Shown here: in pieces, positions 1 to 64,000 of the stretch | How the letters are laid out: every line of letters begins with the position of its first letter | Numbering within the stretch: the first letter of the stretch is position 1 | DNA from: a virus | Taxonomy: Duplodnaviria; Caudoviricetes | DNA: 64,000 nucleotides | IMG/VR virus record: IMGVR_UViG_3300009037_000003 | Coordinates: 32,001 to 96,000 of that record | Direction: 5' to 3' (one strand) | Program-made: the position numbers and the translations under genes | Notes under the pieces: generated by a model | Seen by the model: the letters and a program-made list of their open reading frames with translations, nothing else | What the model was told of the DNA's origin: nothing | Database searches by the model: none

Positions 1-2
1 AA

Positions 3-869
3 TACACTGAACCGCCGCCGGGCGGGCTAAGCAATATCGGTGGTTACGAAAATATTAAGGAACACATCCTAATAGATCGCACTTGTTCCACTCAGCAAGC
101 AAATGATTTTGGAATCGAATTTCCAAAAGGATTGATGCTAGTCGGCGTCCCAGGCTGCGGCAAGACGAGAATTGCCGAATGCATCGCGTCAGAATTACAA
201 ATGCCTCTTATTTCGATGGACGTCGGAAATTTAATGAGCAAGTATGTCGGCGATAGCGAAAAAAATATGCGTGACGCCATAAAGATTATTAATCGCGTGT
301 CGCCATGTGTCTTGATGTTGGACGAAATCGAGAAGGGTTTCGGTGGTGCCGGAGATCAGGACGGTGGGGCCAGCCAACGAGTCTTTGGAACATTCTTAAA
401 GTGGCTGAGCGATCGTAAAACATCTGTATATGTCGTTGCAACTGCCAATAGGGTAGAATCATTGCCTCCTGAATTCTGCCGCAAAGGAAGGTTCGACGAA
501 ATCTACGGTCTTGACTTGCCAAACCAAAAAGAACGCGCCGACATCTTCGCTATCCACCTTAAGAAGAGAAACCAAAATGTATCCCTATTTGACCTTGATC
601 GTCTCGCTGCTGATACCGATGGATACACAGGCGCGGATATAGAACAAGCTATCAAGTTAGGGCTAAAGATCGCGTTCATAAATGACAAGACCCTTGATAT
701 GGAGTCTCTTCTAAATGGTATTAAAGATGTAATCCCGCTATCAAAAACAGAAGCAGAAAGGATCACAAAGATCAGAGAATGGTGCAAGCTGCATAGTAAG
801 CAAGCTAGTACCACCAATACGACTAAGTCTGTTGCTTCAAAAATGTCTCGGAAAGTTAGTCTCAATTGA
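3..869 (+). CDS. Ycf46-like AAA+ ATPase (5' truncated by window edge)
   Basis: Frame open to window start (YTEPPPGGLSNIGGYENIK...PKGLMLVGVPGCGKT). Walker A GVPGCGKT, Walker B VLMLDEIEKG, ATAN sensor, RKGRFDEI Arg finger, GYTGADIEQ lid. Confidence 0.9.
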   Translation, partial: YTEPPPGGLSNIGGYENIKEHILIDRTCSTQQANDFGIEFPKGLMLVGVPGCGKTRIAECIASELQMPLISMDVGNLMSKYVGDSEKNMRDAIKIINRVSPCVLMLDEIEKGFGGAGDQDGGASQRVFGTFLKWLSDRKTSVYVVATANRVESLPPEFCRKGRFDEIYGLDLPNQKERADIFAIHLKKRNQNVSLFDLDRLAADTDGYTGADIEQAIKLGLKIAFINDKTLDMESLLNGIKDVIPLSKTEAERITKIREWCKLHSKQASTTNTTKSVASKMSRKVSLN

Positions 870-881
870 AAGAAGGGTATC

Positions 882-1844
882 ATGATTCAGCAAACTACTA
901 AGTTATTCGACAGCGGTTGTCTAGTCAATCTTAAGATTGGTACGTGGTCTGGTAGAAAAATGCTTACACGATCTGACTTAATAGCTATGGGCTATAATCC
1001 GGATAATCTTCCAGAAGAAATTGTTAATCTTGGCCGCAAACTAATGGTCCCAAAGGGAGAGATTCAAGCCATTACGAAGCTTGATCAAAGAGCGAGGAAG
1101 ATTCTAGAAAAGAACTCCGTCCCCTTTGGTATCTCTGGCGCTAAATTCGTCCCCATTAAGTTATTGCCTATGGTAGAAGCTCAGTTTGCCGAATTAAAGG
1201 ATGAGTTTTTCGCTACAGTAGATAGTTTCATTGGTCGATTTGGCGACATGGTTCAGGCTGCTAAAAATTTTCACCCGGAATTTTGGGAAAGATGTCTGAA
1301 GAAGCATTATCCGGCAAATCCGAAAGCGTTGCGAGAGAAATTCCAATTCGGTTGGTTTATTTTCACGATTAGCGGAAGTAGCGATCTAACACAAACAACG
1401 ACAGAACAAGCGGTACAGGACGATAGCCTACGCAAGCAGCGACAAGAAGCGATGGCGAAGGCACTGCAAGAAGAAGCTGAAAATTTTGCTCAAGAATATG
1501 TCGATCTAATGAGAACTAAGACGATCGAGTTCTGTAATCATATGGCGGCTCGTATCAATGGAACACCGTATGGAGATGAAGAATCCGCTAGGAAGATGAC
1601 GGCAAGATCTATTGCATGTTTCAGGAAGCAGATTACTCATTTCAGAGATATGAATATCTTTGACGACGCAGAAATTGAGAAATCCCTAATGGAATTCCAG
1701 AAGACATTCCTTGATCACGGAGTTACCGCTGAAACCTTTAAGTCCGGTAACGTTAAGAGCGCCGTCCTGCAAGCGTTGGATGCTATTAAGTCAAAGGCTA
1801 GCACAGTACTCGGCACATCGCCATCGAGAAAGGTAGTTTTATAA
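882..1844 (+). CDS. DUF3150-like protein
   Basis: LVNLKIGTWSGRKML..., LGRKLMVPK, RARKILEKNSVPF, FVPIKLLP pattern resembles DUF3150; stop overlaps next start. Confidence 0.65.
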   Translation: MIQQTTKLFDSGCLVNLKIGTWSGRKMLTRSDLIAMGYNPDNLPEEIVNLGRKLMVPKGEIQAITKLDQRARKILEKNSVPFGISGAKFVPIKLLPMVEAQFAELKDEFFATVDSFIGRFGDMVQAAKNFHPEFWERCLKKHYPANPKALREKFQFGWFIFTISGSSDLTQTTTEQAVQDDSLRKQRQEAMAKALQEEAENFAQEYVDLMRTKTIEFCNHMAARINGTPYGDEESARKMTARSIACFRKQITHFRDMNIFDDAEIEKSLMEFQKTFLDHGVTAETFKSGNVKSAVLQALDAIKSKASTVLGTSPSRKVVL

Positions 1845-2260
1845 TGAGTCGATTCTGTACAGTTAAGACTGAGTTACGAGATAAAACTGCATTGTTGGCT
1901 GCACTGGCAGAAACAGGACAATGGGCACCTGAGTGGATTGAGTCTCATGATCTTCCTCAGCCTCTGTTCGGTTACCAGGGGGACAAACGAGAGGAAGTAG
2001 CCAATATTATCGTCCGACGAGAACATATCGGCCTTGCCTCTAATGATCTCGGATTTGTCAAAAATCCCGACGGCACATATTCGTCTATCGTTTCGGAGTT
2101 CGACGGGCGACGAATCGACAAGGCCTTTATGGGGCGACTTAAGGCCAATTATGCTTTTCATGTAATCAAGAATCAACAGGAAGCTCTCGGGCGAACAGTC
2201 CAAAGAACTCGCGATCAGAAAACAGGTCGTCAATCGGTGGTAGTGGCCGGATATCGCTAA
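1844..2260 (+). CDS. DUF1257 (Ycf35-like) protein
   Basis: MSRFCTVKTELRDKTALLAAL...NDLGFVKNPDGTYSSIVSEFD typical of DUF1257. Confidence 0.8.
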   Translation: MSRFCTVKTELRDKTALLAALAETGQWAPEWIESHDLPQPLFGYQGDKREEVANIIVRREHIGLASNDLGFVKNPDGTYSSIVSEFDGRRIDKAFMGRLKANYAFHVIKNQQEALGRTVQRTRDQKTGRQSVVVAGYR

Positions 2261-2273
2261 GTGGAGGAAACAT

Positions 2274-3257
2274 ATGATTCTACCGAGAAAACTTTCGTTT
2301 GATAATGTAGCGATAAAGCAGAAAAAGAATATTTGTAGATCTAGGAGCGATGTCGATATCAAGACGACTATCATGCGAGGACTAGTCAGAGAAATCCCTC
2401 TTATCGCAGCTAACATGGAAAGTGTTACGGATCCGCAGTTCTGTATTGATTTGTATAACTATGGCGGTTTCGGGATTCTGCATCGAGCATATTGCAGTCC
2501 TGCCTCTTACACCCAAGCCGTTCGAACGATAGCAGCTGGGATTCCGCACGTCGCCGTGTCTATAGGAGTACAAGAACAAGATAGACTATTGGTCGATCAG
2601 TTGATCAAATATGGCGCTAATGTTATCTGTATAGATATTGCTCACGGGTACTGCGATCCAGTCATCGAAATGTGCAAATATTTGTACCAGCAATATTCGC
2701 ATGTGTCCATTATCGCGGGAAACACTATCTGTACAGATATGCTTGACGAGGTTAATGATTATGTGAGTGCCGTGAAGGTCGGCTGCGGATCTGGCAGCGC
2801 CTGCGAAACGAGTAGCACAGCTGGCTGCACGGAGCCTCAGTTTAATGCTGTTATGAGATTCAAGGAAAGATCTTTAGAACTTGGATTGCCAATCATTTCC
2901 GATGGCGGAATCAGAACACCGTCCGACTTTGTAAAAGCAATCGGAGCAGGTGCTGCTAGTGTAATGGCAGGATCTATATTCTGTCGTTGCCCAGAAAGTG
3001 CAGGTCCAATCGTATATGTGGGAGATGAACCTAAAAAAATGTACTCTGGAATGGCGTCGAGAAATGTTCAGCAAATTTGGAAGGGCGGTCTTAGAAATGG
3101 TTGCCCGGAAGGGAAAACAGTAGTTTTAGATGTCGGTGAAGGTTATAAGGAATTACTTTGCAGATATGCTGGAGCATTGAGGTCTGGCATTACATACGCT
3201 GGCTGCAACAACGTCGATGACTTCAGAACAAATTGTGAATTTGTGGAGATATCGTAG
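2274..3257 (+). CDS. IMP dehydrogenase / GMP reductase family (no CBS domain)
   Basis: PLIAANMESVT, IDIAHG, KVGCGSGSAC (catalytic Cys), IISDGGI, GAASVMAGS, YSGMAS, LRSGITY. Confidence 0.9.
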   Translation: MILPRKLSFDNVAIKQKKNICRSRSDVDIKTTIMRGLVREIPLIAANMESVTDPQFCIDLYNYGGFGILHRAYCSPASYTQAVRTIAAGIPHVAVSIGVQEQDRLLVDQLIKYGANVICIDIAHGYCDPVIEMCKYLYQQYSHVSIIAGNTICTDMLDEVNDYVSAVKVGCGSGSACETSSTAGCTEPQFNAVMRFKERSLELGLPIISDGGIRTPSDFVKAIGAGAASVMAGSIFCRCPESAGPIVYVGDEPKKMYSGMASRNVQQIWKGGLRNGCPEGKTVVLDVGEGYKELLCRYAGALRSGITYAGCNNVDDFRTNCEFVEIS

Positions 3258-3259
3258 AT

Positions 3260-3505
3260 ATGAAGTTATTAATCACGGAGAACGGTGATGTGTTGTGTAT
3301 GTATACGGAGCGAATCGATCTCCCAGAGATCGGACGAATTACCAATATCAAACAAGCTGCCACTATTGTCTTCAACGAAGATAATCAGCGGTGGGAGGTA
3401 CTATTTGAAGGACAAAAGTTGTACGAACACCAAAGCCGCGAAACTGCCGTCAGGTGGGAAGAAGATTACTTCTCAGACAGAATCAATGAATTCTACGGAA
3501 CTTAA
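3260..3505 (+). CDS. small hypothetical protein within the DUF1257/DUF2997 module
   Basis: 81 aa ORF with GGAG RBS; LLITENGDVLCMYTERIDL...RWEV pattern. Confidence 0.6.
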   Translation: MKLLITENGDVLCMYTERIDLPEIGRITNIKQAATIVFNEDNQRWEVLFEGQKLYEHQSRETAVRWEEDYFSDRINEFYGT

Positions 3506-3508
3506 CGT

Positions 3509-3712
3509 ATGTACAAACAAACAAAGCAAATAGTAATTGAAATAGATGAGCAAGGCTACGTATCGTTAGACGGAATTGGTTTCACTGGTCACGAGTGCCA
3601 TGCCTTCCTGTCGGAAATCGAAAACGCACTGGGAAAGAAGATTAGCGACCACAATAAACCATCTCGCGAGCAAAGCGTAACTCGTAAACAAATCAATCGG
3701 GGTATCAATTAG
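3509..3712 (+). CDS. DUF2997 protein
   Basis: IVIEIDEQGYVSLDGIGFTGHECHAFLSEIENALG matches the DUF2997 GF.G..C......E.ALG motif. Confidence 0.8.
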   Translation: MYKQTKQIVIEIDEQGYVSLDGIGFTGHECHAFLSEIENALGKKISDHNKPSREQSVTRKQINRGIN

Positions 3713-3722
3713 GAGAAGATTT

Positions 3723-4187
3723 ATGGCAACGGCATTTAAGCTTGGCTCTTTCCTGTCTGGCCTAACGGTTATCGGAATAGCTAGTCTTTATGGTAGTTCT
3801 CCATGCGAAAAGAATTGCTATGAGAATTTCACCTGGAGATGCAATTTATGCTACAAGACTTACGAAACAGATATCCTCGCATGCACTATGGAAGGCGAAC
3901 CTGATCTTGAAGAATGTTTAGCAGCGGCCGAAACTTCTAGGATAGAATGCGTAGCGCAAACTGGACAAACTCTAGTCGAATGCGTAAACGATTGCAACAA
4001 GTGCGAAGACGAATGTGAAAAAGAATACAACGATCGCAATTGGAACTGCGCCATGACTTATATCAACGCAATGCTCAGTTGCGACCCAAAAGATAAGGAT
4101 TGTTTGGTAGAAGCAGAAAAGGCCTATCAGGAATGTCTGCGGTTATCCAATACCTTGTATCAATCGTGCCTAGAAGAATGTTCCTGA
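3723..4187 (+). CDS. exported Cys-rich two-repeat helical protein
   Basis: AGGAG RBS, N-terminal hydrophobic segment, two Cx3Cx10Cx10C-loop-Cx10Cx10Cx3C repeats. Confidence 0.75.
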   Translation: MATAFKLGSFLSGLTVIGIASLYGSSPCEKNCYENFTWRCNLCYKTYETDILACTMEGEPDLEECLAAAETSRIECVAQTGQTLVECVNDCNKCEDECEKEYNDRNWNCAMTYINAMLSCDPKDKDCLVEAEKAYQECLRLSNTLYQSCLEECS

Positions 4188-4252
4188 AAACATACTAATC
4201 CGTAGATTTTTTACAACTACCTATAGTCCGATAATATCGTTGGGGATAATTA

Positions 4253-4474
4253 ATGAGTGAGGTAAAGGCCAAAGTCACTGGGGAAACAACGGCAGAATGG
4301 CTACTCGACGACAACAATCATGTATATGGTGTTGGTATTCATGTCTGTCTCGTATGCCATCGATGTCAAGGAGCTGGATGTACTGTTACCGACTTGGGGA
4401 TGGGGAAGGAGTGTCAGATGTGTAAAGGACGTAAAAAGATTCTATTTCATGTCTACACTCCTGGGAAGGAATAA
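4253..4474 (+). CDS. small protein with DnaJ-type CxxCxGxG zinc finger
   Basis: CHRCQGAG and CQMCKGRK. Confidence 0.6.
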   Translation: MSEVKAKVTGETTAEWLLDDNNHVYGVGIHVCLVCHRCQGAGCTVTDLGMGKECQMCKGRKKILFHVYTPGKE

Positions 4475-4478
4475 TTGC

Positions 4479-4745
4479 ATGACAGAAAAGAGTAATGTGC
4501 GGAAAAGGGCAACTGTAGGTAAACATTACGTCGTGCTAGAATGCTCTGTCGACAATGGGATTTACGACAAAATAGCGTTGGCCACGAGAAAGGATGGTAA
4601 ATTTGCGATACTGGCTTATGCGATGAACGATCCGTATGACGATGATCCGGAAGTCATTGCCGTAATTGACGAATTGGATGCTATAACGATAAACGAATGG
4701 TTGACAAAAAGAATTAGCGATGGTAAGAACAGGAGAGTGCGATGA
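4479..4745 (+). CDS. hypothetical protein
   Basis: ATG at 4479 after AAGGA, just past the previous stop; ORF track start at 4320 is likely too long. Confidence 0.5.
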   Translation: MTEKSNVRKRATVGKHYVVLECSVDNGIYDKIALATRKDGKFAILAYAMNDPYDDDPEVIAVIDELDAITINEWLTKRISDGKNRRVR

Positions 4746-5056
4746 GATCTGACTGCGAAATAACCTACGAGTCAATTCCGATTCCATACGGACAACTCCC
4801 AATCGGAAATAAGAATGATGTTGAGCCTGGCGACATAGTAACGTGGGAAAATGCGGGCAGCATGCCTATAGGCAGAGTACTTGGTAGAGTAAGAGCCCAT
4901 GACCTTGAAGTTCCATATATTTGTGTAGTCGCCATGATGTCGGACGGAATGACTTGCGAGCGATGGATTCCCGTGCGAAGCTTAACGTCTTGTTCACAAT
5001 GTCCCGATAAGCGACTGTTATGGCTTTTCGGTCCAAAATTTATAATACTCCAATAA
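4742..5056 (+). CDS. hypothetical protein (possible SH3-like fold)
   Basis: ATGA overlap with upstream gene; VEPGDIVTW...GRVLG pattern. Confidence 0.5.
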   Translation: MRSDCEITYESIPIPYGQLPIGNKNDVEPGDIVTWENAGSMPIGRVLGRVRAHDLEVPYICVVAMMSDGMTCERWIPVRSLTSCSQCPDKRLLWLFGPKFIILQ

Positions 5057-5122
5057 ATGTAAGCAGGCGATCTTTCGACCTGACAACGGACCAAATAATC
5101 GCTTCAATCTCAGGAGATTAAA

Positions 5123-5395
5123 ATGTCAGACAGCCCACTTTTCCTCAATCAGGGACAAATACGTGGAGAACCGTTAATTTACTGGGAACGGGATCTGGAC
5201 GGAACAATTTGTAGCTTATTTGTCACCGTCGGTTTGGTTTGTCCGTGGTGCAAAGGACGTGGATACAAAGCGGAAGTTATACCATCGTTGGACGACGTTA
5301 ATTCTGCCAGGACTATTAATTGCCCATGTCTTCGATGCAAAGAAAGTGGAAAACTTAGCATCGATTATCGGGCTATGGCTAGTATTTTTGGATAA
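5123..5395 (+). CDS. small protein with DnaJ-type zinc finger, paralogue of 4253..4474
   Basis: AGGAG RBS; LVCPWCKGRG and CLRCKESG. Confidence 0.6.
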   Translation: MSDSPLFLNQGQIRGEPLIYWERDLDGTICSLFVTVGLVCPWCKGRGYKAEVIPSLDDVNSARTINCPCLRCKESGKLSIDYRAMASIFG

Positions 5396-5498
5396 ATGAT
5401 GATTAACCTAAGTTGTTGTAATCAAAGGACTTGGAAATATTGCATGACGAGAAAAGTTATGTGTCACTAGATCGGTTTGCGATTGTCTAAGATTTGTG

Positions 5499-5526
5499 GA
5501 AAAACTGACTATCGGTTTGGTATTAT
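5499..5526 (+). promoter_or_regulatory. putative promoter gAAAAA-N16-TATTAT
   Basis: Same architecture as sites at 17706, 26406, 37095 and 44926. Confidence 0.5.
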
Positions 5527-5532
5527 GTTAAT

Positions 5533-5985
5533 AATGGGGGGTCTATTCATGTTGCGAGTGCGACATGGACCTAGTTTACTGCTCGATTTCTAGGAAAAAC
5601 TTGTTGATGATTACCCAAAAAGTTCGGCGCGACACCGAATCGCCTTGCATCTCAGATTCGGTTCCCCCTGTCGCTAATCCAGAAATACCGGGTTTCGATA
5701 CACCCGGAAAATCCCGAACGCAGCACCGCTGCGTTTCCAGGCAACGATCCACCCGGCGTCGACCTGGTCTGTATTCCATACGCTACAATAGCCAGCTTGG
5801 GGAGCCAAGCAAGGGAGCGCTGAGACGGCCAGCTTCTGGACAAAACGACGAGATGCGGCAGTTTTTTAATCGCGGACAAAGCGGACTGCTGGAGAGGGTC
5901 GAAAGTATCTGCCTATTAAATATATAAGCTACCCAGATGACTCACCCGGAGAAGAGTTGTATGGAGAAGAATAGGCCGGGGTGCG
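5533..5985 (+). ncRNA. putative structured non-coding RNA or long structured leader, family unknown
   Basis: GC-rich intergenic stretch with stems 5548-55/5560-67 and 5629-41/5655-74, plus 5678-84/5834-40 enclosing 5688-93/5702-07, 5717-24/5728-35, 5737-41/5763-67 and 5795-5800/5805-10. Confidence 0.5.
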
Positions 5986-6001
5986 CGCAGGAGTAAATAG
6001 C

Positions 6002-6562
6002 ATGATGACATACGTAACAGACAGCATGAAAACGGAAATGGCTTCGCATGTTTTAATTCCCGTAGAGGTATCAGACAATTTTAAGCTATACACTTTGAAT
6101 AGACCTGGAACAATAGTTTATTCTGTCTATATCGCTGAGTTTGCCAGAAGATTATGTCTTTCTGGCGATATATGTTTGGGCGGCAATGATCGCGGAATCG
6201 TGTCGTCTCCTGGATACGGGGTTGCGTGGTTTTCTGGGCACTTAGCAGAATCTTATCTGTGTCAAAAATTTCTGAGAGAAGAGTGGCAATGGGACGTAGC
6301 CGTGAGGGGGATTAAACAGCATATCGAGGACGATCGAAACGATGGCGAAGGCTTGTATCTCGAAAACGAACATAAACTAGATGAATTAATCAATAATCAT
6401 TTTTGGGAGTACGATGAACCGAATCAAGCCGAATATTATGAATATATGACAAGCATTGGACACGACGGTTGTGAGCTACCTGGGTTCGACTATCCACGCA
6501 TGCATGCTGGGTGGTTGTGCGCAATTCAACAACGGTTTAGCGAGTTATTTAAACATGGATAA
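6002..6562 (+). CDS. hypothetical phage protein
   Basis: AGGAG RBS at 5989, ATG 6002; overlaps next gene. Confidence 0.6.
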   Translation: MMTYVTDSMKTEMASHVLIPVEVSDNFKLYTLNRPGTIVYSVYIAEFARRLCLSGDICLGGNDRGIVSSPGYGVAWFSGHLAESYLCQKFLREEWQWDVAVRGIKQHIEDDRNDGEGLYLENEHKLDELINNHFWEYDEPNQAEYYEYMTSIGHDGCELPGFDYPRMHAGWLCAIQQRFSELFKHG

Positions 6563-7967
6563 GTTGAAACAGATATTCTCAGAAAAGGGAATTGTTGTTA
6601 GAAAGGGATTAGATATTGGCAAACTTAGTAGGTTACCGAATGCTGTTGTAGAAACACTTTACGAGACACTCGAAAGTAACGACCATGCGGTCAAAGTGGA
6701 GCAAATAGAGTCAATCGTTCAACACTGTTGTTTCTCAAGTGCGCAGAAAGAGTTAGTTAAAAGTATCGTGAGGGAGCGAGGAGAAGCTACTCTTCTTGAC
6801 AGATTGGTATGCAATTTTGACGAGCAACGAGACAACTACTTCGGACGACTCCAGTGTTTGCCAGAATTGGATTTGCGGGTCGAGCAACCTATAATTAACA
6901 CATACGGGAAATATCTTCTGACGACAACAGGTTTGTGGGGTAGCGCCAGATTGACTTACGAGGATATGAAATTCAAAAACAAATACTATCCCTACAACGT
7001 CCTGGAGTTCGTACCACTGCAAACAACAGATATGAGCCTAGACGAGTTTTGTGTCAGAAGAAAAGAGTTCGACACAAATGAATGGATCGATATCCTGATG
7101 GCTACGATGGGCCTATCTACGACAACGATGACTACTGAGCAGAAAATGGTCCATCTACTGCGACTTGTTCCTTATGTCGAAGAAAATGTCAATTTAATCG
7201 AACTTGGTCCGTGTTCGACAGGAAAGACATTCTTATTTCAGAATATTTCGCCACACGGTTTTGTTATTACGGGAAGCCAAACGACAGTGGCTGCTCTTTT
7301 TTACAATAAGCTTAAGAACGAAGTCGGTCCGATCGGGACACGAGATGTGGTCGTGTTCGACGAGGTTTGCGCCGTCGACAATTGGGGTGATCCACAGCTT
7401 TTCAACATGCTTAAATGCTACATGAACGACAAGCAGTTTAGTCGCGGGCATGCCGAAGTAAAATCGTCTTGCTCGCTTTACTTCGTTGGCAACGTCGATT
7501 GCGATACTAAAACCAATTCTTTGTCGCCAAGGGTGAGGAATCTGTTCTCAAAATTCCCGGAAACAATTAATAGAGATGTAGCATTTTTTGACAGGATAAA
7601 CGGAATAGTACCTGGCTGGAAACTATCTCCACTGTCTGCAAACAGCTTTGCGTCCGGTTACGGCTTTAGTAGCAACTACTTTTCTGGCGTCATGCAGCAA
7701 ATGCGATCTGTTGACGTTTCACGTCATTTTGACGGTATTGATTTTGGGAATATGCCCCAACGAACAAAAAAGTCAATTATGAAAATAGCATGCGGATTGT
7801 TAAAGCTTATTTATCCTGATCGATTAAAAGCTGAAAGATCTTCCGACGGCATACAGGTACTGCTAGAAATAGGTCTTTCTTGTCGCAAGTTGTTGATCGA
7901 ACAATTAGCTAGTATTTCGCCGAATGAATTTCGGTCCATGGATTTTACATATAGGAAGGAAACATAA
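6555..7967 (+). CDS. brxL: BrxL-like AAA+ ATPase lacking the C-terminal Lon protease domain
   Basis: N-terminal IVVRKGL; RLVPYVEENVNLIELGPCSTGKT; VVVFDEV; FFDRINGIVPGWKL; ends GLLKLIYPD...EQL...EFRSMDFTY where the Lon domain would start. Confidence 0.8.
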   Translation: MDKLKQIFSEKGIVVRKGLDIGKLSRLPNAVVETLYETLESNDHAVKVEQIESIVQHCCFSSAQKELVKSIVRERGEATLLDRLVCNFDEQRDNYFGRLQCLPELDLRVEQPIINTYGKYLLTTTGLWGSARLTYEDMKFKNKYYPYNVLEFVPLQTTDMSLDEFCVRRKEFDTNEWIDILMATMGLSTTTMTTEQKMVHLLRLVPYVEENVNLIELGPCSTGKTFLFQNISPHGFVITGSQTTVAALFYNKLKNEVGPIGTRDVVVFDEVCAVDNWGDPQLFNMLKCYMNDKQFSRGHAEVKSSCSLYFVGNVDCDTKTNSLSPRVRNLFSKFPETINRDVAFFDRINGIVPGWKLSPLSANSFASGYGFSSNYFSGVMQQMRSVDVSRHFDGIDFGNMPQRTKKSIMKIACGLLKLIYPDRLKAERSSDGIQVLLEIGLSCRKLLIEQLASISPNEFRSMDFTYRKET

Positions 7968-7969
7968 AG

Positions 7970-8785
7970 ATGACTTTTATCACGGATCCACAAATTAAGT
8001 TGATAGGCAAGCCTGTTCTTAACATCGAGGGAATAGTTGCGTTCATGGATGACCACGGGTATTGGTGGCCTGAACTAGAAAGAGATCTTGATGGATTTGC
8101 TAGTCTAGCAGATAAGGATGCCGAATGGATCGTAGAAACTGGTGGACGCAATTGCTATCAGTCATGGGCCAAGGCAGGAGAACCCCCTAAGGGTAGATCT
8201 CATGATGATCACATTAAGCACTTGATAGATAGTGGACATCATTCATGTTTAGAACATGCAAACCTAACATTCATGATTTGGAACGTAAGTCGTTCGTTAT
8301 CTCACGAACTTGTGAGGCACAGGTTGGCGTCGTATTCACAGCTATCACAGCGTTACGTTGATTCGTCGGATGTCAATTTTATTGTTCCACAATCGATACA
8401 GCAACTCGGCGAAGATCATCCACTGTACACAGAATGGAAACGGCATTGCGAACAATCGGTTGAGTTGTATGAGAAGTTAACTAGTGAGTTGTCAGAATTA
8501 TATCGCGATGTGCCAGATAAGACGGAGCGTCGAAAGTTGGCAAGACAAGCGTCCAGAAGTGTTCTGCCGAATGCTACTGAAACAAAAATTATGATCACGA
8601 TGAACATCAGATCAATCCGTCATTTCATCAAATTACGAGCGAGTAGGGCGGCGGATCTAGAAATTCGTAGACTTGCTGTCAAAATGTATCATTTGCTTGA
8701 GAACGCTTATCCTGTTTTTACGTACGGAATGTATTTGAAAAAGGAGAATGATGGCACAGAAACTGTGGAATTTGTCGACTCTTAG
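7970..8785 (+). CDS. thyX: flavin-dependent thymidylate synthase
   Basis: GHHSCLEH, SRSLSHELVRHRLASYSQLSQRY signature, RSVLPNATET, EIRRLA. Confidence 0.95.
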   Translation: MTFITDPQIKLIGKPVLNIEGIVAFMDDHGYWWPELERDLDGFASLADKDAEWIVETGGRNCYQSWAKAGEPPKGRSHDDHIKHLIDSGHHSCLEHANLTFMIWNVSRSLSHELVRHRLASYSQLSQRYVDSSDVNFIVPQSIQQLGEDHPLYTEWKRHCEQSVELYEKLTSELSELYRDVPDKTERRKLARQASRSVLPNATETKIMITMNIRSIRHFIKLRASRAADLEIRRLAVKMYHLLENAYPVFTYGMYLKKENDGTETVEFVDS

Positions 8786-8828
8786 TACGTACAACAAGAC
8801 GTAGGCACAGGTATTTAAAGGGGTCAAA

Positions 8829-9488
8829 ATGACTGAACCTAAATTGAGTTGTGAATGCGGCAATGAGCAAGAAACAGATTCGGCTACGGCTTATGAGACA
8901 CTTGACTCTGCGGTAGAAAAGTATTTGTATCGTACACGCAAAATAGTGATGACAGGGGAAATCGACGACGTAATGGCCGCAGGAGTTTGTAACGCTCTTC
9001 AGTATTATAATTGTAAATCCAGCATTAGACCGGTTTTTATGTACATAAATAGTCCTGGCGGCAGTATGAGCGCAGGATTTTCAATTATTGACCAAATGGA
9101 ATGCATCGATTGTCCGGTATGTACAATTGTTCGCGGCGAAGCTTTCTCTATGGCAGCACTTATCACTGCTTTTGGTACGCCAGGATTGCGATTTGCTATG
9201 CCTAGCGCGTCTTTAATGATACATTCGGTATCGTTGATAGAATCTGGTAACAGTGCGGAGTGTATCGAGAAGCACATGCTCATGGTGCGGTATCTTGAGA
9301 CAGAATATCGTACGAAAGTTAAGGAATTAGCGAAACGACTTTCTAAGGCACTCGCACAAAAGATAAATCCAAAAGAGTTAGAAAAAATGATGGCAGAGAA
9401 TCTGTGGATGAATCCGAAAAAGGCTATAAGTATCGGTCTGATTGATGGAATTTGGACAAAGGAGTTTGATGGAGCTACGAATCTATAA
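8829..9488 (+). CDS. clpP: ClpP-family serine protease subunit
   Basis: YINSPGGS, AFSMAA (Ser), LMIH (His), LWMNPKKAISIGLIDGI. Confidence 0.9.
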   Translation: MTEPKLSCECGNEQETDSATAYETLDSAVEKYLYRTRKIVMTGEIDDVMAAGVCNALQYYNCKSSIRPVFMYINSPGGSMSAGFSIIDQMECIDCPVCTIVRGEAFSMAALITAFGTPGLRFAMPSASLMIHSVSLIESGNSAECIEKHMLMVRYLETEYRTKVKELAKRLSKALAQKINPKELEKMMAENLWMNPKKAISIGLIDGIWTKEFDGATNL

Positions 9489-9991
9489 TGAAACCGATCA
9501 GACGAGTAACGAAATCGTATTTTATGTATGGTGTGAAGAAATATAAGCCGTTGATTTTAATGCTGGCGTGTCGACTGAAACATCGGAGCATTGATACGGA
9601 TGAAATGGTGTCGTACGGATTGCAGGAATTATTGAAGGCAATGATATGTTTTGATCAAAGCCTAGGATGCTCTTTTACGACATTTCTCTATAACAGGCTA
9701 TTCTATACTTATCAGCACCTACTTCAAGCAGAGGCAAGACACAGAAGAATGATGACCGGTACAGACTTATCGGGGTATCGCGACAACAAAACCGACAGTT
9801 TCGGCGATACTAGCGATATCGAGGCTATGTTGTCATCGCTTACAGATGACGAGAGATATGTAGTTAAAAAGATCTTCTTGGACGGCAGTACACTCGCTTC
9901 TGCGGCTGCAGAAATCGGTACGTCTATTACTACGGCCTATCGGAAGAAAGAATACGCAATTGAAAAGTTGGCTGAGAGATACAATCGATGA
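9488..9991 (+). CDS. sigma-70 family RNA polymerase sigma factor
   Basis: Region 2 (DEMVSYGLQELLKAMICFD...SFTTFLY) and region 4 HTH (LTDDERYVV...TLASAAAEIGTSITTAYR). Confidence 0.85.
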   Translation: MKPIRRVTKSYFMYGVKKYKPLILMLACRLKHRSIDTDEMVSYGLQELLKAMICFDQSLGCSFTTFLYNRLFYTYQHLLQAEARHRRMMTGTDLSGYRDNKTDSFGDTSDIEAMLSSLTDDERYVVKKIFLDGSTLASAAAEIGTSITTAYRKKEYAIEKLAERYNR

Positions 9992-10206
9992 ATAACGAAA
10001 GATGTGCTTGTGGTGGTGCATGCTGTGGAGACTGTAGGGAGAACCACTTAGACGAGAACGGCAAAGTCAGTTGTTCATCCTTCTATCTCGAAACAAAGAA
10101 TAGAATCATACGCGAGAAAAATGATTGTCATGTTGATTGCAAAATTAGTCGTGTCACAAACCGCAGACTACTGAACAATCAATACAAAAAGGACCAGGGT
10201 GTATAA
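9988..10206 (+). CDS. small Cys-rich hypothetical protein
   Basis: ATGA overlap; CACGGACCGDC. Confidence 0.45.
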   Translation: MNNERCACGGACCGDCRENHLDENGKVSCSSFYLETKNRIIREKNDCHVDCKISRVTNRRLLNNQYKKDQGV

Positions 10207-10207
10207 T
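10198..10207 (+). promoter_or_regulatory. putative GTGTATAAT-class promoter
   Basis: GGTGTATAAT ahead of AAGGAG RBS; same motif at 50155 and 54178 on - strand. Confidence 0.5.
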
Positions 10208-10231
10208 CCTCAACAAAGAAGGAGATGCTGT

Positions 10232-10675
10232 ATGAGAAAAATGATGATGATATGTTTTCTGTCATTAATTCCCGTCTTTGGATGTCAAACTGGCGGAGGT
10301 GGCGGCGGAAGCAATCCAATTCCATGGACTCAAGATGTTGATCGAATGAAGACAGATATTAAGTTTCTTGCCAAGATGTCCACAAGAATCATGCTGGCGA
10401 ATATGTCGGTTACAGCGACAGATGTTGAACAGATAAAACTATATCTTTTGACAGCTAAGGATGTCCTTGCTACGTCGCCACCCGTTTTCGATAATGCTAG
10501 AAAATTGGTACCAGCACTCCCTCAGCGATATCAAGTATACGGTTATGGCATCATTGATGTCGTTGAGAGATACGTCGAAGCAACAAAGCTCACCAACGAT
10601 ACAGTAATCGCAGAAATCATAGAAGCAGGACTAGAAGGCGCTCTTGAGGCAGTGCAAGAATTGGAGTTATCATGA
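10232..10675 (+). CDS. predicted lipoprotein
   Basis: MRKMMMICFLSLIPVFG-C lipobox followed by a Gly linker. Confidence 0.7.
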   Translation: MRKMMMICFLSLIPVFGCQTGGGGGGSNPIPWTQDVDRMKTDIKFLAKMSTRIMLANMSVTATDVEQIKLYLLTAKDVLATSPPVFDNARKLVPALPQRYQVYGYGIIDVVERYVEATKLTNDTVIAEIIEAGLEGALEAVQELELS

Positions 10676-11487
10676 AAAAAATAGTTGCAATTACATTAGT
10701 TTTTGGTGCCGGACTCATAATGGCTATTGCTTATATTTCTCATGGGCGAAGAACAGAAGTATTGCCAGTTGTCCAATTAACAGAAACGGAAATCAAATAC
10801 AAGGAAATGTTAAGAACTTGTCTGCTGGTAGACACAATAAATAGTTTGGGGTCGGGCATCATTATAGATAAGACTGAGTGCTCGCCAGGTGTTTTCAGAT
10901 ACTACGCTTTGACGAATGCCCATGTCACTGAGTGTAGATTTGTCGAATCTCTCACCAATGTAGACGGATTAACCGGTAAAGTATCGACAAAAACTATGGA
11001 TACAGGATGCACCGTGGTTAGTTATCACACTATCCCTCCAGAAAAGTACAAGGCAGCAGTAATAGGTGAAGATGTCGACAATGATCTTGCCCTGCTCTTA
11101 TTCGAAACTGCGTCGGATTTGCCAGTGGCTATGATTGCTACCGATGAAATATTGGACGATATCAGGGTATTTGACGATGTTTTTGCTATCGGTTGCCAAT
11201 TAGGCGAATCACCATCTCCTAGCAGTGGAATCGTTTCTAGAATTATTAACACAGATTCTGGTGAAAACTTTCTCCAGTTTTACGGAAGCACTGCGCCGAT
11301 CGCCCCAGGCAGTAGCGGCGGCGGATTGTTCAAGTACGTTTCTGGTCATTACTACTTGATAGGCGTACCATTTAGTGTGTCACTAGCGAGGAATGGTCAA
11401 CTAATGACCCATTTGACTTTCGCGATCCCCATGTCCACAGCAAAACGATTCATCGACCAATGTATTGGGAATCGGCAATGCAATTAG
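10672..11487 (+). CDS. membrane-anchored trypsin-like (S1) serine protease
   Basis: N-terminal TM; GSGII, TNAHV (His), DLALL (Asp), PGSSGGG (Ser). Confidence 0.9.
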   Translation: MKKIVAITLVFGAGLIMAIAYISHGRRTEVLPVVQLTETEIKYKEMLRTCLLVDTINSLGSGIIIDKTECSPGVFRYYALTNAHVTECRFVESLTNVDGLTGKVSTKTMDTGCTVVSYHTIPPEKYKAAVIGEDVDNDLALLLFETASDLPVAMIATDEILDDIRVFDDVFAIGCQLGESPSPSSGIVSRIINTDSGENFLQFYGSTAPIAPGSSGGGLFKYVSGHYYLIGVPFSVSLARNGQLMTHLTFAIPMSTAKRFIDQCIGNRQCN

Positions 11488-12080
11488 AATTGGTTGAAAA
11501 GGCTGTGCAGCAGGAGTATCCGGGCAGTTATCTGCGTAAGATGAATTTTCAATTTGAAGAATTCAGTGCTTGTAAAACAGTGATTCAGCGGAACGGGTTA
11601 TCGGTCTGTGACCATACATTTAGCGTATTAGATCGCTTGCATCGCAAAAACATGACGACTATGCTATCCGGTATATTTCACGATCTAGGGAAAAGGCATA
11701 GCATATTTTCTGATGCGGATAGCAGAACTAAGTCGGTATTTTGCGATCATCAAAATATTTCTGTTACTATTGCAGTAAAAGTACTATCTCGATTAATCGA
11801 CGTAAACATATTAGATAGTGTTGTTAGAATTATTGCTACGCATATGTATGATATCTTTAATCTAACTACCAGAGGAGTACGGAGCTTTGTCGGCTTAGTA
11901 GGAGTTCAAAATATCGACGATTGGTTTTCATTAAGATATGCGGATACTGATTATCCAAGCGAACGGCACACCAACAAAATAAATACGTTTCGCGGACTAG
12001 TCGATGCTTTTTTGAAAACAATACCCTATGACACTCATGCAAAGTTAGATGATGGTCCACCCAAGATATTCCTTAACTAA
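11478..12080 (+). CDS. HD-domain phosphohydrolase, like the HD domain of CCA-adding enzymes
   Basis: DHTFSVL, IFHDLGK, DHQNIS, IATHM, YAD. Confidence 0.75.
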   Translation: MQLELVEKAVQQEYPGSYLRKMNFQFEEFSACKTVIQRNGLSVCDHTFSVLDRLHRKNMTTMLSGIFHDLGKRHSIFSDADSRTKSVFCDHQNISVTIAVKVLSRLIDVNILDSVVRIIATHMYDIFNLTTRGVRSFVGLVGVQNIDDWFSLRYADTDYPSERHTNKINTFRGLVDAFLKTIPYDTHAKLDDGPPKIFLN

Positions 12081-12093
12081 CGGAGAAGTTTAA

Positions 12094-14694
12094 ATGTTAT
12101 ATGAACCAACCGGATTCGCAGGACAAATTTTCAAGGATAGGTATGCGATTCATCCGGACGAGACATTTCAAGAGGCGTGCGAACGAGTAGCAAAATTTGC
12201 TGCGAGCGCAGAAGATGGCGATAAGATAAAGCCTTTTGAAAACCGTTTCATGGAAATCTTGTCACATAATCGTGGATCTGTCGGCGGACGAATCTGGAGA
12301 AACGCTGGTCGCAAGAAAGGTGCGTGCGCAAATTGTTATGTGGTACCAGTGGAGGACTCCAGAGAGGGGTGGGGTCAGCTTCTTAAGGAAGTCACAATTA
12401 TTAGCGGCATTGGTGGCGGAGTAGGTATCAGTTTTGACAACATTCGCCCACGCGGGTCGGAGATAAAAGGTATAGGCGGTATTGCGACAGGTGCAGTTTC
12501 CTTAATGAAAATTGTCAACGGTGTCTGCAATGAATTACGAAGCGGTGGATCAAGACGATCAGCACTACTGTTTGGTTTATCGTACTGGCATCCAGATATC
12601 GAAGAATTTCTTGATGTTAAGCTAGACAAGAAAGAACTAAATAATGCTAATGTTAGTGTCATGGTTGATGATAAATTCTTCGACCTAGTCGAGACCGACG
12701 GCGATATCGAGTTAGTGTTTCAAGGTAAAACACACAAAAAAATCAAGGCTAGGTGGCTATATGACAGGGTAACATCGAACGCATTGAAGTCTGGCGATCC
12801 TGGATTCTTAAATTTAGGTTACGCCAACAAGATGAACAATCTATACTATTGTCGTCCGATGTCTTGCTCGAATCCATCCATGCCAAGCGGAACACTTGTA
12901 CTGACAAGGGACGGAATTATTCCAATACAACAGTTGGAAAATCAAACGTTTTATATCCGAGATATCAACAATAAGTGGGTAGAATCGCGATGTTTTCTTT
13001 CGGGAAATAACGAGGAGGTTTTTGAACTAGATTTTGGTGGCGGAAAAAAGATTTACGCAACCAAAGAGCATGATTGGCCAATTTTGGATTCTTACGGTAG
13101 AATTCATAAAATAAAAACGAAAGATTTGCGGCCGAAGGACAGGGTTTTGGCACATCACAATAATCAGCTAGATCTACATGGAGATAATTCGCTAACAGAA
13201 GACGAAGGGTTTTTTGTTGGAACAATAACGGCAGGCGTCGGAACAGTTGATAGCCAGGAGCAAATTGAGAAATACGGATTTGATTCCGATCAAAACCATA
13301 TACCATCTTGTATTTGGCGATCCAACGACGAATTTATCAAAGGATTTATCGACGGAATATTTTCCGCGTGCGGATCTGTAGATACTGTCAAAAAAAGTCT
13401 GACGCTAACTCAGCTTAGCAATACCCTTTTGCAGGAAATCAGTCAATTGCTATCGTTTTATGGGATTTATGGAATTCATTCTGAACAAGACAGCACCTAC
13501 TGCACTTATCGTATCAGAGAATTCCGAAATATTTTTAATCTTTCTAATGCGATTAAGCAAAACAAGATAAATACGATAACATCTTATCATGCTTGTCATT
13601 CATTAAACGGTTTGCAATATCTCTGTCTCAAAAGCATTACTTATCACTCCCGACAAGACGTATGGGATATTTCGGTATACGACGATAACCACATATTTCC
13701 GGTCGCTTATACCTACACAGGTAATTGTGCCGAGCAATTATTAGCGCCATATTCGGTATGTTGCCTCGGGTCTGTTATCTTAAGCAGTCATGTTACAGAC
13801 AAAGGAGATATAGACCTAGATCTATTAGGCGAGACAGTACTGCTTATGGTTCGGCTATTGGACAATGTAATCGACATGACAGAATACCCATTTCCGGCTA
13901 TCAAGGAGTGGTCACAAAAGGAACGGCGAATTGGTCTCGGAGTAGCTGGTCTACATGACATGCTCCTAAAGATGGGAATTAAGTACAGCTCAGACGAAGC
14001 TATCGCGATTATCGATAAAGTTATGAATTTCGTTAAGAAAAAAGCATACGAAGCCAGTATATTCCTAGCAGTAGAAAAGGGACAGTTCCCATTGCTAGAT
14101 AGAGGTCAATTCGTCAAGAGCGGATTCTGTCAAACTTTGACACAATCTATTAGAGCAAAAATATTGGAGTATGGTATAAGAAATAGTTTTCTGCTTACTC
14201 TGCCACCGACGGGAACGACGAGCATCGTTGCAAACTGTAGCTCTGGGATCGAACCAATGTTTGCTCCGATATATAGAAGGACGTTTAACAGGCATACTGT
14301 TTCCGACAATGAGGTAAAAGAAACCGCTTCCGAGATTGTTATCCACCCACTGCTTCTAGAATTTGTTAGAGCCGGGAAAAATTACGACCATTTTGAAGGT
14401 GCGCATGAGATATCTCCGGAGCAACATTGCCGTGTTCAGCTAGCGTGTCAAAAGCATATATGCAGTGGAGTTTCGAAAACTATAAACTTACCGGAAAATG
14501 CGACCCAAGAATGTCTATCCGATATCATCTTAAAATACATGCGATCGCTTAAGGGCATGACAGTTTTTCGGCACAACTCGAAAGGTACCAGCCCCCTTGA
14601 GCCAATACCAATATCTGACATCAAGGAGTACCTAGAAGGTATCGCTTCAGAGATAACGTCGAACGAGTGCCCAAACGGTATTTGTGAGTTGTAA
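12094..14694 (+). CDS. nrdJ: class II (B12-dependent) ribonucleotide reductase with intein
   Basis: NCYV, GGGVG, RRSA, HPDIEEF, SNP|intein|CAEQ, CCLGS, RRIGLG, PTGTTS, SSGIEP, VSKTINLP, C-terminal CPNGIC. Confidence 0.93.
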   Translation: MLYEPTGFAGQIFKDRYAIHPDETFQEACERVAKFAASAEDGDKIKPFENRFMEILSHNRGSVGGRIWRNAGRKKGACANCYVVPVEDSREGWGQLLKEVTIISGIGGGVGISFDNIRPRGSEIKGIGGIATGAVSLMKIVNGVCNELRSGGSRRSALLFGLSYWHPDIEEFLDVKLDKKELNNANVSVMVDDKFFDLVETDGDIELVFQGKTHKKIKARWLYDRVTSNALKSGDPGFLNLGYANKMNNLYYCRPMSCSNPSMPSGTLVLTRDGIIPIQQLENQTFYIRDINNKWVESRCFLSGNNEEVFELDFGGGKKIYATKEHDWPILDSYGRIHKIKTKDLRPKDRVLAHHNNQLDLHGDNSLTEDEGFFVGTITAGVGTVDSQEQIEKYGFDSDQNHIPSCIWRSNDEFIKGFIDGIFSACGSVDTVKKSLTLTQLSNTLLQEISQLLSFYGIYGIHSEQDSTYCTYRIREFRNIFNLSNAIKQNKINTITSYHACHSLNGLQYLCLKSITYHSRQDVWDISVYDDNHIFPVAYTYTGNCAEQLLAPYSVCCLGSVILSSHVTDKGDIDLDLLGETVLLMVRLLDNVIDMTEYPFPAIKEWSQKERRIGLGVAGLHDMLLKMGIKYSSDEAIAIIDKVMNFVKKKAYEASIFLAVEKGQFPLLDRGQFVKSGFCQTLTQSIRAKILEYGIRNSFLLTLPPTGTTSIVANCSSGIEPMFAPIYRRTFNRHTVSDNEVKETASEIVIHPLLLEFVRAGKNYDHFEGAHEISPEQHCRVQLACQKHICSGVSKTINLPENATQECLSDIILKYMRSLKGMTVFRHNSKGTSPLEPIPISDIKEYLEGIASEITSNECPNGICEL
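12877..13725 (+). mobile_element. intein (283 aa) with degenerate LAGLIDADG domain in NrdJ
   Basis: Starts SMPSGTLV after NP; block B ATKEHDW; ends VWDISV...YTGN before the catalytic Cys. Confidence 0.88.
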
Positions 14695-14704
14695 AAGGGA
14701 GAAT

Positions 14705-15895
14705 ATGGATAAGGAACAATCTAGAAAATTGCAGCAAGCTATCGATGCTGTTAACGATTATGGCACGATTACGAAAGCTGCTAAGAAGTTAGGTATACCT
14801 AGAAAAACACTGAGCTCCAGGTATAACAAAGCGATAGACCAGGGTTACTGCGCAGGCGTTCCGGTTGTAGATACGGGCAAGAAGATAGCTTTCGACGCCA
14901 AGCTCAAATCAATAACGAAGGAAAAAAGAGAACTACAACAAAAATACGATTCGCTTCTAAAAACGTTAGAGGAAACGGCTGGAACAAAAAACATTATCTC
15001 TGATATGCAGCAGCAAATTGCTTTAGCCGATCCAGAGAGAGTCAGAATAACGATGGATCGACCGAGCAGTGGTCGTAGCGAATCTGTTGCTGTAATGCTT
15101 TGTTCCGATTTGCACTACGAAGAAAGAATCGTTCCCGCAACCGTAAATGGTCTAAACGAGTACAACACATCCATTGCAGAAACTAGATTCTTTAACGTGT
15201 TTAAGAACGGACTAAAGCTTGTAGAAATGACGAGGCATTCGTCTGATATCAAAACACTGATACTTTGGCTCGGAGGCGACCTGATTTCGGGCTATATCCA
15301 CGAAGAGCTAAAAGAAACAAACGCCATGTCACCAGTAGAGGCATCTTTGTCGGTATATCGTCTGTGCGAATCGGCAATAGATTTCCTCGCAGAAAACGGT
15401 GGTTTCGAGCAGATCGTAGTAGTGTGTTCCGTTGGCAATCACGGCAGGACAACTGATAAAACTAGATTTTCAACATGTGTTGAAAACTCATTCGAGTGGC
15501 TCATCTATAATTTCCTTGCCTCGAAATATGCCGATTCAAAAATTGTCAGATTCAACCTTTCTCGTAGCTATCTGAACTACATGAACATCTATAAGTGGGT
15601 TGTTCGTTTCCATCATGGCAACTATGTGCGATATAGTGGAGGTGTTGGCGGTATTACAATTCCGTTGAACAAAGCTATTGCCCATTGGAATCAATCTAAA
15701 CATGCAGATCTCGATGTATTCGGCCACTGGCATCAGCGAATGTCTGGCAAAAATTACGTATGTAACGGGTCAATAATTGGATACGGCCCGTACGCTCTGG
15801 CAATCAAAGCTCCATTCGAGGTACCGCAACAGTCATTTTTCTTGATCAACTCGGGAAAAGGGAAAACTGTAGAAGCGCCGATTTTTGTGGAATAA
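14705..15895 (+). CDS. HTH plus calcineurin-like metallophosphoesterase
   Basis: N-terminal HTH (TITKAAKKLGIPRKTL), coiled coil, SDLH, GGD, GNHG, HHG, GHWH. Confidence 0.85.
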   Translation: MDKEQSRKLQQAIDAVNDYGTITKAAKKLGIPRKTLSSRYNKAIDQGYCAGVPVVDTGKKIAFDAKLKSITKEKRELQQKYDSLLKTLEETAGTKNIISDMQQQIALADPERVRITMDRPSSGRSESVAVMLCSDLHYEERIVPATVNGLNEYNTSIAETRFFNVFKNGLKLVEMTRHSSDIKTLILWLGGDLISGYIHEELKETNAMSPVEASLSVYRLCESAIDFLAENGGFEQIVVVCSVGNHGRTTDKTRFSTCVENSFEWLIYNFLASKYADSKIVRFNLSRSYLNYMNIYKWVVRFHHGNYVRYSGGVGGITIPLNKAIAHWNQSKHADLDVFGHWHQRMSGKNYVCNGSIIGYGPYALAIKAPFEVPQQSFFLINSGKGKTVEAPIFVE

Positions 15896-15898
15896 AAA

Positions 15899-16828
15899 AT
15901 GAGTAAATTAGAAATATCATTTGCTTGGTCAGACAGTCGCTTGAAAACATTCAGGGAATGCAAGTACAAGTACTATCTCCAATATTTTTTGGCGTGGGAA
16001 GGTTGGCTAGTATCGGCGCCGGAAGATAAACGAAAAGCATATATGTTGAAGAACTTAACTAATATGCCGATGTTCATAGGATCTACGGTCCACGATGTTA
16101 TAGAGCAAATTATAAAGAAAGGCAGAGCCACAGGGGATTGGGGCAATCAAGAATCGGCTAAGGAGGCAGTTCTTGCAGCTCTAAGAAGGGGATGGAAACA
16201 ATCTGTAGATAAAGAATGGGAAAATAAGGTAAAGGGTGTCGTTAACTTAGCCGAACATTACTACAACGAGAAGATAGACAAAGAAAAACTCGCAGGACAG
16301 AAACAGAAGGCTTTAGACTGCATCGATGCTTTCTACGCATGTTCATTGTTCCCAGTGCTCAGTGGATTAAAGCCCGAGGATTGGCTCTCACTAGAGGAAT
16401 TCCAAAAGTTTCAATTATCCGGAGGCGAGGAAGTTACCGTAAAAATAGACTGCGGTTTCAGACACAACGGGGAAGTCACTCTTTGCGATTGGAAAACCGG
16501 AAAGATAAACGATGACGTAATAGAACAGCTCGTGACATACGCCATGTATGCCATAAAGCAAAAGTGGACAGATAGTTGCCAGAATATCTCAATCGTACCA
16601 GTATACTTGGCTCAATTTGCAACGACTGGAGAAAAAGCGATTCCGAGATTGAAGGTAACTATGCCGATGATTAAGAAGCAAGCTGGTATCATCGTCAGTG
16701 AATATCCGCTACTCAAGCAAGCTCATGATAATCGTGACAATCCGGAATTTTTCCCAAAAACAGATAACGATAGAGTCTGCGCGCGATGTACCTTCCGAGG
16801 GCTTTGTCTTGGAGAGAAATCGCCATGA
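15899..16828 (+). CDS. PD-(D/E)XK nuclease, Cas4/RecB-like
   Basis: SDSRLKTFREC, GSTVH, KIDC, DWKTG, QLVTY, CARC...C Fe-S motif. Confidence 0.85.
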   Translation: MSKLEISFAWSDSRLKTFRECKYKYYLQYFLAWEGWLVSAPEDKRKAYMLKNLTNMPMFIGSTVHDVIEQIIKKGRATGDWGNQESAKEAVLAALRRGWKQSVDKEWENKVKGVVNLAEHYYNEKIDKEKLAGQKQKALDCIDAFYACSLFPVLSGLKPEDWLSLEEFQKFQLSGGEEVTVKIDCGFRHNGEVTLCDWKTGKINDDVIEQLVTYAMYAIKQKWTDSCQNISIVPVYLAQFATTGEKAIPRLKVTMPMIKKQAGIIVSEYPLLKQAHDNRDNPEFFPKTDNDRVCARCTFRGLCLGEKSP

Positions 16829-17262
16829 CGGAGGAGATTATCCTTTACTTCGATGGTGGATCCAGAAAAGGAATCATGGCAGTCGGCTGGATTATCCTAG
16901 ACGCAAGCGAACCGTCTCGTATCCTTGCTTCCGGAAACAAAACATGTGGACGGGGCACTTCAAACATAGCCGAATATAGAGCGCTGATCTCTGGTTTGTA
17001 TGGGGCACAATCTATCCGTAATGTTAGACACATAAACATCTTCGGAGATAGTCAGTTAGTAGTCAAACAAGTCAATGGAATCTTTAGGATAAATAGTCCA
17101 CTGCTACAGTCACATTGTGATAAAGCAAGAGAATTACTGAGTCGCTTTAATTCATATACTCTCGAATGGATACCGCGTCGTCATAACAAAATGGCAGATG
17201 GGTTAGTTAATCAGGTGTTTGAAAGAAGGAGCAACAAATGCAAATCAAAAAGGAAAAAGTAA
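16825..17262 (+). CDS. rnhA: ribonuclease HI
   Basis: YFDGGSR, SNIAEYRAL, GDSQLVVKQ, WIPRRHNKMADGL. Confidence 0.92.
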   Translation: MTEEIILYFDGGSRKGIMAVGWIILDASEPSRILASGNKTCGRGTSNIAEYRALISGLYGAQSIRNVRHINIFGDSQLVVKQVNGIFRINSPLLQSHCDKARELLSRFNSYTLEWIPRRHNKMADGLVNQVFERRSNKCKSKRKK

Positions 17263-17720
17263 CCATTCTAGCGACATTAATAGTTTTGATGTGTACAAGT
17301 TGCGTAAAAGATATTACGGGAATGCGGAATGACCTCGGCGAAATGAAAGATCTCATCGATCACAGCATGCAGGTAGTCACGGAGGAAGTCGGTACTCTTA
17401 ATAATAATCTTGCCACATTAAGCAAAACGGTTAACAATTCCGGGGTGATTAAATACTCTGGCGGCGGTTGGATAGCGATAGTCGTCGGCCTTTTTCTTCT
17501 CAGCGGTGTCCTTATGTTCAAAATAGTTGTAAACAACAAGAATGGATGGTTACTGAAGTTCTTAACTAGTGCAATCCAGAAGTCCGATAAAGACACGGTC
17601 GCTGCGGTCAAACAGCAGTTAAAAATAGAGTCGCAAACATCTCCATTTACCGAAAAGGACCGCCATAGTCTCGGCGAGTTTGCCAAGAAGGTCGGCACTT
17701 TCGCCGAAAAACGCGAATAA
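17238..17720 (+). CDS. predicted lipoprotein with internal transmembrane helix
   Basis: Lipobox-like LMCTS-C, coiled coil, TM WIAIVVGLFLLSGVLMF. Confidence 0.6.
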   Translation: MQIKKEKVTILATLIVLMCTSCVKDITGMRNDLGEMKDLIDHSMQVVTEEVGTLNNNLATLSKTVNNSGVIKYSGGGWIAIVVGLFLLSGVLMFKIVVNNKNGWLLKFLTSAIQKSDKDTVAAVKQQLKIESQTSPFTEKDRHSLGEFAKKVGTFAEKRE

Positions 17721-17734
17721 TAGACAAGTATAAT
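17706..17734 (+). promoter_or_regulatory. putative promoter gAAAAA-N17-TATAAT
   Basis: A5 17707-11, TATAAT 17729-34, upstream of RBS and ATG 17766. Confidence 0.55.
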
Positions 17735-17765
17735 ATCTTAAGACCAACTAAGGCGGAGCTGAATT

Positions 17766-18056
17766 ATGCCAACTTATGAGTACAGATGTTCGTCGTGTGA
17801 AAACCATATAGAAGTAGTACACTCGATGACAACAACCTTACTTGTCTGTCCTGCCTGCCACAAAGAGTCTCTCGTCAAGCTAATTAGTGCGGGTTTACCA
17901 CCGATTGTACGAGGGACAAAAACCCCATGCCGTGGCGGCAGAGTCTTAGAGCAGAAGCCGAAACCGGAGCCATACACACCGTTTTGGCGTGACGACAAAA
18001 TTAATCCGAATGTTCTCAAAAATCCTAAGAAGTACATCGAAACAGGAGAAATCTAA
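17766..18056 (+). CDS. FmdB-family zinc ribbon protein
   Basis: MPTYEYRCSSC...CPAC...LVKLIS. Confidence 0.85.
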   Translation: MPTYEYRCSSCENHIEVVHSMTTTLLVCPACHKESLVKLISAGLPPIVRGTKTPCRGGRVLEQKPKPEPYTPFWRDDKINPNVLKNPKKYIETGEI

Positions 18057-18380
18057 ATGCTTGGTCCAAGATTTTCAATGGCAGCTAGGGACGGTAAGGA
18101 AGTTACATTGAGTTCTGCCGGAATGGTAAAACTCATTTGTGAATCATGCGATACCGAACTAATGCACATTCAATTCGTCAATGACGATCGTTGTCGCGGC
18201 TTGAATCAAAATGTCAAAATGTTCGCGAAGTGTCCTTGCGGACAATTTTCGAACATAGTGACTACTACTCAAAAATTTTTTCCAGGAGCCGCCAGCGACC
18301 ATTTAATATTTGACATCCTAACTGATGAACAGCCAGATGTGACTGATGTGTGTTTTCTCGTACATAAGAAACATGAATAA
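18057..18380 (+). CDS. hypothetical zinc-binding protein
   Basis: CESC...CPCG; abuts neighbours. Confidence 0.55.
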   Translation: MLGPRFSMAARDGKEVTLSSAGMVKLICESCDTELMHIQFVNDDRCRGLNQNVKMFAKCPCGQFSNIVTTTQKFFPGAASDHLIFDILTDEQPDVTDVCFLVHKKHE

Positions 18381-18675
18381 ACAATTATTTATCGATATTA
18401 ATGGGACTGCACATAAATCACGCGAAGATTCCAGCGAGTTAATAGTTGCTGTACAAAATACGTCTCGCTGTCTGGTTCTAGCTTCATCTACTGGTGAATT
18501 ATTCGATCCATGTAGGTCGGCGATGTTAAACCAAAAAGATAACGAGAGGGGGCAACTAAAGTGGCAAATGAGACCGTGTAGCAGTGAGTGTCTACAACAT
18601 TATTCTGTCTTTTTAAAAACTCGTAACAGAACTCCGTTTGTATTAGCACAAAGGGTTTATACATATGGTAATTAG
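18373..18675 (+). CDS. hypothetical protein
   Basis: Coupled ORF in operon. Confidence 0.55.
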   Translation: MNKQLFIDINGTAHKSREDSSELIVAVQNTSRCLVLASSTGELFDPCRSAMLNQKDNERGQLKWQMRPCSSECLQHYSVFLKTRNRTPFVLAQRVYTYGN

Positions 18676-18967
18676 TCGAATCATTTCCGACTTGAAAGCG
18701 ATAATCAGAAAGCATTCTTCGGTCAAAATAGCTGCTGCCAATGTCACACAGCTTGCTACCAAGATTGCAGATTATATCGTTTCTCTCACTCCACCAGAAC
18801 CAGTCAAAGGCGATGGAGATAGAATCATAAAGATTATGCCGGTGAATAACGATCGTTCGTTAAATATTGGGAAAGGTGTTAGTGCGATGACGCCATCTGA
18901 GTCGGCAAGAGCAGACGAACAGCTAAATCGTTCCCCATATAAGAGTGAAAGTCATGGCAACGCTTAG
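18665..18967 (+). CDS. hypothetical protein
   Basis: Coupled ORF in operon. Confidence 0.55.
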   Translation: MVISRIISDLKAIIRKHSSVKIAAANVTQLATKIADYIVSLTPPEPVKGDGDRIIKIMPVNNDRSLNIGKGVSAMTPSESARADEQLNRSPYKSESHGNA

Positions 18968-19379
18968 AGATGAACTACTATCGTTTAATGCTACGAAAGA
19001 GACTCCGAAGACAAGATTCTTAGTTTCTTTATCAGATGGCAGAACCGTTATACAGGACGACAGAGTCGGCCAACGACATGCCTGGATAAGACTGCGTGAA
19101 TGGCTACAAGCTAATCATGATGTCCACATAACCGGCTTACGATTACAAGGCGCACGTAATTTTATGATTGATATGCCGAGTAATTGTGGTGGGTATTTTT
19201 TCGGCAACAAGATCCATGCCGTGTGGGGTGGGCGAAGGAGCGAATATGTCGGGGTTGGATATTTGGACAAAGACACTGTTAGAGTGGCATGGTATCGAGT
19301 ACCAAATTTTGATCACTCATTCAGTGAATCGCGGACTGTTTCGGAAGCAGGTTTCCTTTTGATTGAAAAGAGTAAGTAA
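18954..19379 (+). CDS. hypothetical protein
   Basis: Coupled ORF in operon. Confidence 0.6.
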   Translation: MATLRDELLSFNATKETPKTRFLVSLSDGRTVIQDDRVGQRHAWIRLREWLQANHDVHITGLRLQGARNFMIDMPSNCGGYFFGNKIHAVWGGRRSEYVGVGYLDKDTVRVAWYRVPNFDHSFSESRTVSEAGFLLIEKSK

Positions 19380-19861
19380 TGTATCAACAAAGAGAAACAG
19401 GTAAATTAGACTCGCCAACTACCCCCGGAATGATGGTAACGCCGAGAAATTACTGTATAGAATTGATCTGCCTGAATGTTAATAGAAGTCTACCGCCGAA
19501 ATTTTGGCTGGACAATAAGTATTGGGGGCCTAAGTTCAAAAGAGAAGTTGGTGGTATTAGTAGATTAGGGAAGAAACTCGCCAACACGGATCTAGATCTA
19601 GGAACGCCGTTCAATATGACAATATTGGCATCCGTGATTCAGGCGTATTGCGTGAAGTCTTTGACTGCTAATAGAACTATGGACAAAGTAATTACGTGGA
19701 TGAAGAAAAAGAGTGCCTCAATACAATCGCAGCGGTCTGTGATAGTGTCACAAGCAGCGCCAGTTTCTTTTGATATAACAGAGAATATGCGAATCGTTGA
19801 TGTAGGTGAATCGACCCCGCTGTCCAAAATTAAGAAGATAACCCAAAATGGCCAAACATAA
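19379..19861 (+). CDS. hypothetical protein
   Basis: TAATG coupling; directly upstream of recA. Confidence 0.6.
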   Translation: MYQQRETGKLDSPTTPGMMVTPRNYCIELICLNVNRSLPPKFWLDNKYWGPKFKREVGGISRLGKKLANTDLDLGTPFNMTILASVIQAYCVKSLTANRTMDKVITWMKKKSASIQSQRSVIVSQAAPVSFDITENMRIVDVGESTPLSKIKKITQNGQT

Positions 19862-20903
19862 AAAGACAGATATTTCTCAGGAATCTCTCGATGTGTTTCT
19901 GACCAGGATGTATGGCGATGGGATTATTGCAACGGCAGACCGAGCACTTTCCCCCAAAGCTAAAAAGGTATTGAAGACTCCACTTTCTTTGGATGTTGCT
20001 TTGAGCGGTGGGATTCCGGATGGATGCATTTGTCTCATAACAGGGAAACCTAAGTCTGGGAAAAGTACATTATGTCTTGAGTTACTCAAAAACGCGCAAC
20101 AAGCCAACAGACCAGCATTCTATGTCAATATTGAGAGACGTTGTACCCCGTCACTCCTGAGTACCATTCAGGGGCTAGATACTACAAAACTGCAAGTGGT
20201 TCCATGGCAATCAGAGAAAATCTTATCAGCCGAAGACTATTTATCTATCATAGAACAGATAATCAAAACACAGATGAATGCTGTTGTGGTGATAGACAGT
20301 ATAGCGGCACTATCAACTATCGTTGAGCAAGAAGAAGCTTTGGGGGCCGGTAAAGATATGGCAGGACCAGCCAAGCTCCTATCTTCGTTCTTCCGCCGAG
20401 CATTACAAATTGCAGACCAGAACAATATTATAATGATATTCATTTCTCAGGTAATGTCAAATCGGGAACCGAAAGGTCCTAAGTATACCGAGAAGGGTGG
20501 CATGGCAATTCAGTACGCTTGTTCTGTGTGGTTGAAAATAAATTGGACGCAACAATGGGAAAAGAATCCTGAAACTAATGCGCCGGACGGTCATGATATA
20601 TACGTTACTGTTCAATCATCGGCAATGGGGAGACCATTTCTTCCGTGCGTATTGCCTCTTCGGTACGGAATGGGAATAGATAATGTAACCGATATCGTTA
20701 CAAATGCGGAGAATCTTGGTCTAATAGAACGAGCGGGGTCATGGTATTCTGTTCCATTGCTGGCAGGCGATGACGGTTCGCCAATGAAATTTCAGGGTGC
20801 CACAAAGATTGCAACGTACTTGAGGGAAAATCCGGAGAAACTCGCAGTATTGGAGAACAGTGTTCGAGACATAGTTTTGGGGGAGAAACGGTATGACAAT
20901 TGA
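19848..20903 (+). CDS. recA: RecA/UvsX recombinase
   Basis: SLDVALSGGIP, GKPKSGKST, VVIDSIAAL, IFISQ, GGMAIQY, AGSWY. Confidence 0.92.
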   Translation: MAKHKKTDISQESLDVFLTRMYGDGIIATADRALSPKAKKVLKTPLSLDVALSGGIPDGCICLITGKPKSGKSTLCLELLKNAQQANRPAFYVNIERRCTPSLLSTIQGLDTTKLQVVPWQSEKILSAEDYLSIIEQIIKTQMNAVVVIDSIAALSTIVEQEEALGAGKDMAGPAKLLSSFFRRALQIADQNNIIMIFISQVMSNREPKGPKYTEKGGMAIQYACSVWLKINWTQQWEKNPETNAPDGHDIYVTVQSSAMGRPFLPCVLPLRYGMGIDNVTDIVTNAENLGLIERAGSWYSVPLLAGDDGSPMKFQGATKIATYLRENPEKLAVLENSVRDIVLGEKRYDN

Positions 20904-21471
20904 TCTGACTTGGCTGTGTCTGAATGATCCAATTCTGAGCGACAGATCCGCTGATAAATATTATTTGACAACTGCATACGAGATATCTAGAAGTAGTCCT
21001 GATCCGTATACAAAGAATGGCGCAATTATTGTCGACGAGTACGAAAACACGGTAATCGGTAGAGGTATAAACCAAATGCCTGGAGACAACTTCGTTCCGT
21101 GTCGTTGTAGTACTTTGTCTAGGTCGTGCGATGTAATGGACAGGAACCTCAAGAACGAGTACATTATACACGCCGAAGAAGCTGCTATTATTGATGTAGC
21201 AGTTAATGGCAATAAACTTGGTAGGGGGAAGATGGTATTATATGCCCCATTTCTATGTTGCTTCAGATGCGCAAGGATGATTATTCAGGCTGGAATCAAA
21301 GAAGTAGTAGGGCATGCGCCTCTTATGACCATGGCGAAACAGCATACTACGTGGCTTGATTCTACGAAACGTGGGTTAGAGCTATTGCAAGAAGCTGGTA
21401 TTAATTGCGTATTCTATAAGTCGTTAGTCGGCACGACAACATTGTTTAACGGCAAACAAATCACCGTATGA
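20893..21471 (+). CDS. dCMP deaminase
   Basis: SPDPYTKNGAII, HAEEAAI, CFRCARMIIQAGIKEV. Confidence 0.9.
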   Translation: MTIDLTWLCLNDPILSDRSADKYYLTTAYEISRSSPDPYTKNGAIIVDEYENTVIGRGINQMPGDNFVPCRCSTLSRSCDVMDRNLKNEYIIHAEEAAIIDVAVNGNKLGRGKMVLYAPFLCCFRCARMIIQAGIKEVVGHAPLMTMAKQHTTWLDSTKRGLELLQEAGINCVFYKSLVGTTTLFNGKQITV

Positions 21472-21836
21472 AAATGCTATCAGCATCTGGTGTTGAAATC
21501 GATGTCAAGCTGCATGGCAAAAGGTTGAGATCGGTAGAATGTTGCAAATCAGGCTTCCAATATGAAGTTGGTCGTAGCTTACTACAGCATTATCCGCACA
21601 ACATAATCTTCGAGGAGGTTTATATTCCGGTCGACAAAATGTTCCTCGATTTTTTCATTCCGTCTTTGAGTATCGTGGTAGAATGCCATGGCGAACAGCA
21701 TGTTAAACACATTAAGTTTTTCCACGCGACCAAAAAAGACTTTAATGACCAGCGAGACAAAGATCAACGCAAACGCAATTTTTGCGAGATAAATAATCTA
21801 AAATTGATAGAGGTGTATCGACATGAATATTCATGA
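21468..21836 (+). CDS. Vsr/DUF559-like PD-(D/E)XK endonuclease
   Basis: FLDFFIP...VECHGEQH...D..KRNFCEINNLKLIEV. Confidence 0.75.
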   Translation: MKMLSASGVEIDVKLHGKRLRSVECCKSGFQYEVGRSLLQHYPHNIIFEEVYIPVDKMFLDFFIPSLSIVVECHGEQHVKHIKFFHATKKDFNDQRDKDQRKRNFCEINNLKLIEVYRHEYS

Positions 21837-22227
21837 GGAATTCAACGAGTATAGACAGCAACTGGATTTATGGATGCAGTCATTAGGACTCTTAAATTGT
21901 AAGCCACCAGAAAATGATTGCGTCGAGCAAATTCTATCCATGGATAGAACTGCGCTAGCCGAAAGGGAAACGATCAAGCTGGGACAAGACGCTTTTATCC
22001 TATCTCAATACGCATTGTTTCTGGAAATGAAGTCAAATGAATGTAAGGGGTTCCTAAAATGGGCGGCATACACGTCTCCTAAGCTGGACCAGAACGATCG
22101 TCCATTGTTATTCCAATGGACAAAGAAAGCGGAGCTTCGGCTAGAAAGGATACAATATCTCACAAAAAGAATCGAATCGATGATACAGGCATTGGGTAAT
22201 ATCATTAGAATAAGGAAAAATGTATGA
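21823..22227 (+). CDS. helical hypothetical protein (possible UvsY-like mediator)
   Basis: 134 aa, predicted all-helical, near recA; similarity weak. Confidence 0.5.
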   Translation: MNIHEEFNEYRQQLDLWMQSLGLLNCKPPENDCVEQILSMDRTALAERETIKLGQDAFILSQYALFLEMKSNECKGFLKWAAYTSPKLDQNDRPLLFQWTKKAELRLERIQYLTKRIESMIQALGNIIRIRKNV

Positions 22228-22727
22228 CACCGCTAGAATTGATCAAAAATGGCATAGAGAGAGCAAACTGGCAAGATATTTGCGAAGCGTATCAAATATT
22301 AACTGGTTGCGCAATATCGCCCAGCACTTCATCCTATGCAATTCCGTCCAAGGTAGCGAAAATTTGGGCTATCATGAATGAGCCTGATGACGATACCAAC
22401 ACGTCAGAGCTAACTGTTGCGACATTTTCCGACAATATAGATGTTACAGTCGAGCCAACCGAACAGGCGGACGAACTAGTCACGTCAGATAATTCCTGCT
22501 TAATAACGAACACTCCAACACAAGCAGAGATCGAAGAGAATAAAAAATTGGCTGCTAAAAGTATGCAGAGAAAAACTGCGACAAATAGGCAGTCAAAACC
22601 GACTACGTATGAGGTTAAATGCAGTGAATGCAACAAAACTTTTTTGTCTCCTATTCGGAGTGGTAGCATTGGGCAGAAGTGTCAGGATTGCTTGAACGAT
22701 AAGAAGGGGCGATTCGTCCGTGGCTAA
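22224..22727 (+). CDS. hypothetical protein with C-terminal zinc ribbon
   Basis: CSEC...CQDC. Confidence 0.6.
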   Translation: MTPLELIKNGIERANWQDICEAYQILTGCAISPSTSSYAIPSKVAKIWAIMNEPDDDTNTSELTVATFSDNIDVTVEPTEQADELVTSDNSCLITNTPTQAEIEENKKLAAKSMQRKTATNRQSKPTTYEVKCSECNKTFLSPIRSGSIGQKCQDCLNDKKGRFVRG

Positions 22728-24153
22728 TAAACCAAATGCAATTCTTCAAGACGTAGAACTCGAAAAGGCGGTACTCCAATGCATAATTAGCAATGGTCCG
22801 AACTGCTTTTTCCAAATAGAGGAGTTACTAACTGGAGATGATTTTTATTGGACTAAGCACAAGAAACTTTTCAAGCTTCTATCGCATCTTGCCTATCAGG
22901 AGGATGTGAAGAGCTATGATCTAGTGTTGATTCAGGTTGCTGCAAAAACACTTGGGTTTACCGATTTCTTGCAAGACGGAGAAAATTACAAGTACCTAAC
23001 TGATCTCGTCTCGCATCCTGGTGCTACAACAGAAACAATTTTGCCTACAGTTGCCGTTGTTTACAAATTGTCTTTGGCTCGTAAAGGATATCTTGCAGCG
23101 GTTGGCATCCAGGATAACATGAAGAAGGTAACCGGAGGAGAAGGGGTAGATCAGATTATTGAATGCATTGAGGAACCGATATTTTCGCTAACAGGTAAAT
23201 TGAATGATCAGAATAGCGGGTCGACGTCTCTCGGGCACGCATTTTTCGGTGTTATGACACAGTTAGCGACGGAACCCAAAGACGTCGTCGGTCTACCGAC
23301 TGGATTCCCATTGTGGGATATTGCGATCGGAGGCGGCCTCAGACCGGCGACAGTCAGCGTCGTTGGCGCGAGGCCGAAAATTGGCAAATCATGGTTTTGC
23401 TTGAATGTGGCAAAAAATGTTGCAATGCATGGAATTCCTGTATTATATCTTGATACGGAATTGACCGGAACTGTGCAGATTCAGAGACTTACAGCATTAA
23501 TGACCGGTGTCGAACTATCCAGAATCGAAACAGGAAAATTTGTAACCAATACTCACGAGGAAAAAGCTGTATTCGGCGCTAAAGAACAAATGGAAAAACT
23601 GACAATAGAGCACGTGTCAGTCGCCGGACTAAGTCCACAGGCCATTGTTTCGATTGCGAGACGTTGGGTCGCCAAGACGGTTGGGTTTACGGCCAGTGGG
23701 GCTGCAAAGCCGTGTGTTATTATCTATGACTATCTTAAGCTGATGGACGATGGCGGGCTAAAAGGAAATCTGCAGGAATATCAGGCACTAGGATTTCTAG
23801 TTACCGCGCTTCATAACTTTGCGGTTAAATTTAAGCTACCGATACTAGCGACTGTACAATTGAATAGAGACGGCGTAGAAAAAGAGGGATCAGAAGTAGT
23901 GTCTGGCTCAGACCGGATCGTATGGCTATGTTCCAATTTCTCAATCCTTAAAAATAAGACATCAAATGAGCTGAACGAAGATCCGCCAGCCAACGGCACC
24001 AAAAAGATTTTTGTAACCGATACTAGATATGGGCCAGGAATGCCAAAAGGCGAATATATCAACATAATAGATAAATTATCTCACGGCGAGCTAAGGGAAG
24101 GCAAGCCATTTTCATTTGTTTTATCGTCTGCATGGAATAATAAACAAAAATGA
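22720..24153 (+). CDS. dnaB: replicative DNA helicase
   Basis: GLPTGF, GARPKIGKS, YLDTEL, IYDYLKLM, VQLNR, SGSD. Confidence 0.93.
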   Translation: MANKPNAILQDVELEKAVLQCIISNGPNCFFQIEELLTGDDFYWTKHKKLFKLLSHLAYQEDVKSYDLVLIQVAAKTLGFTDFLQDGENYKYLTDLVSHPGATTETILPTVAVVYKLSLARKGYLAAVGIQDNMKKVTGGEGVDQIIECIEEPIFSLTGKLNDQNSGSTSLGHAFFGVMTQLATEPKDVVGLPTGFPLWDIAIGGGLRPATVSVVGARPKIGKSWFCLNVAKNVAMHGIPVLYLDTELTGTVQIQRLTALMTGVELSRIETGKFVTNTHEEKAVFGAKEQMEKLTIEHVSVAGLSPQAIVSIARRWVAKTVGFTASGAAKPCVIIYDYLKLMDDGGLKGNLQEYQALGFLVTALHNFAVKFKLPILATVQLNRDGVEKEGSEVVSGSDRIVWLCSNFSILKNKTSNELNEDPPANGTKKIFVTDTRYGPGMPKGEYINIIDKLSHGELREGKPFSFVLSSAWNNKQK

Positions 24154-25226
24154 TGAATGTCAAATTTGTTCAAGATAGAGCTTGTGAACGAGTGCAAGAA
24201 ATTTTCGACGCCTTCGATCTTTCCTATGTTGAAAGTATCGACTATTTTCATATGAAGTGTCCAGTGCATAATGGGGATAATGAGCGTGGAATGTTTTGGG
24301 CTAAGAATACCAATCACTGGCAATGCATAACAAGAGGTTGTCAAAAGGATCAGATAACTGGTCGATCGAATAGTATCTTTGGATTGATCAGAGGCATTAT
24401 GGCAGCACGAGGAACTCCAATTAGTTTTAGACGTGCAGTTGATTGGACATCTGATCTGCTGTGTTTACGTGGAACATGCGATCGTATAGAACAAAAACGT
24501 ATCACGACGAAGAAAGAAGATAGGCCAGAGATAGCGAAACGTTTTATCGAACTGAAAGATGTTGTCGGATATCTCAATCGCGATTGCACGTATTTCCCAG
24601 CAAGAGGTATCTCTCAGGACATTTTGGCGAGATATCATGTTTCTATCTGCAATACTCCTAATAAATCGATGTACCAGCGAGCGTTTTTCCCGGTGCTGGA
24701 TGTTAGTGGAAGAAAAATTTTAGGATGGTCTGGACGGAGCATATTCGACAAATGCGAAAAATGCGGTATGTATCACAGTACTAAGGTGGATTGTACTAAT
24801 GTTACTCTTACTAGCAGATTCGCCAAGTGGAAACATACGAAGGGTTTTCGCAAAGGTCAATCATTATATAACATATGGTTCGCAAAGTCACACATAAACA
24901 AATCCCGAACAGCAATAATATGTGAGGGCGCTGTGGATGTTTGGCGATTGGAAATGAGTGGTTTCAGAAATTCAGTAGGAATTATGGGTACGTCTATCTC
25001 GAAAGAACAAAGATTACTGCTACAGCAAGCAGGAGCTCTTACGCTAATACTGGCGCTGGATAATGACGAAGCGGGTCGGAAGGGGACGGCGACAATCGTA
25101 GACCAGCTATCTTCGTATTTTAGAATTTTCGTAGCAGACATCTCGAAAAAGGATATAGGGGAAATGAATGTAGCAGAAATCACACAAACAATGAAAGGAG
25201 TTACCAATGGCAGAGTTTATCGTTAA
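24150..25226 (+). CDS. dnaG: DNA primase
   Basis: CPVHNGDN zinc finger, RGIS, FFPV...GWSGR, TOPRIM CEGAVD and LDNDEAG. Confidence 0.9.
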   Translation: MMNVKFVQDRACERVQEIFDAFDLSYVESIDYFHMKCPVHNGDNERGMFWAKNTNHWQCITRGCQKDQITGRSNSIFGLIRGIMAARGTPISFRRAVDWTSDLLCLRGTCDRIEQKRITTKKEDRPEIAKRFIELKDVVGYLNRDCTYFPARGISQDILARYHVSICNTPNKSMYQRAFFPVLDVSGRKILGWSGRSIFDKCEKCGMYHSTKVDCTNVTLTSRFAKWKHTKGFRKGQSLYNIWFAKSHINKSRTAIICEGAVDVWRLEMSGFRNSVGIMGTSISKEQRLLLQQAGALTLILALDNDEAGRKGTATIVDQLSSYFRIFVADISKKDIGEMNVAEITQTMKGVTNGRVYR

Positions 25227-25566
25227 GGATTCCGGCGAACGAAAGGAATTCGCTACCGGAGCAGTAAGAGACACTCAAGCAGGAAAACCTCGATATGACC
25301 TAATTCCACCAACAGCCTTGAGGCGTTTGGCGACGCATTATGCCAAGGGGGCGGAAAAGTATACTGAGCACAATTGGACAAAGGGTATTCCGATGTCTAG
25401 GTGTGTTGCCAGTTTGATGAGACATATAATGCAATTTATTCTTGGCGACAAAGAAGAAGATCATCTGGCAGCTTGCTTGTTCAATATCATGTGTATCATT
25501 CATTATCAAGAAACAGGCCGCACGGATCTGGATGATCTGTTTGACTGGAAGGCATCTAGCGAATGA
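25207..25566 (+). CDS. DUF5664 dATP/dGTP diphosphohydrolase-domain protein
   Basis: GAVRD...KPRYDLIP...GAEKY..HNW.KG...RH...EDHLAA..FN. Confidence 0.85.
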   Translation: MAEFIVKDSGERKEFATGAVRDTQAGKPRYDLIPPTALRRLATHYAKGAEKYTEHNWTKGIPMSRCVASLMRHIMQFILGDKEEDHLAACLFNIMCIIHYQETGRTDLDDLFDWKASSE

Positions 25567-26432
25567 AAATAGAAAATTGCAGTGCTTCTGCCATTAAGCT
25601 GTTCGATAAGTGTAACTTTGCGTATTTTCTGAGATACGTCCTAAGGAGATCTATTGCCGCAGGGAAAGCTGCTATGCAAGGGAAGATTGTCCATAAGGCC
25701 GTGGAAATGATAGCAAAGCTCCACCTTAAAGGGAAAACGATAGATACCGAAAGGGTGTTGGAATGGGCATGGGACCGATGCTTGCGAGAGAGTCCAGACG
25801 TTGATATCCGTAAAACTACATCTCGCGGAGAAGCGGCAGATTACAAAAAATGTCGCAATGCTCTTGAAGGCATTTTGGATAGCGACTATAATCCCAGGAA
25901 GCTTAAGATACTTGGGATAGAAAAATGGTTTTCAATAGAAATGCCCGGTCCGGAATGGGCTAATCGCAATGGGCAACAACTTACGGTCAGAGGGTTTATC
26001 GACCTAGTTCACGAAATCGACGAAAACACTATAGAGATCGTCGACTGGAAGACCGGCGCAGTTGCAGATATATCATCAAAAGAAATTATTGACTCGGATC
26101 GAGTAGCTGCCGAAATTCAGGCTCAGCTATATTTTTTGGCCGCATGTTTAATCTATCCAGAGTACAAAAATATCATAATAACTTTTTATTACACAACTGA
26201 TCAGTTGCCGAGAACCGTATATTTTGATCTGACAGACACATGTCGCATTCTTGAAAGGCTTCTCGGGTTCTTTACCACAGTGCAGAAAACGGTTTGTGTA
26301 CGTCGCAATCGGACATGGCAATGCAAAATGTGCGAATTCAATAAAGGGGATCTGTGTACCAATGTGTGGGCAGACTTCTGCACCGCTGGCGAAAAATTTG
26401 TGTTGGAAAAATATCAGCAATCTAATGTATAA
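25563..26432 (+). CDS. PD-(D/E)XK nuclease, Cas4/AddB-like
   Basis: SASAIKLFDKC, GKIVH, RGFIDLV, DWKTG, QAQLY, CKMC...C. Confidence 0.85.
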   Translation: MKIENCSASAIKLFDKCNFAYFLRYVLRRSIAAGKAAMQGKIVHKAVEMIAKLHLKGKTIDTERVLEWAWDRCLRESPDVDIRKTTSRGEAADYKKCRNALEGILDSDYNPRKLKILGIEKWFSIEMPGPEWANRNGQQLTVRGFIDLVHEIDENTIEIVDWKTGAVADISSKEIIDSDRVAAEIQAQLYFLAACLIYPEYKNIIITFYYTTDQLPRTVYFDLTDTCRILERLLGFFTTVQKTVCVRRNRTWQCKMCEFNKGDLCTNVWADFCTAGEKFVLEKYQQSNV

Positions 26433-26433
26433 T
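26406..26433 (+). promoter_or_regulatory. putative promoter gAAAAA-N16-TATAAT
   Basis: A5 26407-11, TATAAT 26428-33, upstream of the HNH gene RBS. Confidence 0.5.
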
Positions 26434-26456
26434 CATTTTGGGGCAGGAGATGATAT

Positions 26457-27197
26457 ATGATTGAAGAATGGAAAGATATTCCGGGATACGAAGGATTGTA
26501 TCAGGCTTCTAGTATGGGAAGAATAAAATCTATTAATTATACGGGTTATTGTTTTGGTCGTCTCTATTCCAAGAAAAGAGAGAAAATATTAAAACCATGT
26601 AAAAATAAAAATGGGAAAAAATATAGATTGATTGTATCTTTACGGAAAGATAAAGCAGTTAAAAGATTTTATATCCACCAATTAGTGATACAAACTTTTG
26701 TTGGGCCTTGCCCATCTAATATGGAGGTGTGTCATAACAATGGAGATTCTGAGAATAATTCAGTAGAAAATTTAAGATATGATACGCACAAATCGAACAT
26801 GATAGATATGTCTAAGCACGGAAATTCACAGATAGGTATCAAAAATCCTAATTGTAAATTGACTGAAGAACAGGTGTTAACGATAACCAGCTTATTACAA
26901 GGTCAATATACCATTGAGGAGATAGCAGAGCAATTCGGTGTTGCTAATAGTCTAATTTCTTGTATTAAAAATAAGAAATACTGGAAACACTTAACCGAAA
27001 ATATTAAATTAGATAGAAAAAATGTTAGAAAAACCCAAAATAAAGGCAGCACAAAATTAACGAGTAACGATATAGATACTATTAAAAAATTAATTCATGG
27101 TGGTCTAAAATCAAAAGAAATAGCTAAAAGATTTGGCGTTAGTTTTGAAACAATCAATAGGATTAAAAAGGGCATTACGTTTAAGGAAGCCTCATGA
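26457..27197 (+). CDS. free-standing NUMOD4-HNH homing endonuclease with two HTH repeats
   Basis: EEWKDIPGYEGLYQASSMGRIKS (NUMOD4), IHQLV...VCHNNGD..NN...NLRY (HNH); visibly AT-richer than flanks. Confidence 0.9.
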   Translation: MIEEWKDIPGYEGLYQASSMGRIKSINYTGYCFGRLYSKKREKILKPCKNKNGKKYRLIVSLRKDKAVKRFYIHQLVIQTFVGPCPSNMEVCHNNGDSENNSVENLRYDTHKSNMIDMSKHGNSQIGIKNPNCKLTEEQVLTITSLLQGQYTIEEIAEQFGVANSLISCIKNKKYWKHLTENIKLDRKNVRKTQNKGSTKLTSNDIDTIKKLIHGGLKSKEIAKRFGVSFETINRIKKGITFKEAS

Positions 27198-29470
27198 CTT
27201 ATATACCTCTTCACGCACACAGTTTTCACTCGCTTCTAGACGGACTCTCTTCTCCCAAGGATATGATAGATCGCTGTATAGAGCTAGGGCTCCCTGGAAT
27301 AGCACTCACCGATCACGGAACCATCTCCGGAATGAAAGCTTTCTTCAACGCTGCTAAAAAGAAAAAAATTAAGCCTATCTGTGGGATCGAGGCCTATGTC
27401 TGCGAGCAAGATCCACTGATAAAGGATACCTCTAATAATAAAAGACATCATCTTATCATTTTAGCCAAAAACGATGACGGTATCGAAGACCTCATGCAGT
27501 TAGTATCCGAAACGAATAGACCGGATTATTTCTATAGAAAACCCCGTATCGATCTCAATGGAATTAAGCCATTTGCATCCAGAGGCAATCTGATCGCCTT
27601 ATCGGCTTGCATCGCTGGCGAATTGCCAAGCTCCTTGTTTACGGATTTTAAACATGCTGTTAATATCGGTGGACACGGAGAAAATCTATCCGAGATTCGC
27701 CGTGAACTGCGCAATGACTGGAAGGAAAAGGGCAAGGAGATTATTCTTAAATATCAAGACGTATTCGGTAAAAACAACTATTTTCTCGAACTGCAAGACG
27801 AAGGAATGTCATCGCAGACAATAACAGTTGAATGTTTAAGAACATTGGGGAAGGAGTTGGATGTCCCAACAGTCGCTACAATAGATAGTCATTACTGCAG
27901 GAAGGAACAAGCGGAAGACCAACGAGTGCTACTGTGTTCGCAGCTGCACACAACGATGGCGGACCAGCAGAGAAAACTCGAAGCCGGTGCAGATATTATG
28001 GACTTTTTTGTATCCGATAATTACTATATCCCTTCGTATGAGGAGATGGCGGAAAAATTCACCGCAGCAGAATTGGAGACCACTCTCGCGATAAGTGAAT
28101 CCATTAAGTATAAAAAAGACTTGAATCGTGCGCCGAATATACCAGTATTCGTTAGCGGCGACAAAAAGGGAACGACATCAGACGACTATTTGAAGACGTT
28201 ATGTGTTGCCGGAGCTAAGAAAAAACTTGGCCATCTGACCGACGACAGCAAAAAAACTTATTGGGATAGATTGAACAAAGAGTTATCGGTCGTGCGGGAC
28301 GCCGGTCTAGCAGATTATTTTCTGATCGTATGGGATATATGCAAATACGTCGATAGTTTACAAGCCGCCAGGGGCGTTGGGCGCGGATCCGGAGCAGGAT
28401 CTCTAATCAATTATTTGCTCAACATCACCGGCATCGATCCGATCCAGTATGATCTATATTTCGAGCGATTTTACAATGTTAGTCGAAATATTAAGCCACA
28501 TTTTAATGTTAGCGACCAGATGTCGTACCTAAAATGGCTGGCAGATAGTCATGAAAACATCCGTGGACAAGACTACAAGATCGCCAGAAAACAAGTTTCG
28601 GAATTTATGGCCCAAAGAATTAAGAATGGCGTAGCCTTTACCGAAAAAATGAAAGCCGAAACGGAATGGGTAGACCAAAATAATCCGTCCATGTGGTTTT
28701 ATATTAGAGACCGGCTACAACAGCAAGCTGTCGGCGTCAATATTGATAATTCACACCTAGCTTTTGGGTTGGGGATAGTTGATCAAGTCAAAAATGAAAA
28801 TGTTGTTACCAATCCGGGACACATCAGTTTGCCAGATATCGACCTCGACGTTTCTGTCGAAATCAGAGATACGGTAATTGCGTATCTCATCGATAAATGG
28901 GGATCCGATTATGTATCGCAAATGATCAGCTTTGGTAGATTACAGGGGAAGGCGGCGCTAAAAGAAGTGTTTCGAATCCAGTCCGATACAGTAAAACAGC
29001 TCATGAAGGTCAAATCGCTGAAGGAAGGCAAAAATCCTGACGATATAAGTACAACAGCATTCGATCTGTGCAACACAATAACGGCCGAAATTCCCGACGA
29101 AGCTGCAATTTCAGACGAATTAGAGGTAATGAGGGAAGACGATAATGAGTATGGGATTTTGCGATGGGCATGCGATAATGTAGACACCGTAAGAAAAGCG
29201 TACGAATGGTATAAGCCGTTGTTTGATCAAGCAATGCGGATTGAAGGTACAAAAAAGTCACAATCACGACATCCGGCTGGAGTTGTTATCTCCAAACAGC
29301 CGATCAAGGATTTATTTCCCTTGGTCCATGATTCGTCGCATAAGAATCGCGTTATCGGTGTTGAGATGGCAGACGCTGAGGCTATGGGTGGAGTGAAATT
29401 TGACGTCCTTGGTGTTGTCGCACTCGACAAAATCTGGCACGCTATGTCACTTATAAACTCGAAAGGTTAA
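27194..29470 (+). CDS. dnaE: DNA polymerase III alpha, N-terminal part (PHP, palm, thumb)
   Basis: LHAHSFHSLLDG, TDHG, DSHY, GRGSGAGS, PDIDLD, HPAGVV, KFDVLG, then stop. Confidence 0.92.
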   Translation: MTYIPLHAHSFHSLLDGLSSPKDMIDRCIELGLPGIALTDHGTISGMKAFFNAAKKKKIKPICGIEAYVCEQDPLIKDTSNNKRHHLIILAKNDDGIEDLMQLVSETNRPDYFYRKPRIDLNGIKPFASRGNLIALSACIAGELPSSLFTDFKHAVNIGGHGENLSEIRRELRNDWKEKGKEIILKYQDVFGKNNYFLELQDEGMSSQTITVECLRTLGKELDVPTVATIDSHYCRKEQAEDQRVLLCSQLHTTMADQQRKLEAGADIMDFFVSDNYYIPSYEEMAEKFTAAELETTLAISESIKYKKDLNRAPNIPVFVSGDKKGTTSDDYLKTLCVAGAKKKLGHLTDDSKKTYWDRLNKELSVVRDAGLADYFLIVWDICKYVDSLQAARGVGRGSGAGSLINYLLNITGIDPIQYDLYFERFYNVSRNIKPHFNVSDQMSYLKWLADSHENIRGQDYKIARKQVSEFMAQRIKNGVAFTEKMKAETEWVDQNNPSMWFYIRDRLQQQAVGVNIDNSHLAFGLGIVDQVKNENVVTNPGHISLPDIDLDVSVEIRDTVIAYLIDKWGSDYVSQMISFGRLQGKAALKEVFRIQSDTVKQLMKVKSLKEGKNPDDISTTAFDLCNTITAEIPDEAAISDELEVMREDDNEYGILRWACDNVDTVRKAYEWYKPLFDQAMRIEGTKKSQSRHPAGVVISKQPIKDLFPLVHDSSHKNRVIGVEMADAEAMGGVKFDVLGVVALDKIWHAMSLINSKG

Positions 29471-29473
29471 AAT

Positions 29474-30205
29474 ATGCTCGATCCATGGTTTTACGATGTA
29501 GAGATCGCTGGAACACGAGTGGTTCCGGGCGTTGGCTCCCCCCACACCGAAGCACAACTTGTGGCCGACGCTGAATATAAAAGAGATATTTTAGTACAAC
29601 AGATTGTCGAAAGATACGATTTTAAGAGCAAAAGTGTGCTGGATATTGCATCGAATTGCGGCTACTGGGGGCTGGAATATGCGAAACAGGGGGCAACCCG
29701 TTACCTCGGCGTTGAAGGAAGACCGTTGTTCATCGACCAGGGCAATATGCTATGGAGCGAACAGTCGCCAAAATGTAACTGGCAGTTTCTGCAGGGCGAT
29801 ATCAACAGTAACGATACATGGAGTAAAATAAGAAGTCACGGAAAATTCGATTTTTGTTTGTGTGCCGGAATATTGTATCACATAGTAGATCATTGCACTT
29901 TGCTAGATCGTATACTTGAAGTAACAGACGATACTGTCCTTGTAGACACAAGAGTGAGTCCGGATAACGATCCGAAGACGAAACCGTTCATAGAAAGAGG
30001 AAATTGGGGGTTTGACGGAATCCATACCAACGGAAAACCCGCAACGGCGTCGCACCCGACCAAGCAGGTATTGATTAGATATTTTGAGAATAAATCGTTC
30101 GACGTTGAGGAAATTCGAGCGACTAAGCCAGTACCATTAGATATGGCAGCTAATGATAACTACGACGCGGGAAAACGAATAACTTTACTGTGCAGAAAAC
30201 GATAA
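29474..30205 (+). CDS. class I SAM-dependent methyltransferase (DUF1698/CmoB-like)
   Basis: VLDIASNCGYW, GVEGR, FDFCLCAGILYH. Confidence 0.85.
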   Translation: MLDPWFYDVEIAGTRVVPGVGSPHTEAQLVADAEYKRDILVQQIVERYDFKSKSVLDIASNCGYWGLEYAKQGATRYLGVEGRPLFIDQGNMLWSEQSPKCNWQFLQGDINSNDTWSKIRSHGKFDFCLCAGILYHIVDHCTLLDRILEVTDDTVLVDTRVSPDNDPKTKPFIERGNWGFDGIHTNGKPATASHPTKQVLIRYFENKSFDVEEIRATKPVPLDMAANDNYDAGKRITLLCRKR

Positions 30206-30229
30206 GAGTGGTATCGAAAAGGGAATAAA

Positions 30230-31417
30230 ATGAAAATTGTAAAGCTAATCGCTGAGAACATCAAGATTTTGAAGGCAATCGAGATAACTCCTGACGGAGC
30301 AACGGTTTGCGTCGGAGGCGATAACGCGCAGGGCAAAAGTTCGGTACTAGACGCCATCGAATATGCACTTGGCGGCGAGGCCTCTATTCCAGAAAAGACT
30401 ATTAGAGACGGTCAAGAAAAGGCAAAGATCGTTGTCGATTTGGGAGACTTAGAAGTCACCAGAACATTTACTACCAAGGGGACGCGACTTGTTGTAAAAA
30501 ATAAGGACGGCTCAACATTTAGCAGCCCACAAGCGGTATTAAATAAGCTGTTCACAACGCTCACCTTCGATCCAATGCAGTTTCTGCACACAAAACCTCA
30601 GGATAGAGTTGGAATTCTCAAAAGATTAATGAACATAGACTTTACATCGCAGGATGCAGAATACAAAAAGTTGTTCGAAGAAAGAACTGCGGTGAACCGA
30701 GAAGGCAAAGATCTGCGAGCCAAGATCGACGGCTTGACAAGACATAACGTTCCGGCAAGCGAAGTGTCCGTCAGTGAATTGACATCGCAATATTCCAGCG
30801 GTATGGCCATCAATACGGAGCTTGAAAACAAGACCAGACGGCTCGGTTCACTGGAAACAGAACTGGCATCATTACTGCAGAAAGTTTCAGAAACAAAAAC
30901 CAAGATAGAAGAACTTAAGATAGCCATAGCGGCGACAAAGCCAGTCGACATAACTTCCTTGTGGCAACAAATCAGTACGGCCGAGGAAACCAATAAGAAA
31001 ATTCGCGAAAATAAGCAGTACGACTATCTATCCCAAAAGCTGACCGCTATGCGAACGAAATCGCAAGAATTGACAGACCGACTAGAGCAAATCACTTCCG
31101 ACAAAGAAAGTGTGCTAAAGAACGCAGAATTTCCCGTTTCTGGCTTGGGATTTACCGAAAACGGCGTGACTTTTAATGGCGTCGACTTCGAAGAATGTTC
31201 GACAGCAGAACAACTAAAAGTATCTGTCGGCATAGGATTAGCGATGAATCCGAACCTACGAATCCTGCTGGTCAGAGAAGGGTCGTTGCTCGATAAAAAG
31301 AGTCTAGGCTTAATCGCTGAGATGGCCGAAAAGCACGATGCACAGATCTGGATCGAGCGAGTGTCCAAAAGCGAAGAGTGCCAAGTCATCATCGAAAATG
31401 GACAAATAGTGTCGTAA
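30230..31417 (+). CDS. SMC/Rad50-like coiled-coil ATPase
   Basis: GDNAQGKSSVLDAI, long coiled coil, STAEQ signature, LLVREGSLLD. Confidence 0.85.
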   Translation: MKIVKLIAENIKILKAIEITPDGATVCVGGDNAQGKSSVLDAIEYALGGEASIPEKTIRDGQEKAKIVVDLGDLEVTRTFTTKGTRLVVKNKDGSTFSSPQAVLNKLFTTLTFDPMQFLHTKPQDRVGILKRLMNIDFTSQDAEYKKLFEERTAVNREGKDLRAKIDGLTRHNVPASEVSVSELTSQYSSGMAINTELENKTRRLGSLETELASLLQKVSETKTKIEELKIAIAATKPVDITSLWQQISTAEETNKKIRENKQYDYLSQKLTAMRTKSQELTDRLEQITSDKESVLKNAEFPVSGLGFTENGVTFNGVDFEECSTAEQLKVSVGIGLAMNPNLRILLVREGSLLDKKSLGLIAEMAEKHDAQIWIERVSKSEECQVIIENGQIVS

Positions 31418-31418
31418 T

Positions 31419-32336
31419 ATGATCAATACCGTATTCATAGAGCTAACGAACAACTGCTGCTCTTCCTGCAAATCGTGCCCACAGTCAATAGGACTGTCTA
31501 GACCAAAGGGGTTCATGGACTTCGATTTATTCCGAAGAGTCGTTGATCAAGCATGGACGATGACCGATACGATTAATTTCTCATTTTTTGGAGAACAGTT
31601 GTTGCATCCGAAGTTCGTTGACTGTATGGAGTACGTTAAAAAACGACCAAAAGGCAAAAAGATTGTCATATTTTCCAATTTCCTATGCATGACAGATAAG
31701 GTTATGAAAGCCCTGATCGATGTCGAACCGGCTAAGGTATGTATCAGTATCAATGCGATATCTCAGCAATCGTACGACGAGGTTAGGGGCGGGAAATACT
31801 GCTTAGATCTTGATGGTAATATCCATGTGTCAAGTTTTTTTGATATTTTAGTTGACAAGGTCCGACGATGGTTCACAGTTAAACATCCTAGGACTAGACA
31901 TGAATTTGTGGTTAGTAGTTATACAGTAGACTATGTAGAACCATTCGTTAAACAGTGGTTGCCTCTATTGGGGAAATCCGATGATATTCTGCTCAAACGG
32001 ATCCTCACGTACGGCGGAGTTATGCCGAAAGACGCAATGACTACTTGCTCGTCGTGCAAAATGTGGAACGATAATTATCTAGTCGTAAGCTGGGATGGAT
32101 TAGTTAGTCCGTGTTTTCTTGATAATGGCATGAAACTGGTCATTGGTTCCGCAGTAGACACAACATTGGAGCATATTCAAAACGGCACAATGCGCAATAA
32201 TATTCGCAAAGCGGCTATGGCTAGAACAATAGAACCGTGTGTGAAATGCTGCGACGCGTCACACTCCATCGATACTGTAGTCTACAGGAAAGGTGATACT
32301 TACACGGAGAAGACAAGCAAATGGCGACAGCAATAA
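31419..32336 (+). CDS. radical SAM/SPASM protein
   Basis: IELTNNCCSSCKSCP (Cx3Cx2C), FGEQLLHP, C-terminal C...DGLVSPC...IG...CVKC. Confidence 0.88.
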   Translation: MINTVFIELTNNCCSSCKSCPQSIGLSRPKGFMDFDLFRRVVDQAWTMTDTINFSFFGEQLLHPKFVDCMEYVKKRPKGKKIVIFSNFLCMTDKVMKALIDVEPAKVCISINAISQQSYDEVRGGKYCLDLDGNIHVSSFFDILVDKVRRWFTVKHPRTRHEFVVSSYTVDYVEPFVKQWLPLLGKSDDILLKRILTYGGVMPKDAMTTCSSCKMWNDNYLVVSWDGLVSPCFLDNGMKLVIGSAVDTTLEHIQNGTMRNNIRKAAMARTIEPCVKCCDASHSIDTVVYRKGDTYTEKTSKWRQQ

Positions 32337-33214
32337 TTACACCAGTTGGTAATGAAAAGGTAGAAGATTTGGTCGCTATGTACCAAGATGTCAGAACCAT
32401 TGGTGATTGTCGATGGATAGTTGTTGTTGACGAGTCGACAAACCGATTATGTCGGGATTATTTACTAGAGATACAAAACCAAGACACGTCGATCGATTGC
32501 GTGTGCAACACTGGGCGAAAAAGGGGAGTTGCAGGAGCATATGTTGCTGGTAATCGACGAGCGATAGAACTAGTGGCAGATAAGATTATCGAAGTCGACG
32601 TCGGACATCCAGTGCGTTTAGTCCCAAAGATTCTTAGATTGTTAGATGAATATCCAGTAGTTTTTGGCACTAGAATGGCCAAGGCCGGAGGCGACTCACG
32701 GGCTAGCTGGTATCGAAAATTGATCAGCGGACTAGGGACTATTATGTCTAGGAATATCCTTGGTATGAAATTCACCGACTGCACATCTGGATTCCAGGGG
32801 TACAGATTGCAAGTAGCACAGTTAATGCCATTCGACGACTTTGTTTCAACAGGGCATTTTTATCAAACAGAGTTTAAATACTATTGTAGATCATTGGGTT
32901 TTGCAGAAATACCTTTTATATACAATGGTGGTAGGACGTCGTTACGAGCAAAAGCAATACTCAAAGCATTTTTACAGTTTGTCAAATTACTTATTAAGCA
33001 TGACGAGAGTAACTGCATAACAATGCCAATCGATTTGTCGGTAGAAGAAACTGAGTTATTGACCTCCATTAAGGAAGATGTCAATTATTTCATAGGCAAA
33101 GAAAGAATGTTATGTCCACCTATCCTAGCCACACGTCTTAATGTGCTACTTAGTAAGATTAAAAAATTACTTGAGGAGAAGATAGATGATGTCGGTGACC
33201 GTCGGCGTAATTAG
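32321..33214 (+). CDS. GT2 glycosyltransferase, Dpm1/polyprenol-phosphate type
   Basis: IITPVGNE, VVVDES, GVAGAYVAG, VFGTR, DCTSGFQGY. Confidence 0.8.
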   Translation: MATAIITPVGNEKVEDLVAMYQDVRTIGDCRWIVVVDESTNRLCRDYLLEIQNQDTSIDCVCNTGRKRGVAGAYVAGNRRAIELVADKIIEVDVGHPVRLVPKILRLLDEYPVVFGTRMAKAGGDSRASWYRKLISGLGTIMSRNILGMKFTDCTSGFQGYRLQVAQLMPFDDFVSTGHFYQTEFKYYCRSLGFAEIPFIYNGGRTSLRAKAILKAFLQFVKLLIKHDESNCITMPIDLSVEETELLTSIKEDVNYFIGKERMLCPPILATRLNVLLSKIKKLLEEKIDDVGDRRRN

Positions 33215-33872
33215 TTGCAATAGGCCAGAACATTTAAGAGCAAGTCTCCGCACAATAGCTTCGCAAACAGTTGCGCCGGACGAAGTTATCATTGCTGACT
33301 GCAGCGATAATTTGACAGAGATTCAAGATGTCGTTATCGAGTTCGAGAAAATCAGCGGGATTCAGTGCCAGCTGAAATGGCGACGGAAGGATCAGATAAC
33401 TAGATCTCAGGGGAGACAATTATCTTTAGGAACGGCGGCATCTCCCATACTTATTTCTACGGAATGCGACATACTTTGGCCTACTGATATCGTAGAAGAA
33501 TCTATGAAGTATTTCCAACAGAGAAAGAAGATCTACGTTCAGCCATGGATTGCAGCATACGGATCGGACGGGAAACTAAGTCCTGTCATCAAGAATCACA
33601 GATGCGGGTTTTACCAGATGTTCTGGAGAAAAGACTTTGAGGCTATCGGTGGGTACAATCCACTGCTAACTGCGGGATGGGGATTCGAGGACGCCGATCT
33701 AAAGGAACGAATGATTGCGTACGGATGCAGTGTGGCGATAGTCGAAACGGTTGTAAAACATCAGTATCATCAAAAATCGGAATCGAATGATACCAATACG
33801 ACTAATCAAAAGATTGCCAGGAATAGTTACTTTGATCAAACCACAAAAACATGGAAGATGAGATGTCCGTAA
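33186..33872 (+). CDS. GT2/GT7-like glycosyltransferase
   Basis: NRPEHL, VIIADCS, ECD, IGGYN...GWGFEDADL. Confidence 0.82.
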   Translation: MMSVTVGVISCNRPEHLRASLRTIASQTVAPDEVIIADCSDNLTEIQDVVIEFEKISGIQCQLKWRRKDQITRSQGRQLSLGTAASPILISTECDILWPTDIVEESMKYFQQRKKIYVQPWIAAYGSDGKLSPVIKNHRCGFYQMFWRKDFEAIGGYNPLLTAGWGFEDADLKERMIAYGCSVAIVETVVKHQYHQKSESNDTNTTNQKIARNSYFDQTTKTWKMRCP

Positions 33873-34594
33873 ATACTGACGTTACGATCATCATTAAGAC
33901 ATTCGAAAGACCGGAATGCCTCAAACGATTAGTTACGAGCATTAGACGGTACTATCCACTAATAAAGATTATTATAGCCGATGACAGTAAAACTCCTGCT
34001 ACATTGCAGGACGAGAACATAGAAATATGTACCATGCCGTTTGCATCCGGCAATTCAAAAGGTAGAAATTTCGCAGTCGCTAGAGTAAAAACGAAATATT
34101 TCATGACCCTAGATGATGATTTTATTTTCACCGAGAAAACTTCGTTGCGGAAACGGTATGATATTCTTGAGACGACGGATATCGATTTAGTCGGTTCAAA
34201 TGTCGACGACGGACAGAAAAGGCCGGGGATGCTTATTCGCATAGTAGATAAATCGCTTTATCGATGGCCTGGATCGAACGGTAGTTCATCGGGGTATCAG
34301 CTTTATGACTATGTGCCGCAATGTTTTATGGCAAGAACCAAACAGTTTGCCGATGCCGGAGGGTGGGACGACGATTTTTTGGTTTGGGATCATCTTGTAC
34401 TTTTTTTGAGATTATTAGGCAAGCTTAAAATTACAATGATACCAGAAGTCGATATTCTCCATAGGCAGGAATCTGGCAAATTGTACAAAGAGCATCGCTG
34501 GGGAGTCCGGCTCCAGAGGGATAGGCAACTGTTGACGACTAAATACGGTTTGATCGAGAAACCACCATTAATGGCGCCGAGAGAAGACAAATGA
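33863..34594 (+). CDS. GT-A glycosyltransferase resembling beta-1,4-GalNAc transferase (B4GALNT/GT12)
   Basis: VTIIIKTFER...SIRRYYP...IIADDS...MPF...GRN.AV..V.TKY...DDDFIF...DLVG. Confidence 0.8.
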   Translation: MSVNTDVTIIIKTFERPECLKRLVTSIRRYYPLIKIIIADDSKTPATLQDENIEICTMPFASGNSKGRNFAVARVKTKYFMTLDDDFIFTEKTSLRKRYDILETTDIDLVGSNVDDGQKRPGMLIRIVDKSLYRWPGSNGSSSGYQLYDYVPQCFMARTKQFADAGGWDDDFLVWDHLVLFLRLLGKLKITMIPEVDILHRQESGKLYKEHRWGVRLQRDRQLLTTKYGLIEKPPLMAPREDK

Positions 34595-35325
34595 AAAATA
34601 TTTGGATGTACTGGGACAATTACCCTGGGCAAACTACTCCGACATACATACGATTATGCCATGAAACGATTCGTCGGCACTGTTCCAAAAACTTGCAGAT
34701 TAATATCGTGACAACAGAGAATGTTAGAGACTTCTTACCACAGATCGATAATAAATTTTTTGCCATCGCACAGATCAATAACAAGTCGAATTATTTACGA
34801 TACAAGCTACTTAGTGAATTCGGTGGTATCTGGTTAGATTCGGATTTCATTTGTGTCGAAAATCTTGAACCGATGACAGAATTGTTGTATGACGGAATTG
34901 AAGTTGTCGCCACGGCAAGTCTTGGGTTGAAATACGGTGAACCAGAATGCGGGTTTCTAGTGTCAACTCCTGGTAACCAAATAATCAGGAGCGCCATATC
35001 GTATGTCGAACATATGATAGACCTTTATCCGCCAGGACACATATTTCCATGGGGGTCTCTCGGTCCTGCTGCGATCAGGCAGGCGGTTAAGGGTAGAAAA
35101 TATCATCATTTGGACAGCAGACTGACTATGCCTATTCCATCGTGGGAGGCTCATAGGTTCGGTACGTCGGAGTCTCTAGAAAGACTTTGGCCGGGATTTT
35201 ACGGGATAATGTTATACCATCAAATGTTCAAGCAGGAGAAAAGTCCGATACTAACAATGAGCGAAAACGAATTAATGACGTCGCCGCTACTTATATCTCA
35301 AATTTTCAGGAAAGCAGTATCATGA
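34591..35325 (+). CDS. GT32/capsular polysaccharide synthesis-type glycosyltransferase
   Basis: IWMYW, SNYLRYKLLSEFGGIWLDSD, LGP. Confidence 0.85.
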   Translation: MKNIWMYWDNYPGQTTPTYIRLCHETIRRHCSKNLQINIVTTENVRDFLPQIDNKFFAIAQINNKSNYLRYKLLSEFGGIWLDSDFICVENLEPMTELLYDGIEVVATASLGLKYGEPECGFLVSTPGNQIIRSAISYVEHMIDLYPPGHIFPWGSLGPAAIRQAVKGRKYHHLDSRLTMPIPSWEAHRFGTSESLERLWPGFYGIMLYHQMFKQEKSPILTMSENELMTSPLLISQIFRKAVS

Positions 35326-36149
35326 CTTCGTGCAATGAAGAACGAATGTGTTTTTTGACCGTAGCGAATCTAGCTTATCAACACTATATCCCGTGGTATA
35401 TTCTTTTTCTGAACAGAGCTTATCCGCAGGCAAAAAAAATTGTACTGTTAGACAGTAATATATGCGAACACATCAAAAAGAACCTCGATTCCGTCGGAAC
35501 TAATAATTGCGAAATACGCGAATATGCATTTGGTAAGCATAGGTCGGTTGACGGTAATGCGATTAAAATTTTGAGGTGGCTATACTACGAATCATTCCTA
35601 GAAGATTATGATTGTGTTGCTATCGGCGATGTCGATCTTGCGATATGTCGAGAATCACCCTCTTTTATGGAGCAGCATCTTCGGCATTGCGATAAAACGG
35701 GATTGCCATACAGTAATTACGTTAGGAAGTCTAATACAAACCTTAAGCCTAGGATGAGCGGGATGCATGTTATCAGACCTAAAAGATGGTTTGCCGCCGT
35801 TCTCTCAATCATAAACGAATATCGAGAAAAGTTACACACGATAAAGCTATCGAACGAACATATACTATACAGAATAATTGCCGATTCGCCACTTGGTGAA
35901 CCACCAGCAGATCTGTCATCGACATATTGGTCATCTATTGTAACTTCGGCGCATCACGGAATTCATATTCCGATAGCGGTCAATCAGAATGCTATAAAAC
36001 AACTTCGAGCAATTCCAGGATTTATGTATCATAAGTACGAATTCTTGGCATGTATCGATACGAAATCTTTCAAGGAATTGTCTAAAGCTTTCCCTACTAC
36101 CGGTAGAAATTTTGAAGCCGTAAGGAAAATATATCAAAATGAAGATTAA
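35322..36149 (+). CDS. hypothetical protein, possible GT-A glycosyltransferase
   Basis: LRWL...IGDVD DxD-like motif, NEHILY; inside the GT cluster. Confidence 0.55.
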   Translation: MTSCNEERMCFLTVANLAYQHYIPWYILFLNRAYPQAKKIVLLDSNICEHIKKNLDSVGTNNCEIREYAFGKHRSVDGNAIKILRWLYYESFLEDYDCVAIGDVDLAICRESPSFMEQHLRHCDKTGLPYSNYVRKSNTNLKPRMSGMHVIRPKRWFAAVLSIINEYREKLHTIKLSNEHILYRIIADSPLGEPPADLSSTYWSSIVTSAHHGIHIPIAVNQNAIKQLRAIPGFMYHKYEFLACIDTKSFKELSKAFPTTGRNFEAVRKIYQNED

Positions 36150-37095
36150 AACATTTACATTTCATCCTTCGGCACGTCTACGCATGGCTATTCTCGAACC
36201 GACGCTAATCAGACATGGCCATAGTATTGTCAACAGTCTGTCCGAAGCCGATTTGTGTATATTGGATGTTATGCATGTTCATGACGTTCCGGCGGACGTG
36301 ATGGATTCGGTTTGTAATTTTGGCGGCAAAATAGCGTTGTCATCGCTTGGTGACTGGAATTTATTTCGCCTTACGACGAACGACGTTTCAATCCCCGACG
36401 AATTGATAGAAAAAGCATCGGCATTCTTAAAGGTCCAGTGGTCTTGCGACGACAGTATATATGACAGTCGCATAACAAACAAACGAATAACTGTTCAACC
36501 GTTTTTAATCGGTGGAATTCCAGCTCCAACATCGACATACATGAAAAAACCGGTTATTTCGTTTTACGGTTTACCGACTGGTCACCTTGATGTAGAAAAA
36601 AATACCAGGATCCTGGCATGTCGGACACTAAAAAATCATCCTGCTTTCCGTGGAGGTATTACTGGCCAAGAACCGGGCGCGATAAGGAACGGTATTTCCG
36701 ACATCGTTATATCATCAAGGCCTCGTCCTATCTATCTCAACAATCTTAACACTTCGCTTATCTCTCTTTGTTTACCTGGCAACAGTCCTTTAAGCTATCG
36801 ACATTTTGAATCGCTCGGAGTCGGGTCATGTGTCATGTCTTGCGATTTAAACAACTGCAAATGGCTAAATAGAATGACCCCAGGAATCGACTACTATGAA
36901 GTGAAATCAGATTTATCGGACTTACTGGTAGTCTGCGACCTTGCATTGAGCGATATCGCCAGAACCAGAGAAATAGCAATGAATGGGTATGCGCTGTATC
37001 AAGATTATTACCGATTGCAACCGGATAATTCGATGACCGATAATATGTGGAACGATATCTTGCTTCAGTTTCATAGATGCGGCATAGAATTATAG
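36139..37095 (+). CDS. GT-B type glycosyltransferase (GT90/GT1-like C-terminal domain)
   Basis: SLCLPGN...YRHFESL..GS, PGIDYYEVKSDLSDL, IAMNG. Confidence 0.65.
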   Translation: MKIKTFTFHPSARLRMAILEPTLIRHGHSIVNSLSEADLCILDVMHVHDVPADVMDSVCNFGGKIALSSLGDWNLFRLTTNDVSIPDELIEKASAFLKVQWSCDDSIYDSRITNKRITVQPFLIGGIPAPTSTYMKKPVISFYGLPTGHLDVEKNTRILACRTLKNHPAFRGGITGQEPGAIRNGISDIVISSRPRPIYLNNLNTSLISLCLPGNSPLSYRHFESLGVGSCVMSCDLNNCKWLNRMTPGIDYYEVKSDLSDLLVVCDLALSDIARTREIAMNGYALYQDYYRLQPDNSMTDNMWNDILLQFHRCGIEL

Positions 37096-37123
37096 AAAAA
37101 TGGCATTACCGGGAAGGTATAAT
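37095..37123 (+). promoter_or_regulatory. putative promoter gAAAAA-N17-TATAAT, probably giving a leaderless dnaE-C mRNA
   Basis: A5 37096-100, TATAAT 37118-23, ATG at 37129. Confidence 0.55.
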
Positions 37124-37128
37124 CTAGC

Positions 37129-39519
37129 ATGACAATAGCATTCCAAGACTGTCAATGCGTTGTAGATCCGGGACATTTTCACATTGATAATGTCGACCTA
37201 AACTGTCCAGCTACATGGAAACTGATATCGGCCGGTAGCACACTTGGCGTTTTTCAGTTGGAGAAAAAATTAGGACAGGATTGGGCTAAACGGGTAAAGC
37301 CGAACACTATAGACGATCTCGCCGCTTTGATTAGCATGATGAGACCAGGAGCTCTTGAATCTGGGGCTAGCGAAAACTATGTTGGTGTCAAATTTGGTGC
37401 GAAAAAGGCGGAATACATACATCACGCCTTAAAACCGATCTTAGAACCAACTTATGCAAGCATGCTTTACCAGGAGCAAGTATTAAGAATAGCTAATGAC
37501 TTGGCCGGTTTTTCGCTAGAGGAAAGTGATACACTCCGGAAAAGTCTTGGTAAAAAAGATGTTAAGCTTATGGCATCACTCAAAAGCAAATTTGCTCTTG
37601 GATGTCAAAAGAAGGGAATAGAACCAGCTATTGCAGAAGAAATTTTCGGCTGGATCGAAAAATGTCAAAGGTATTTATTCAATAAATGCGTTTCCGGAGA
37701 CACTATACTGAAAAGATCTGCCGGTCAACGTTGTCAAAAAACCGTATCGCACTTATATCATATTAGAAATAATCTCGAATATGCTAAAAAGTACGGTCAT
37801 GAATCACTGCGAAAAAAGTGGAACGGATTGGGACATTACGGGCATGGACTATCTCTATGTTCAGATGGTCGTCTCCGGCCAAATATAATCCGAGACATAC
37901 AACTAGCAGGAACGCAACAATTATATAAAGTTACGCTTGAAAACGGGAGTTCGATTCGTATAACATTGCAGCATAAATTCCCTACCCCGAATGGCGAGAA
38001 AACTTTAGAGCAGCTTCGTATTGGCGATAGCCTATATTTGTGCGGAGAATATGAAAAACTCTGTGCCTCATGCCACAAGAAACACGATTACGGATTAGGA
38101 AGAGTCAAGCGAGGAGAAAAGGGATATCCTCATCAGTTATCCAAGATTAGATCCATAGAATTGGACAAAATAGAAGAGACATTTGACGTCACAATGGATG
38201 GTCCGAACCATAATTTTGTTACCGGCAGCAATATTGTTACATGCAACTCGCACGCCGTAGCTTATGCAGTTTTGGCTTACAAAACAGCATGGTTGAAATG
38301 CCATTTCCCGTTAGAGTTTTTTGCTTCATATCTAACATACTCGAATTATAAAATGGATCCCAAAGAAGAGGTCTACAGACTCGTGCAGGATGCAAGACTC
38401 TTCGATATAAACATTCTACCTCCCGACATCCGACAGAAAAATGTCCAATTTGAGATTGTTCCTGACTCGAACACCATCCGTTTTGGACTTGGAAGTATTA
38501 GGGGGGTAGGAGAAACAGCTATCCAAAAAATTATATCAGAAAACTCGCTAAATTCTTGGCCCGAATTTTTAGCAGCTGTTCCGGATTTGCATCGCAATGT
38601 TGGTGTTGCGCTGATAAAAGCCGGTGCGTGCGATCACTACGGCTTGGAGCGAAATCGCATGGTACAAGAACTAGAGGCGGTTCTGGGAACATCTGATGCG
38701 ATCGACGAGAATGGCGATAAAAAACCAGTCAAGGGCTTGACAGAAAAGGAAAAGGTATATTTTTTCGCAGCCATGACGCAAAACCGCCAAGCAACAGTTG
38801 CCGAAATTTTGTCACAGATGGCATTGCCTGTTCAGAGAACCAAGTCTTTGAGTGCTATGAAAATCGCAGATGTTCGTGCCGTAGCGGAAAAGTTTCTCCA
38901 TCAAATGATTGTCGATCAAAAATCTATTGTAGATATTGATGCGAGCTTATTCGTGTATACGACCGAGACCGAGATAGACGGATGGATTATGGACGCATTG
39001 AAAAGACCGAAAACGGATATTATTCAACTGCTTAAACATAACGGATACGTAGACGATATCGCCAAATCTCCATGCGCAAATGACGCAAGACGGAATATAA
39101 TCGCAGAAAAGGTGCAACAATTAGCAACTACGACAAAAGATACTAAAACTGGTATCGCGGCGGCCGAAAAACATTTTTTGGGAATATCGCTGACTGCGTC
39201 TGCGGTTGACGATATCGATACATCTGATGCGACACATAATTGTATAGATGTTGCAAAAGAATTGAACGGTCCAAGTATAATAGTATGTGCGATAATTGAT
39301 GAAGTCAAATTGACCAAGACGAAACGCGGGAAAACTCCGGGACAAAGCATGTGTTTTTTGACAATCAGTGATTCATCGTATTCCATAGATCATGCAGTCG
39401 TTTTCCCCGATAATTTCGATAGACTGAAAGGACTCTGTAAGGTGGGACACATTTGTCTATTCTACGGATCAAAGAAAAACGGTAGTTTTCTTATAGACGA
39501 TATGACAAAGTTAATTTAA
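37129..39519 (+). CDS. dnaE: DNA polymerase III alpha, C-terminal part (fingers, HhH, OB) with intein
   Basis: TLGVFQLE, MRPG, LYQEQ, YLFNK|intein|SHAVAY, WLKCHFP, LPPDI, RFGLGSIRGVG, EKHFLG, OB fold. Confidence 0.92.
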   Translation: MTIAFQDCQCVVDPGHFHIDNVDLNCPATWKLISAGSTLGVFQLEKKLGQDWAKRVKPNTIDDLAALISMMRPGALESGASENYVGVKFGAKKAEYIHHALKPILEPTYASMLYQEQVLRIANDLAGFSLEESDTLRKSLGKKDVKLMASLKSKFALGCQKKGIEPAIAEEIFGWIEKCQRYLFNKCVSGDTILKRSAGQRCQKTVSHLYHIRNNLEYAKKYGHESLRKKWNGLGHYGHGLSLCSDGRLRPNIIRDIQLAGTQQLYKVTLENGSSIRITLQHKFPTPNGEKTLEQLRIGDSLYLCGEYEKLCASCHKKHDYGLGRVKRGEKGYPHQLSKIRSIELDKIEETFDVTMDGPNHNFVTGSNIVTCNSHAVAYAVLAYKTAWLKCHFPLEFFASYLTYSNYKMDPKEEVYRLVQDARLFDINILPPDIRQKNVQFEIVPDSNTIRFGLGSIRGVGETAIQKIISENSLNSWPEFLAAVPDLHRNVGVALIKAGACDHYGLERNRMVQELEAVLGTSDAIDENGDKKPVKGLTEKEKVYFFAAMTQNRQATVAEILSQMALPVQRTKSLSAMKIADVRAVAEKFLHQMIVDQKSIVDIDASLFVYTTETEIDGWIMDALKRPKTDIIQLLKHNGYVDDIAKSPCANDARRNIIAEKVQQLATTTKDTKTGIAAAEKHFLGISLTASAVDDIDTSDATHNCIDVAKELNGPSIIVCAIIDEVKLTKTKRGKTPGQSMCFLTISDSSYSIDHAVVFPDNFDRLKGLCKVGHICLFYGSKKNGSFLIDDMTKLI
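37687..38247 (+). mobile_element. mini-intein (187 aa) in DnaE FNK|SH with HNH remnant
   Basis: Starts CVSGDT; block B ITLQHKF; remnant LCASCHKKH; ends TFDVTM..PNHNFV...VTCN|S. Confidence 0.88.
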
Positions 39520-39529
39520 GGAGCAAAGT

Positions 39530-39940
39530 ATGTCAGAATTAGCAGTGTATGGTATTGGTTCTGTAGTAGTTGATCCAGAGCTGAAGACAGTTGGTGATTC
39601 ATCTGTGTTACGATTCAAAGCAGCTTTTAACCGTAATTACAAGACCAGAGATGGCGAATGGAAGGAAGACCCCGTTTTTATTCGCTGCGAGCTATGGGGT
39701 GAGCGAGCGACAAAAGTAGCTTTGAAGAAGGGAACATTAGTTTATATTAAGGGGTACGTAAAACAAGACAGCTATGAATCGAAGGACGGGCAGAAGATGA
39801 CTATGCTCTACTTGGCAGTATCTGATCTAAACGTTTGCGAACGCACCAAGGCCGGTTCAGAAGTAAAAACTCAGAAAGCAACCGTTACGGGTACTGTTAG
39901 CATGGCGGATAGCCAAAACATGGACGATATGCCTTTCTAG
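39530..39940 (+). CDS. ssb: single-stranded DNA-binding protein
   Basis: DPELK, FIRCELWG..A, KGTLVYIKG, acidic DDMPF tail. Confidence 0.92.
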   Translation: MSELAVYGIGSVVVDPELKTVGDSSVLRFKAAFNRNYKTRDGEWKEDPVFIRCELWGERATKVALKKGTLVYIKGYVKQDSYESKDGQKMTMLYLAVSDLNVCERTKAGSEVKTQKATVTGTVSMADSQNMDDMPF

Positions 39941-39951
39941 GAATTGTTTGT

Positions 39952-42708
39952 ATGACAAAAAGAAGAATATTGTTCGTTGGCGAAGCTTCTTATCTGGCTA
40001 CCGGATTCGGCGTGTATTGGAACGAAGTCTTAAAACGGCTATATCAGGATAAAGATTTGGAGATCGCAGAACTTGGCTCCTACGCCTACAAAGGCGATCC
40101 GAGAAATAGTCGGGTTCCGTGGAAATTTTATCCGGTCATACCAGATCGTAACGATAAAGACGCAATGAATAAATATTCGTCTATAAAGATCAACGAATTC
40201 GGTGCGGGAATATTTGAGGAAGTATGCCTGGAATGGCGCCCGCAAATAATCTGCGCCCTCCGGGACTTCTGGATGGATTCCTTCATCCTAGATTCACCAT
40301 ATCGCGACCTATTCAAGTTTCTGTGGATGGCAACGATAGATGGAGAACCGCAGCGTGATTTATGGTTAGATTACTACAAGCGATGCGACGGTATTTTGAC
40401 ATATTCGCACTATGGAATGGATTTGCTCAAAAAGACAGGAAGGCATGGAACTAAATTAATAGATATCGCGTCTCCTGGTGCTGATTTGGATGTTTTTAAG
40501 CCCCCGGACGATAAGCGTGTCCATAAGGCGAAGCTTGGGATAGATCCTGATGCTATTATTATTGGAACGGTCCAACGCAACCAAGCGCGCAAAAAGTACT
40601 ACGACCTCATCGAAGCCTTTTCTATCTGGCAGAATAAAGCAAACGCCAAAGGACGCACAGATCTTACGAAAAGAACATTTTTGTATCTGCACACCAGTTA
40701 TCCAGACGTTGGTTACGATATAGGAAAAGCTATTCGTGAATTCAATGTCGGCAATAGAGTCGTAATGACTTATTTATGCAGTAATTGCCACACTGCTTAT
40801 CCGGCATTCTTTTCTGGTTCGACGGCTATATGTACAAAATGCAAGCAATACACAGCGCATCCGCCAAATGCGTCTCATGGAGTAAGCAGAGAAGTACTGG
40901 CGGAGATCATGAAAGCGTTTGATCTATACGTCCAATATTCCGTTTGCTTACACCCGGAAACTCCCATTATGACATCGAATGGATGGGAAACTATTGGAAA
41001 TATTAAAATAGATGATCAGGTCATTGGTAGCGATGGCAAATTGCATCGTGTCTATAAGACAATGAAAAATCCATCTGACGCATGTTACGACGTTAAAGTC
41101 AAGGGAAGACCTTGGTCAGTTACGGCCACATGGAATCATCCATGGATGGTAGTAGACCAGACGAAGTCGTCACGAGGTTTAGAGAGCATCGTAAATGAGG
41201 ACAGAGAGTTCAACAAACTGGGTAAGCCGCGTCCAAAATTGAATTTTATCTATAAGCAGACAGAAGAGTTGCAGCCTGGAGATTTGCTAGTCAGTAAAAT
41301 TTCAGAAGAGGAAATCGTACGCAACTATAATTTGCCGTTTCTAGATGAGGACATGGCCTACTATATAGGATTGTTCACAGCAGATGGTCATGCCAATGAA
41401 ACATGTGGGCAATGCACGATTACGTCTCATGTATCAGCACAATCCAACGTTCTTGACATCTCGAAAAGGATCGCTGAAAGATTGGACAAAAACGCGCATC
41501 AACAAAACGTAAAAGGAAGATGTGCTGTTGTCACCAATATTTGTGATACAAAATTGCGCAATGTATTTAGGAAAATGTGTTATCACGAGGATAGAACAAA
41601 ACAATTGCCACCGGGCTGTCATCTGTGGCCAAGAAACTTGCAAGAACAATTAGTGCGCGGCTTAATGGCTGGAGATGGTCACTGGAGCAAGAGGTGTGAA
41701 TGGCTGAATGTTTTTTGTACAACTTCTGTGCATATAGCCAAAACGTTATGCCCTATACTCGAACGACTCGGTTGGTATTATTGTTGCAATGTTCAGCATA
41801 GAGAAGCCAGTGGAAGAATTCCTACATATCGTTTCGAAATTAGGACAGATGGGAAAAAAAGTAACCACGAAACATTATATAGAGATGGATTCGTTTTAAT
41901 AAAAGTAAAGTCATGCGAGAAAAGTGAATATAGCGGAGAAGTCGTCAATATAGACGTTGAAGATGACCATCATTACGTGACACTTGAAGGATTAAAGCAC
42001 AACTGTGAGGGTTATGGCCTTCCAATGGGGGACGCAACAGCATGCGGCGTGCCAGTTGCGGCTGTGGACTATTCGGCCATGCAAGACCATTTGCGGTGTC
42101 CGACGAGTATTCCAATCCCTGTAGGTAGATTTTTCCGAGAATCAGTAGTGGAAACGGAACAGAAAAGAGCGCTACCAGATAACGAAAAATTCGCAGACAT
42201 TATAGATAAATTCGTGCGATTGTCAGAATCAGTCCGTACAGAACGAGCTATAAAGACTAGACAATATGCCATAGAACCTGTCGCAACGTACGGCAAAATG
42301 ATGCCAAGATATAGTTTCGACAGGACGGCGGAAATATGGCGCAATGTTCTAAAAAATACAGAAGTGAACGATATTAGCGAAACTTGGCTTAGCCAAACGC
42401 CAAGAATAATTACTCCTGACTTGAAAGTGCCGAAACAAAATATGAGTAACTCGGAATTTGTGAACTGGGCTATTTCTAATGTTTTGCGAAAACCAGATAT
42501 GCTTAATACATGTTTTGCGAATGACTTGCTTGAGGCGTTGAATACCGGCCTTGTAGTTTCTGGTGATAGAAGAGTACCATTCGACCGCAATGCGCTAATA
42601 CAGCGTTTTCTGGACATAGTTTCAACTTTTAATCATGCGGAATCGCAACGGATTGCAATCGCATCTCCCAACAATAAAAATTGCAGCATAAACGGCATTT
42701 GGCTCTAG
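39952..42708 (+). CDS. GT4 glycosyltransferase with zinc finger and intein
   Basis: ATGFG, PGADLDVFKP, RNQARK, YLHT, CSNC/CTKC, FDLYVQYSV|intein|CEGYGLP...ACGVP. Confidence 0.88.
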   Translation: MTKRRILFVGEASYLATGFGVYWNEVLKRLYQDKDLEIAELGSYAYKGDPRNSRVPWKFYPVIPDRNDKDAMNKYSSIKINEFGAGIFEEVCLEWRPQIICALRDFWMDSFILDSPYRDLFKFLWMATIDGEPQRDLWLDYYKRCDGILTYSHYGMDLLKKTGRHGTKLIDIASPGADLDVFKPPDDKRVHKAKLGIDPDAIIIGTVQRNQARKKYYDLIEAFSIWQNKANAKGRTDLTKRTFLYLHTSYPDVGYDIGKAIREFNVGNRVVMTYLCSNCHTAYPAFFSGSTAICTKCKQYTAHPPNASHGVSREVLAEIMKAFDLYVQYSVCLHPETPIMTSNGWETIGNIKIDDQVIGSDGKLHRVYKTMKNPSDACYDVKVKGRPWSVTATWNHPWMVVDQTKSSRGLESIVNEDREFNKLGKPRPKLNFIYKQTEELQPGDLLVSKISEEEIVRNYNLPFLDEDMAYYIGLFTADGHANETCGQCTITSHVSAQSNVLDISKRIAERLDKNAHQQNVKGRCAVVTNICDTKLRNVFRKMCYHEDRTKQLPPGCHLWPRNLQEQLVRGLMAGDGHWSKRCEWLNVFCTTSVHIAKTLCPILERLGWYYCCNVQHREASGRIPTYRFEIRTDGKKSNHETLYRDGFVLIKVKSCEKSEYSGEVVNIDVEDDHHYVTLEGLKHNCEGYGLPMGDATACGVPVAAVDYSAMQDHLRCPTSIPIPVGRFFRESVVETEQKRALPDNEKFADIIDKFVRLSESVRTERAIKTRQYAIEPVATYGKMMPRYSFDRTAEIWRNVLKNTEVNDISETWLSQTPRIITPDLKVPKQNMSNSEFVNWAISNVLRKPDMLNTCFANDLLEALNTGLVVSGDRRVPFDRNALIQRFLDIVSTFNHAESQRIAIASPNNKNCSINGIWL
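40945..42003 (+). mobile_element. intein (353 aa) with apparently intact LAGLIDADG endonuclease
   Basis: CLHPETPI start, ATWNHPW block B, IGLFTADG and RGLMAGDG, VVNIDVEDDHHY...KHN|C. Confidence 0.92.
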
Positions 42709-42718
42709 GAGTTCAGAA

Positions 42719-43897
42719 ATGAAGATAGGTTATATCGGTGTATATCGAGACGGTACCGGTTACGCCAAGCAGGCAATAAACAACATAAGGGCAATAAGTA
42801 CCAGCTCTCTAGACGTCGTCGCAAAATATGTTAATCTGGCATCATCACGAAATGACGCGGTGATTCCGGAACTGTTATCGCTAGAAAATAAAAGTCTAGA
42901 CAAGGTCGACGTCGTTATTCAACACGTATTACCGCACATGTTCGAGTACAAGCATGGGGTGAAGAATATAGGTCTATTTGACTGGGAGACAAGCCACTTC
43001 AAAAGATCTATTTGGCCATTCTGCTGCAATCTTATGGACGAAATATGGGTACCGACCATCCAAAATAAGTACGCATGCATAGATAGTGGCGTAACATCGC
43101 CAATACGAATACTACCGTGCGCGTGCGATCCTTTAAGGTTTAAACACAAACCACTTCCGGCCAGGATAGACAAGTCTGGGAAAAGATGCATATTCTATAC
43201 GATTGGCGAAATGACTCGTAGAAAAAATATTATAGCATCAATCCGGGCATTTTACCGTGCGTTCTCCGCCAGAGACGACGTAGTCTTAATTATAAAAACG
43301 AGCATGCCAGGTAAAACGCCGCAGCAGAGCAGCTCCGCCATAAGAGGAATTGTCGAAGACATTAAGGAATCTACGCACATTTACCGCGACAAATCTCAAT
43401 ATCCGCCGATTATGTGCATTACCGAACGTTTGCATGACGAACAAATAGATCAACTCCATGTGTCGTGCGATATTTTTATTTCTTTGAGCCATACCGAGGC
43501 GTGGGGTATCCCAATGCATGATGCTATGGGTTTTGGGAATCCGGTGATTGTCAGCAATCATGGTTCTTATCCGGAAATCGTATATCCGCAGGCTTGTGAC
43601 TATTGGATGCCCGACCAAAGATGCTTTAGACACCCAGGGACGGTTGATAGTGGGTGGCTGGTACCTGGACAGCTATCTCCATGCTTCGGGCAGACGGAGA
43701 GCTTCCCTGACTTGTATACTGGGTCAGAGGACTGGTTTGATCCATGCGTTACATATGCTGCCGAATGTATGCAAGAAGCGTATCGCTTGTGGCAGGATAA
43801 ATCGTTGTCTAGCAAACAAGAAGCGGCGAAAAATCGGGCGACTAGTTTTGACTATCGAAGCGTTGGCAAAATCGCAGAATCATTGCTCCTAGGATAA
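42719..43897 (+). CDS. GT4 glycosyltransferase
   Basis: GTGYA, DEIWVP, RRKN, DIFISLSHTEAWGIP..DAMGFGNPVI. Confidence 0.9.
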   Translation: MKIGYIGVYRDGTGYAKQAINNIRAISTSSLDVVAKYVNLASSRNDAVIPELLSLENKSLDKVDVVIQHVLPHMFEYKHGVKNIGLFDWETSHFKRSIWPFCCNLMDEIWVPTIQNKYACIDSGVTSPIRILPCACDPLRFKHKPLPARIDKSGKRCIFYTIGEMTRRKNIIASIRAFYRAFSARDDVVLIIKTSMPGKTPQQSSSAIRGIVEDIKESTHIYRDKSQYPPIMCITERLHDEQIDQLHVSCDIFISLSHTEAWGIPMHDAMGFGNPVIVSNHGSYPEIVYPQACDYWMPDQRCFRHPGTVDSGWLVPGQLSPCFGQTESFPDLYTGSEDWFDPCVTYAAECMQEAYRLWQDKSLSSKQEAAKNRATSFDYRSVGKIAESLLLG

Positions 43898-43908
43898 GGG
43901 AACTATCT

Positions 43909-44919
43909 ATGGCTACAATACTGTCTGGAATACTTCGCAGAATAAACAGAGATAAAACAAAGCCGCTGAACATCTTGACTGGACTAGCACATGAGGGATA
44001 CAGCACCACCATGGCCAAAACTGGTCACGAGTTTTACTTTGTCACGAACAAGAGTTGGCCACAATGGAATGTCCAAGAAAGAGATGTGCCGTCGAATATT
44101 CATCTTCTCGGCGGGGAAGATCTAAAACGTCAATTGAACTGCGATATAACTTTTGACCTTGTACTATCTCAAAAATGTTTAGATCACTATCCAGTACTTA
44201 ACCAAGTGGCTTGTCAAATGAATATACCGCTGATCGTGTTGCATCACAGTCTGCCATGGATCCCCCCAGTCGGCAATTGGTCGTGGGAGACGGTCAAGGA
44301 TATTGGGAATCAGCGATGCGACCACAATGTATTTGTAAGTAATTTTAGCGCCGAAGCATGGGGTAGGGATTCCGACGGCGACAATATTTCTATTATTAGA
44401 CACGGCATGGATACCGAGTATTGGCAAGGATGGAGCGGCGGCGACGGCAAGATTATGACAGCCGTATGGGATTTTAAACGACGCGATTCAGTTTGTGGCT
44501 ATTCGTTGTTCCAAGAGGTTACACGTGATTTGCCAGTTAACATCTGGGGCGATTCCCCAGGCGTTTCTGTTATGGCTAAGAACCGCGATCATCTTCGGGA
44601 CTTATATCGGCAAGCTTCGGTATATTTTAATAGCACACTTTGGTCGTCGTGCCCATTTTCGCTACTTGAAGCAATGTCAGTTGGATGTCCGATAGTCACT
44701 ACAGCAACTACCATGATGCCAGAATTCATCCGCGATGGCGTAAATGGTTTTGTATCAAACGACCCAGGAGTTTTGAGGGAAAAGTTGTCGTTGCTTATTT
44801 CCGACCCAGTACTCGGCAAGCAGATAGGCGAAGCTGGTCGACGAACAATACTTGAATTATTCAACGAATCGCAATTTATAAATAAGTGGAATGCTGTTTT
44901 TAATACCGTTATGGAATAA
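43909..44919 (+). CDS. GT4 glycosyltransferase
   Basis: VFVS, IRHGMD, SLLEAMSVGCPIV, DGVNGF, IGEAGR. Confidence 0.9.
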   Translation: MATILSGILRRINRDKTKPLNILTGLAHEGYSTTMAKTGHEFYFVTNKSWPQWNVQERDVPSNIHLLGGEDLKRQLNCDITFDLVLSQKCLDHYPVLNQVACQMNIPLIVLHHSLPWIPPVGNWSWETVKDIGNQRCDHNVFVSNFSAEAWGRDSDGDNISIIRHGMDTEYWQGWSGGDGKIMTAVWDFKRRDSVCGYSLFQEVTRDLPVNIWGDSPGVSVMAKNRDHLRDLYRQASVYFNSTLWSSCPFSLLEAMSVGCPIVTTATTMMPEFIRDGVNGFVSNDPGVLREKLSLLISDPVLGKQIGEAGRRTILELFNESQFINKWNAVFNTVME

Positions 44920-44925
44920 TTCCCG

Positions 44926-44953
44926 CAAAAAGTGGTCTCCATAAACGTATAAT
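44926..44953 (+). promoter_or_regulatory. putative promoter cAAAAA-N16-TATAAT
   Basis: A5 44927-31, TATAAT 44948-53, then AAGGAG and ATG 44970. Confidence 0.55.
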
Positions 44954-44969
44954 CCAGTAAGGAGATATT

Positions 44970-45446
44970 ATGAGACTCAATTTCTGCTATGACAATCAGG
45001 CGATGCATAATTTTACAAATATCGGTAAAGAGCCGATAGCGGTATCTGCCGATGGATACGACTACAGACAGGGACAGGTTTTGTGTTTGGATTGGATTGC
45101 CGATGACAATTCTGTCGAACTCATTAACGCAGGATACAGTTTACATTCTATTCCGATCCAAGATTTACCAGATGCGATACGCAATTGGAGCAACAAACTA
45201 ATCAGCAGCGGAGGAGCATTAATAGTAAACATATATGACATCGACGTAGCGGCGATGCATTACTCGAATGGTCAGATCACTCTACGTGAGCTTAACTCTA
45301 TTCTCGGGTATGACCGTACTTATAAGGCGGCAATCAGTAGGTCCGAATTAGAGAAATGTCTCGTACAGGCCGGTTTAGTTATTGAGTCTAAGAGCTACGA
45401 CGGGATTACATTTACCGTTATGGCTGTACGGGGGTGTCGATGCTAG
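44970..45446 (+). CDS. degenerate methyltransferase-11-like protein
   Basis: MRLNF..., DNSVELINAGYSLH, W..KL..GG.L; glycine-rich SAM motif absent. Confidence 0.55.
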   Translation: MRLNFCYDNQAMHNFTNIGKEPIAVSADGYDYRQGQVLCLDWIADDNSVELINAGYSLHSIPIQDLPDAIRNWSNKLISSGGALIVNIYDIDVAAMHYSNGQITLRELNSILGYDRTYKAAISRSELEKCLVQAGLVIESKSYDGITFTVMAVRGCRC

Positions 45447-46150
45447 TAACCCAATGTAGTCGCTGCTGTTTCTTTGTCAGCGAGAACAATGTGTGCGGTT
45501 TTGGATACGATACAACCCTATTAGATGGCAAATCAGTATCGCTTGGATGTTGTAGATACATGCGAAGCATAGCTTGGCTAAAGAGATATGTCTCTGGTTG
45601 GAAAAACAAACTCGATCAAGAAACTTCTTTAAAAATAGATGCCATTGTTGTGTTCGACGACGATAGACATCGATTAGATGATCTGTCGAAGACTATCGGT
45701 AGCAATAGGTACGGCGACATAGTTTCTCATACTATTATCGCTGATGTCACCGGGTCTCATAATCGGCTGAATACAGCTCTCAACTTTATCAGATCTGGTT
45801 GTAAGCAGGTGATCGTCGACATGAGTACGGAGAAAGAATCTCCTATTGAAATAGAAGATACTATTTATCGCATCAATAGACAATTCGTAAAATCGCCATT
45901 CTTTTTGGTAGTCGATGCCGGTAAAGATATACCCGACTTGTTTGTAGCAAAACAGACAATACGCAAAGACCATCGATCGATTCATTGGTATTTTTCAGAA
46001 ACAGATGTGCTTAGCGATGGAATTTTCCTATCACGCGGGTACAGCACAATTATGTCTGGAGCATCCAGTATGACTTTTACGCAGAGACTAAGATCTGTTG
46101 AGACAGAAATGGAAGTAGAACTATCACGGCCACTATATGAATCCAGATAA
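45440..46150 (+). CDS. hypothetical protein, N-terminal Cys cluster, possible degenerate GT-A fold
   Basis: CSRCCF...C...C; IIAD, FLVVDAG. Confidence 0.55.
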   Translation: MLVTQCSRCCFFVSENNVCGFGYDTTLLDGKSVSLGCCRYMRSIAWLKRYVSGWKNKLDQETSLKIDAIVVFDDDRHRLDDLSKTIGSNRYGDIVSHTIIADVTGSHNRLNTALNFIRSGCKQVIVDMSTEKESPIEIEDTIYRINRQFVKSPFFLVVDAGKDIPDLFVAKQTIRKDHRSIHWYFSETDVLSDGIFLSRGYSTIMSGASSMTFTQRLRSVETEMEVELSRPLYESR

Positions 46151-46898
46151 AGAAAATATCTCAATAGTAATCCCATCGCACAATAACGAGGCTACAATTG
46201 AAAGGGCCGTACGATCAACGACAATTGGGGCTAGACCTGCAGACGTTGTTGTCGTCGGAGATAACGATAGCAGCGATGGAACATATGACATACTCTGTGG
46301 TATTATCGGAGCTAAACCAGTAACAATTGACGGAAGCACCGGTCTGCCGCCAAAAGCTAGTGGTGTCATTAACGACACAAAGGTGATCATATTCAAAAAG
46401 CGATTTAGCGCGACAGGAAATACTATCAACACAGCCATCCAAACATATTGGAAAGACGTCACTGTATTTGGATTTATGGATCCGACAGCTTATTATGGTC
46501 CAGATAAGATTAAAAGTTCTGTTGAGGTTATGCAGCAATATCCAACAGTGGCATGCGTCGTCAGCGACTGCGATCGTGTACATCCCGATGGTAGAATCGA
46601 GAGAATTTTTCGTCCATCGTTCGATGCAGCGAAATTGATGAACAGTTATTGTTATGATGGAAATTATCTTTTGCGACCGCAAGTTTTTGGCATAATGAAG
46701 TATGGATTTAACGATCAGTTATGGTCTATGCATGACTACGATCTACTATTACGGATTGCTGACATAGGTCTGATCTACCATGTTCCATCATCGCTGCATA
46801 CAATTAAGCCAGCCGTGGACAACATAGAGGAACATTGCGAAATGCTACTAGTCCAGAAATTAGCTCGCGGTAGAAAAGTAAAAAATGAAAAAGGTTAA
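46137..46898 (+). CDS. GT2 glycosyltransferase (DxD altered)
   Basis: ISIVIPSHN, DNDSSDGT, FMDPT instead of DAD, HDYDLLLRI. Confidence 0.8.
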   Translation: MNPDKENISIVIPSHNNEATIERAVRSTTIGARPADVVVVGDNDSSDGTYDILCGIIGAKPVTIDGSTGLPPKASGVINDTKVIIFKKRFSATGNTINTAIQTYWKDVTVFGFMDPTAYYGPDKIKSSVEVMQQYPTVACVVSDCDRVHPDGRIERIFRPSFDAAKLMNSYCYDGNYLLRPQVFGIMKYGFNDQLWSMHDYDLLLRIADIGLIYHVPSSLHTIKPAVDNIEEHCEMLLVQKLARGRKVKNEKG

Positions 46899-47478
46899 AA
46901 ATCAACAGCACAGACTGGCCGTAAGGAGACAGGCGGATGCCATGCAGGAAATGCAAAAGATAGGAGTACCTATAAATGACAAGCGACAGAAGATAGGTAT
47001 TATCTTTGACCATCTTGGTGCTAGTCAATGTGCGTATTTCGGTATTACGAATATCAATAATATATGTCGTACATATGCCGGTATCGATATCGTGATATTT
47101 ACGCCGCATGTCATACCTCCGTGCATAAAGCCATTATGTCCCGTGTTCAATCTATCGTTTCTTGTGTCATGGGATGGTAGTCCGTTGATAACAACATGTC
47201 CATTTACTACGACCATAGGGCTAAGTACACGTTGCCACAATTTATACTATTACGCATTCAGTGTCGATCATGTAAATATCCATAATGATTACAAGAAGTT
47301 AAAATCGACTATTACTGATCCACGAGTCAAGACACTAGTTCAGTGTCCTGATCACAAATCGCTACTAGAGCAGGAATTCGACATATCGGTTTATGATACG
47401 ATAGTGCCAGATTTTGATTTAGAAAAATTGGTCCGGATAGTGATGGAGGATACAAATGCCGGACATCCCAATATATAA
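46885..47478 (+). CDS. hypothetical protein in the GT cluster
   Basis: Coupled ORF; possible GT-B half-domain. Confidence 0.55.
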   Translation: MKKVKNQQHRLAVRRQADAMQEMQKIGVPINDKRQKIGIIFDHLGASQCAYFGITNINNICRTYAGIDIVIFTPHVIPPCIKPLCPVFNLSFLVSWDGSPLITTCPFTTTIGLSTRCHNLYYYAFSVDHVNIHNDYKKLKSTITDPRVKTLVQCPDHKSLLEQEFDISVYDTIVPDFDLEKLVRIVMEDTNAGHPNI

Positions 47479-48328
47479 GGCAAGTAAGAATGAAATAATC
47501 TCCATGCTTTTATCGGTCGGTTATTCTGATAGAAGTTTACGGGATGGCGTTGGCAAGATGTTGTCAAAATCCCAATTAGCAAAAAAGCTACGAGACTACA
47601 AAATAGACCATAAACCACGAAAAGTAATGAACGATATCGAAGACGAGATAGGGAAACCAGTACGTCAACCAAAGGAGCAATCGGTGGAAGAAACTACATT
47701 ATCTAGCACCCCAAATATGACAGATCAGGGATGGACCCAATATGTTCTTGGGCGGTTTTTCGACGAAGAATTAGACGGACAGAACCCGAGAGTAGAAGGG
47801 CTCAGAAGAGTTGCTAGCTTGCTAGTAGGCGATATAGTAGAGGAAGGATGCGAATTGATACAGGGACCGTGTAGCGATAATGGATATCGTGCATGTGCCA
47901 AAGCGTGGGCGGTGTTTGATACAATTCGCGGAAAGAAACGATTTGAAGCATTGGCGGATGCTTGTCCCGAAAACTGTAGCGAAGGATATACCACCTACAT
48001 AACTGCCATTGCGGATACGCGAGCAAAAGGAAGAGTATATAGGAACGCACTGTATCTACACAGAGTGGTAGCGGCTGAAGAGTTATCGGAATTTACGAAT
48101 ACCCAGTCGGTCAAAATAGAACATAACTGTGCGTCGGAACTGGCCCGACCAGGGCAGATATCCATGATAACCTTGATGTTGCAAAAAACACAGCATGATC
48201 CTAAGACAATTTTGGGAGAACTCGGGATTCCGTACGTCGAAGGGATAAACGGCGAAGTCGAATGGAAAAAGCTTTCCTATCAGCAAGCATTGGATTTTAT
48301 GAACACCCTTAGAGCAAAGAAGGCCTAA
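47456..48328 (+). CDS. putative single-strand annealing protein (Rad52/Sak-like)
   Basis: EGLRRVA, F..LADA, AIADTRAKGRVYRNAL...VAAEEL, C-terminal LSYQQA tail. Confidence 0.55.
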   Translation: MPDIPIYKASKNEIISMLLSVGYSDRSLRDGVGKMLSKSQLAKKLRDYKIDHKPRKVMNDIEDEIGKPVRQPKEQSVEETTLSSTPNMTDQGWTQYVLGRFFDEELDGQNPRVEGLRRVASLLVGDIVEEGCELIQGPCSDNGYRACAKAWAVFDTIRGKKRFEALADACPENCSEGYTTYITAIADTRAKGRVYRNALYLHRVVAAEELSEFTNTQSVKIEHNCASELARPGQISMITLMLQKTQHDPKTILGELGIPYVEGINGEVEWKKLSYQQALDFMNTLRAKKA

Positions 48329-48331
48329 TCT

Positions 48332-48823
48332 ATGACAGAACAAAAATTCTTACGAGCACTAGATTTTTACAAACCGAAAAACAATGGGGCCGGAGCGGCA
48401 TCACAGTGGAGCATCGGATCAAAACGGGATTGTGTATTTTTAGAAATGGCTAGTCAAACTACCTCACAGGATGATATTGCCAGATTTGATTGGGATAAAA
48501 AAATCAAATTTAAACTTGATACGACAGATATCGGAGAGATATTAACGGTGATTAGTGGTTATTCGTCGGGGATAGGCCCATTGGAAAAGGATGGCTCCAA
48601 GCACAAGGGGCTATTCCATTCGAGCAAATCTGGTAACGCAGTTCTAAAGTTCTCGTGCATGACAGATGAAGAGCATGGGACGAGACTGTACTATATTGCT
48701 CTTAGTGTCAAGAACGCCGTAACCGATGCCGTTAAGACCGTTTCGCATACTCTGACAGAGGCAGAGGTCATTGTCTTGGGAACAGCTTTGAGAAAAAGCA
48801 TCGAAGCTATTCTTGACTGGTAG
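48332..48823 (+). CDS. Whirly/PC4-like ssDNA-binding protein
   Basis: FYK...AA, FDWDKKIKFKLDTTDIGEIL, LFH, YYIALSVKN, TEAEVIVL...ILDW in the same order as plant Whirly motifs. Confidence 0.7.
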   Translation: MTEQKFLRALDFYKPKNNGAGAASQWSIGSKRDCVFLEMASQTTSQDDIARFDWDKKIKFKLDTTDIGEILTVISGYSSGIGPLEKDGSKHKGLFHSSKSGNAVLKFSCMTDEEHGTRLYYIALSVKNAVTDAVKTVSHTLTEAEVIVLGTALRKSIEAILDW

Positions 48824-49079
48824 GAGACTTATCCTCAATTCTTTCTACGAGAGCCTGCAAGACTCGAACATCGGTTCGCAAATCGCTAATTGCATCAACG
48901 AGATCGGAGATCGACTGGTTAAGGTCTCTGATCTCTTGCTGTTTGAGTTGAAGGTCTAAAATGGCATCTTTGGTGTGCTGAAACTCGCCACCCATAGAAA
49001 ACGCAGTACCTGCTACACCTCCAACTACACCTAGTAACAAACCGATAGCGCTTTGCCACGGGGCTATTTTCTTTACCAT
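48807..49079 (-). CDS. small membrane protein with coiled coil (possible lysis protein)
   Basis: GGAGG RBS; TM AIGLLLGVVGGVAGTAF followed by heptads. Confidence 0.6.
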   Translation of the reverse strand: MVKKIAPWQSAIGLLLGVVGGVAGTAFSMGGEFQHTKDAILDLQLKQQEIRDLNQSISDLVDAISDLRTDVRVLQALVERIEDKSPTSQE

Positions 49080-49083
49080 TCCA

Positions 49084-49398
49084 TCATCCTCCATCTATCT
49101 TATCAAGAATTGCTGTTTCCCAATCGTTTCTGGTGATGATTAGAAAATTCATTCTACGCTTCCGATAGAACTCTTCCTTTTTAACCAGTTTTAGGTCCGT
49201 ACGAACTTCCATCAAGCCGTCGTACTCTATCCATAGATCAAACTGAGGAAGATAAAAATCACAGAATCCGCGACTCGGTTTAGGCAGCTTCTTATGGGCT
49301 TCATATACTATACCATTACCCATAAGCCAATCTGCAACTCTTGATTCAGATTCCGAATCGTACAACTCGCCGTCTAACCCTATCGCCTTTTTCCACAT
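49084..49398 (-). CDS. small PD-(D/E)XK endonuclease
   Basis: YDSESESRVADWL...CDFYLP...WIEYDG. Confidence 0.75.
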   Translation of the reverse strand: MWKKAIGLDGELYDSESESRVADWLMGNGIVYEAHKKLPKPSRGFCDFYLPQFDLWIEYDGLMEVRTDLKLVKKEEFYRKRRMNFLIITRNDWETAILDKIDGG

Positions 49399-49410
49399 AA
49401 GCTGTTTCTA

Positions 49411-49460
49411 TAAAAAAAAGAATGAAGCTATGATCGTTGGCTGAATCAATGCTTCATTCT
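49411..49460 (-). terminator. Rho-independent terminator
   Basis: Perfect 10 bp inverted repeat AGAATGAAGC (49419-28)/GCTTCATTCT (49451-60) with inner TGAT/ATCA; followed on the - strand by a T-run (A8 at 49412-19). Confidence 0.75.
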
Positions 49461-49482
49461 AGTGTGTCCATCATGCTATGTC

Positions 49483-50121
49483 TTATAGATATTCTAATTG
49501 ACAATACATACCGAATGATGTTTTTGAGCCGATGCTCGTAGGACTAGCCGAAATACCGACATACCAATCGTGTCTGGTGTCTTCTGTATCAACCCCGTTC
49601 GGTGACAATCCACCGCTACCTGGACTGCTTAACAGATTTACCACGACACCGTCGCCTGATGGCGTGATCCATCCGGGATGACTCGCCGGTGCTACTGCTG
49701 TACCAGTCGAGCTAACACCAGAGCCGCCATTGCAAATTTGTACTACTTGCGTTAACACGCCTACCGCCCCAGCGGTAATATCTGATCTATCGTAGATACG
49801 AAGTTCGCAGTTTTGTGTCTTGACGGCACTATCAAAAGTAAATCTGATATTGAGTGTTCCGGACTCGATTGGTACGCCAGACGGATCGATCGCTGTATCG
49901 CCGTTGATGATCACTCCGCTAGCTACTGTGTCAAACTTACAGTTAGTTAGCGATGGTCCCTCTAGTGTTCCGTTGGAACTACAAACAAAAGTGCTATCCT
50001 GATATTCGCCAACTTGCACTGATGTTCCGAAAGATGTTCCGAAAAAGCCGACGCCAGACGAACCAATAGAGTTATACGTACCACCACCCTCGCCACCATA
50101 AAAAGCAATTGTTGCTGCCAT
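49483..50121 (-). CDS. putative virion structural protein, paralogue of 53528..54163
   Basis: Own promoter motif and terminator; ends HDWYVGISASPTSIGSKTSFGMYCQLEYL. Confidence 0.7.
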   Translation of the reverse strand: MAATIAFYGGEGGGTYNSIGSSGVGFFGTSFGTSVQVGEYQDSTFVCSSNGTLEGPSLTNCKFDTVASGVIINGDTAIDPSGVPIESGTLNIRFTFDSAVKTQNCELRIYDRSDITAGAVGVLTQVVQICNGGSGVSSTGTAVAPASHPGWITPSGDGVVVNLLSSPGSGGLSPNGVDTEDTRHDWYVGISASPTSIGSKTSFGMYCQLEYL

Positions 50122-50154
50122 ATTTACACCCCCTTTCAAAGGTTCAACCGGTTT

Positions 50155-50164
50155 ATTATACACC
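50155..50164 (-). promoter_or_regulatory. putative late promoter GGTGTATAAT
   Basis: In short intergenic gap upstream of a structural gene. Confidence 0.55.
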
Positions 50165-50169
50165 AGCCG

Positions 50170-53100
50170 TTAGTTATCGTCGGATCCAAGCCAATTCTGC
50201 GGGGCTTCATGTATTCCGTCGCTTATATAACCAGAAGCATTATGTCGCAGCCATATTTCCTCGGCTTTTGTAAGATAAGCTTTAGAAATGCCGGAAGGTA
50301 AAGTGCCGTTTTGCCACGAGATAATGTAGTTAGCCAATTCTTCCGAACTGATAATATTATTAGAGTCAATATCTGCAGGGTGAATGTCATTACCGTCGGA
50401 CGAACCTAGAACGCAGAACGCTCCGTCGAAACAAGCCATGTTTGATGTTCCTCCAAGATTCCCTCCAGGAGAAATATCACTTTCTGTATTTCTGAGAGCT
50501 GTGAACGTAAATCGTATCGACCGTGTGCCAGAAGGAACTCGAACGGTAGTGCTATTTAGATGCCAACCAGCGGTTCCATCTGGTCCAAACGTATATCCAG
50601 ACAGCAAAACATCTGAATAAAATTCGAATTTGCCCTCTCCGGTGTCGTTAATCGTTTTTTCTGTAGTAGTCTGGTATAAGCCGATATAGGCATTAATTAA
50701 TCCACTATCTATAGCGGACGTAGATATACCTGCATCTATCAGGTCTATGTCTTGCCATACCGACCCAGATGGGAGGTTGGGTGCCTGAAAATAATAGTCG
50801 TGGTCATCATAGGATTCGGGGAAAGAGTAATCGAGAGTGTCGTCGGGGTGCGTGACAGCATAGTTCATCACCGAAGATGGACTGAAAGGATGGAAGCAGC
50901 TATCTGGATCTAATTCGAAATCGAACACTCTCTGTGGGGCATTTATTATCCACGTAGTTCCATTAACGCCGCTAACACTGGGCTTTATAATATTAGAGAG
51001 AGCAGCGGCCTGCATTCCTTCTACCGAACTATGTGTCGACTGATTATACAGATGTAGGGGAATAACATACAAAGTCGTATAGTCATAGACAACATACGGA
51101 TATCTATCCAACGGCGATAGGTTTCCATCCGTAGGAAATTTTTTCGTATTCCACTGTAGCACAGGATATCCGAGGAACGTATAATAATTACCATCACAGT
51201 CTTCTATGATTTCGTTCCGCATTGGGTATCTTATAGGCGTTTCTGGCTCTATAGAATCAATTGTGTATACCCAAACGACTGGAAAGTATTCATCGAACTT
51301 GCGGTACTCGTCACCAGGAATAACTTCGCCGTTTATATATCTTATCTTGTATTCGAAGTCTATGGTACCGCTATATCGAGCACCAGAAATGATAGCTTGT
51401 CCGTCTTGCGTCTTTGTGTGTGTTCGGCGAATCGTTGGGGATGGGGAAACATTCCAAATGTTTATATCACGTTCCCCGTAATACATCTTTTTTGTCCCCA
51501 TATAGAACGGAAGATCGTCAGCGACAGACCATGATAATAGATTTTCGCCGAGTTCGCCGGATGAAACATCTTTATTGCTACCATGCTCAACGACCAAAAA
51601 GATTGTGTAGCATGTAGCAGTATCGCCGCTGGAGTGCGTTCCATGACTAACGCCTATCTGTATTTCGTCTAAATCTGCCCATGTCCACGGCAATCCCGTT
51701 ACTGGGTTGTATGGCCAATCGCACATCGAAAAACCGTTTGCTATTGTAGCAGATCCGTTATGATATGCCCGGAAATTTTTATCCCCTGGACATTGATTGT
51801 CAGATACATAGTCGGCATATGTAATTCCGGACGGAACACGTATTATGTGGTATTGACAGTCGATCGGTTCAACGCTTCCGATAGTGTGATCCTGTATGCA
51901 TGTCCAGATACGATAAATCGGTTGCAATGGTGAGCCGTTTGGCAAATAGTCTTTTATACCGCCCAAGCCGTATCCGCCAGCTAATGGCTGTTTACCTGAA
52001 ATTGCCGGTGGACGTTTCAAATAAAATAACGATTGATTGCCAGCTACGGTAGATGAAATACGTGGATCATCTTGATTAACAGAAAAAGGATTGCTTTCAT
52101 TAGGTTGCAAGCATTGATAAGCATAATCTACATCATAATCTGGATAGATAGTACGATTGCCGGTAGCTGTCGTATAATCTTGTGATTCGCCATTCCAGTC
52201 TATATGCACGACAGTCAACTTAGTACCGTGCGGAATCATGCTATCGGTTGGCGCGCCATATCTAGGGGGTGCTTCTACGAAATACGGATCACCGCTAGGA
52301 ACCAGCGCCCCCAATGGGTATTGAGGAAACCATGTATCGTGTTTTCTATCGGTTTCTGCTTCCCAGAAATTCGGATCCATTTGCATGGCCGTGAACTGTA
52401 GTTTATATCGCGGGTCCCATACTAGACTGGGATCATTTGAGAAGACCGGATCAAAGATCTTTGATGGATATGATCCACTGGGTTCTCGGATATCGTTCAT
52501 TATGATGTTGTTGTAGAAAAATCTACCAGTAGACGCATCGTCCGGATCGGAATCTACTACGGAATAGCCTAGGAAAACGCTTTGTTGTGATGTGAAAGTA
52601 CTTTGTTCGTTAACTATATTCGTAGTATGCTGGATGTCCAGTTCCCCGTTAACCCACACATATACCATACCAAGATTAGCACCGTAGAAATACTGGCCGC
52701 TTCCAAAATTGACAGGTGGCCAAATACTCTGATCATTTCCTGGCAACATGGTGTTAGGGAATTTAGGATGACCATTGGCAGGCCACTGATCCATTTGCAG
52801 GGGCCTGTTGTAGTTCTCGCTTTCTGCGTCGCGGATAGATGGACAAGTGCCAGGATTGCTTTCATAAGCTTCGAAAAACGGAACAAATGAATCGACGAAT
52901 TTGGGGACTAGCGATGTGCCTATTTCGCTGATATCCCACCCCTGACAGGCGTGGACAAAGATCTGTATTTCGTGCCACTTGTTTGGGGCAAGGTAAATAT
53001 TGCCGAGTCTATTGTCGCTATTCGGCATCCATGCCGTAGGCAGGTAACCAGTTTCGGGCTGTTGCACATGCCAGCTACCGATAACTTCTAAATATCCGTT

Positions 53101-53526
53101 AACAAGACTTATTGTAAGATCTTCTGAATCCTCATCTCCAAGACCGGTTTTTGTTCTTTGCACGACAACAACACTGCCGCCAGGAGTGTTGGTATACATG
53201 AAATCAAACTTCAGATAAAATGCACGAACATCAAGCGGTGTTGCTAGCGTATCGCCAAATCCACCAGTGTATAGTCTACATGCGTTAGTTGGTTCATCGT
53301 GTGACCAGGTCTCTAGACAGTATTTGCCGTGACCTCCAAGAACCCCGTATCTACTATATATTTCATCGTGTGAAACTATCTGGGCATTGTCTGTCGTCGT
53401 ATTTGGAATACTGCCAGTACTGTTGTTCCACCCAGTATACGCATACGGAAAGTTCCCCTTGATTTGCGAATCGATAGCGCCGGTATGTTCTAAACCGAAA
53501 CCGAAATGTAGAGTGTACATTCTCAT
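50170..53526 (-). CDS. large putative virion protein with lectin-like domains and C-terminal EF-hand/dockerin-like motif
   Basis: LamG-like WHEIQI...VWVNGEL; galactose-binding-like WQDIDL...VPSGTRSIRF; HPADIDSNNIISSEEL. Start could be 53547. Confidence 0.65.
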   Translation of the reverse strand: MRMYTLHFGFGLEHTGAIDSQIKGNFPYAYTGWNNSTGSIPNTTTDNAQIVSHDEIYSRYGVLGGHGKYCLETWSHDEPTNACRLYTGGFGDTLATPLDVRAFYLKFDFMYTNTPGGSVVVVQRTKTGLGDEDSEDLTISLVNGYLEVIGSWHVQQPETGYLPTAWMPNSDNRLGNIYLAPNKWHEIQIFVHACQGWDISEIGTSLVPKFVDSFVPFFEAYESNPGTCPSIRDAESENYNRPLQMDQWPANGHPKFPNTMLPGNDQSIWPPVNFGSGQYFYGANLGMVYVWVNGELDIQHTTNIVNEQSTFTSQQSVFLGYSVVDSDPDDASTGRFFYNNIIMNDIREPSGSYPSKIFDPVFSNDPSLVWDPRYKLQFTAMQMDPNFWEAETDRKHDTWFPQYPLGALVPSGDPYFVEAPPRYGAPTDSMIPHGTKLTVVHIDWNGESQDYTTATGNRTIYPDYDVDYAYQCLQPNESNPFSVNQDDPRISSTVAGNQSLFYLKRPPAISGKQPLAGGYGLGGIKDYLPNGSPLQPIYRIWTCIQDHTIGSVEPIDCQYHIIRVPSGITYADYVSDNQCPGDKNFRAYHNGSATIANGFSMCDWPYNPVTGLPWTWADLDEIQIGVSHGTHSSGDTATCYTIFLVVEHGSNKDVSSGELGENLLSWSVADDLPFYMGTKKMYYGERDINIWNVSPSPTIRRTHTKTQDGQAIISGARYSGTIDFEYKIRYINGEVIPGDEYRKFDEYFPVVWVYTIDSIEPETPIRYPMRNEIIEDCDGNYYTFLGYPVLQWNTKKFPTDGNLSPLDRYPYVVYDYTTLYVIPLHLYNQSTHSSVEGMQAAALSNIIKPSVSGVNGTTWIINAPQRVFDFELDPDSCFHPFSPSSVMNYAVTHPDDTLDYSFPESYDDHDYYFQAPNLPSGSVWQDIDLIDAGISTSAIDSGLINAYIGLYQTTTEKTINDTGEGKFEFYSDVLLSGYTFGPDGTAGWHLNSTTVRVPSGTRSIRFTFTALRNTESDISPGGNLGGTSNMACFDGAFCVLGSSDGNDIHPADIDSNNIISSEELANYIISWQNGTLPSGISKAYLTKAEEIWLRHNASGYISDGIHEAPQNWLGSDDN

Positions 53527-53527
53527 G

Positions 53528-54163
53528 TTATAGGTATTCGAGCTCAAAACTCATGCCGAAACTTTTATCACCAAGTTGAGTTGGTGAACAGGTAAGGGCT
53601 ACATACCAATCATGGGTCTCGCTTAATTGCTCGAATCCACCCTGTCGAACGCCATTCAGTCCTGGTGAATTCACCAATGCTATGTAGTTCGAACCGACTT
53701 CACTAAGGTCAGACCAAACTGCATCGCTATATGTACTTGTGACGGATTGCAATCTACTTGGATGGCGGATTTCTGCAGCAAAAAACGCGATACCCGTAGC
53801 CGGTATCGTTTTGTTAGCCAAAGAGCCAGTAAATGTTCCATCGAAAATCCATAGTTTAACCTGCTGGCAATATGCTGCCGAGCCATGAGTAAATCTCAAA
53901 TTTATTGTAGCTAATTCGTTCGGTAAGTTCGATAATAATATTCCACTTCCAGTTTGTCCATGAATAACTCCGGAATCTGAAACCCATTTATTATTATTAC
54001 ACTCGAACCCCTGAGTTGTTCCATCGCTATTTACAACAAATGTATGGCCATTGTATTCGCCTATGGATACAGGATCGTCGAATCCATTGTCACCGAAGAA
54101 TCCGATACCGGATCCCGTGGTGACAAGAACATTTTCACCAGCATATAATTCTACTAAAGCCAT
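53528..54163 (-). CDS. putative virion structural protein, paralogue of 49483..50121
   Basis: SGIGFFG...GEY..TF....GT, TINLRFT, SPG..G, HDWYV..SP...K.FG...LEYL. Confidence 0.7.
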   Translation of the reverse strand: MALVELYAGENVLVTTGSGIGFFGDNGFDDPVSIGEYNGHTFVVNSDGTTQGFECNNNKWVSDSGVIHGQTGSGILLSNLPNELATINLRFTHGSAAYCQQVKLWIFDGTFTGSLANKTIPATGIAFFAAEIRHPSRLQSVTSTYSDAVWSDLSEVGSNYIALVNSPGLNGVRQGGFEQLSETHDWYVALTCSPTQLGDKSFGMSFELEYL

Positions 54164-54177
54164 ATGTTTCTCCCATT

Positions 54178-54186
54178 ATTATACAC
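54178..54186 (-). promoter_or_regulatory. putative late promoter GTGTATAAT
   Basis: Directly upstream of GGAGA RBS and ATG 54163. Confidence 0.55.
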
Positions 54187-56204
54187 TACTCTTCAGGCGT
54201 TCCGCCATCGTCATCATCCGACGCTTCTTCGGGTCTATGGGTTTGCGGATCTGTAAATTCGAAATAATGTACTATCTCATCAAAGATTGCTTCGTCGCCC
54301 TCGTCGGGCGACGGAGGGATGATACGTACCCAGCTATACAGATCGTCACAGAATAATGGCTGATCATCAGTTATATTCTCGGTTAGGACTAATGTTTTCA
54401 GCATATTTAGATTCTGGACAATAAACCTAGCTCTGACATTATTACAGCCTGGTTGTAATTCGACTGAAATTTCATGCAACATCGTCGTCGATTCTTCCCA
54501 GTCGATAGTATCACCGAATTGTGAATCGGGCGATACGCCAGGGTATGGATCGGCGCAGATAACTTTTTCAGATATACTAGAATAAGTATTATCATGCGAT
54601 GGTAGTCCGTGCCATGCTCTATCCCACGTAAACTCATTGGTAGCAGATACAAGTAGACACGATTGACGGCCTATAAAATCGTATGTCCATAATTGTTTCC
54701 CGTCATTTGGCTGAGGTTCCTGACCTTCTGGTAACTCCCAACCAGGTATATTGATCGGATCCAGACGATCAGCCCGGTCAAGCGTTCCAGTTGCCTGTAT
54801 TCTAATAGTCGTCGCTGTGGCTACTGTGATATTGAAACACACATCGGTGATGCAGAACATAGTCGGCATGTTGTCCGAAGGATAATAAATTTGCGGGACA
54901 GTACCAGCAACTTTTGGCACCTGTCCTGTCGGCGTATCGTTGAAGCCTTCCCACGGATTATCCCATAATGAGTCGCGATGCAGACGAACCATATACCTCA
55001 TACCGACAGCGCGCGCTGGCAAAATGTTGGTAATAGCATTTAACTCAGGTATTGATCTATATTCGTATACGTTCCTTGTAGAATCGAACGCGTGAAATTC
55101 CGGAGATCCAGTCAATAGTTTGAGAGCTGCTAATGGCGTCAAACGGGTAAAGTTTGTTCTTATAACACCGGGAACATCGTAATAGACAGGTTCCTCTTCC
55201 TCGTCTTCGGACATAATAAGTCCGACACTATTGATAGACACCTTGTCTGGTATAATTGGTTGTAGATGATCCGATTCCGGCCACGGCGTACTTATCGGAT
55301 GAATAGATGCCCCCCATTCGTCGAACGGCTGCGGAGGACGCATTGGGAAAGGTGCATTTTCCGCCTGCCACGACGACCATTCGTCCTGCGAGACAGGGAA
55401 AGATGATGCAAGTATTGATGCCGATAACAATTGATGATCATGCTGGGACACAAAACTGCCAGCATATTCATACATCTGTGACATTAGAGACTGAATAAAT
55501 TCTGGAATACCAAAATAGCTGTAAGTGTAAATCTGATCAAAAAGACCTATAAACGTGATCGGAATTATACTACCTACTTCATATGCTTGGGTGGAATCAT
55601 GATAGAATGGAGAGGTTTCTAAGTCGTATACACTTTTATCCCAATGCGAAACGATATAGCCGCCATCGCCTTCTATTGCGCACTGAATACTCCTTGGATC
55701 TTTCAATAAGTATTGATTACCTAGTGCTGTGAAGTGACTGATATATTTTGTCGGATTCTCTGTGAAAGCGATCGGATCGACATATACCGTTCCATCTTGC
55801 GATTTAAACGGTACGTCGCAGGAAATACTTCTGTCTAAAGTATTCTCTACGTTTGATCCATCATAAATGGCTTTGCATACCCTCAGACCGTAAGACATTC
55901 TATGTATGGTATCAAGTAAGCCCAATAGGTGTCCGGGATTATAATAGTTAACACCGGGGTTGCCTACGCCTAAACCTGGATAAAGATCTCTTGTGCTTGC
56001 CGGAATATATGGCGACGGAAACGGTGAGACGTATAATCTCGGATCGATGTATGTCCCACCGCATGACGCCATAGTAGTTGGAGTCGGATACAATATTCCT
56101 TGATATCCACCACATATAGCACCTATTTCTGGTGTAAATGGATGATAGCCGTGAACGGCAAGAAGTAGCATATTTGAATCGCCGAAACCTTGTAGTATTG
56201 CCAT
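54186..56204 (-). CDS. hypothetical acidic, Pro-rich protein in the structural region
   Basis: 672 aa ORF co-oriented in operon. Confidence 0.65.
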   Translation of the reverse strand: MAILQGFGDSNMLLLAVHGYHPFTPEIGAICGGYQGILYPTPTTMASCGGTYIDPRLYVSPFPSPYIPASTRDLYPGLGVGNPGVNYYNPGHLLGLLDTIHRMSYGLRVCKAIYDGSNVENTLDRSISCDVPFKSQDGTVYVDPIAFTENPTKYISHFTALGNQYLLKDPRSIQCAIEGDGGYIVSHWDKSVYDLETSPFYHDSTQAYEVGSIIPITFIGLFDQIYTYSYFGIPEFIQSLMSQMYEYAGSFVSQHDHQLLSASILASSFPVSQDEWSSWQAENAPFPMRPPQPFDEWGASIHPISTPWPESDHLQPIIPDKVSINSVGLIMSEDEEEEPVYYDVPGVIRTNFTRLTPLAALKLLTGSPEFHAFDSTRNVYEYRSIPELNAITNILPARAVGMRYMVRLHRDSLWDNPWEGFNDTPTGQVPKVAGTVPQIYYPSDNMPTMFCITDVCFNITVATATTIRIQATGTLDRADRLDPINIPGWELPEGQEPQPNDGKQLWTYDFIGRQSCLLVSATNEFTWDRAWHGLPSHDNTYSSISEKVICADPYPGVSPDSQFGDTIDWEESTTMLHEISVELQPGCNNVRARFIVQNLNMLKTLVLTENITDDQPLFCDDLYSWVRIIPPSPDEGDEAIFDEIVHYFEFTDPQTHRPEEASDDDDGGTPEE

Positions 56205-56212
56205 AAACCCCT

Positions 56213-58594
56213 CTATGGTAATGGTGGAGCAAAAGTTGGAGGTGTTTGTTCGATGTATTCAACGAACGGACCCAACGGTCCTTCCGAATAGATACTCACA
56301 GTAACCCTAGTACCAATAGGCAACCAACCTGGACTATTAAACGGTTCTGCCAGATTACGAACATGTGTCCATTCCGGAACAAACGCTCTTAAAAGCAAAG
56401 GATCTGTGACACTACCAGCGGCGTCGATGTCTCTATAGTTCAATCTTCTTACTGTATAATACGGTCCACCGCCTTCGACCGCCTGAATAACCCCCATACC
56501 CCCTTCTGGCTTATCCATGGTGACATCCCAGAGTATATCGGTGGGTCCCTGCAAATCTTCCTGCTCTGGTGCAGCTTCGGGAGACGGTGGAGCTTGCAAA
56601 TCATCTTTCACTTCTGGAAATTCGTCGTCTGGTTCTTTCTCTGCCTCGGCCTGATCTGTCTCTCTTTCCTGCTGTCTTTTTCTCTTAAATTCACCTAACT
56701 CACGTGTATACAAATTCATCCCATATCGCGTAGTAACGCCATTATCGTCGAATCTCACAAAAACTTCGGTTATACTACCGCCTAGCCCTACGGCCTGTCC
56801 GATGTTTACTTTTGGGGTACCGACGACTTCCAACTGTCCAGTATTGATAACAGGCATTGCTGGTAAGGTGTCTATCTTTTTGCCAGCCAGATCTGTCAAC
56901 ATGTCCATAGCAGTACTATGAAACATATTTCTATCACCGAATATCCATGGAACCAAATCTTTGTCTACGATCACCTCAGATCGTCCGGGAGATGGCACTC
57001 GGCTCTTGACAAGAGACGTGTTAGACCATGGTCCATAGTGAATACCTCTATCCATTAATGGTATCCACGCCATTGATAACGATTCATGTCGGACCAAAGT
57101 ATCTGAGTCTATCACTCCGGTGTCGGGATCGATATAATACCTCGTCAAAGGTACTGGAAGCACAATGACGACATACCGGCCGTACTGTTCCAGCACGCAC
57201 CTCATATATGCTTCGCCTTCTCTCCATATCGTATTTGTGGAATTGGCCGACAGTGGCGCCCATGTGATATAGTGAGGCTTAATTGGAGATTCTTCTGTCC
57301 CTGAGCCAGTAACGAAAATACTTGGCAAAGAGACGAAAGGCCCCCACCGCCCATCTTCTGTTGTCATTTTCATCAACACATCGGGGTCGAATTGCTGGGC
57401 TCCGTGCGGAGGCGTATCGCCCTCCCACCAGGCTGCTGGAATTATTTCCGGATATGTTGGCATACTGAGCGACGAATCGGACAGGGTATTCTTGTCAAGC
57501 GAAATATAAAATCTTTTTCCCCAAAAATCGTCGACGTATCTTTTTAGTGCGGCCAACTGGTCCTGATCCATATCATCGGCAATGGCACCATTTACAACGT
57601 CGGTAAGTTGCTCAGTTGTCGTACTAACACGCCGATATTGTGGATCATTTGGCATGACGTAGGAAGGTTGAGCGAGCGGCTGTCCGTTTACATCAAGCCC
57701 CCAAAATTGATGAATTGATATGTCGGTAAAAGCACAGAGCTTTCTCTTGACGCCGCCCCATATCACCTTATGAGTAGTAATATCATTGTTTTCGAATCCG
57801 TCAACTCGTCGAATAACTTCATTGTCGTGCAATGCGGCCAAGGCATCCATATCGATCGCAATCGGGTTGCCTATACCGTCTAGCCTTCTGATGACTTTAA
57901 TTGTAATAACAATTGTTTGGTCTGTAACACTTTTGCGATGAGCTTCTACCCACCACTCAGCACCTACAGCTCCACAAAATTCCGTAATAATAGAGACAAG
58001 AGATCTGATTTCACCTTCTATGTAATACTGCTCGATGCCATCGCCACGCCAATTCGTTAGGTCTCTTAGCTCCGTCATATCGACTTCGAATACTTCGCTG
58101 CCATAAGTTAGCGTCGCGGCTTCGACACGATCTATCACCGTACTAAACATTACGCCACAATCTTCTTCTTTGCTGGAGCTATCTTCGTCTACTTCGTCTC
58201 CCGTTGTTGCAACGTAAACAATATTTGCATCTATCAGTGCAACTTCCGATTCCGGATCGTTAACATAAACGTTGGTTATATTTGCAGAATCTAGTACGGT
58301 ACGACAGTCAGTTAGCTTAATCGTATAAATACCGGTACCATTGACGTCTACCGTTGTTCTCTCCCACGACTGAACTATTCCAAGAAGATCAAGTTCCCCG
58401 AAGGAGATATGTTGCACAGATCGGATAGCGGTCATGTCGAGTGTAAAATCTTGGTTATTTTCTTCGACAACAGTAACGGTGAAGACGATGGGCTGACTAT
58501 TAAACCCCATCTGTGCAGTGATACTCTTAAAGGAGCAACCAAAAACCTTAGTGCTCCTTGCCCCCCATTCATGATCGTAGATTACAGTAGCCAT
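56213..58594 (-). CDS. putative tail tip/baseplate hub-like protein
   Basis: Beta-rich N-terminus (FTVTVVE...LGIVQSWE...YTIKLTD), SLVSIITEFC...EWWV; functional call is inference. Confidence 0.5.
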   Translation of the reverse strand: MATVIYDHEWGARSTKVFGCSFKSITAQMGFNSQPIVFTVTVVEENNQDFTLDMTAIRSVQHISFGELDLLGIVQSWERTTVDVNGTGIYTIKLTDCRTVLDSANITNVYVNDPESEVALIDANIVYVATTGDEVDEDSSSKEEDCGVMFSTVIDRVEAATLTYGSEVFEVDMTELRDLTNWRGDGIEQYYIEGEIRSLVSIITEFCGAVGAEWWVEAHRKSVTDQTIVITIKVIRRLDGIGNPIAIDMDALAALHDNEVIRRVDGFENNDITTHKVIWGGVKRKLCAFTDISIHQFWGLDVNGQPLAQPSYVMPNDPQYRRVSTTTEQLTDVVNGAIADDMDQDQLAALKRYVDDFWGKRFYISLDKNTLSDSSLSMPTYPEIIPAAWWEGDTPPHGAQQFDPDVLMKMTTEDGRWGPFVSLPSIFVTGSGTEESPIKPHYITWAPLSANSTNTIWREGEAYMRCVLEQYGRYVVIVLPVPLTRYYIDPDTGVIDSDTLVRHESLSMAWIPLMDRGIHYGPWSNTSLVKSRVPSPGRSEVIVDKDLVPWIFGDRNMFHSTAMDMLTDLAGKKIDTLPAMPVINTGQLEVVGTPKVNIGQAVGLGGSITEVFVRFDDNGVTTRYGMNLYTRELGEFKRKRQQERETDQAEAEKEPDDEFPEVKDDLQAPPSPEAAPEQEDLQGPTDILWDVTMDKPEGGMGVIQAVEGGGPYYTVRRLNYRDIDAAGSVTDPLLLRAFVPEWTHVRNLAEPFNSPGWLPIGTRVTVSIYSEGPLGPFVEYIEQTPPTFAPPLP

Positions 58595-58599
58595 TCAAA

Positions 58600-60339
58600 T
58601 TAACTCTCTGTCACTGTGTGGGTTCTTGTCCTTGTGTACTTGCCAGTAGTAGGATTCCAGGTTTCTCTGTCGCTCTCAAGAATGTACGATCCAGGATACC
58701 ATGGACTAATTGCCGGTCCATACGGAACACCTCCGGCTTCGTCCATAATGTCCGATATCGTATCAGCATCCGGTCTTGTGTCATGTCCATCCGAAGTATA
58801 CGAGACTGTTATTTGTTTTGCCGTAGCAGTATTAATTCGCTGAATAATCGGTCCTGCTATTCTACCAGGTACAATAATTTTAGCGGATATTATTTGAGGA
58901 TAGCTGATTTCGACAGACACTTCGGCATTATTATCATCCCTATCTGTCCATGTCCAGGAGACTCGTACAGTCCCATTCGTTTCGTTTACAGCACTAGATT
59001 TTGCAGTATATGACGATCCGAACGTGATTCCGGCAGGTTTTAATGAGCCAACCAGTGACTGCGCAAGCAATAAGGCCGCTGCATCGGATGGTATACTAGC
59101 CCTAGCGTTAGTAAGTCTTTCGTCTGAAGTAGATCCCTTACCGGTAATATCAACATTCAATACCAGGGTGTAGTTACCACTGTTATTGTCATATGAGATA
59201 GTAGCCTCATTGTTCTGAGAATATGTTTCACTATCGCCCGCATTCCAGTCGTAAGAAAATGTTACTACCCCGTCTTTTTCGTTTACGGTAATATTCTTCT
59301 GTGACGGAGATATGGGCACAGCATAGTCGCCAAGAAAAGCTCCCATCGCATCTATAACGGCTAAGCGGGCCGTATCGTCGTCTGGGACAGCAGCTTTGGC
59401 CGTAGCGACAGCAGACGCATTACCAATATGCCTTCCATCATACAATCCGTAGATGGTACCGGCATAACTCAGATCGATAGTATTATCCTCTACATTGTTA
59501 GTTAATGTAAACGACTGCTCGATATATGTCGCTGCCAACGCCCCAGGCCCGGCCTGTCGGATTGTCCACGTCTCGGTAATTGCATAACTGCCATCCGCTT
59601 CTGCTATCACCGTATTCTTTGTATATCCACCGTTTACCCATGCCGTAAAACCGGTAGCATATGTCACAAAATCGCTGTCTGGTCTACCAGTGATTCTAGC
59701 ATCGCACCATTGTTTCGCGTGCTGATAAGCTTCAGTCGCACTACCGGTAACCTCATCAAATGTCCTGATCCCTTTTGCACTAACTAGGTGGCTTATCTCA
59801 TATACTTTGGCGTCATGCCCCCGCAACTCATTAAACTGCCATTCGTCTGAAATTTCCTGTAATCCAGAAGCGGCAAAATCATCTTCATCTGATACTACGC
59901 CGGTCATAGAGTCGGCAACCAGGTCTATCCGATATTCACAACGATCGACCCATTGTCCATCTATGAAACTGATTGACACAATTCGCGGACGACATTTTGA
60001 TGGCGCTAATGCGCCACCATACCATTCCAAAACTTTACCATCTGTACTAAACAGCCATCTCAGAGCTTCTTGCTTCCGTTCTATTCTCGTAAAAGCTATG
60101 TCGTTTGTTCCATACGATTCATCGGGAGGTGTTCCGCTCAACGTCCAAAACGCCGCAGACGGATTATCGGATGAGAAAACGCCACTCGGAGAACCACGAA
60201 ATGGCAGTAATGTACCGGTTAACGAAATAGCATATTCGGTGCTATATTTGCTGCCACCAGCAGTAGATCGATATACCTTATCAACCGTTACAAGCGGTGC
60301 TGGAATTATTGCCTTACTGTCGTACAATACGTTAGCCAT
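58600..60339 (-). CDS. putative tail/baseplate structural protein with internal repeats
   Basis: Repeated NEKDGVVTFSYDW / NETNGTVRVSWTW / EADGSYAITETW units. Confidence 0.55.
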   Translation of the reverse strand: MANVLYDSKAIIPAPLVTVDKVYRSTAGGSKYSTEYAISLTGTLLPFRGSPSGVFSSDNPSAAFWTLSGTPPDESYGTNDIAFTRIERKQEALRWLFSTDGKVLEWYGGALAPSKCRPRIVSISFIDGQWVDRCEYRIDLVADSMTGVVSDEDDFAASGLQEISDEWQFNELRGHDAKVYEISHLVSAKGIRTFDEVTGSATEAYQHAKQWCDARITGRPDSDFVTYATGFTAWVNGGYTKNTVIAEADGSYAITETWTIRQAGPGALAATYIEQSFTLTNNVEDNTIDLSYAGTIYGLYDGRHIGNASAVATAKAAVPDDDTARLAVIDAMGAFLGDYAVPISPSQKNITVNEKDGVVTFSYDWNAGDSETYSQNNEATISYDNNSGNYTLVLNVDITGKGSTSDERLTNARASIPSDAAALLLAQSLVGSLKPAGITFGSSYTAKSSAVNETNGTVRVSWTWTDRDDNNAEVSVEISYPQIISAKIIVPGRIAGPIIQRINTATAKQITVSYTSDGHDTRPDADTISDIMDEAGGVPYGPAISPWYPGSYILESDRETWNPTTGKYTRTRTHTVTES

Positions 60340-60348
60340 AATATCCCC

Positions 60349-63300
60349 TTAGTACCCATGCACGTACAGATTATTGTAAGTGCTGTGCGTTAATGTGCTC
60401 GCATCCATATAAAGGTTGAGTCCACTACCGTACATATCAGTTATACCGCAAACGAATAATGATGATTCACACGTTTCCTGTCCGAAAAGACCTTCGATGA
60501 AGAAACTACTGGCTCCGGAAGCTTCAATAGGCGCATAACCGCTAATAACCAGAGAAATAGTATTATCAATACCTTGATCGACACGGAGCAGGCATGGCCA
60601 TGAAGTCGTATACGGCGTAAATCCTATTCTAGTTGGATCATCTGGATTGACACTGCAAACGAGATCGATATCGGAATATAACTCTCGTCCATGGGGATTC
60701 TGGCCAACGCCATGACCATAAACAAACAAGTTGCATTCCAAACCGGTAGTTGTATCAGCCTTTAAGAAAACCGGCCAGTTACCAACTAATTCCGGCGTAT
60801 CATCTGATGATTTCAGAAATAGTGACCAGTTTTTGGTTCCACCGGCACTGTATGGATAATCTGCGGCAGACGCATCAATGTATAATTCGATGCTGCTGAA
60901 ATTTTGGGAAATCCCAGGATCGCCGATAAAACCGTTAATTAGTAAATCGCAACTAACATCAGCGAGATTATCTTCTGTTTTTAGATAAAGTATCCAATTG
61001 TCGTAGAAAATAGAATTGATATATAGATCAATACCACTGCTGCATGTATCCATACCAGTACAATATAACGGAGCAGAGTCGGTACATTGTTCTGGACCAT
61101 GAGTATACAAATCAGCAGCATCGGTTGCTAGATCTTTGCCGAGTATCGTCAAATCAAGAGGTGGCTCAAATACGCCAGCCATAGTATATAGCGCTATCGA
61201 GTCTTCTGCAAGTCCATGTGCTCCGACATACAGCGGAAATCCCGAAGAACTGATGTCGTGTCCGGCTACGAACAAAATTGAGTACGCAGCGATAGGACCA
61301 CAAGTAACAAACGGACAAGAACCTTCTATAGGTAACGGTCCCATTGTATACAAGGCAGGACCATATTCTATTCCCGCAAATGTATCGAGTCCAGCAAGAC
61401 CATCAGCTTTGTAAATAAAATCTACGATATTAGGTGTTCTGGATGAGCGTCCTATATATGAAGTAGTAATTATTTCAGAAGTTCTGATATATAAGTCGGC
61501 GTGATTATTCGACGACGTTGGTCCGCTAATAAACAGCGATACTTCATCGCAGCTGGTTCCACCATCAATACCAGCCGTGGTGCCAGATTCGTCGCCAGTA
61601 GTAGTTATGCTGAAAATTCCACTACCAGTAGAACCCCCAAAAAACAGGCCGCTACCACTAAAAACGAAATCGTCAGTATAATCGATATTGGGGTATCTTA
61701 TGGGGAATAGCTTATATGTATACGTCTTGGTCGGCGATGCCGATCTGCGTTGGTCTTTCTCCGGATGATTGTCGTGACTAATCCATCTGATTGTTGAATT
61801 ATATGTGTTAGCCCATCCGTACGGCTCGATGACCCCACTTTGGGGATCGTGGAAAATTTGTTGCGCAGCCGGTGGCCTGTCTGCCTGATCTGGATAAGTT
61901 ATTTGAGCCGGACTAATATCACATATATAAAATCCAGAAGGTGGAACTTCTTCAAGCAAATACGCCGACGCATCTTCGCCGTAGCCGCCAATCCCAACTT
62001 CGAGCGTTACCAGCAATCCAGACGTAATATTGCAGGGTGTAGCATCAGAATCGAATTGTACCGGAGGGTAAACGAATGGACTAATTGTCCGATTAACGTA
62101 TGTCGGAAGTGGCGTTACAGTTGGACCATACTCTTCAAGTGGACGGTTATATACTGCGACTATGTCATATAAGAGTTGTAATTCGTCGTTAGTAAATTTT
62201 GATGTATCAGTCCATAGAGCAGCTTCTGAGAAGCCGACACTAACGGCATTTACTCCGGAATCGGCATTATTGGCCGTTAAACGGACACCAACACCTCTTT
62301 CCGAATAGAGGTTGTACGGATTAGAAGTGCTATAGACAGAACTGGCAGGTGGTCCAGTAATACCTGATCCTACGAACGTCCACGGTTGTCCGTTGACGCT
62401 TAAATACACATCCATGTGATCAGGAATATTGTTGCCGCTCGGTACGAATTCTGAACGAATTACGAAAAATGCTACGTCATCGCGATTCACACTGAGTGTC
62501 GGCCACTTTTGAATCCACGTATGATATTCCGCGTCGACGTCCGGATTCCAGGTCCACGAACTACTTGTTGGAGTTCCATAGTGTGTCGTACCACCCCACC
62601 ATAGACCAGTAGAGTCAATTTTATCGTAAGGGATATCTCTGACCGAAGTTATGACAGATAGGTCGTCTCCGTCTCCTATCTCAATACCGACAGTATGTAT
62701 CGGACTACTGTAGCCATTGACTCCGACTCCACTGGCAAATCTCTGCGAACGATAGAACCATCCAAATTCCGCTTTAACGCCCGTACCGTCCTGAACCGGA
62801 GTATTACATCCGGACATCCAGAATGCTGCTGTTATACTGCCAGAACCAGCGAACGAGTAATCCTTCAGTTCGGAATACGGGTATTCGTCGTCTACGACTA
62901 ACCCAAGAATATTTTGTTGGTAAACTTGAGTCCCTGTGAGCGATGAGCCGTATTTATTCGAAGCATATCCTTTGCCAAGACTGTTGTATGCGGGTAGCGT
63001 ACCGTCACCGACAGTGCCGGTAGCGGAACAGTCTCCTATAAGTGGCGTATTGGTGAAATATGACGATACATACCATCCGATACCCCTGACCCATTCTGCC
63101 GTGGCATCGCTACCATCATAATCCTGTAGGTAGAACACGGCGTCGGATTCTCTTATGAGGTTCGGACCTGTGTCCAACGCGCTCCATAAAACAAGAGACA
63201 GTGTATTCGAAAAGACACCACCGGCGTTCAGAAACAGATCGCCCGACCCGACTACGTTTTGGTGTCCTACCGTGACGTAGTCGCACGACAGAGCAAGGTT

Positions 63301-63999
63301 ATCATAACCATGGGTGAATAGGTCCGCTGGTTGTGAGTGCGGAATAATGCCGCTTCCGGAGGTATAGCACGGTGCGTCTCCGATACATTCATCGATACCG
63401 TGGACGAAAAGATAAACTAAGTCATCGTGGTCGTTCGGGATACCGTCTATGAATAGCGAGCATACAGAATGCGGTGTTTGAGTCCCATCTATATACAAAT
63501 TGCCACTTGCTTCGACAATCTGATAGCCTGCGATAAACAACCCAGCACTATTGGAAGCCGAAGCGACAAGTCTATTGTAGTCGTCCCAATACCCTATCGC
63601 TGCAAAATATGTGCCAGTATTGGCTCTTGAATGATAGGTTTGGATACCTTCATTAATAACATTGACATGTGTTCGGAATCCGCACGTTCCGGCATATGTC
63701 CCACCACCTGGGTTTGTTTCTCCGCATCGTTGATATCTAGAGACCGCGCTGCCAGACGCACGAACACCTAACTGATTATAATCGCTAGGGTATGTACTCG
63801 CAACAATCATTTCGGCTGTAGCATCCGATGCCGGAATACTCGTAGATGCTAAGCTCGTATCATTGAATGCGGATGTCCCAGTAGGAGGCGTTATTACTTG
63901 ATTGAGTTCTGTATAGTTGCCTGGTGGGCTATCCCAGTAACCAACGACAATAAAGTCCATCCAGTAGTCATCGCCGGTATAGACCTCGATGGCGGCGTC
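60349..63999 (-). CDS. large putative tail fibre/virion protein with ~14-16 aa repeats (5' end beyond window)
   Basis: Frame open to window end (DAAIEVYTGDDYW-M); many L(F/Y)(I/V/T)xG repeats flanking a LamG-like region. Confidence 0.7.
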   Translation of the reverse strand, partial: DAAIEVYTGDDYWMDFIVVGYWDSPPGNYTELNQVITPPTGTSAFNDTSLASTSIPASDATAEMIVASTYPSDYNQLGVRASGSAVSRYQRCGETNPGGGTYAGTCGFRTHVNVINEGIQTYHSRANTGTYFAAIGYWDDYNRLVASASNSAGLFIAGYQIVEASGNLYIDGTQTPHSVCSLFIDGIPNDHDDLVYLFVHGIDECIGDAPCYTSGSGIIPHSQPADLFTHGYDNLALSCDYVTVGHQNVVGSGDLFLNAGGVFSNTLSLVLWSALDTGPNLIRESDAVFYLQDYDGSDATAEWVRGIGWYVSSYFTNTPLIGDCSATGTVGDGTLPAYNSLGKGYASNKYGSSLTGTQVYQQNILGLVVDDEYPYSELKDYSFAGSGSITAAFWMSGCNTPVQDGTGVKAEFGWFYRSQRFASGVGVNGYSSPIHTVGIEIGDGDDLSVITSVRDIPYDKIDSTGLWWGGTTHYGTPTSSSWTWNPDVDAEYHTWIQKWPTLSVNRDDVAFFVIRSEFVPSGNNIPDHMDVYLSVNGQPWTFVGSGITGPPASSVYSTSNPYNLYSERGVGVRLTANNADSGVNAVSVGFSEAALWTDTSKFTNDELQLLYDIVAVYNRPLEEYGPTVTPLPTYVNRTISPFVYPPVQFDSDATPCNITSGLLVTLEVGIGGYGEDASAYLLEEVPPSGFYICDISPAQITYPDQADRPPAAQQIFHDPQSGVIEPYGWANTYNSTIRWISHDNHPEKDQRRSASPTKTYTYKLFPIRYPNIDYTDDFVFSGSGLFFGGSTGSGIFSITTTGDESGTTAGIDGGTSCDEVSLFISGPTSSNNHADLYIRTSEIITTSYIGRSSRTPNIVDFIYKADGLAGLDTFAGIEYGPALYTMGPLPIEGSCPFVTCGPIAAYSILFVAGHDISSSGFPLYVGAHGLAEDSIALYTMAGVFEPPLDLTILGKDLATDAADLYTHGPEQCTDSAPLYCTGMDTCSSGIDLYINSIFYDNWILYLKTEDNLADVSCDLLINGFIGDPGISQNFSSIELYIDASAADYPYSAGGTKNWSLFLKSSDDTPELVGNWPVFLKADTTTGLECNLFVYGHGVGQNPHGRELYSDIDLVCSVNPDDPTRIGFTPYTTSWPCLLRVDQGIDNTISLVISGYAPIEASGASSFFIEGLFGQETCESSLFVCGITDMYGSGLNLYMDASTLTHSTYNNLYVHGY

Positions 64000-64000
64000 G

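What the first reader, a model, noticed from the sequence alone, without database searches (positions are those of the whole stretch)
5499..5990. About 400-450 nt highly structured non-coding element behind its own promoter: candidate novel phage ncRNA
Seen: the largest gap without a credible gene, visibly GC-richer than the rest. It contains a hairpin 5548-5567 and a 13 bp helix (5629-41 with 5655-61 plus 5669-74) carrying a TTCCCCC bulge that could pseudoknot with GGGGGG (5536-41) or GGGGA (5799-5803). A 7 bp closing helix TCCAGAA/TTCTGGA (5678/5834) encloses four hairpins, three of them with perfect 6-8 bp stems. Further 3' pairings are GGCAG/CTGCC and CACCCGG/CCGGGGTG. The promoter motif used elsewhere in the window sits immediately upstream (5499-5526). 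I could not match it to tRNA, tmRNA, RNase P or intron consensus. Inference: an undescribed large structured RNA, or a regulatory leader of the brxL-thyX-clpP operon; a replication origin is an alternative.
Basis: partly seen in the sequence, partly recalled or inferred. Interest (0 to 1): 0.78.

Follow-up and report, generated by a model that had tools for sequence, protein, structure and literature searches.

The report
Orphan GC-rich leader before phage operon
A 606-base gene-free stretch in a large phage, with a GC-rich core that folds somewhat better than chance, is real, but it has no relatives beyond near-identical strains, so it is best read as a long untranslated leader of the next operon rather than a proven new RNA class.

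Summary
The sequence features are there. A 606-nt gap (5396-6001) lies between a 90-aa gene and a 186-aa gene that opens a BrxL-like/ThyX/ClpP/sigma operon. It has an AT-rich, promoter-like 5' part and a 54-58% GC core in a 44% GC genome, and the listed hairpins are at the stated coordinates.

"Highly structured" holds only in part:
- The whole stretch folds at z -1.6.
- The core 5620-5845 reaches z -3.25 on the + strand, a value about 1% of random windows of this genome reach.

No family or relative was found. Rfam, Pfam and a 1.84-billion-protein search gave nothing. The 120-aa ORF looks like chance: no codon periodicity, no RBS, and 10% of shuffles give as long a frame.

Only 97%-identical strain variants carry the element, so covariation cannot be tested. 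Ten whole genomes and 36 loci of related phages lack it by BLAST, and those searched with a covariance model lack it too.

Related phages do have a long, AT-rich intergenic region at the same place, conserved among themselves. Only its last motif, TGCGCGC plus the Shine-Dalgarno sequence, is shared with the window.

Best reading (0.4): a lineage-specific GC-rich expansion of this operon's 5' leader. An independent new ncRNA remains possible (about 0.15). The scan had already noted this stretch from another window.

The parts
5396..5620 (+). AT-rich 5' part of the gap (37% GC). It holds two copies of ATCGGTTTG(C/G)NATT, at 5471-5484 and 5511-5524.
5497..5526 (+). Sigma-70-like promoter candidate: TGGAAA, 18 nt, TATTAT, with an extended -10 TG. 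The inferred start is near the G6 run at 5533-5541.
   Evidence: It is the only promoter-like site in 5000-6500 and is not shown to recur elsewhere.
5548..5567 (+). 8-bp hairpin (CATGTTGC / GCGACATG) that buries the ATG of the chance ORF.
5565..5927 (+). 120-codon open frame, judged not to be a gene.
   Evidence: Not called on the Logan contig L010.
5570..5594 (+). Hairpin CCTAG / CTAGG with TTTACT in its loop. It resembles by eye the relatives' hairpin whose loop reads TGATTTAYT.
   Evidence: The resemblance is not statistically supported.
5629..5674 (+). 13-bp helix with a 13-nt loop and a 7-nt C-rich bulge.
   Evidence: z -2.08 for 5620-5680.
5678..5840 (+). GC-rich multi-hairpin domain closed by the 7-bp helix TCCAGAA / TTCTGGA. 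It has 55 predicted pairs, only 2 of them G-U.
   Evidence: z -3.3 on the + strand and -1.3 on the - strand.
5841..5981 (+). Purine-rich 3' part of the leader. It has a T6 run at 5863-5868 with no preceding terminator hairpin, and the hairpin CACCCGG / CCGGGGTG.
   Evidence: z -1.45.
5961..5996 (+). 11-codon upstream ORF (MEKNRPGCAQE) with its own GGAG nine bases upstream. Its stop lies 5 nt before the main ATG.
   Evidence: Read from the sequence. Unchanged in L010. It may be chance.
5982..5993 (+). TGCGCGC followed by AGGAG (Shine-Dalgarno). This is the only motif of the gap shared with distant relatives, where GGCAGTGCGCGCGGAGG sits in the same place.
   Evidence: TGCGCGC occurs only 5 times on the + strand of the 140-kb genome.
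6002..6562 (+). 186-aa gene of unknown family, first gene after the leader. BrxL-like, ThyX, ClpP and sigma genes follow it.

Best explanation
The stretch is the long untranslated leader, about 470 nt, of the operon that starts at 6002 (186-aa gene, BrxL-like ATPase, ThyX, ClpP, sigma factor).

Related phages keep a 370-520-nt regulatory, non-coding region at this position. In the window's lineage, the part between the promoter region and the conserved TGCGCGC-SD motif has been replaced or expanded by about 300 nt of GC-rich sequence that is unique to this lineage and folds into a compact set of hairpins.

Inferred mechanism: transcription starts at or just upstream of 5533 and runs through the element, since no + strand terminator is present. 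The folded 5' domain then acts in cis on the operon mRNA. Stabilising it against 5'-end-dependent decay, or setting translation of the first gene through the 3' hairpin, the short upstream ORF and the SD region, are the most likely roles.

Shown: it is non-coding, GC-rich, single-copy, locally well folding, placed in a conserved regulatory gap, and kept in both known haplotypes.

Inferred: that it is transcribed from this promoter, and any cis function.
For: - Position. The large gap upstream of the BrxL operon recurs in relatives: L007 372 nt, L008 393 nt, and two contigs seen only as gene maps, 371 and 520 nt. Its sequence is conserved among at least 18 related loci (nhmmer E 1e-7 to 1e-102).
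- Shared 3' end. TGCGCGC directly before the SD and ATG is found in the window and in 12 or more relatives, including 30% GC phages where this word occurs nowhere else in 11 kb.
- Promoter and read-through. A promoter-like site lies at 5497-5526, and there is no + strand terminator before 6002.
- Folding. The core folds better than shuffles on the + strand (z -3.25) and less so on the - strand (z -1.34).
- Not a gene.
- Retention. The element is intact in the 97% variant L010/L011, while the neighbouring 90-aa gene there lost its first 164 nt.
- Divergence. It differs at 6 of 606 positions (1.0%), against 7.2% at third codon positions.
- Packing. The gene calls leave few other gaps, so a 0.6-kb spacer is unlikely to be pure filler.
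Against: - There is no transcript evidence.
- The promoter is a single consensus match, and such matches are no more frequent here than in shuffles.
- The folding signal is modest, the window was chosen after the fact, and a GC-regressed scan sees nothing.
- The low divergence extends into adjoining coding DNA (4742-5056: 1% at third positions), and 6% of all 606-nt windows are as similar. It may therefore reflect a recent recombination tract.
- The profile of the relatives' leader does not detect the window, so homology beyond the 12-nt 3' motif rests on resemblance by eye.
- Only 2 of 55 predicted pairs are G-U, so the pairing pattern does not single out the + strand RNA.
Confidence: 0.4

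Rival explanations
1. It is a stand-alone, trans-acting structured RNA of a new class, made from the promoter at 5497-5526 and released by processing rather than by a terminator.
For: - GC enrichment of a non-coding stretch in a lower-GC genome is a classic sign of structured RNA.
- The domain is compact, with MFE equal to centroid and z -3.25.
- There is no Rfam match.
- It is kept in both haplotypes.
Against: - No intrinsic terminator on the + strand.
- No homolog in 10 related whole genomes or 36 loci, by BLAST or in those searched with a covariance model, or in three public collections by pattern scan.
- No covariation data exist.
- The significance is about 1% per window before correcting for the choice of window.
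Confidence: 0.15
2. It is functionless or selfish DNA: a recently captured piece of foreign, GC-richer DNA, or the decayed remnant of a gene, sitting in a tolerant intergenic region.
For: - It is lineage-specific and single-copy, and absent from all more distant relatives.
- The equivalent gap in relatives is AT-rich.
- The region is mosaic. The 186-aa gene next to it has relatives only on 56-72% GC contigs with different neighbours. The upstream gene is partly deleted in L010.
- Other relatives carry unrelated GC-enriched non-coding inserts near the same place: L028 3459-3710 and L036 2297-2665.
Against: - No protein remnant in any frame, and no periodicity.
- No inverted or direct terminal repeats, and no second copy.
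- Divergence is lower than at synonymous sites.
- Folding is above shuffles.
- The genome is otherwise tightly packed.
Confidence: 0.25
3. It is a DNA-level element, such as a transcription-primed replication origin or a packaging or recombination site.
For: - A promoter is followed by G and C runs (G6 at 5536-5541, C5 at 5664-5668) and a purine-rich 3' part, which could favour R-loops.
- Almost all predicted pairs are Watson-Crick, so the DNA could form the same hairpins.
- There are two ATCGGTTTG repeats.
Against: - No iteron array here.
- The cumulative GC skew turns at about 48,980, not here.
- No integrase gene in the record.
- A much better origin or packaging candidate lies at the contig ends: a 23-nt unit repeated 7.6 times, plus dispersed TTATCGGAC copies.
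Confidence: 0.07
4. It encodes an orphan 120-aa protein (5565-5927).
For: - The frame is open for 130 codons.
- IMG called it as a gene.
- Two of the three strain differences inside it are synonymous (read against the frame).
Against: - No relative among 1.84 billion representatives, and no Pfam or PHROG match.
- No SD, and the ATG is buried in an 8-bp hairpin.
- No codon periodicity (p 0.47).
- 10% of shuffles give a frame as long.
- The Logan gene calls omit it.
- The predicted product is Arg/Ser/Pro-rich, as is typical of random GC-rich translation.
Confidence: 0.05

Closest known systems
Long structured 5' leaders of phage and bacterial operons, such as 5' stabiliser stem-loops and the processive-antitermination RNAs put of HK022 and EAR (from my own knowledge of these systems)
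   Same: It sits directly behind a promoter-like site, runs into a long co-directional operon without a terminator, and is made of several stable hairpins.
   Different: There is no sequence or covariance-model match to any Rfam leader, including EAR. It is far longer than put (about 65 nt) or EAR (about 120 nt). No function has been tested.
The conserved non-coding region of about 370 nt upstream of the zinc-ribbon gene and BrxL operon in related 120-180-kb phages
   Same: Same genomic position, same orientation, and the same terminal TGCGCGC-SD motif. Hairpins that look alike by eye: TTTACT in a loop, and CCGAATC / GATTCGG arms.
   Different: The relatives' region is AT-rich, and its nhmmer profile does not hit the window. 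RNAalifold predicts no consensus structure for it. The window's about 300-nt GC-rich core has no counterpart there, and the zinc-ribbon gene is absent from the window's genome.
Large phage- and prophage-associated structured RNAs: GOLLD, ROOL (Rfam families)
   Same: Several hundred nucleotides, phage-borne, non-coding, multi-hairpin.
   Different: No Rfam match even at E up to 10. There is no family of homologs, so no conserved architecture can be shown.
Origin transcripts: ColE1 RNA II and the T4 oriF/oriG type (from my own knowledge)
   Same: A promoter followed by a structured transcript carrying G and C runs.
   Different: No replication genes adjoin it, there are no iterons here, and the skew does not turn here. 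Repeat arrays lie elsewhere in the genome.

Membership tests
Any Rfam 15 family (riboswitches, T-box, leaders, ribozymes, introns, GOLLD/ROOL, tmRNA, RNase P, 6S) | Covariance-model score at or near the family's gathering threshold | tested here: not met
   With permissive filters and E up to 10, only four chance-level hits turned up, all snoRNA or Mu-gpT-DE, and none inside the GC-rich core (one overlaps 5499-5510). ARAGORN found no tRNA or tmRNA.
Independent small or large ncRNA gene | Its own promoter | tested here: inconclusive
   One sigma-70-like consensus match at 5497-5526. Such matches are no more frequent here than in shuffles.
Independent small or large ncRNA gene | A defined 3' end (intrinsic terminator) on the same strand | tested here: not met
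   No + strand terminator-like site lies between 5527 and 6001. The T6 run at 5863 lacks a preceding hairpin.
Independent small or large ncRNA gene | Conserved structure supported by covariation in homologs | not testable with these tools
   The only other haplotype (L010/L011) differs at 6 positions. The three in or next to the core (5600, 5675, 5817) are not paired in the local folds.
Protein-coding gene | Homologs, RBS, codon periodicity | tested here: not met
Conserved leader of the BrxL-operon phage group | Position directly upstream of the first gene of the BrxL/ThyX/ClpP/sigma module | tested here: met
Conserved leader of the BrxL-operon phage group | Terminal motif GTGCGCGC followed by GGAG and ATG | tested here: met
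   Window 5981-6004, and 12 or more relatives.
Conserved leader of the BrxL-operon phage group | Sequence match to the profile of the whole region (blocks A to D) | tested here: not met
   nhmmer finds 18 related loci, six of them outside the training set, but not the window or L010.
MITE or other non-autonomous mobile element | Terminal inverted repeats, target-site duplication, several copies | tested here: not met
   single copy in 140 kb, no terminal repeats.
Retron / DGR / attP | A reverse transcriptase or integrase gene in the genome | tested here: not met
   No PF00078 or PF00589 match in the 140-kb record, which is 84% complete.

The most novel reading that the evidence does not exclude
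The GC-rich core (about 5620-5845, perhaps up to 5990) is a functional structured RNA domain of a kind not yet described. It would be unique to one phage lineage and grafted into a conserved operon leader, acting in cis or in trans on expression of the BrxL-like/ThyX/ClpP/sigma module.
Probability: 0.15. Interest if true: 0.6.

Novelty: new member of a known kind. Interest (0 to 1): 0.3.

Why it matters
If the core is a functional RNA, it would show a phage lineage gaining a new structured domain inside a conserved regulatory leader. That gives a small, testable case of how RNA elements arise.

As the evidence stands, it is an orphan sequence with a modest folding signal and no way to test covariation, so its value is limited.

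The by-product may be more useful: a non-coding region of about 370 nt conserved across many 120-180-kb phages, ending in an invariant GTGCGCGC-SD motif upstream of a zinc-ribbon gene and a BrxL-like ATPase. That region has many homologs and can be studied.

Tried and rejected
**Known families and coding checks**
- Rfam at E up to 10 and ARAGORN: nothing.
- Protein readings: Pfam and PHROGs of the ORF and of seven other frame pieces; phmmer of the ORF against 1.84 billion representatives (itself only); word search with the 86-aa minus-strand frame (nothing).
- ECF-type promoter idea (GTMAC, 17 nt, GTCT, as in the relatives' block B; window 5463-5488): 13 matches in the genome against 18 expected, so no support.

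**Searches for homologous DNA**
- GenBank phages by blastn and megablast: nothing.
- An exact 24-mer scan of viral contigs: nothing.
- Six degenerate 24-nt probes, via the search for related loci with the ORF translation, in viral, metagenome and genome collections: no confirmed match.
- blastn and tblastx against contigs carrying relatives of the 186-aa gene: nothing. Those genes have only short gaps upstream (about 37 nt in L003 and L006, about 205 nt in L002).
- blastn in 36 loci and 10 whole genomes of BrxL-operon phages: nothing.
- Covariance model R1 of 5676-5842 in five of those genomes and in 37 loci: nothing. The model does find itself.
- Self-BLAST in the genome: single copy.

- Loci from assemblies are not held as genomes.
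- The first whole-genome folding scan timed out.
- nhmmer of the relatives' profile against the gap alone returned nothing.
- Two literature searches gave no description of this phage group. They showed only that DUF1257 and DUF2997 are discussed for cyanobacteria.

Full report
**Context.** The window is bases 32001-96000 of a 139,974-bp IMG/VR virus record with 44% GC. Around the finding, all genes run on the + strand. A 90-aa gene ends at 5395. The next credible gene starts at ATG 6002, with AGGAG at 5989-5993. It encodes a 186-aa protein of no known family. It is followed by a BrxL-like ATPase that lacks the Lon protease domain, then ThyX, ClpP and a small sigma factor. The gap is therefore 606 nt (5396-6001). 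Gene calls on near-identical contigs leave it empty as well.

**The observation.**
- GC rises from 0.37 at 5300-5600 to 0.54-0.58 at 5600-5900.
- A sigma-70-like site with an extended -10 lies at 5497-5526. I could not confirm that this motif recurs elsewhere in the window.

**Is it more structured than chance?**
- Over the full length, only weakly: z -1.63 on the + strand and -0.89 on the - strand.
- The core 5620-5845 does better. It has z -3.25, none of 200 shuffles folds as well, and the MFE equals the centroid. The 150-nt domain 5685-5834 has z -3.32 on the + strand and -1.34 on the - strand.
- As a calibration, 100 random 150-nt windows of this genome gave mean z -0.28 and sd 0.99, with 1% at or below -3. 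Since the sub-window was chosen after inspection, the signal is suggestive rather than strong.
- A regression of folding energy on GC over the whole genome shows nothing unusual here.
- Only 2 of the 55 predicted pairs are G-U, so the pairs themselves do not point to one strand.

**Is it coding?** The 120-aa ORF at 5565-5927 looks like a chance frame.
- It has no SD, and its ATG lies inside an 8-bp hairpin.
- It has no Pfam or PHROG match.
- It has no relative among 1.84 billion cluster representatives other than itself.
- No other frame matches Pfam or the large protein collection.
- GC by codon phase is flat (p 0.47).
- 10% of composition-matched shuffles give an open frame of 130 codons or more.

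I therefore treat the stretch as non-coding.

**Known RNA families.** A permissive Rfam 15 scan of 5000-6500 gave only chance-level hits to snoRNA and Mu-gpT-DE models, none inside the GC-rich core. ARAGORN found nothing in the window.

**Relatives of the element.** None was found at the DNA level in any search.
- GenBank phages.
- Pattern scans of viral, metagenome and genome collections.
- The rest of its own genome.

The 186-aa gene has relatives at 49-64% identity, but they lie on 56-72% GC contigs with different neighbours and only short gaps upstream (about 37 nt in L003 and L006, about 205 nt in L002). The element does not travel with that gene.

Cluster look-ups then gave three near-identical contigs.
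- L012 is identical to the window.
- L010 and L011 are about 97% identical and carry the element.
- Over 12 kb, L010 differs from the window at 7.2% of third codon positions and at 1.3-1.4% of first and second positions.
- The gap differs at 6 of 606 positions, and at 3 of 591 between 5337 and 5927.

This looks like constraint, but the adjoining gene 4742-5056 is equally similar (1% at third positions), and 6% of all 606-nt windows are as similar. A recent recombination tract explains it as well. The three core differences (5600, 5675, 5817) fall at positions not paired in the local folds, which is not significant. In L010 a 152-nt deletion and a 1-nt insertion have destroyed the upstream 90-aa gene, while the element is intact.

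**The wider phage group.** BrxL-like proteins at 32-42% identity mark a group of 120-181-kb phages that share the BrxL/ThyX/ClpP/sigma module.
- In five relatives the gene maps show a non-coding gap of 370-520 nt upstream of a small zinc-ribbon gene that precedes BrxL. One of them shows only 147 nt.
- This region is conserved at the nucleotide level. A profile built from 12 loci finds it in 18 loci, at E from 1e-7 to 1e-102.
- It is AT-rich, and RNAalifold predicts no consensus structure for it. In 9 of 15 sequences, though, a hairpin with varying stems presents the conserved TGATTTAYT motif in its loop.
- It ends in GGCAGTGCGCGCGGAGG directly before the ATG.

The window keeps this ending (GGGGTGCGCGCAGGAG at 5978-5993). 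TGCGCGC occurs only five times on the + strand of its 140-kb genome, and in the 30-37% GC relatives L007 and L008 it occurs nowhere else on the + strand of the locus. I take this as real positional homology of the 3' end of the gap.

Beyond that, the profile does not detect the window. The resemblances I saw by eye are leads only: TTTGCGATT at 5474, the GTCTA and TTTACT hairpin at 5541-5594, and the CCGAATC / GATTCGG arms at 5635-5661.

The GC-rich core has no counterpart in any of the following:
- 36 related loci;
- 10 whole related genomes, eight of them at least 96% complete, by BLAST;
- five of those genomes and 37 loci searched with a covariance model of 5676-5842, a model that recovers itself.

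The zinc-ribbon gene is absent from the window's genome. Two other relatives carry their own unrelated GC-enriched non-coding stretches upstream of BrxL.

**Interpretation.** The gap is the window's version of a regulatory, non-coding region that this phage group keeps in front of the BrxL operon. Its promoter-bearing 5' part is AT-rich and its extreme 3' motif is conserved. Between them lies about 300 nt of lineage-specific, GC-rich, hairpin-forming sequence.

There is no + strand terminator, so a transcript from 5533 or from upstream genes would carry the element as a 5' leader of the operon. I put 0.4 on a cis-acting leader. Stabilising the mRNA, or controlling translation of the first gene, are the likeliest roles. 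An 11-codon upstream ORF at 5961-5996 and the hairpin at 5943-5983 sit right at the SD.

The other readings, with my estimates:
- A captured, functionless insert: 0.25.
- An independent new ncRNA: 0.15.
- A DNA-level role: 0.07.
- An orphan protein: 0.05.

The origin or packaging reading is weakened by three results. The skew turns elsewhere. The record has no integrase or reverse transcriptase gene. The contig ends hold a much more origin-like or pac-like region: a 23-nt unit repeated 7.6 times, dispersed TTATCGGAC copies, and a fold of z -4.25.

**Verdict.** The "novel large structured RNA" reading is neither excluded nor supported by any comparative evidence. It adds no independent evidence.

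Noticed in passing
L007:4356-4726, L008:4307-4698, L030:2513-2881, L023:3370-3728 and 14 further loci (L013, L015-L019, L022, L024-L028, L033, L041, L043): A non-coding region of about 370 nt upstream of a zinc-ribbon gene (MECxxC...) and the BrxL-like gene is conserved at the nucleotide level across many 120-180-kb phages with 30-50% GC. Near-invariant blocks are GTCT(A/T)GC, TGATTTAYT (often in a hairpin loop with varying stems), AATCGNAG, GAATCGAAGATTC and GGCAGTGCGCGCGGAGG. It has no Rfam family, and RNAalifold finds no consensus fold on the MAFFT alignment.
   Followed up: partly
window 5982-5993: TGCGCGC directly before the Shine-Dalgarno sequence is the only part of the gap shared with distant relatives. 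This GC-only palindromic word is kept even in 30% GC phages. It may be a binding site for a regulator or a processing signal.
   Followed up: partly
window 5135-5286 and 5042/5043, compared with L010: The 97% variant L010/L011 lacks 152 nt, which removes the start and first 55 codons of the 90-aa gene 5123-5395. It also has a 1-nt insertion near the end of gene 4742-5056. The upstream genes are therefore dispensable, while the non-coding element is kept.
   Followed up: partly
window 6002-6562; L002, L003, L006: The 186-aa protein of unknown family has relatives (49-64% identity) only on 56-72% GC contigs, each with different neighbours. It looks like a mobile accessory gene that replaced the zinc-ribbon gene found at this place in related phages.
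   Followed up: partly
genome G000:C1:1-2200 and 139500-139974 (outside the window; L050, L051): The contig starts with a 23-nt unit repeated 7.6 times (CCGGTTATCGGACCTTGCCGCGT). Dispersed TTATCGGAC copies sit at both contig ends. A GC-rich stretch of about 1.9 kb has no ORF longer than 128 aa and no significant Pfam match, folds strongly (z -4.25 at 560-859), and has no Rfam or tRNA hit. It is a candidate packaging or origin region.
   Followed up: partly
window 5396-5470: A 24-codon Cys-rich ORF (MMINLSCCNQRTWKYCMTRKVMCH) starts at the TAAATG overlap with the stop of the 90-aa gene. It has no family match.
   Followed up: no
window 6141-6168: A + strand terminator-like hairpin (10 pairs) with a T-rich tail lies inside the 186-aa coding region.
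   Followed up: no
L028:3459-3710 and L036:2297-2665: Two related phages carry their own GC-enriched non-coding stretches upstream of the BrxL-like gene (48% against 35%, and 36% against 27%). They are unrelated in sequence to the window's element and to each other.
   Followed up: partly
window 6555-7967 and relatives P0011-P0026: The phage BrxL-like proteins are short forms of 470-490 aa (BrxL_N plus ATPase, without the Lon protease domain). They are syntenic with ThyX, ClpP and a sigma factor, and in some relatives with a tyrosine recombinase between ThyX and ClpP.
   Followed up: no

Follow-up and report, generated by a model that had tools for sequence, protein, structure and literature searches.

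Chlorovirus capsid glycans combine a conserved five-sugar core with strain-specific decoration and are made by soluble viral glycosyltransferases (GTs) (PMC7826918). In mycobacteriophages, accounts of Freeman et al. 2023 (via PMC12619734, PMC11256854) give shielding of the virion surface as the proposed role of virion glycosylation. GT-rich phages have already been published, among them a cyanophage with 13 GTs (PMC12801897), against which the system described here, called very large in the initial annotation, is not exceptional.

The system is carried by an uncultured phage (genome 140 kb, 84% complete) and occupies positions 29474-47478 of the 64,000-nucleotide stretch that was analyzed, hereafter the window. 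A phage-borne, multi-enzyme set of glycan genes interleaved with the replisome is real, and its genes lie where the initial annotation had placed them, all on the + strand. Gene families were assigned by Pfam, NCBIfam and PHROG profiles together with Atlas structure and features comparison, which gave eight Pfam-backed GTs, a methyltransferase and a radical SAM/SPASM enzyme at 29474-47478; three further proteins (GT90-like, GT-A-like and a stand-alone GT-B half-domain) were recognized by structure-based comparison only. The earlier count of at least nine GTs holds only if the GT90-like gene is included; by Pfam the window has eight and a ninth lies outside it. The genes are densely packed, with a single gap above 35 bp (44920-44969) between 27000 and 49400, and the two blocks (block I, 29474-37095, between the DnaE halves; block II, 39952-47478) lie in the replication module and are probably co-transcribed with it.

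Genes between the DnaE halves

The features of block I and its borders are as follows.

27194..29470, + strand: DnaE N-terminal half (PHP and pol III alpha domains; Pfam PHP 1e-40, DNA_pol3_alpha 1e-60), left border of the island
29474-30205, + strand: class I SAM methyltransferase, island gene (Methyltransf_25 1e-5, Methyltransf_23; TIGR04290 5e-12)
30230-31417, + strand: AAA_23/SbcC-like ATPase, island passenger (AAA_23 6e-11; phrog_1499 4e-89)
31419-32336, + strand: radical SAM/SPASM enzyme, island gene (SPASM 1e-7, Radical_SAM 1e-6; CX3CX2C, residues 13-20)
32321-33214, + strand: GT2 (Glycos_transf_2 1.5e-5, 25.4 bits against a cut-off of 23.3)
33186-33872, + strand: GT2 with a beta-4-galactosyltransferase-like C-terminal motif (Glyco_transf_7C 4e-10, Glycos_transf_2 6e-7)
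33851-34594, + strand: GT2 (Glycos_transf_2 1.8e-15)
34591-35325, + strand: GT32-like GT, DXD sugar-binding region (Caps_synth 1e-11, Gly_transf_sug 4e-8)
35322..36149, + strand: 275-aa protein with a putative GT-A-style hydrophobic-DxD motif (AIGDVD)
36139-37095, + strand: Glyco_trans_1_2/GT90-like GT, a structural lead (Atlas features and structure)
37129..39519, + strand: DnaE C-terminal half, intein-bearing, with finger, HhH and OB domains; bounds the island on the right (DNA_pol3_finger 3e-43, HHH_6, Intein_splicing 2.5e-7)

Comparison with 37 related viral contigs (loci) and with complete relatives bore out the prediction that block II is core and block I variable; judged by gene distribution, block II is the clade-wide core and block I a variable island. 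The dnaE split point is identical in every locus with a visible N-half. Four complete relatives carry islands of 5-10 kb between the DnaE halves, with 8-13 mostly non-homologous genes that again include GT2, Glyco_trans_1_2, FkbM and Methyltransf_11/23/24 methyltransferases, as well as a PfkB kinase, a HAD phosphatase, an aldolase-like gene and a mannose-6-P isomerase cupin. The gap measures 0.2-1.8 kb in distant subclades, where the genes scanned encode an exonuclease, a UDG or a Macro domain. This distribution indicates that the split-dnaE gap is ancestral and that block I fills it as a variable island.

The methyltransferase at 29474-30205 has no homolog among the 37 related loci, and the SbcC-like ATPase, which the initial annotation had listed as SMC-like within the glycan block, was not found in the relatives' visible flanks and has no evident sugar role. 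About 25 metagenomic homologs of the radical SAM/SPASM enzyme were identified, some on contigs of 43-149 kb. The GT2 at 33851-34594 has a homolog (41% identity) in the G003 island, and the GT32-like gene recurs in 6 of 37 loci and in G002. The 275-aa protein most likely starts at the ATG at 35322, as suggested by an ATGA overlap; it has no match in Pfam, PHROG or NCBIfam, and tblastn matches in 8 of the 37 loci. The GT90-like protein, whose own sequence has no Pfam match, resembles viral clusters in Atlas features (0.97), some with PF13524, and PF13524 and PF05686 clusters in Atlas structure (TM 0.70-0.77).

The clade-wide core and a third cassette

Block II lies directly behind DnaE-C and SSB in all 37 related loci; its features are listed with the SSB gene on its left and the genes on its right.

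39530..39940, + strand: single-strand DNA-binding protein (SSB 5e-17)
39952..42708, + strand: core GT4 number 1, intein-interrupted (phrog_2170 glycosyltransferase 5e-11)
40945..42003, + strand: 353-aa intein (C1 ... HN / C+1) in GT4 number 1, delimited against intein-free alleles
42719..43897, + strand: core GT4 number 2 (Glycos_transf_1 1e-12)
43909..44919, + strand: core GT4 number 3 (Glyco_trans_1_4 6e-14, Glycos_transf_1 1e-13, Glyco_transf_4 1e-6)
44970..45446, + strand: small methyltransferase-like protein, SAM-binding motif I degenerate here (family consensus MKLNLGCGNDIR)
45434..46150, + strand: 238-aa protein, Cys-rich N-terminus followed by a possible GT-A-like domain, a weak lead (Atlas structure)
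46137..46898, + strand: core GT2 (Glycos_transf_2 5e-8)
46885..47478, + strand: stand-alone GT-B N-terminal (acceptor-side) half-domain, lacking the donor-binding half (predicted structure)
47456..48823, + strand: right-hand context, a conserved 290-aa protein and a Whirly-like ssDNA-binding protein (Whirly 1.9e-7)

GT4 numbers 1 and 2 were each detected in 37/37 loci and number 3 in 35/37, followed by the core GT2 (29/37), the half-domain (24/37), the methyltransferase-like gene (22/37) and the 238-aa protein (19/37), across phages that range from 28 to 61% GC. The 290-aa protein (26/37) and the Whirly-like protein (23/37) are replication/recombination genes outside the glycan set. GT4 number 1 is a retaining-type GT-B enzyme with a Cys4 zinc-ribbon insert (C281, C284, C299 and C302 conserved) and a C-terminal helical extension; the predicted fold of an intein-free homolog (pLDDT 91) has as its top PDB match the chlorovirus NY-2A GT 3oy2 (E 2e-18, 14% identity), followed by MshA, BshA, PimB' and GlgM. 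Its intein lies immediately 5' of the EGYGLP motif (flanks YVQYSV/CLHPE and LKHN/CEGYGLP), with weak Hom_end_hint and Intein_splicing matches and an endonuclease match (phrog_4645 2e-6). GT4 number 2 has 237 homologs, the best 120 at 43-61% identity and many on contigs of 100-181 kb; among these 120, the only one labelled as cellular is assigned to a Chloroflexi MAG and lies on a phage-sized contig of 160 kb.

Motif I of the methyltransferase-like protein reads MRLNFCYD here (LNFCYD) versus LNLGCG in relatives, in which methyltransferase matches are all sub-threshold, and hhalign against methyltransferases was not significant. In the 238-aa protein, C8, C11, C21 and C40 are invariant, and the Atlas model (pLDDT 0.57) reached TM 0.56-0.63 to GT2 clusters, with no significant hhalign result against the clade GT2. 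The Cys4 modules of this protein and of GT4 number 1 could bind nucleic acid, and the position in the replication module would also suit DNA-directed enzymes, observations that run counter to a virion-protein acceptor. The half-domain was modeled with confidence (AF2 pLDDT 90) and aligned in VIA-align with 6eji (Z 16.2, rmsd 2.4, 153 aligned) and many GT4s (Z 12-14), while its top Foldseek match was 6ldq, an isolated N-domain construct of sucrose-phosphate synthase.

The earlier list of two blocks was incomplete, as a conserved third cassette lies outside the window. Nucleotide-sugar synthesis, reported as lacking, is indeed missing from the window, but the genome encodes a GDP-mannose 4,6-dehydratase (GMD) about 32 kb past the window end, where GMD and another GT adjoin the terminase. 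The order 300 aa, GT, GMD, 169 aa, TerL is conserved in 5/5 complete relatives, and GMD was found in 15 of 16 clade records, among them every one of the 10 whose completeness is 90% or more. A reductase, epimerase or aminotransferase that would follow GMD was not found in the 84%-complete genome, a point against the reading proposed below. Inteins occupy three different sites in GT4 number 1 across the clade, and one relative's GMD also has one; counting these insertions as support, both genes would rank as strongly conserved.

The proposed product and its possible acceptors

By analogy with chloroviruses, we give roughly even chances to a glycan that is made in the cytoplasm, attached to virion proteins and composed of a constant core with variable decoration. 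Most of a phage-autonomous, two-tier system for glycan assembly would be encoded in the region. The first tier would be an old clade-wide core composed of the zinc-ribbon GT4, two further GT4s, the small methyltransferase-like protein, the GT-A-like protein, the GT2 and the GT-B half-domain, together with the terminase-side GT and GMD pair. The second would be a hypervariable tailoring island (block I here) that may have colonized the split dnaE gap in this subclade, swapping GT2, GT32-like and GT90-like transferases, several methyltransferases and sugar kinase, phosphatase, isomerase and aldolase genes between genomes, with a radical SAM enzyme in this one. What the analysis shows directly is which families the genes belong to, how core and variable genes are distributed, and that lipid-carrier and known base-hydroxylation genes are absent. 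As to acceptor, sugar composition and biological role, we infer cytoplasmic assembly of a chain on a non-lipid acceptor, drawing on host UDP-/GDP-sugars and phage-made GDP-6-deoxyhexose; the inner core of the chain would be constant and its outer sugars variable and partly methylated. The chain would most likely be carried by one or more proteins of the virion surface, which remain the most plausible target as originally proposed, and could serve in shielding or host-range tuning. Against this reading, no virion ORF contains a Ser/Thr-rich tract, and the late proteins show a modest S+T and SG/TG excess that is generic to tail and fibre proteins.

Remodelling of the host envelope is an unlikely, if still sizeable, prospect. 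Soluble GTs would then act at the membrane during infection on lipid-linked or cell-wall glycans of the host (LPS, capsule, teichoic acid or S-layer glycan), blocking superinfection or progeny re-adsorption to debris, and variation in the island would follow that of host surfaces. Such a reading has been published for large T4-like cyanophages rich in GTs and NDP-sugar enzymes (PMC12801897). The weak GT32-like, Caps_synth, EpsD-like and TuaG-like matches point to polysaccharide enzymes, and many of the structures closest to GT4 number 1 and the half-domain are enzymes of LPS, teichoic acid or lipid-linked pathways (WaaG, WaaB, PglA, PimA, TarM). The GTs and tailoring proteins are all free of TM-like segments, no protein in the genome has more than four, which leaves no multi-TM flippase-, polymerase- or ligase-like candidate, and no PF02397 or PF00953 initiating phosphoglycosyl transferase was found. 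A lipid-linked route is therefore unlikely, because the enzymes look soluble and no lipid-carrier initiating transferase was found. However, GT4 and GT2 enzymes that use lipid-linked intermediates of the host are frequently peripheral proteins devoid of TM segments, so solubility is compatible with a host-envelope target. A strict core of about nine genes, with inteins, over 28-61% GC fits dependence on host-specific acceptors poorly. A further point against host-envelope remodelling is that GT4 number 2 lacks close cellular homologs among its best 120 matches apart from the Chloroflexi-labelled contig. Sugar hypermodification of DNA, whereby the zinc-ribbon GT-Bs would glycosylate replicated phage DNA against restriction or CRISPR and the island would diversify the glycan, seems improbable. 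The location between SSB and recombination genes, kept over deep divergence, and two core proteins with Cys4 modules speak for it, as does the GT-B fold of T4 DNA glucosyltransferases. Also in its favor, phage clusters are known to attach mono- to tri-saccharides to DNA, heptose among the sugars (bioRxiv 10.1101/2023.12.21.572611), or poly-arabinose to 5-hydroxycytosine (PMC13326640), but according to these papers every published route needs a hydroxylated base, which a ThyA homolog or a C5-methylase with TET supplies. This genome and 5 complete relatives lack PF00303 (ThyA-type), and this genome and 8 complete relatives lack PF00145 (C5 methylase); a normal ThyX is encoded, and a UDG sits in the dnaE gap of several distant relatives. 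Several methyltransferases and a 6-deoxyhexose pathway are, to our knowledge, features of no DNA glycan. Several restriction sites are strongly avoided across the clade (found versus expected: CTCGAG, 7 versus 47; GGGCCC, 1 versus 37; GTGCAC, 7 versus 60; GGATCC, 11 versus 95; CTGCAG, 26 versus 81), but GAATTC is not (253 versus 270). Such avoidance, as a signature in sequence, is a mark of DNA exposed to restriction enzymes and thus argues against blanket hypermodification. DNA is an unlikely target, and its original ranking behind virion proteins is reinforced by the missing ThyA-type and C5-methylase genes and the site avoidance.

Some other cytoplasmic outcome is quite improbable, be it a polymethylated oligosaccharide (free or lipid-anchored), a glycoside of a small molecule, or sugars added to RNA (e.g., tRNA) or to a non-virion protein. 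Soluble GT4s with several methyltransferases recall the mycobacterial enzymes of cytoplasmic methylmannose polysaccharide, the genome has many unusual tRNA-like genes, and the radical SAM/SPASM group mostly matures peptides and cofactors. Nevertheless, specific support is nil: the methylmannose polysaccharide enzyme 7qsg ranks 20th among generic GT4 fold matches of GT4 number 1, and the neighbourhood of the cassette yielded neither a carrier nor a peptide precursor nor a tRNA-modifying partner. The misjoining of a cellular polysaccharide locus to a phage contig, a concern of the initial annotation, has a negligible probability. Nothing supporting it was found, beyond the Chloroflexi-MAG label on one homolog, which shows that such contigs are mis-binned. 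Co-oriented genes overlap replication genes at both sides, and skew is even across the blocks. All ten examined clade records at least 90% complete show the architecture, 4 of them with terminal repeats. The contig is not chimeric, because its GC is even (0.38-0.48) and the arrangement recurs in 37 independent viral contigs.

Relation to described systems

The cultured Microcystis phage Mel-JY01 (PP395634.1), for which no paper was found, carries at 83.4-89.7 kb a run of GT, GT, GT4-like, GT-A, small methyltransferase, two unknowns and GT2 that adjoins replication genes and an IMPDH/GMPR gene. In make-up and surroundings this run closely resembles the present set, but tblastn matches are limited to GT4 number 2 (22.5% identity) and IMPDH, and it is not a close relative. 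The GT-rich T4-like cyanophages (S-SCSM2R with its 13 GTs, P-SSM2, S-SCSM1; PMC12801897, PMC10611076) resemble the present phage as lytic, aquatic phages with about ten or more GTs, NDP-sugar enzymes including GMD, and an unproven target. They are a different phage lineage, with a family B polymerase rather than a split DnaE, and their genes are presented as cell-wall/LPS genes rather than as a core-plus-variable set within a polymerase gene. Phage DNA-hypermodification clusters (bioRxiv 10.1101/2023.12.21.572611; PMC13326640) also combine several GTs, some LPS/teichoic-acid-related, near DNA-metabolism genes and build up to tri-saccharides, whereas a ThyA homolog or C5-methylase with TET was searched for here and not found, and sites are avoided.

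In mycobacteriophages, as far as Freeman et al. 2023 is relayed by PMC12619734 and PMC11256854, subunits of the capsid and tail tube are demonstrated or presumed substrates of phage-encoded GTs. About two GTs are described there (two in Maravista, PMC11256854) against at least nine here, where GMD, methyltransferases and a variable island are added and most genes lie in the replication module. Megavirinae fibril glycosylation clusters (PMC10117803) are similarly clade-specific viral clusters that put unusual sugars on virion surface structures, although these giant eukaryotic viruses use other sugars and enzymes and are experimentally characterized. Chlorovirus PBCV-1 (A064R, A111/114R, GMD; PMC7826918, PMC5408694) is a eukaryotic algal virus rather than a tailed bacteriophage, and its glycan and capsid acceptor are chemically proven, while ours is predicted from genes. 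It nonetheless shares virus-encoded soluble GTs, sugar methyltransferases and GMD; 3oy2 is the top solved-structure match of GT4 number 1, at an identity (14%) that does not establish sequence-level orthology, and the chlorovirus glycan core with strain-specific decoration parallels the core-plus-variable gene pattern observed here.

Glycosyltransferase genes within the replication array

The window covers bases 32001-96000 of a single viral contig of 139,974 bp, with a CheckV completeness of 84% and no terminal repeat. Between window positions 3 and 48823, nearly all open reading frames (ORFs) lie on the plus strand in an array almost without gaps, which carries genes for nucleotide metabolism (class II RNR, ThyX, and an HD-domain protein), recombination (RecA and two PD-(D/E)XK nucleases), and replication (DnaB, primase, DnaE in two halves, SSB, and a Whirly-like protein). 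Glycosyltransferase (GT) and tailoring genes occupy two blocks of this array, within which the largest gap is 50 bp and the only one exceeding 35 bp.

Features of the two blocks (window coordinates, array on the plus strand; a single number is a gene start)
27194-29470, DnaE-N, the N-terminal half of DnaE
29474-37095, block I
31419, predicted radical SAM/SPASM enzyme
32321, 33186, and 33851, GT2 enzymes
34591, GT32-like enzyme
35322-36149, 275-aa hypothetical protein
36139-37095, GT90-like protein by Atlas likeness
37129-39519, DnaE-C, the C-terminal half of DnaE
39952-47478, block II
39952, 42719, and 43909, first, second, and third GT4
44970-45446, 158-aa protein
45434-46150, 238-aa protein
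46137, GT2 enzyme
46885-47478, 197-aa protein, predicted GT-B half-domain

An assembly chimera with a cellular polysaccharide locus was considered and rejected, given the even GC content, the near-gapless array, and the same architecture across 37 related loci. The whole region had no megablast match among GenBank phages, and the matches of the portal protein and DnaE were only distant (23-34% identity), so that they pointed to neither a cultured close relative nor a host. Promoter and terminator scans of window positions 29400-49399 gave results at chance level, and no intergenic 9-mer reached five copies. Elsewhere, the window encodes a homolog of the BREX Lon-like protease BrxL (6456-7967; BrxL_ATPase, 8e-93; BrxL_N, 3e-13), an unusual defense-system component for a phage to carry, as well as a ClpP protease (8829-9488) and a trypsin-like peptidase (10672-11487) whose N-terminus contains a hydrophobic segment, both adjoining the ThyX and HD-domain protein genes in the early region. 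The late operon encodes, at its distal end, two small paralogs of 226 and 211 aa (49483-50163 and 53528-54163, minus strand) that are kept in 24 of the 37 loci, have no family match, and are among the most S/T- and SG/TG-rich ORFs.

Pfam agreed almost item by item with the gene list of the initial annotation, which had been drawn up from the sequence alone. The two DnaE halves enclose a class I methyltransferase, an SbcC-like AAA ATPase (phrog_1499, 4e-89), the radical SAM/SPASM enzyme, three GT2s, and the GT32-like enzyme; three GT4s and one GT2 follow DnaE-C and SSB. The proposed count of at least nine GTs stood for eight with Pfam support in the window; the ninth there is the GT90-like protein, counted by Atlas likeness, and one more Pfam-backed GT is located elsewhere in the genome. 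Genes 32321, 33186, 33851, and 46137 scored 25.4, 30.0, 57.7, and 33.5 bits, respectively, against Glycos_transf_2, all above the curated cut-off of 23.3 bits that defined GT2 membership; three of them recurred in the whole-genome scan, and one of the block I GT2s has a Glyco_transf_7C motif. Gene 34591 contains the Gly_transf_sug DXD region (PF04488, 34.2 bits; cut-off, 23), matches PF05704 (45.2 bits), and has DSD at residue 83. Gene 36139 had no Pfam match, including to Glyco_transf_90 (PF05686), and can be called GT90-like only by its Atlas feature likeness and the structural likeness of its Atlas model to the PF05686 and PF13524 clusters (TM, 0.64-0.77). An intact CX3CX2C motif (CCSSCKSC, residues 13-20) and a C-terminal SPASM domain (32.6 bits, above cut-off) support the prediction of gene 31419 as a radical SAM/SPASM enzyme, with Radical_SAM itself at 29.3 bits versus a cut-off of 29.5; no equivalog-level assignment was obtained. 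The 275-aa protein, initially annotated as a DxD hypothetical, probably starts at 35322 rather than at 35187 and matches no family. In relaxed Pfam scans, all matches of this family and of the 158-aa family stayed below threshold.

GT4 membership was defined by a Glycos_transf_1 or Glyco_trans_1_4 profile above the curated cut-off (26-27 bits), which was exceeded by genes 42719 (48.4 bits) and 43909 (51.6 and 52.9 bits). Gene 39952 fell below it because an intein splits its GT4 domain, and matched phrog_2170 (5e-11). Without the intein, this first GT4 comprises about 570 aa. The model of an intein-free homolog (pLDDT, 91), through which the two-Rossmann GT-B fold was examined for this GT4 alone, displayed that fold, into which a Cys4 zinc ribbon is inserted and whose C-terminus is extended by helices. 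Its nearest solved structure was the GT of chlorovirus NY-2A (3oy2), followed by the retaining GT4s GlgM, MshA, PimB', and BshA (Foldseek E, 2e-18 to 1e-13), and a BFVD fold search returned generic viral GT4s only.

The 197-aa protein was modeled (pLDDT, 90) as a single GT-B N-terminal domain with a crossing helix. VIA-align gave Z scores of 16.2 to 6eji (rmsd 2.4, 153 residues) and 12-14 to many GT4s, and the top Foldseek match was an isolated N-domain construct of sucrose-phosphate synthase. The modeled fold and these matches indicate that the protein is a stand-alone acceptor-side GT4 half without the donor-binding half. The consensus of the 158-aa family starts with MKLNLGCGNDIR, the class I methyltransferase motif I, but the copy in the window reads MRLNFCYD, so that its earlier label as a degenerate methyltransferase is apt; profile-profile comparison of this family with the island methyltransferases was not significant. 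The 238-aa protein possesses four invariant N-terminal cysteines and a weakly GT-A-like Atlas model, and profile-profile comparison of its family with the clade GT2 was likewise not significant. PDB sequence-profile searches with the three unknown core families found nothing.

Conserved core, variable island, and a third cassette

The second GT4 has 237 homologs; the 120 listed share 43-61% identity, and many lie on contigs of 100-181 kb. Alignment of these homologs recovered 36 further IMG/VR loci, giving 37 in all, against which the window proteins were searched with tblastn, contig ends cutting some loci and thus lowering the counts. The first and second GT4s matched in all 37 loci, the third in 35, the GT2 (46137) in 29, the 197-aa half-domain in 24, the 158-aa protein in 22, and the 238-aa protein in 19, with an invariant gene order after DnaE-C and SSB. 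From block I, the methyltransferase, the ATPase, the radical SAM enzyme, and the first GT2 had no tblastn match in these loci, and the remaining genes matched in 1 to 9 of them. The expectation that block II would be core and block I variable was therefore borne out (19-37 versus 0 to 9 of 37 loci).

Four complete relatives carry an island of 5.2-9.7 kb with 8-13 genes between DnaE-N and DnaE-C. These genes are mostly unrelated to those of the window, and Pfam again identified sugar-tailoring sets: GTs (GT2, Glyco_trans_1_2), up to three methyltransferases per island (FkbM, Methyltransf_11/23/24), a PfkB sugar kinase, a HAD phosphatase, a class II aldolase-like protein, a mannose-6-phosphate isomerase cupin, an APH-like kinase, and a weak sulfotransferase match. 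The residue at which DnaE is split is identical in all loci with both halves visible. In distant subclades, the dnaE gap spans 0.2-1.8 kb, except for 3.6 kb in one locus (L036), and the scanned gap genes encode an RNase_T-type (DnaQ-like) exonuclease, a family-4-type UDG, and a Macro domain. From this comparison we conclude that both split and gap are ancestral and that block II is old, the sugar island being an expansion confined to the window's subclade. As to the split itself, the DnaE halves lack a split-intein signature: Pfam detected no intein at their facing termini, neither where the N-half ends nor where the C-half begins. Directly upstream of DnaE-N (26457-27197) lies the gene of a free-standing homing endonuclease (NUMOD4/HNH_3) that contains an HTH domain, and its homologs are scattered over 5 of the 37 loci.

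The initial annotation had seen no nucleotide-sugar synthesis in the window; the whole-genome scan detected a GDP-mannose 4,6-dehydratase (GMD; PF16363, 9e-110) outside it, at genome positions 128076-129125 on the minus strand. Upstream lie a sigma-factor gene, a clade-specific 300-aa protein in which no domain was found, and a Glyco_trans_1_2 GT; its downstream neighbors are a 169-aa protein and the large terminase (TerL), which bears an intein. The order 300-aa protein, GT, GMD, 169-aa protein, and TerL is kept in all five complete relatives, and 15 of 16 clade records encode GMD, among them every one of the 10 with a completeness of at least 90%. The phage would therefore supply at least the first step toward a GDP-6-deoxyhexose. 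In this genome, neither an enzyme for the step after GMD nor an additional GT-B or SDR enzyme was found.

Inteins in glycan and replication genes

The insert in the first GT4 spans 353 aa (residues 332-684; C...HN|C, with the bar marking the downstream splice junction) directly before the EGYGLP motif. Its absence from intein-free alleles, the Cys1, the terminal His-Asn, the +1 nucleophile, and an embedded endonuclease (phrog_4645, 2e-6) identify it as a predicted intein. Alleles bearing inteins account for 13 of 38 (the 37 loci and the window; e.g., L002, L012, L014, L017, L018, and L023), at three sites near residues 105, 131, and 337 in intein-free numbering, and one allele of 1318 aa (L010) has two. 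In one relative, GMD occupies a 714-aa open frame with its domain halves about 1 kb apart (G005:C1:14158-16179, loci L052/L053), so that this sugar-nucleotide enzyme most likely harbors an intein.

DnaE-C of this genome also bears an intein, as does the 1120-aa TerL encoded outside the window (genome 124228-127590, minus strand; L042:7229-10591), with a LAGLIDADG endonuclease (LAGLIDADG_3, 4e-21). In a complete relative (G003, locus L046), RecA is interrupted between residues 72 and 73 and DnaB between residues 223 and 224, by about 1.2 kb each, and these inserts are probably further inteins. The clade is unusually rich in inteins. Inteins are known to persist only where a site is strongly conserved and its gene is retained. 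Those in the first GT4 and the GMD of a relative therefore argue against the glycan core being an optional moron, marking these genes as highly conserved and probably essential core functions.

Candidate acceptors and known systems

Restriction-site avoidance served as an indirect test of DNA protection.

Palindromic sites found / expected in this genome and in the 37 related loci
Site; this genome; 37 loci
CTCGAG; 0 / 10.9; 7 / 47
GGGCCC; 0 / 5.0; 1 / 37
GTGCAC; 0 / 7.5; 7 / 60
GCCGGC; 2 / 19.2; 25 / 66
CCGCGG; 1 / 9.4; 29 / 43
GGATCC; –; 11 / 95
CTGCAG; 24 / 34.1; 26 / 81
GAATTC; –; 253 / 270
TCTAGA; –; 249 / 287

The avoidance was strong and selective for CTCGAG, GGGCCC, GTGCAC, GGATCC, CTGCAG, GCCGGC, and CCGCGG; AAGCTT, GAATTC, and TCTAGA occurred near expectation. 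Likewise, 4-mer palindromes in this genome had a median observed/expected ratio of 0.88 versus 1.01 for other 4-mers (p = 3e-5). The avoidance pattern was common to contigs of 28-61% GC, and the avoided sites may hint at the restriction enzymes of the hosts. An N6/N4 DNA methyltransferase (PF01555, 1.5e-25) is encoded outside the window (genome 131928-132632, plus strand; L042:14929-15633). The phage's own DNA methylation, together with site avoidance, may constitute its anti-restriction strategy.

The acceptor, the sugars, and the biological role considered here are all ones that we infer. Glycosylation of phage DNA by the cassette appears improbable on two independent grounds. DNA blanketed by bulky sugars, as in T-even phages, should escape restriction-site selection, and the site-specific avoidance observed here thus weakens a DNA target; modification confined to particular sites may still occur. 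Moreover, base-hydroxylation genes appear to be absent: published routes to glycosylated phage DNA all start from 5hmC, 5hmU, or 5hoC, made via a ThyA homolog or a C5-methylase plus TET (bioRxiv 10.1101/2023.12.21.572611; PMC13326640), and we found neither the ThyA family (PF00303) in this genome and five complete relatives, with control genomes matching, nor C5-cytosine methyltransferase (PF00145) in this genome and eight complete relatives, while TET/JBP (PF12851) had no match in this genome in a search in which no control genome matched either. By gene content, neither the ThyA entry nor the C5-methylase plus TET entry was apparent, and the site counts gave no sign of broad protection of the DNA against restriction. 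It is a long shot that the core cassette, whose place between SSB and the recombination genes is fixed, glycosylates nucleic acid without the known hydroxylated-base precursors, acting on specific sites of phage DNA or on the phage's unusual tRNA-like RNAs. The zinc-ribbon GT4, the two other GT4s, the GT2, and the Cys4 GT-A-like protein would then carry out a new chemistry of nucleic-acid glycosylation.

Remodeling of the host envelope is unlikely, even if peripheral GTs without transmembrane (TM) segments may still act on host intermediates. A lipid-linked export pathway is itself unlikely because no TM-like segment was found in any GT or tailoring protein, the whole-genome hydropathy scan detected no ORF with more than four such segments and no multi-segment ORF in or near the blocks, and initiating transferases were absent (PF02397 from this genome and five relatives; PF00953 from this genome). 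Judged by these scans, neither the initiating transferase nor the multi-pass flippase, polymerase, ligase, or ABC exporter of a lipid-linked polysaccharide locus seems to be encoded. Another cytoplasmic product of the cassette is also quite improbable. A glycan on virion proteins, which the initial annotation had regarded as the most plausible target, is favored by elimination and analogy, and we give it an even chance. This reading would draw on the soluble enzymes, the GT and GMD pair heading the packaging/structural operon, and the core-plus-variable gene pattern; soluble GTs and nucleotide-sugar enzymes are both encoded by the virus, as in the virus-autonomous virion glycosylation of chloroviruses or mycobacteriophages. 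A sequence scan detected no S/T-rich acceptor tracts. Late proteins had an S+T content of 15.3% versus 13.0% and a doubled SG/TG frequency, an excess rejected as a sign of acceptors because tail and fiber proteins, which are generally S/T/G-rich, show the same.

GT-rich phages have already been published, including cyanophage S-SCSM2R with 13 GTs (PMC12801897) and the "moraphages" with four core GT orthogroups (PMC12619734), and mycobacteriophages are cited in both papers as glycosylating their capsid and tail tube. Several features are new within the searchable literature: a two-tier architecture shared across the clade, a variable island that has its landing site in the split-dnaE gap, the predicted stand-alone GT-B half-domain and zinc-ribbon GT4, and inteins residing in a GT and in a sugar dehydratase. 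Regardless of the target, enzymology gains from the cassette a defined set of soluble GTs and methyltransferases. Should the virion carry the glycan, its core would be fixed and its outer layer, encoded by a swappable island, would vary in a serotype-like manner, making phage surface shielding and variation, the evolution of viral glycan diversity, and the polymerase gap as a landing pad testable.

The cultured Microcystis phage Mel-JY01 (PP395634.1, 83.4-89.7 kb) has a composition like that of block II (GT, GT, GT4-like, GT-A, small methyltransferase, two unknowns, and GT2), adjoining clamp-loader, PD-(D/E)XK, and IMPDH/GMPR genes, but its sequence similarity is barely detectable. With a virion-borne glycan, this clade of phages (130-180 kb, seen in many metagenomes) would be the counterpart, among bacterial viruses, of the self-glycosylating chloroviruses and mimiviruses. 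Its core-plus-variable genes mirror both the capsid glycans of chloroviruses, in which a conserved five-sugar core bears variable decoration (PMC7826918), and the clade-specific glycans on Megavirinae fibrils (PMC10117803).
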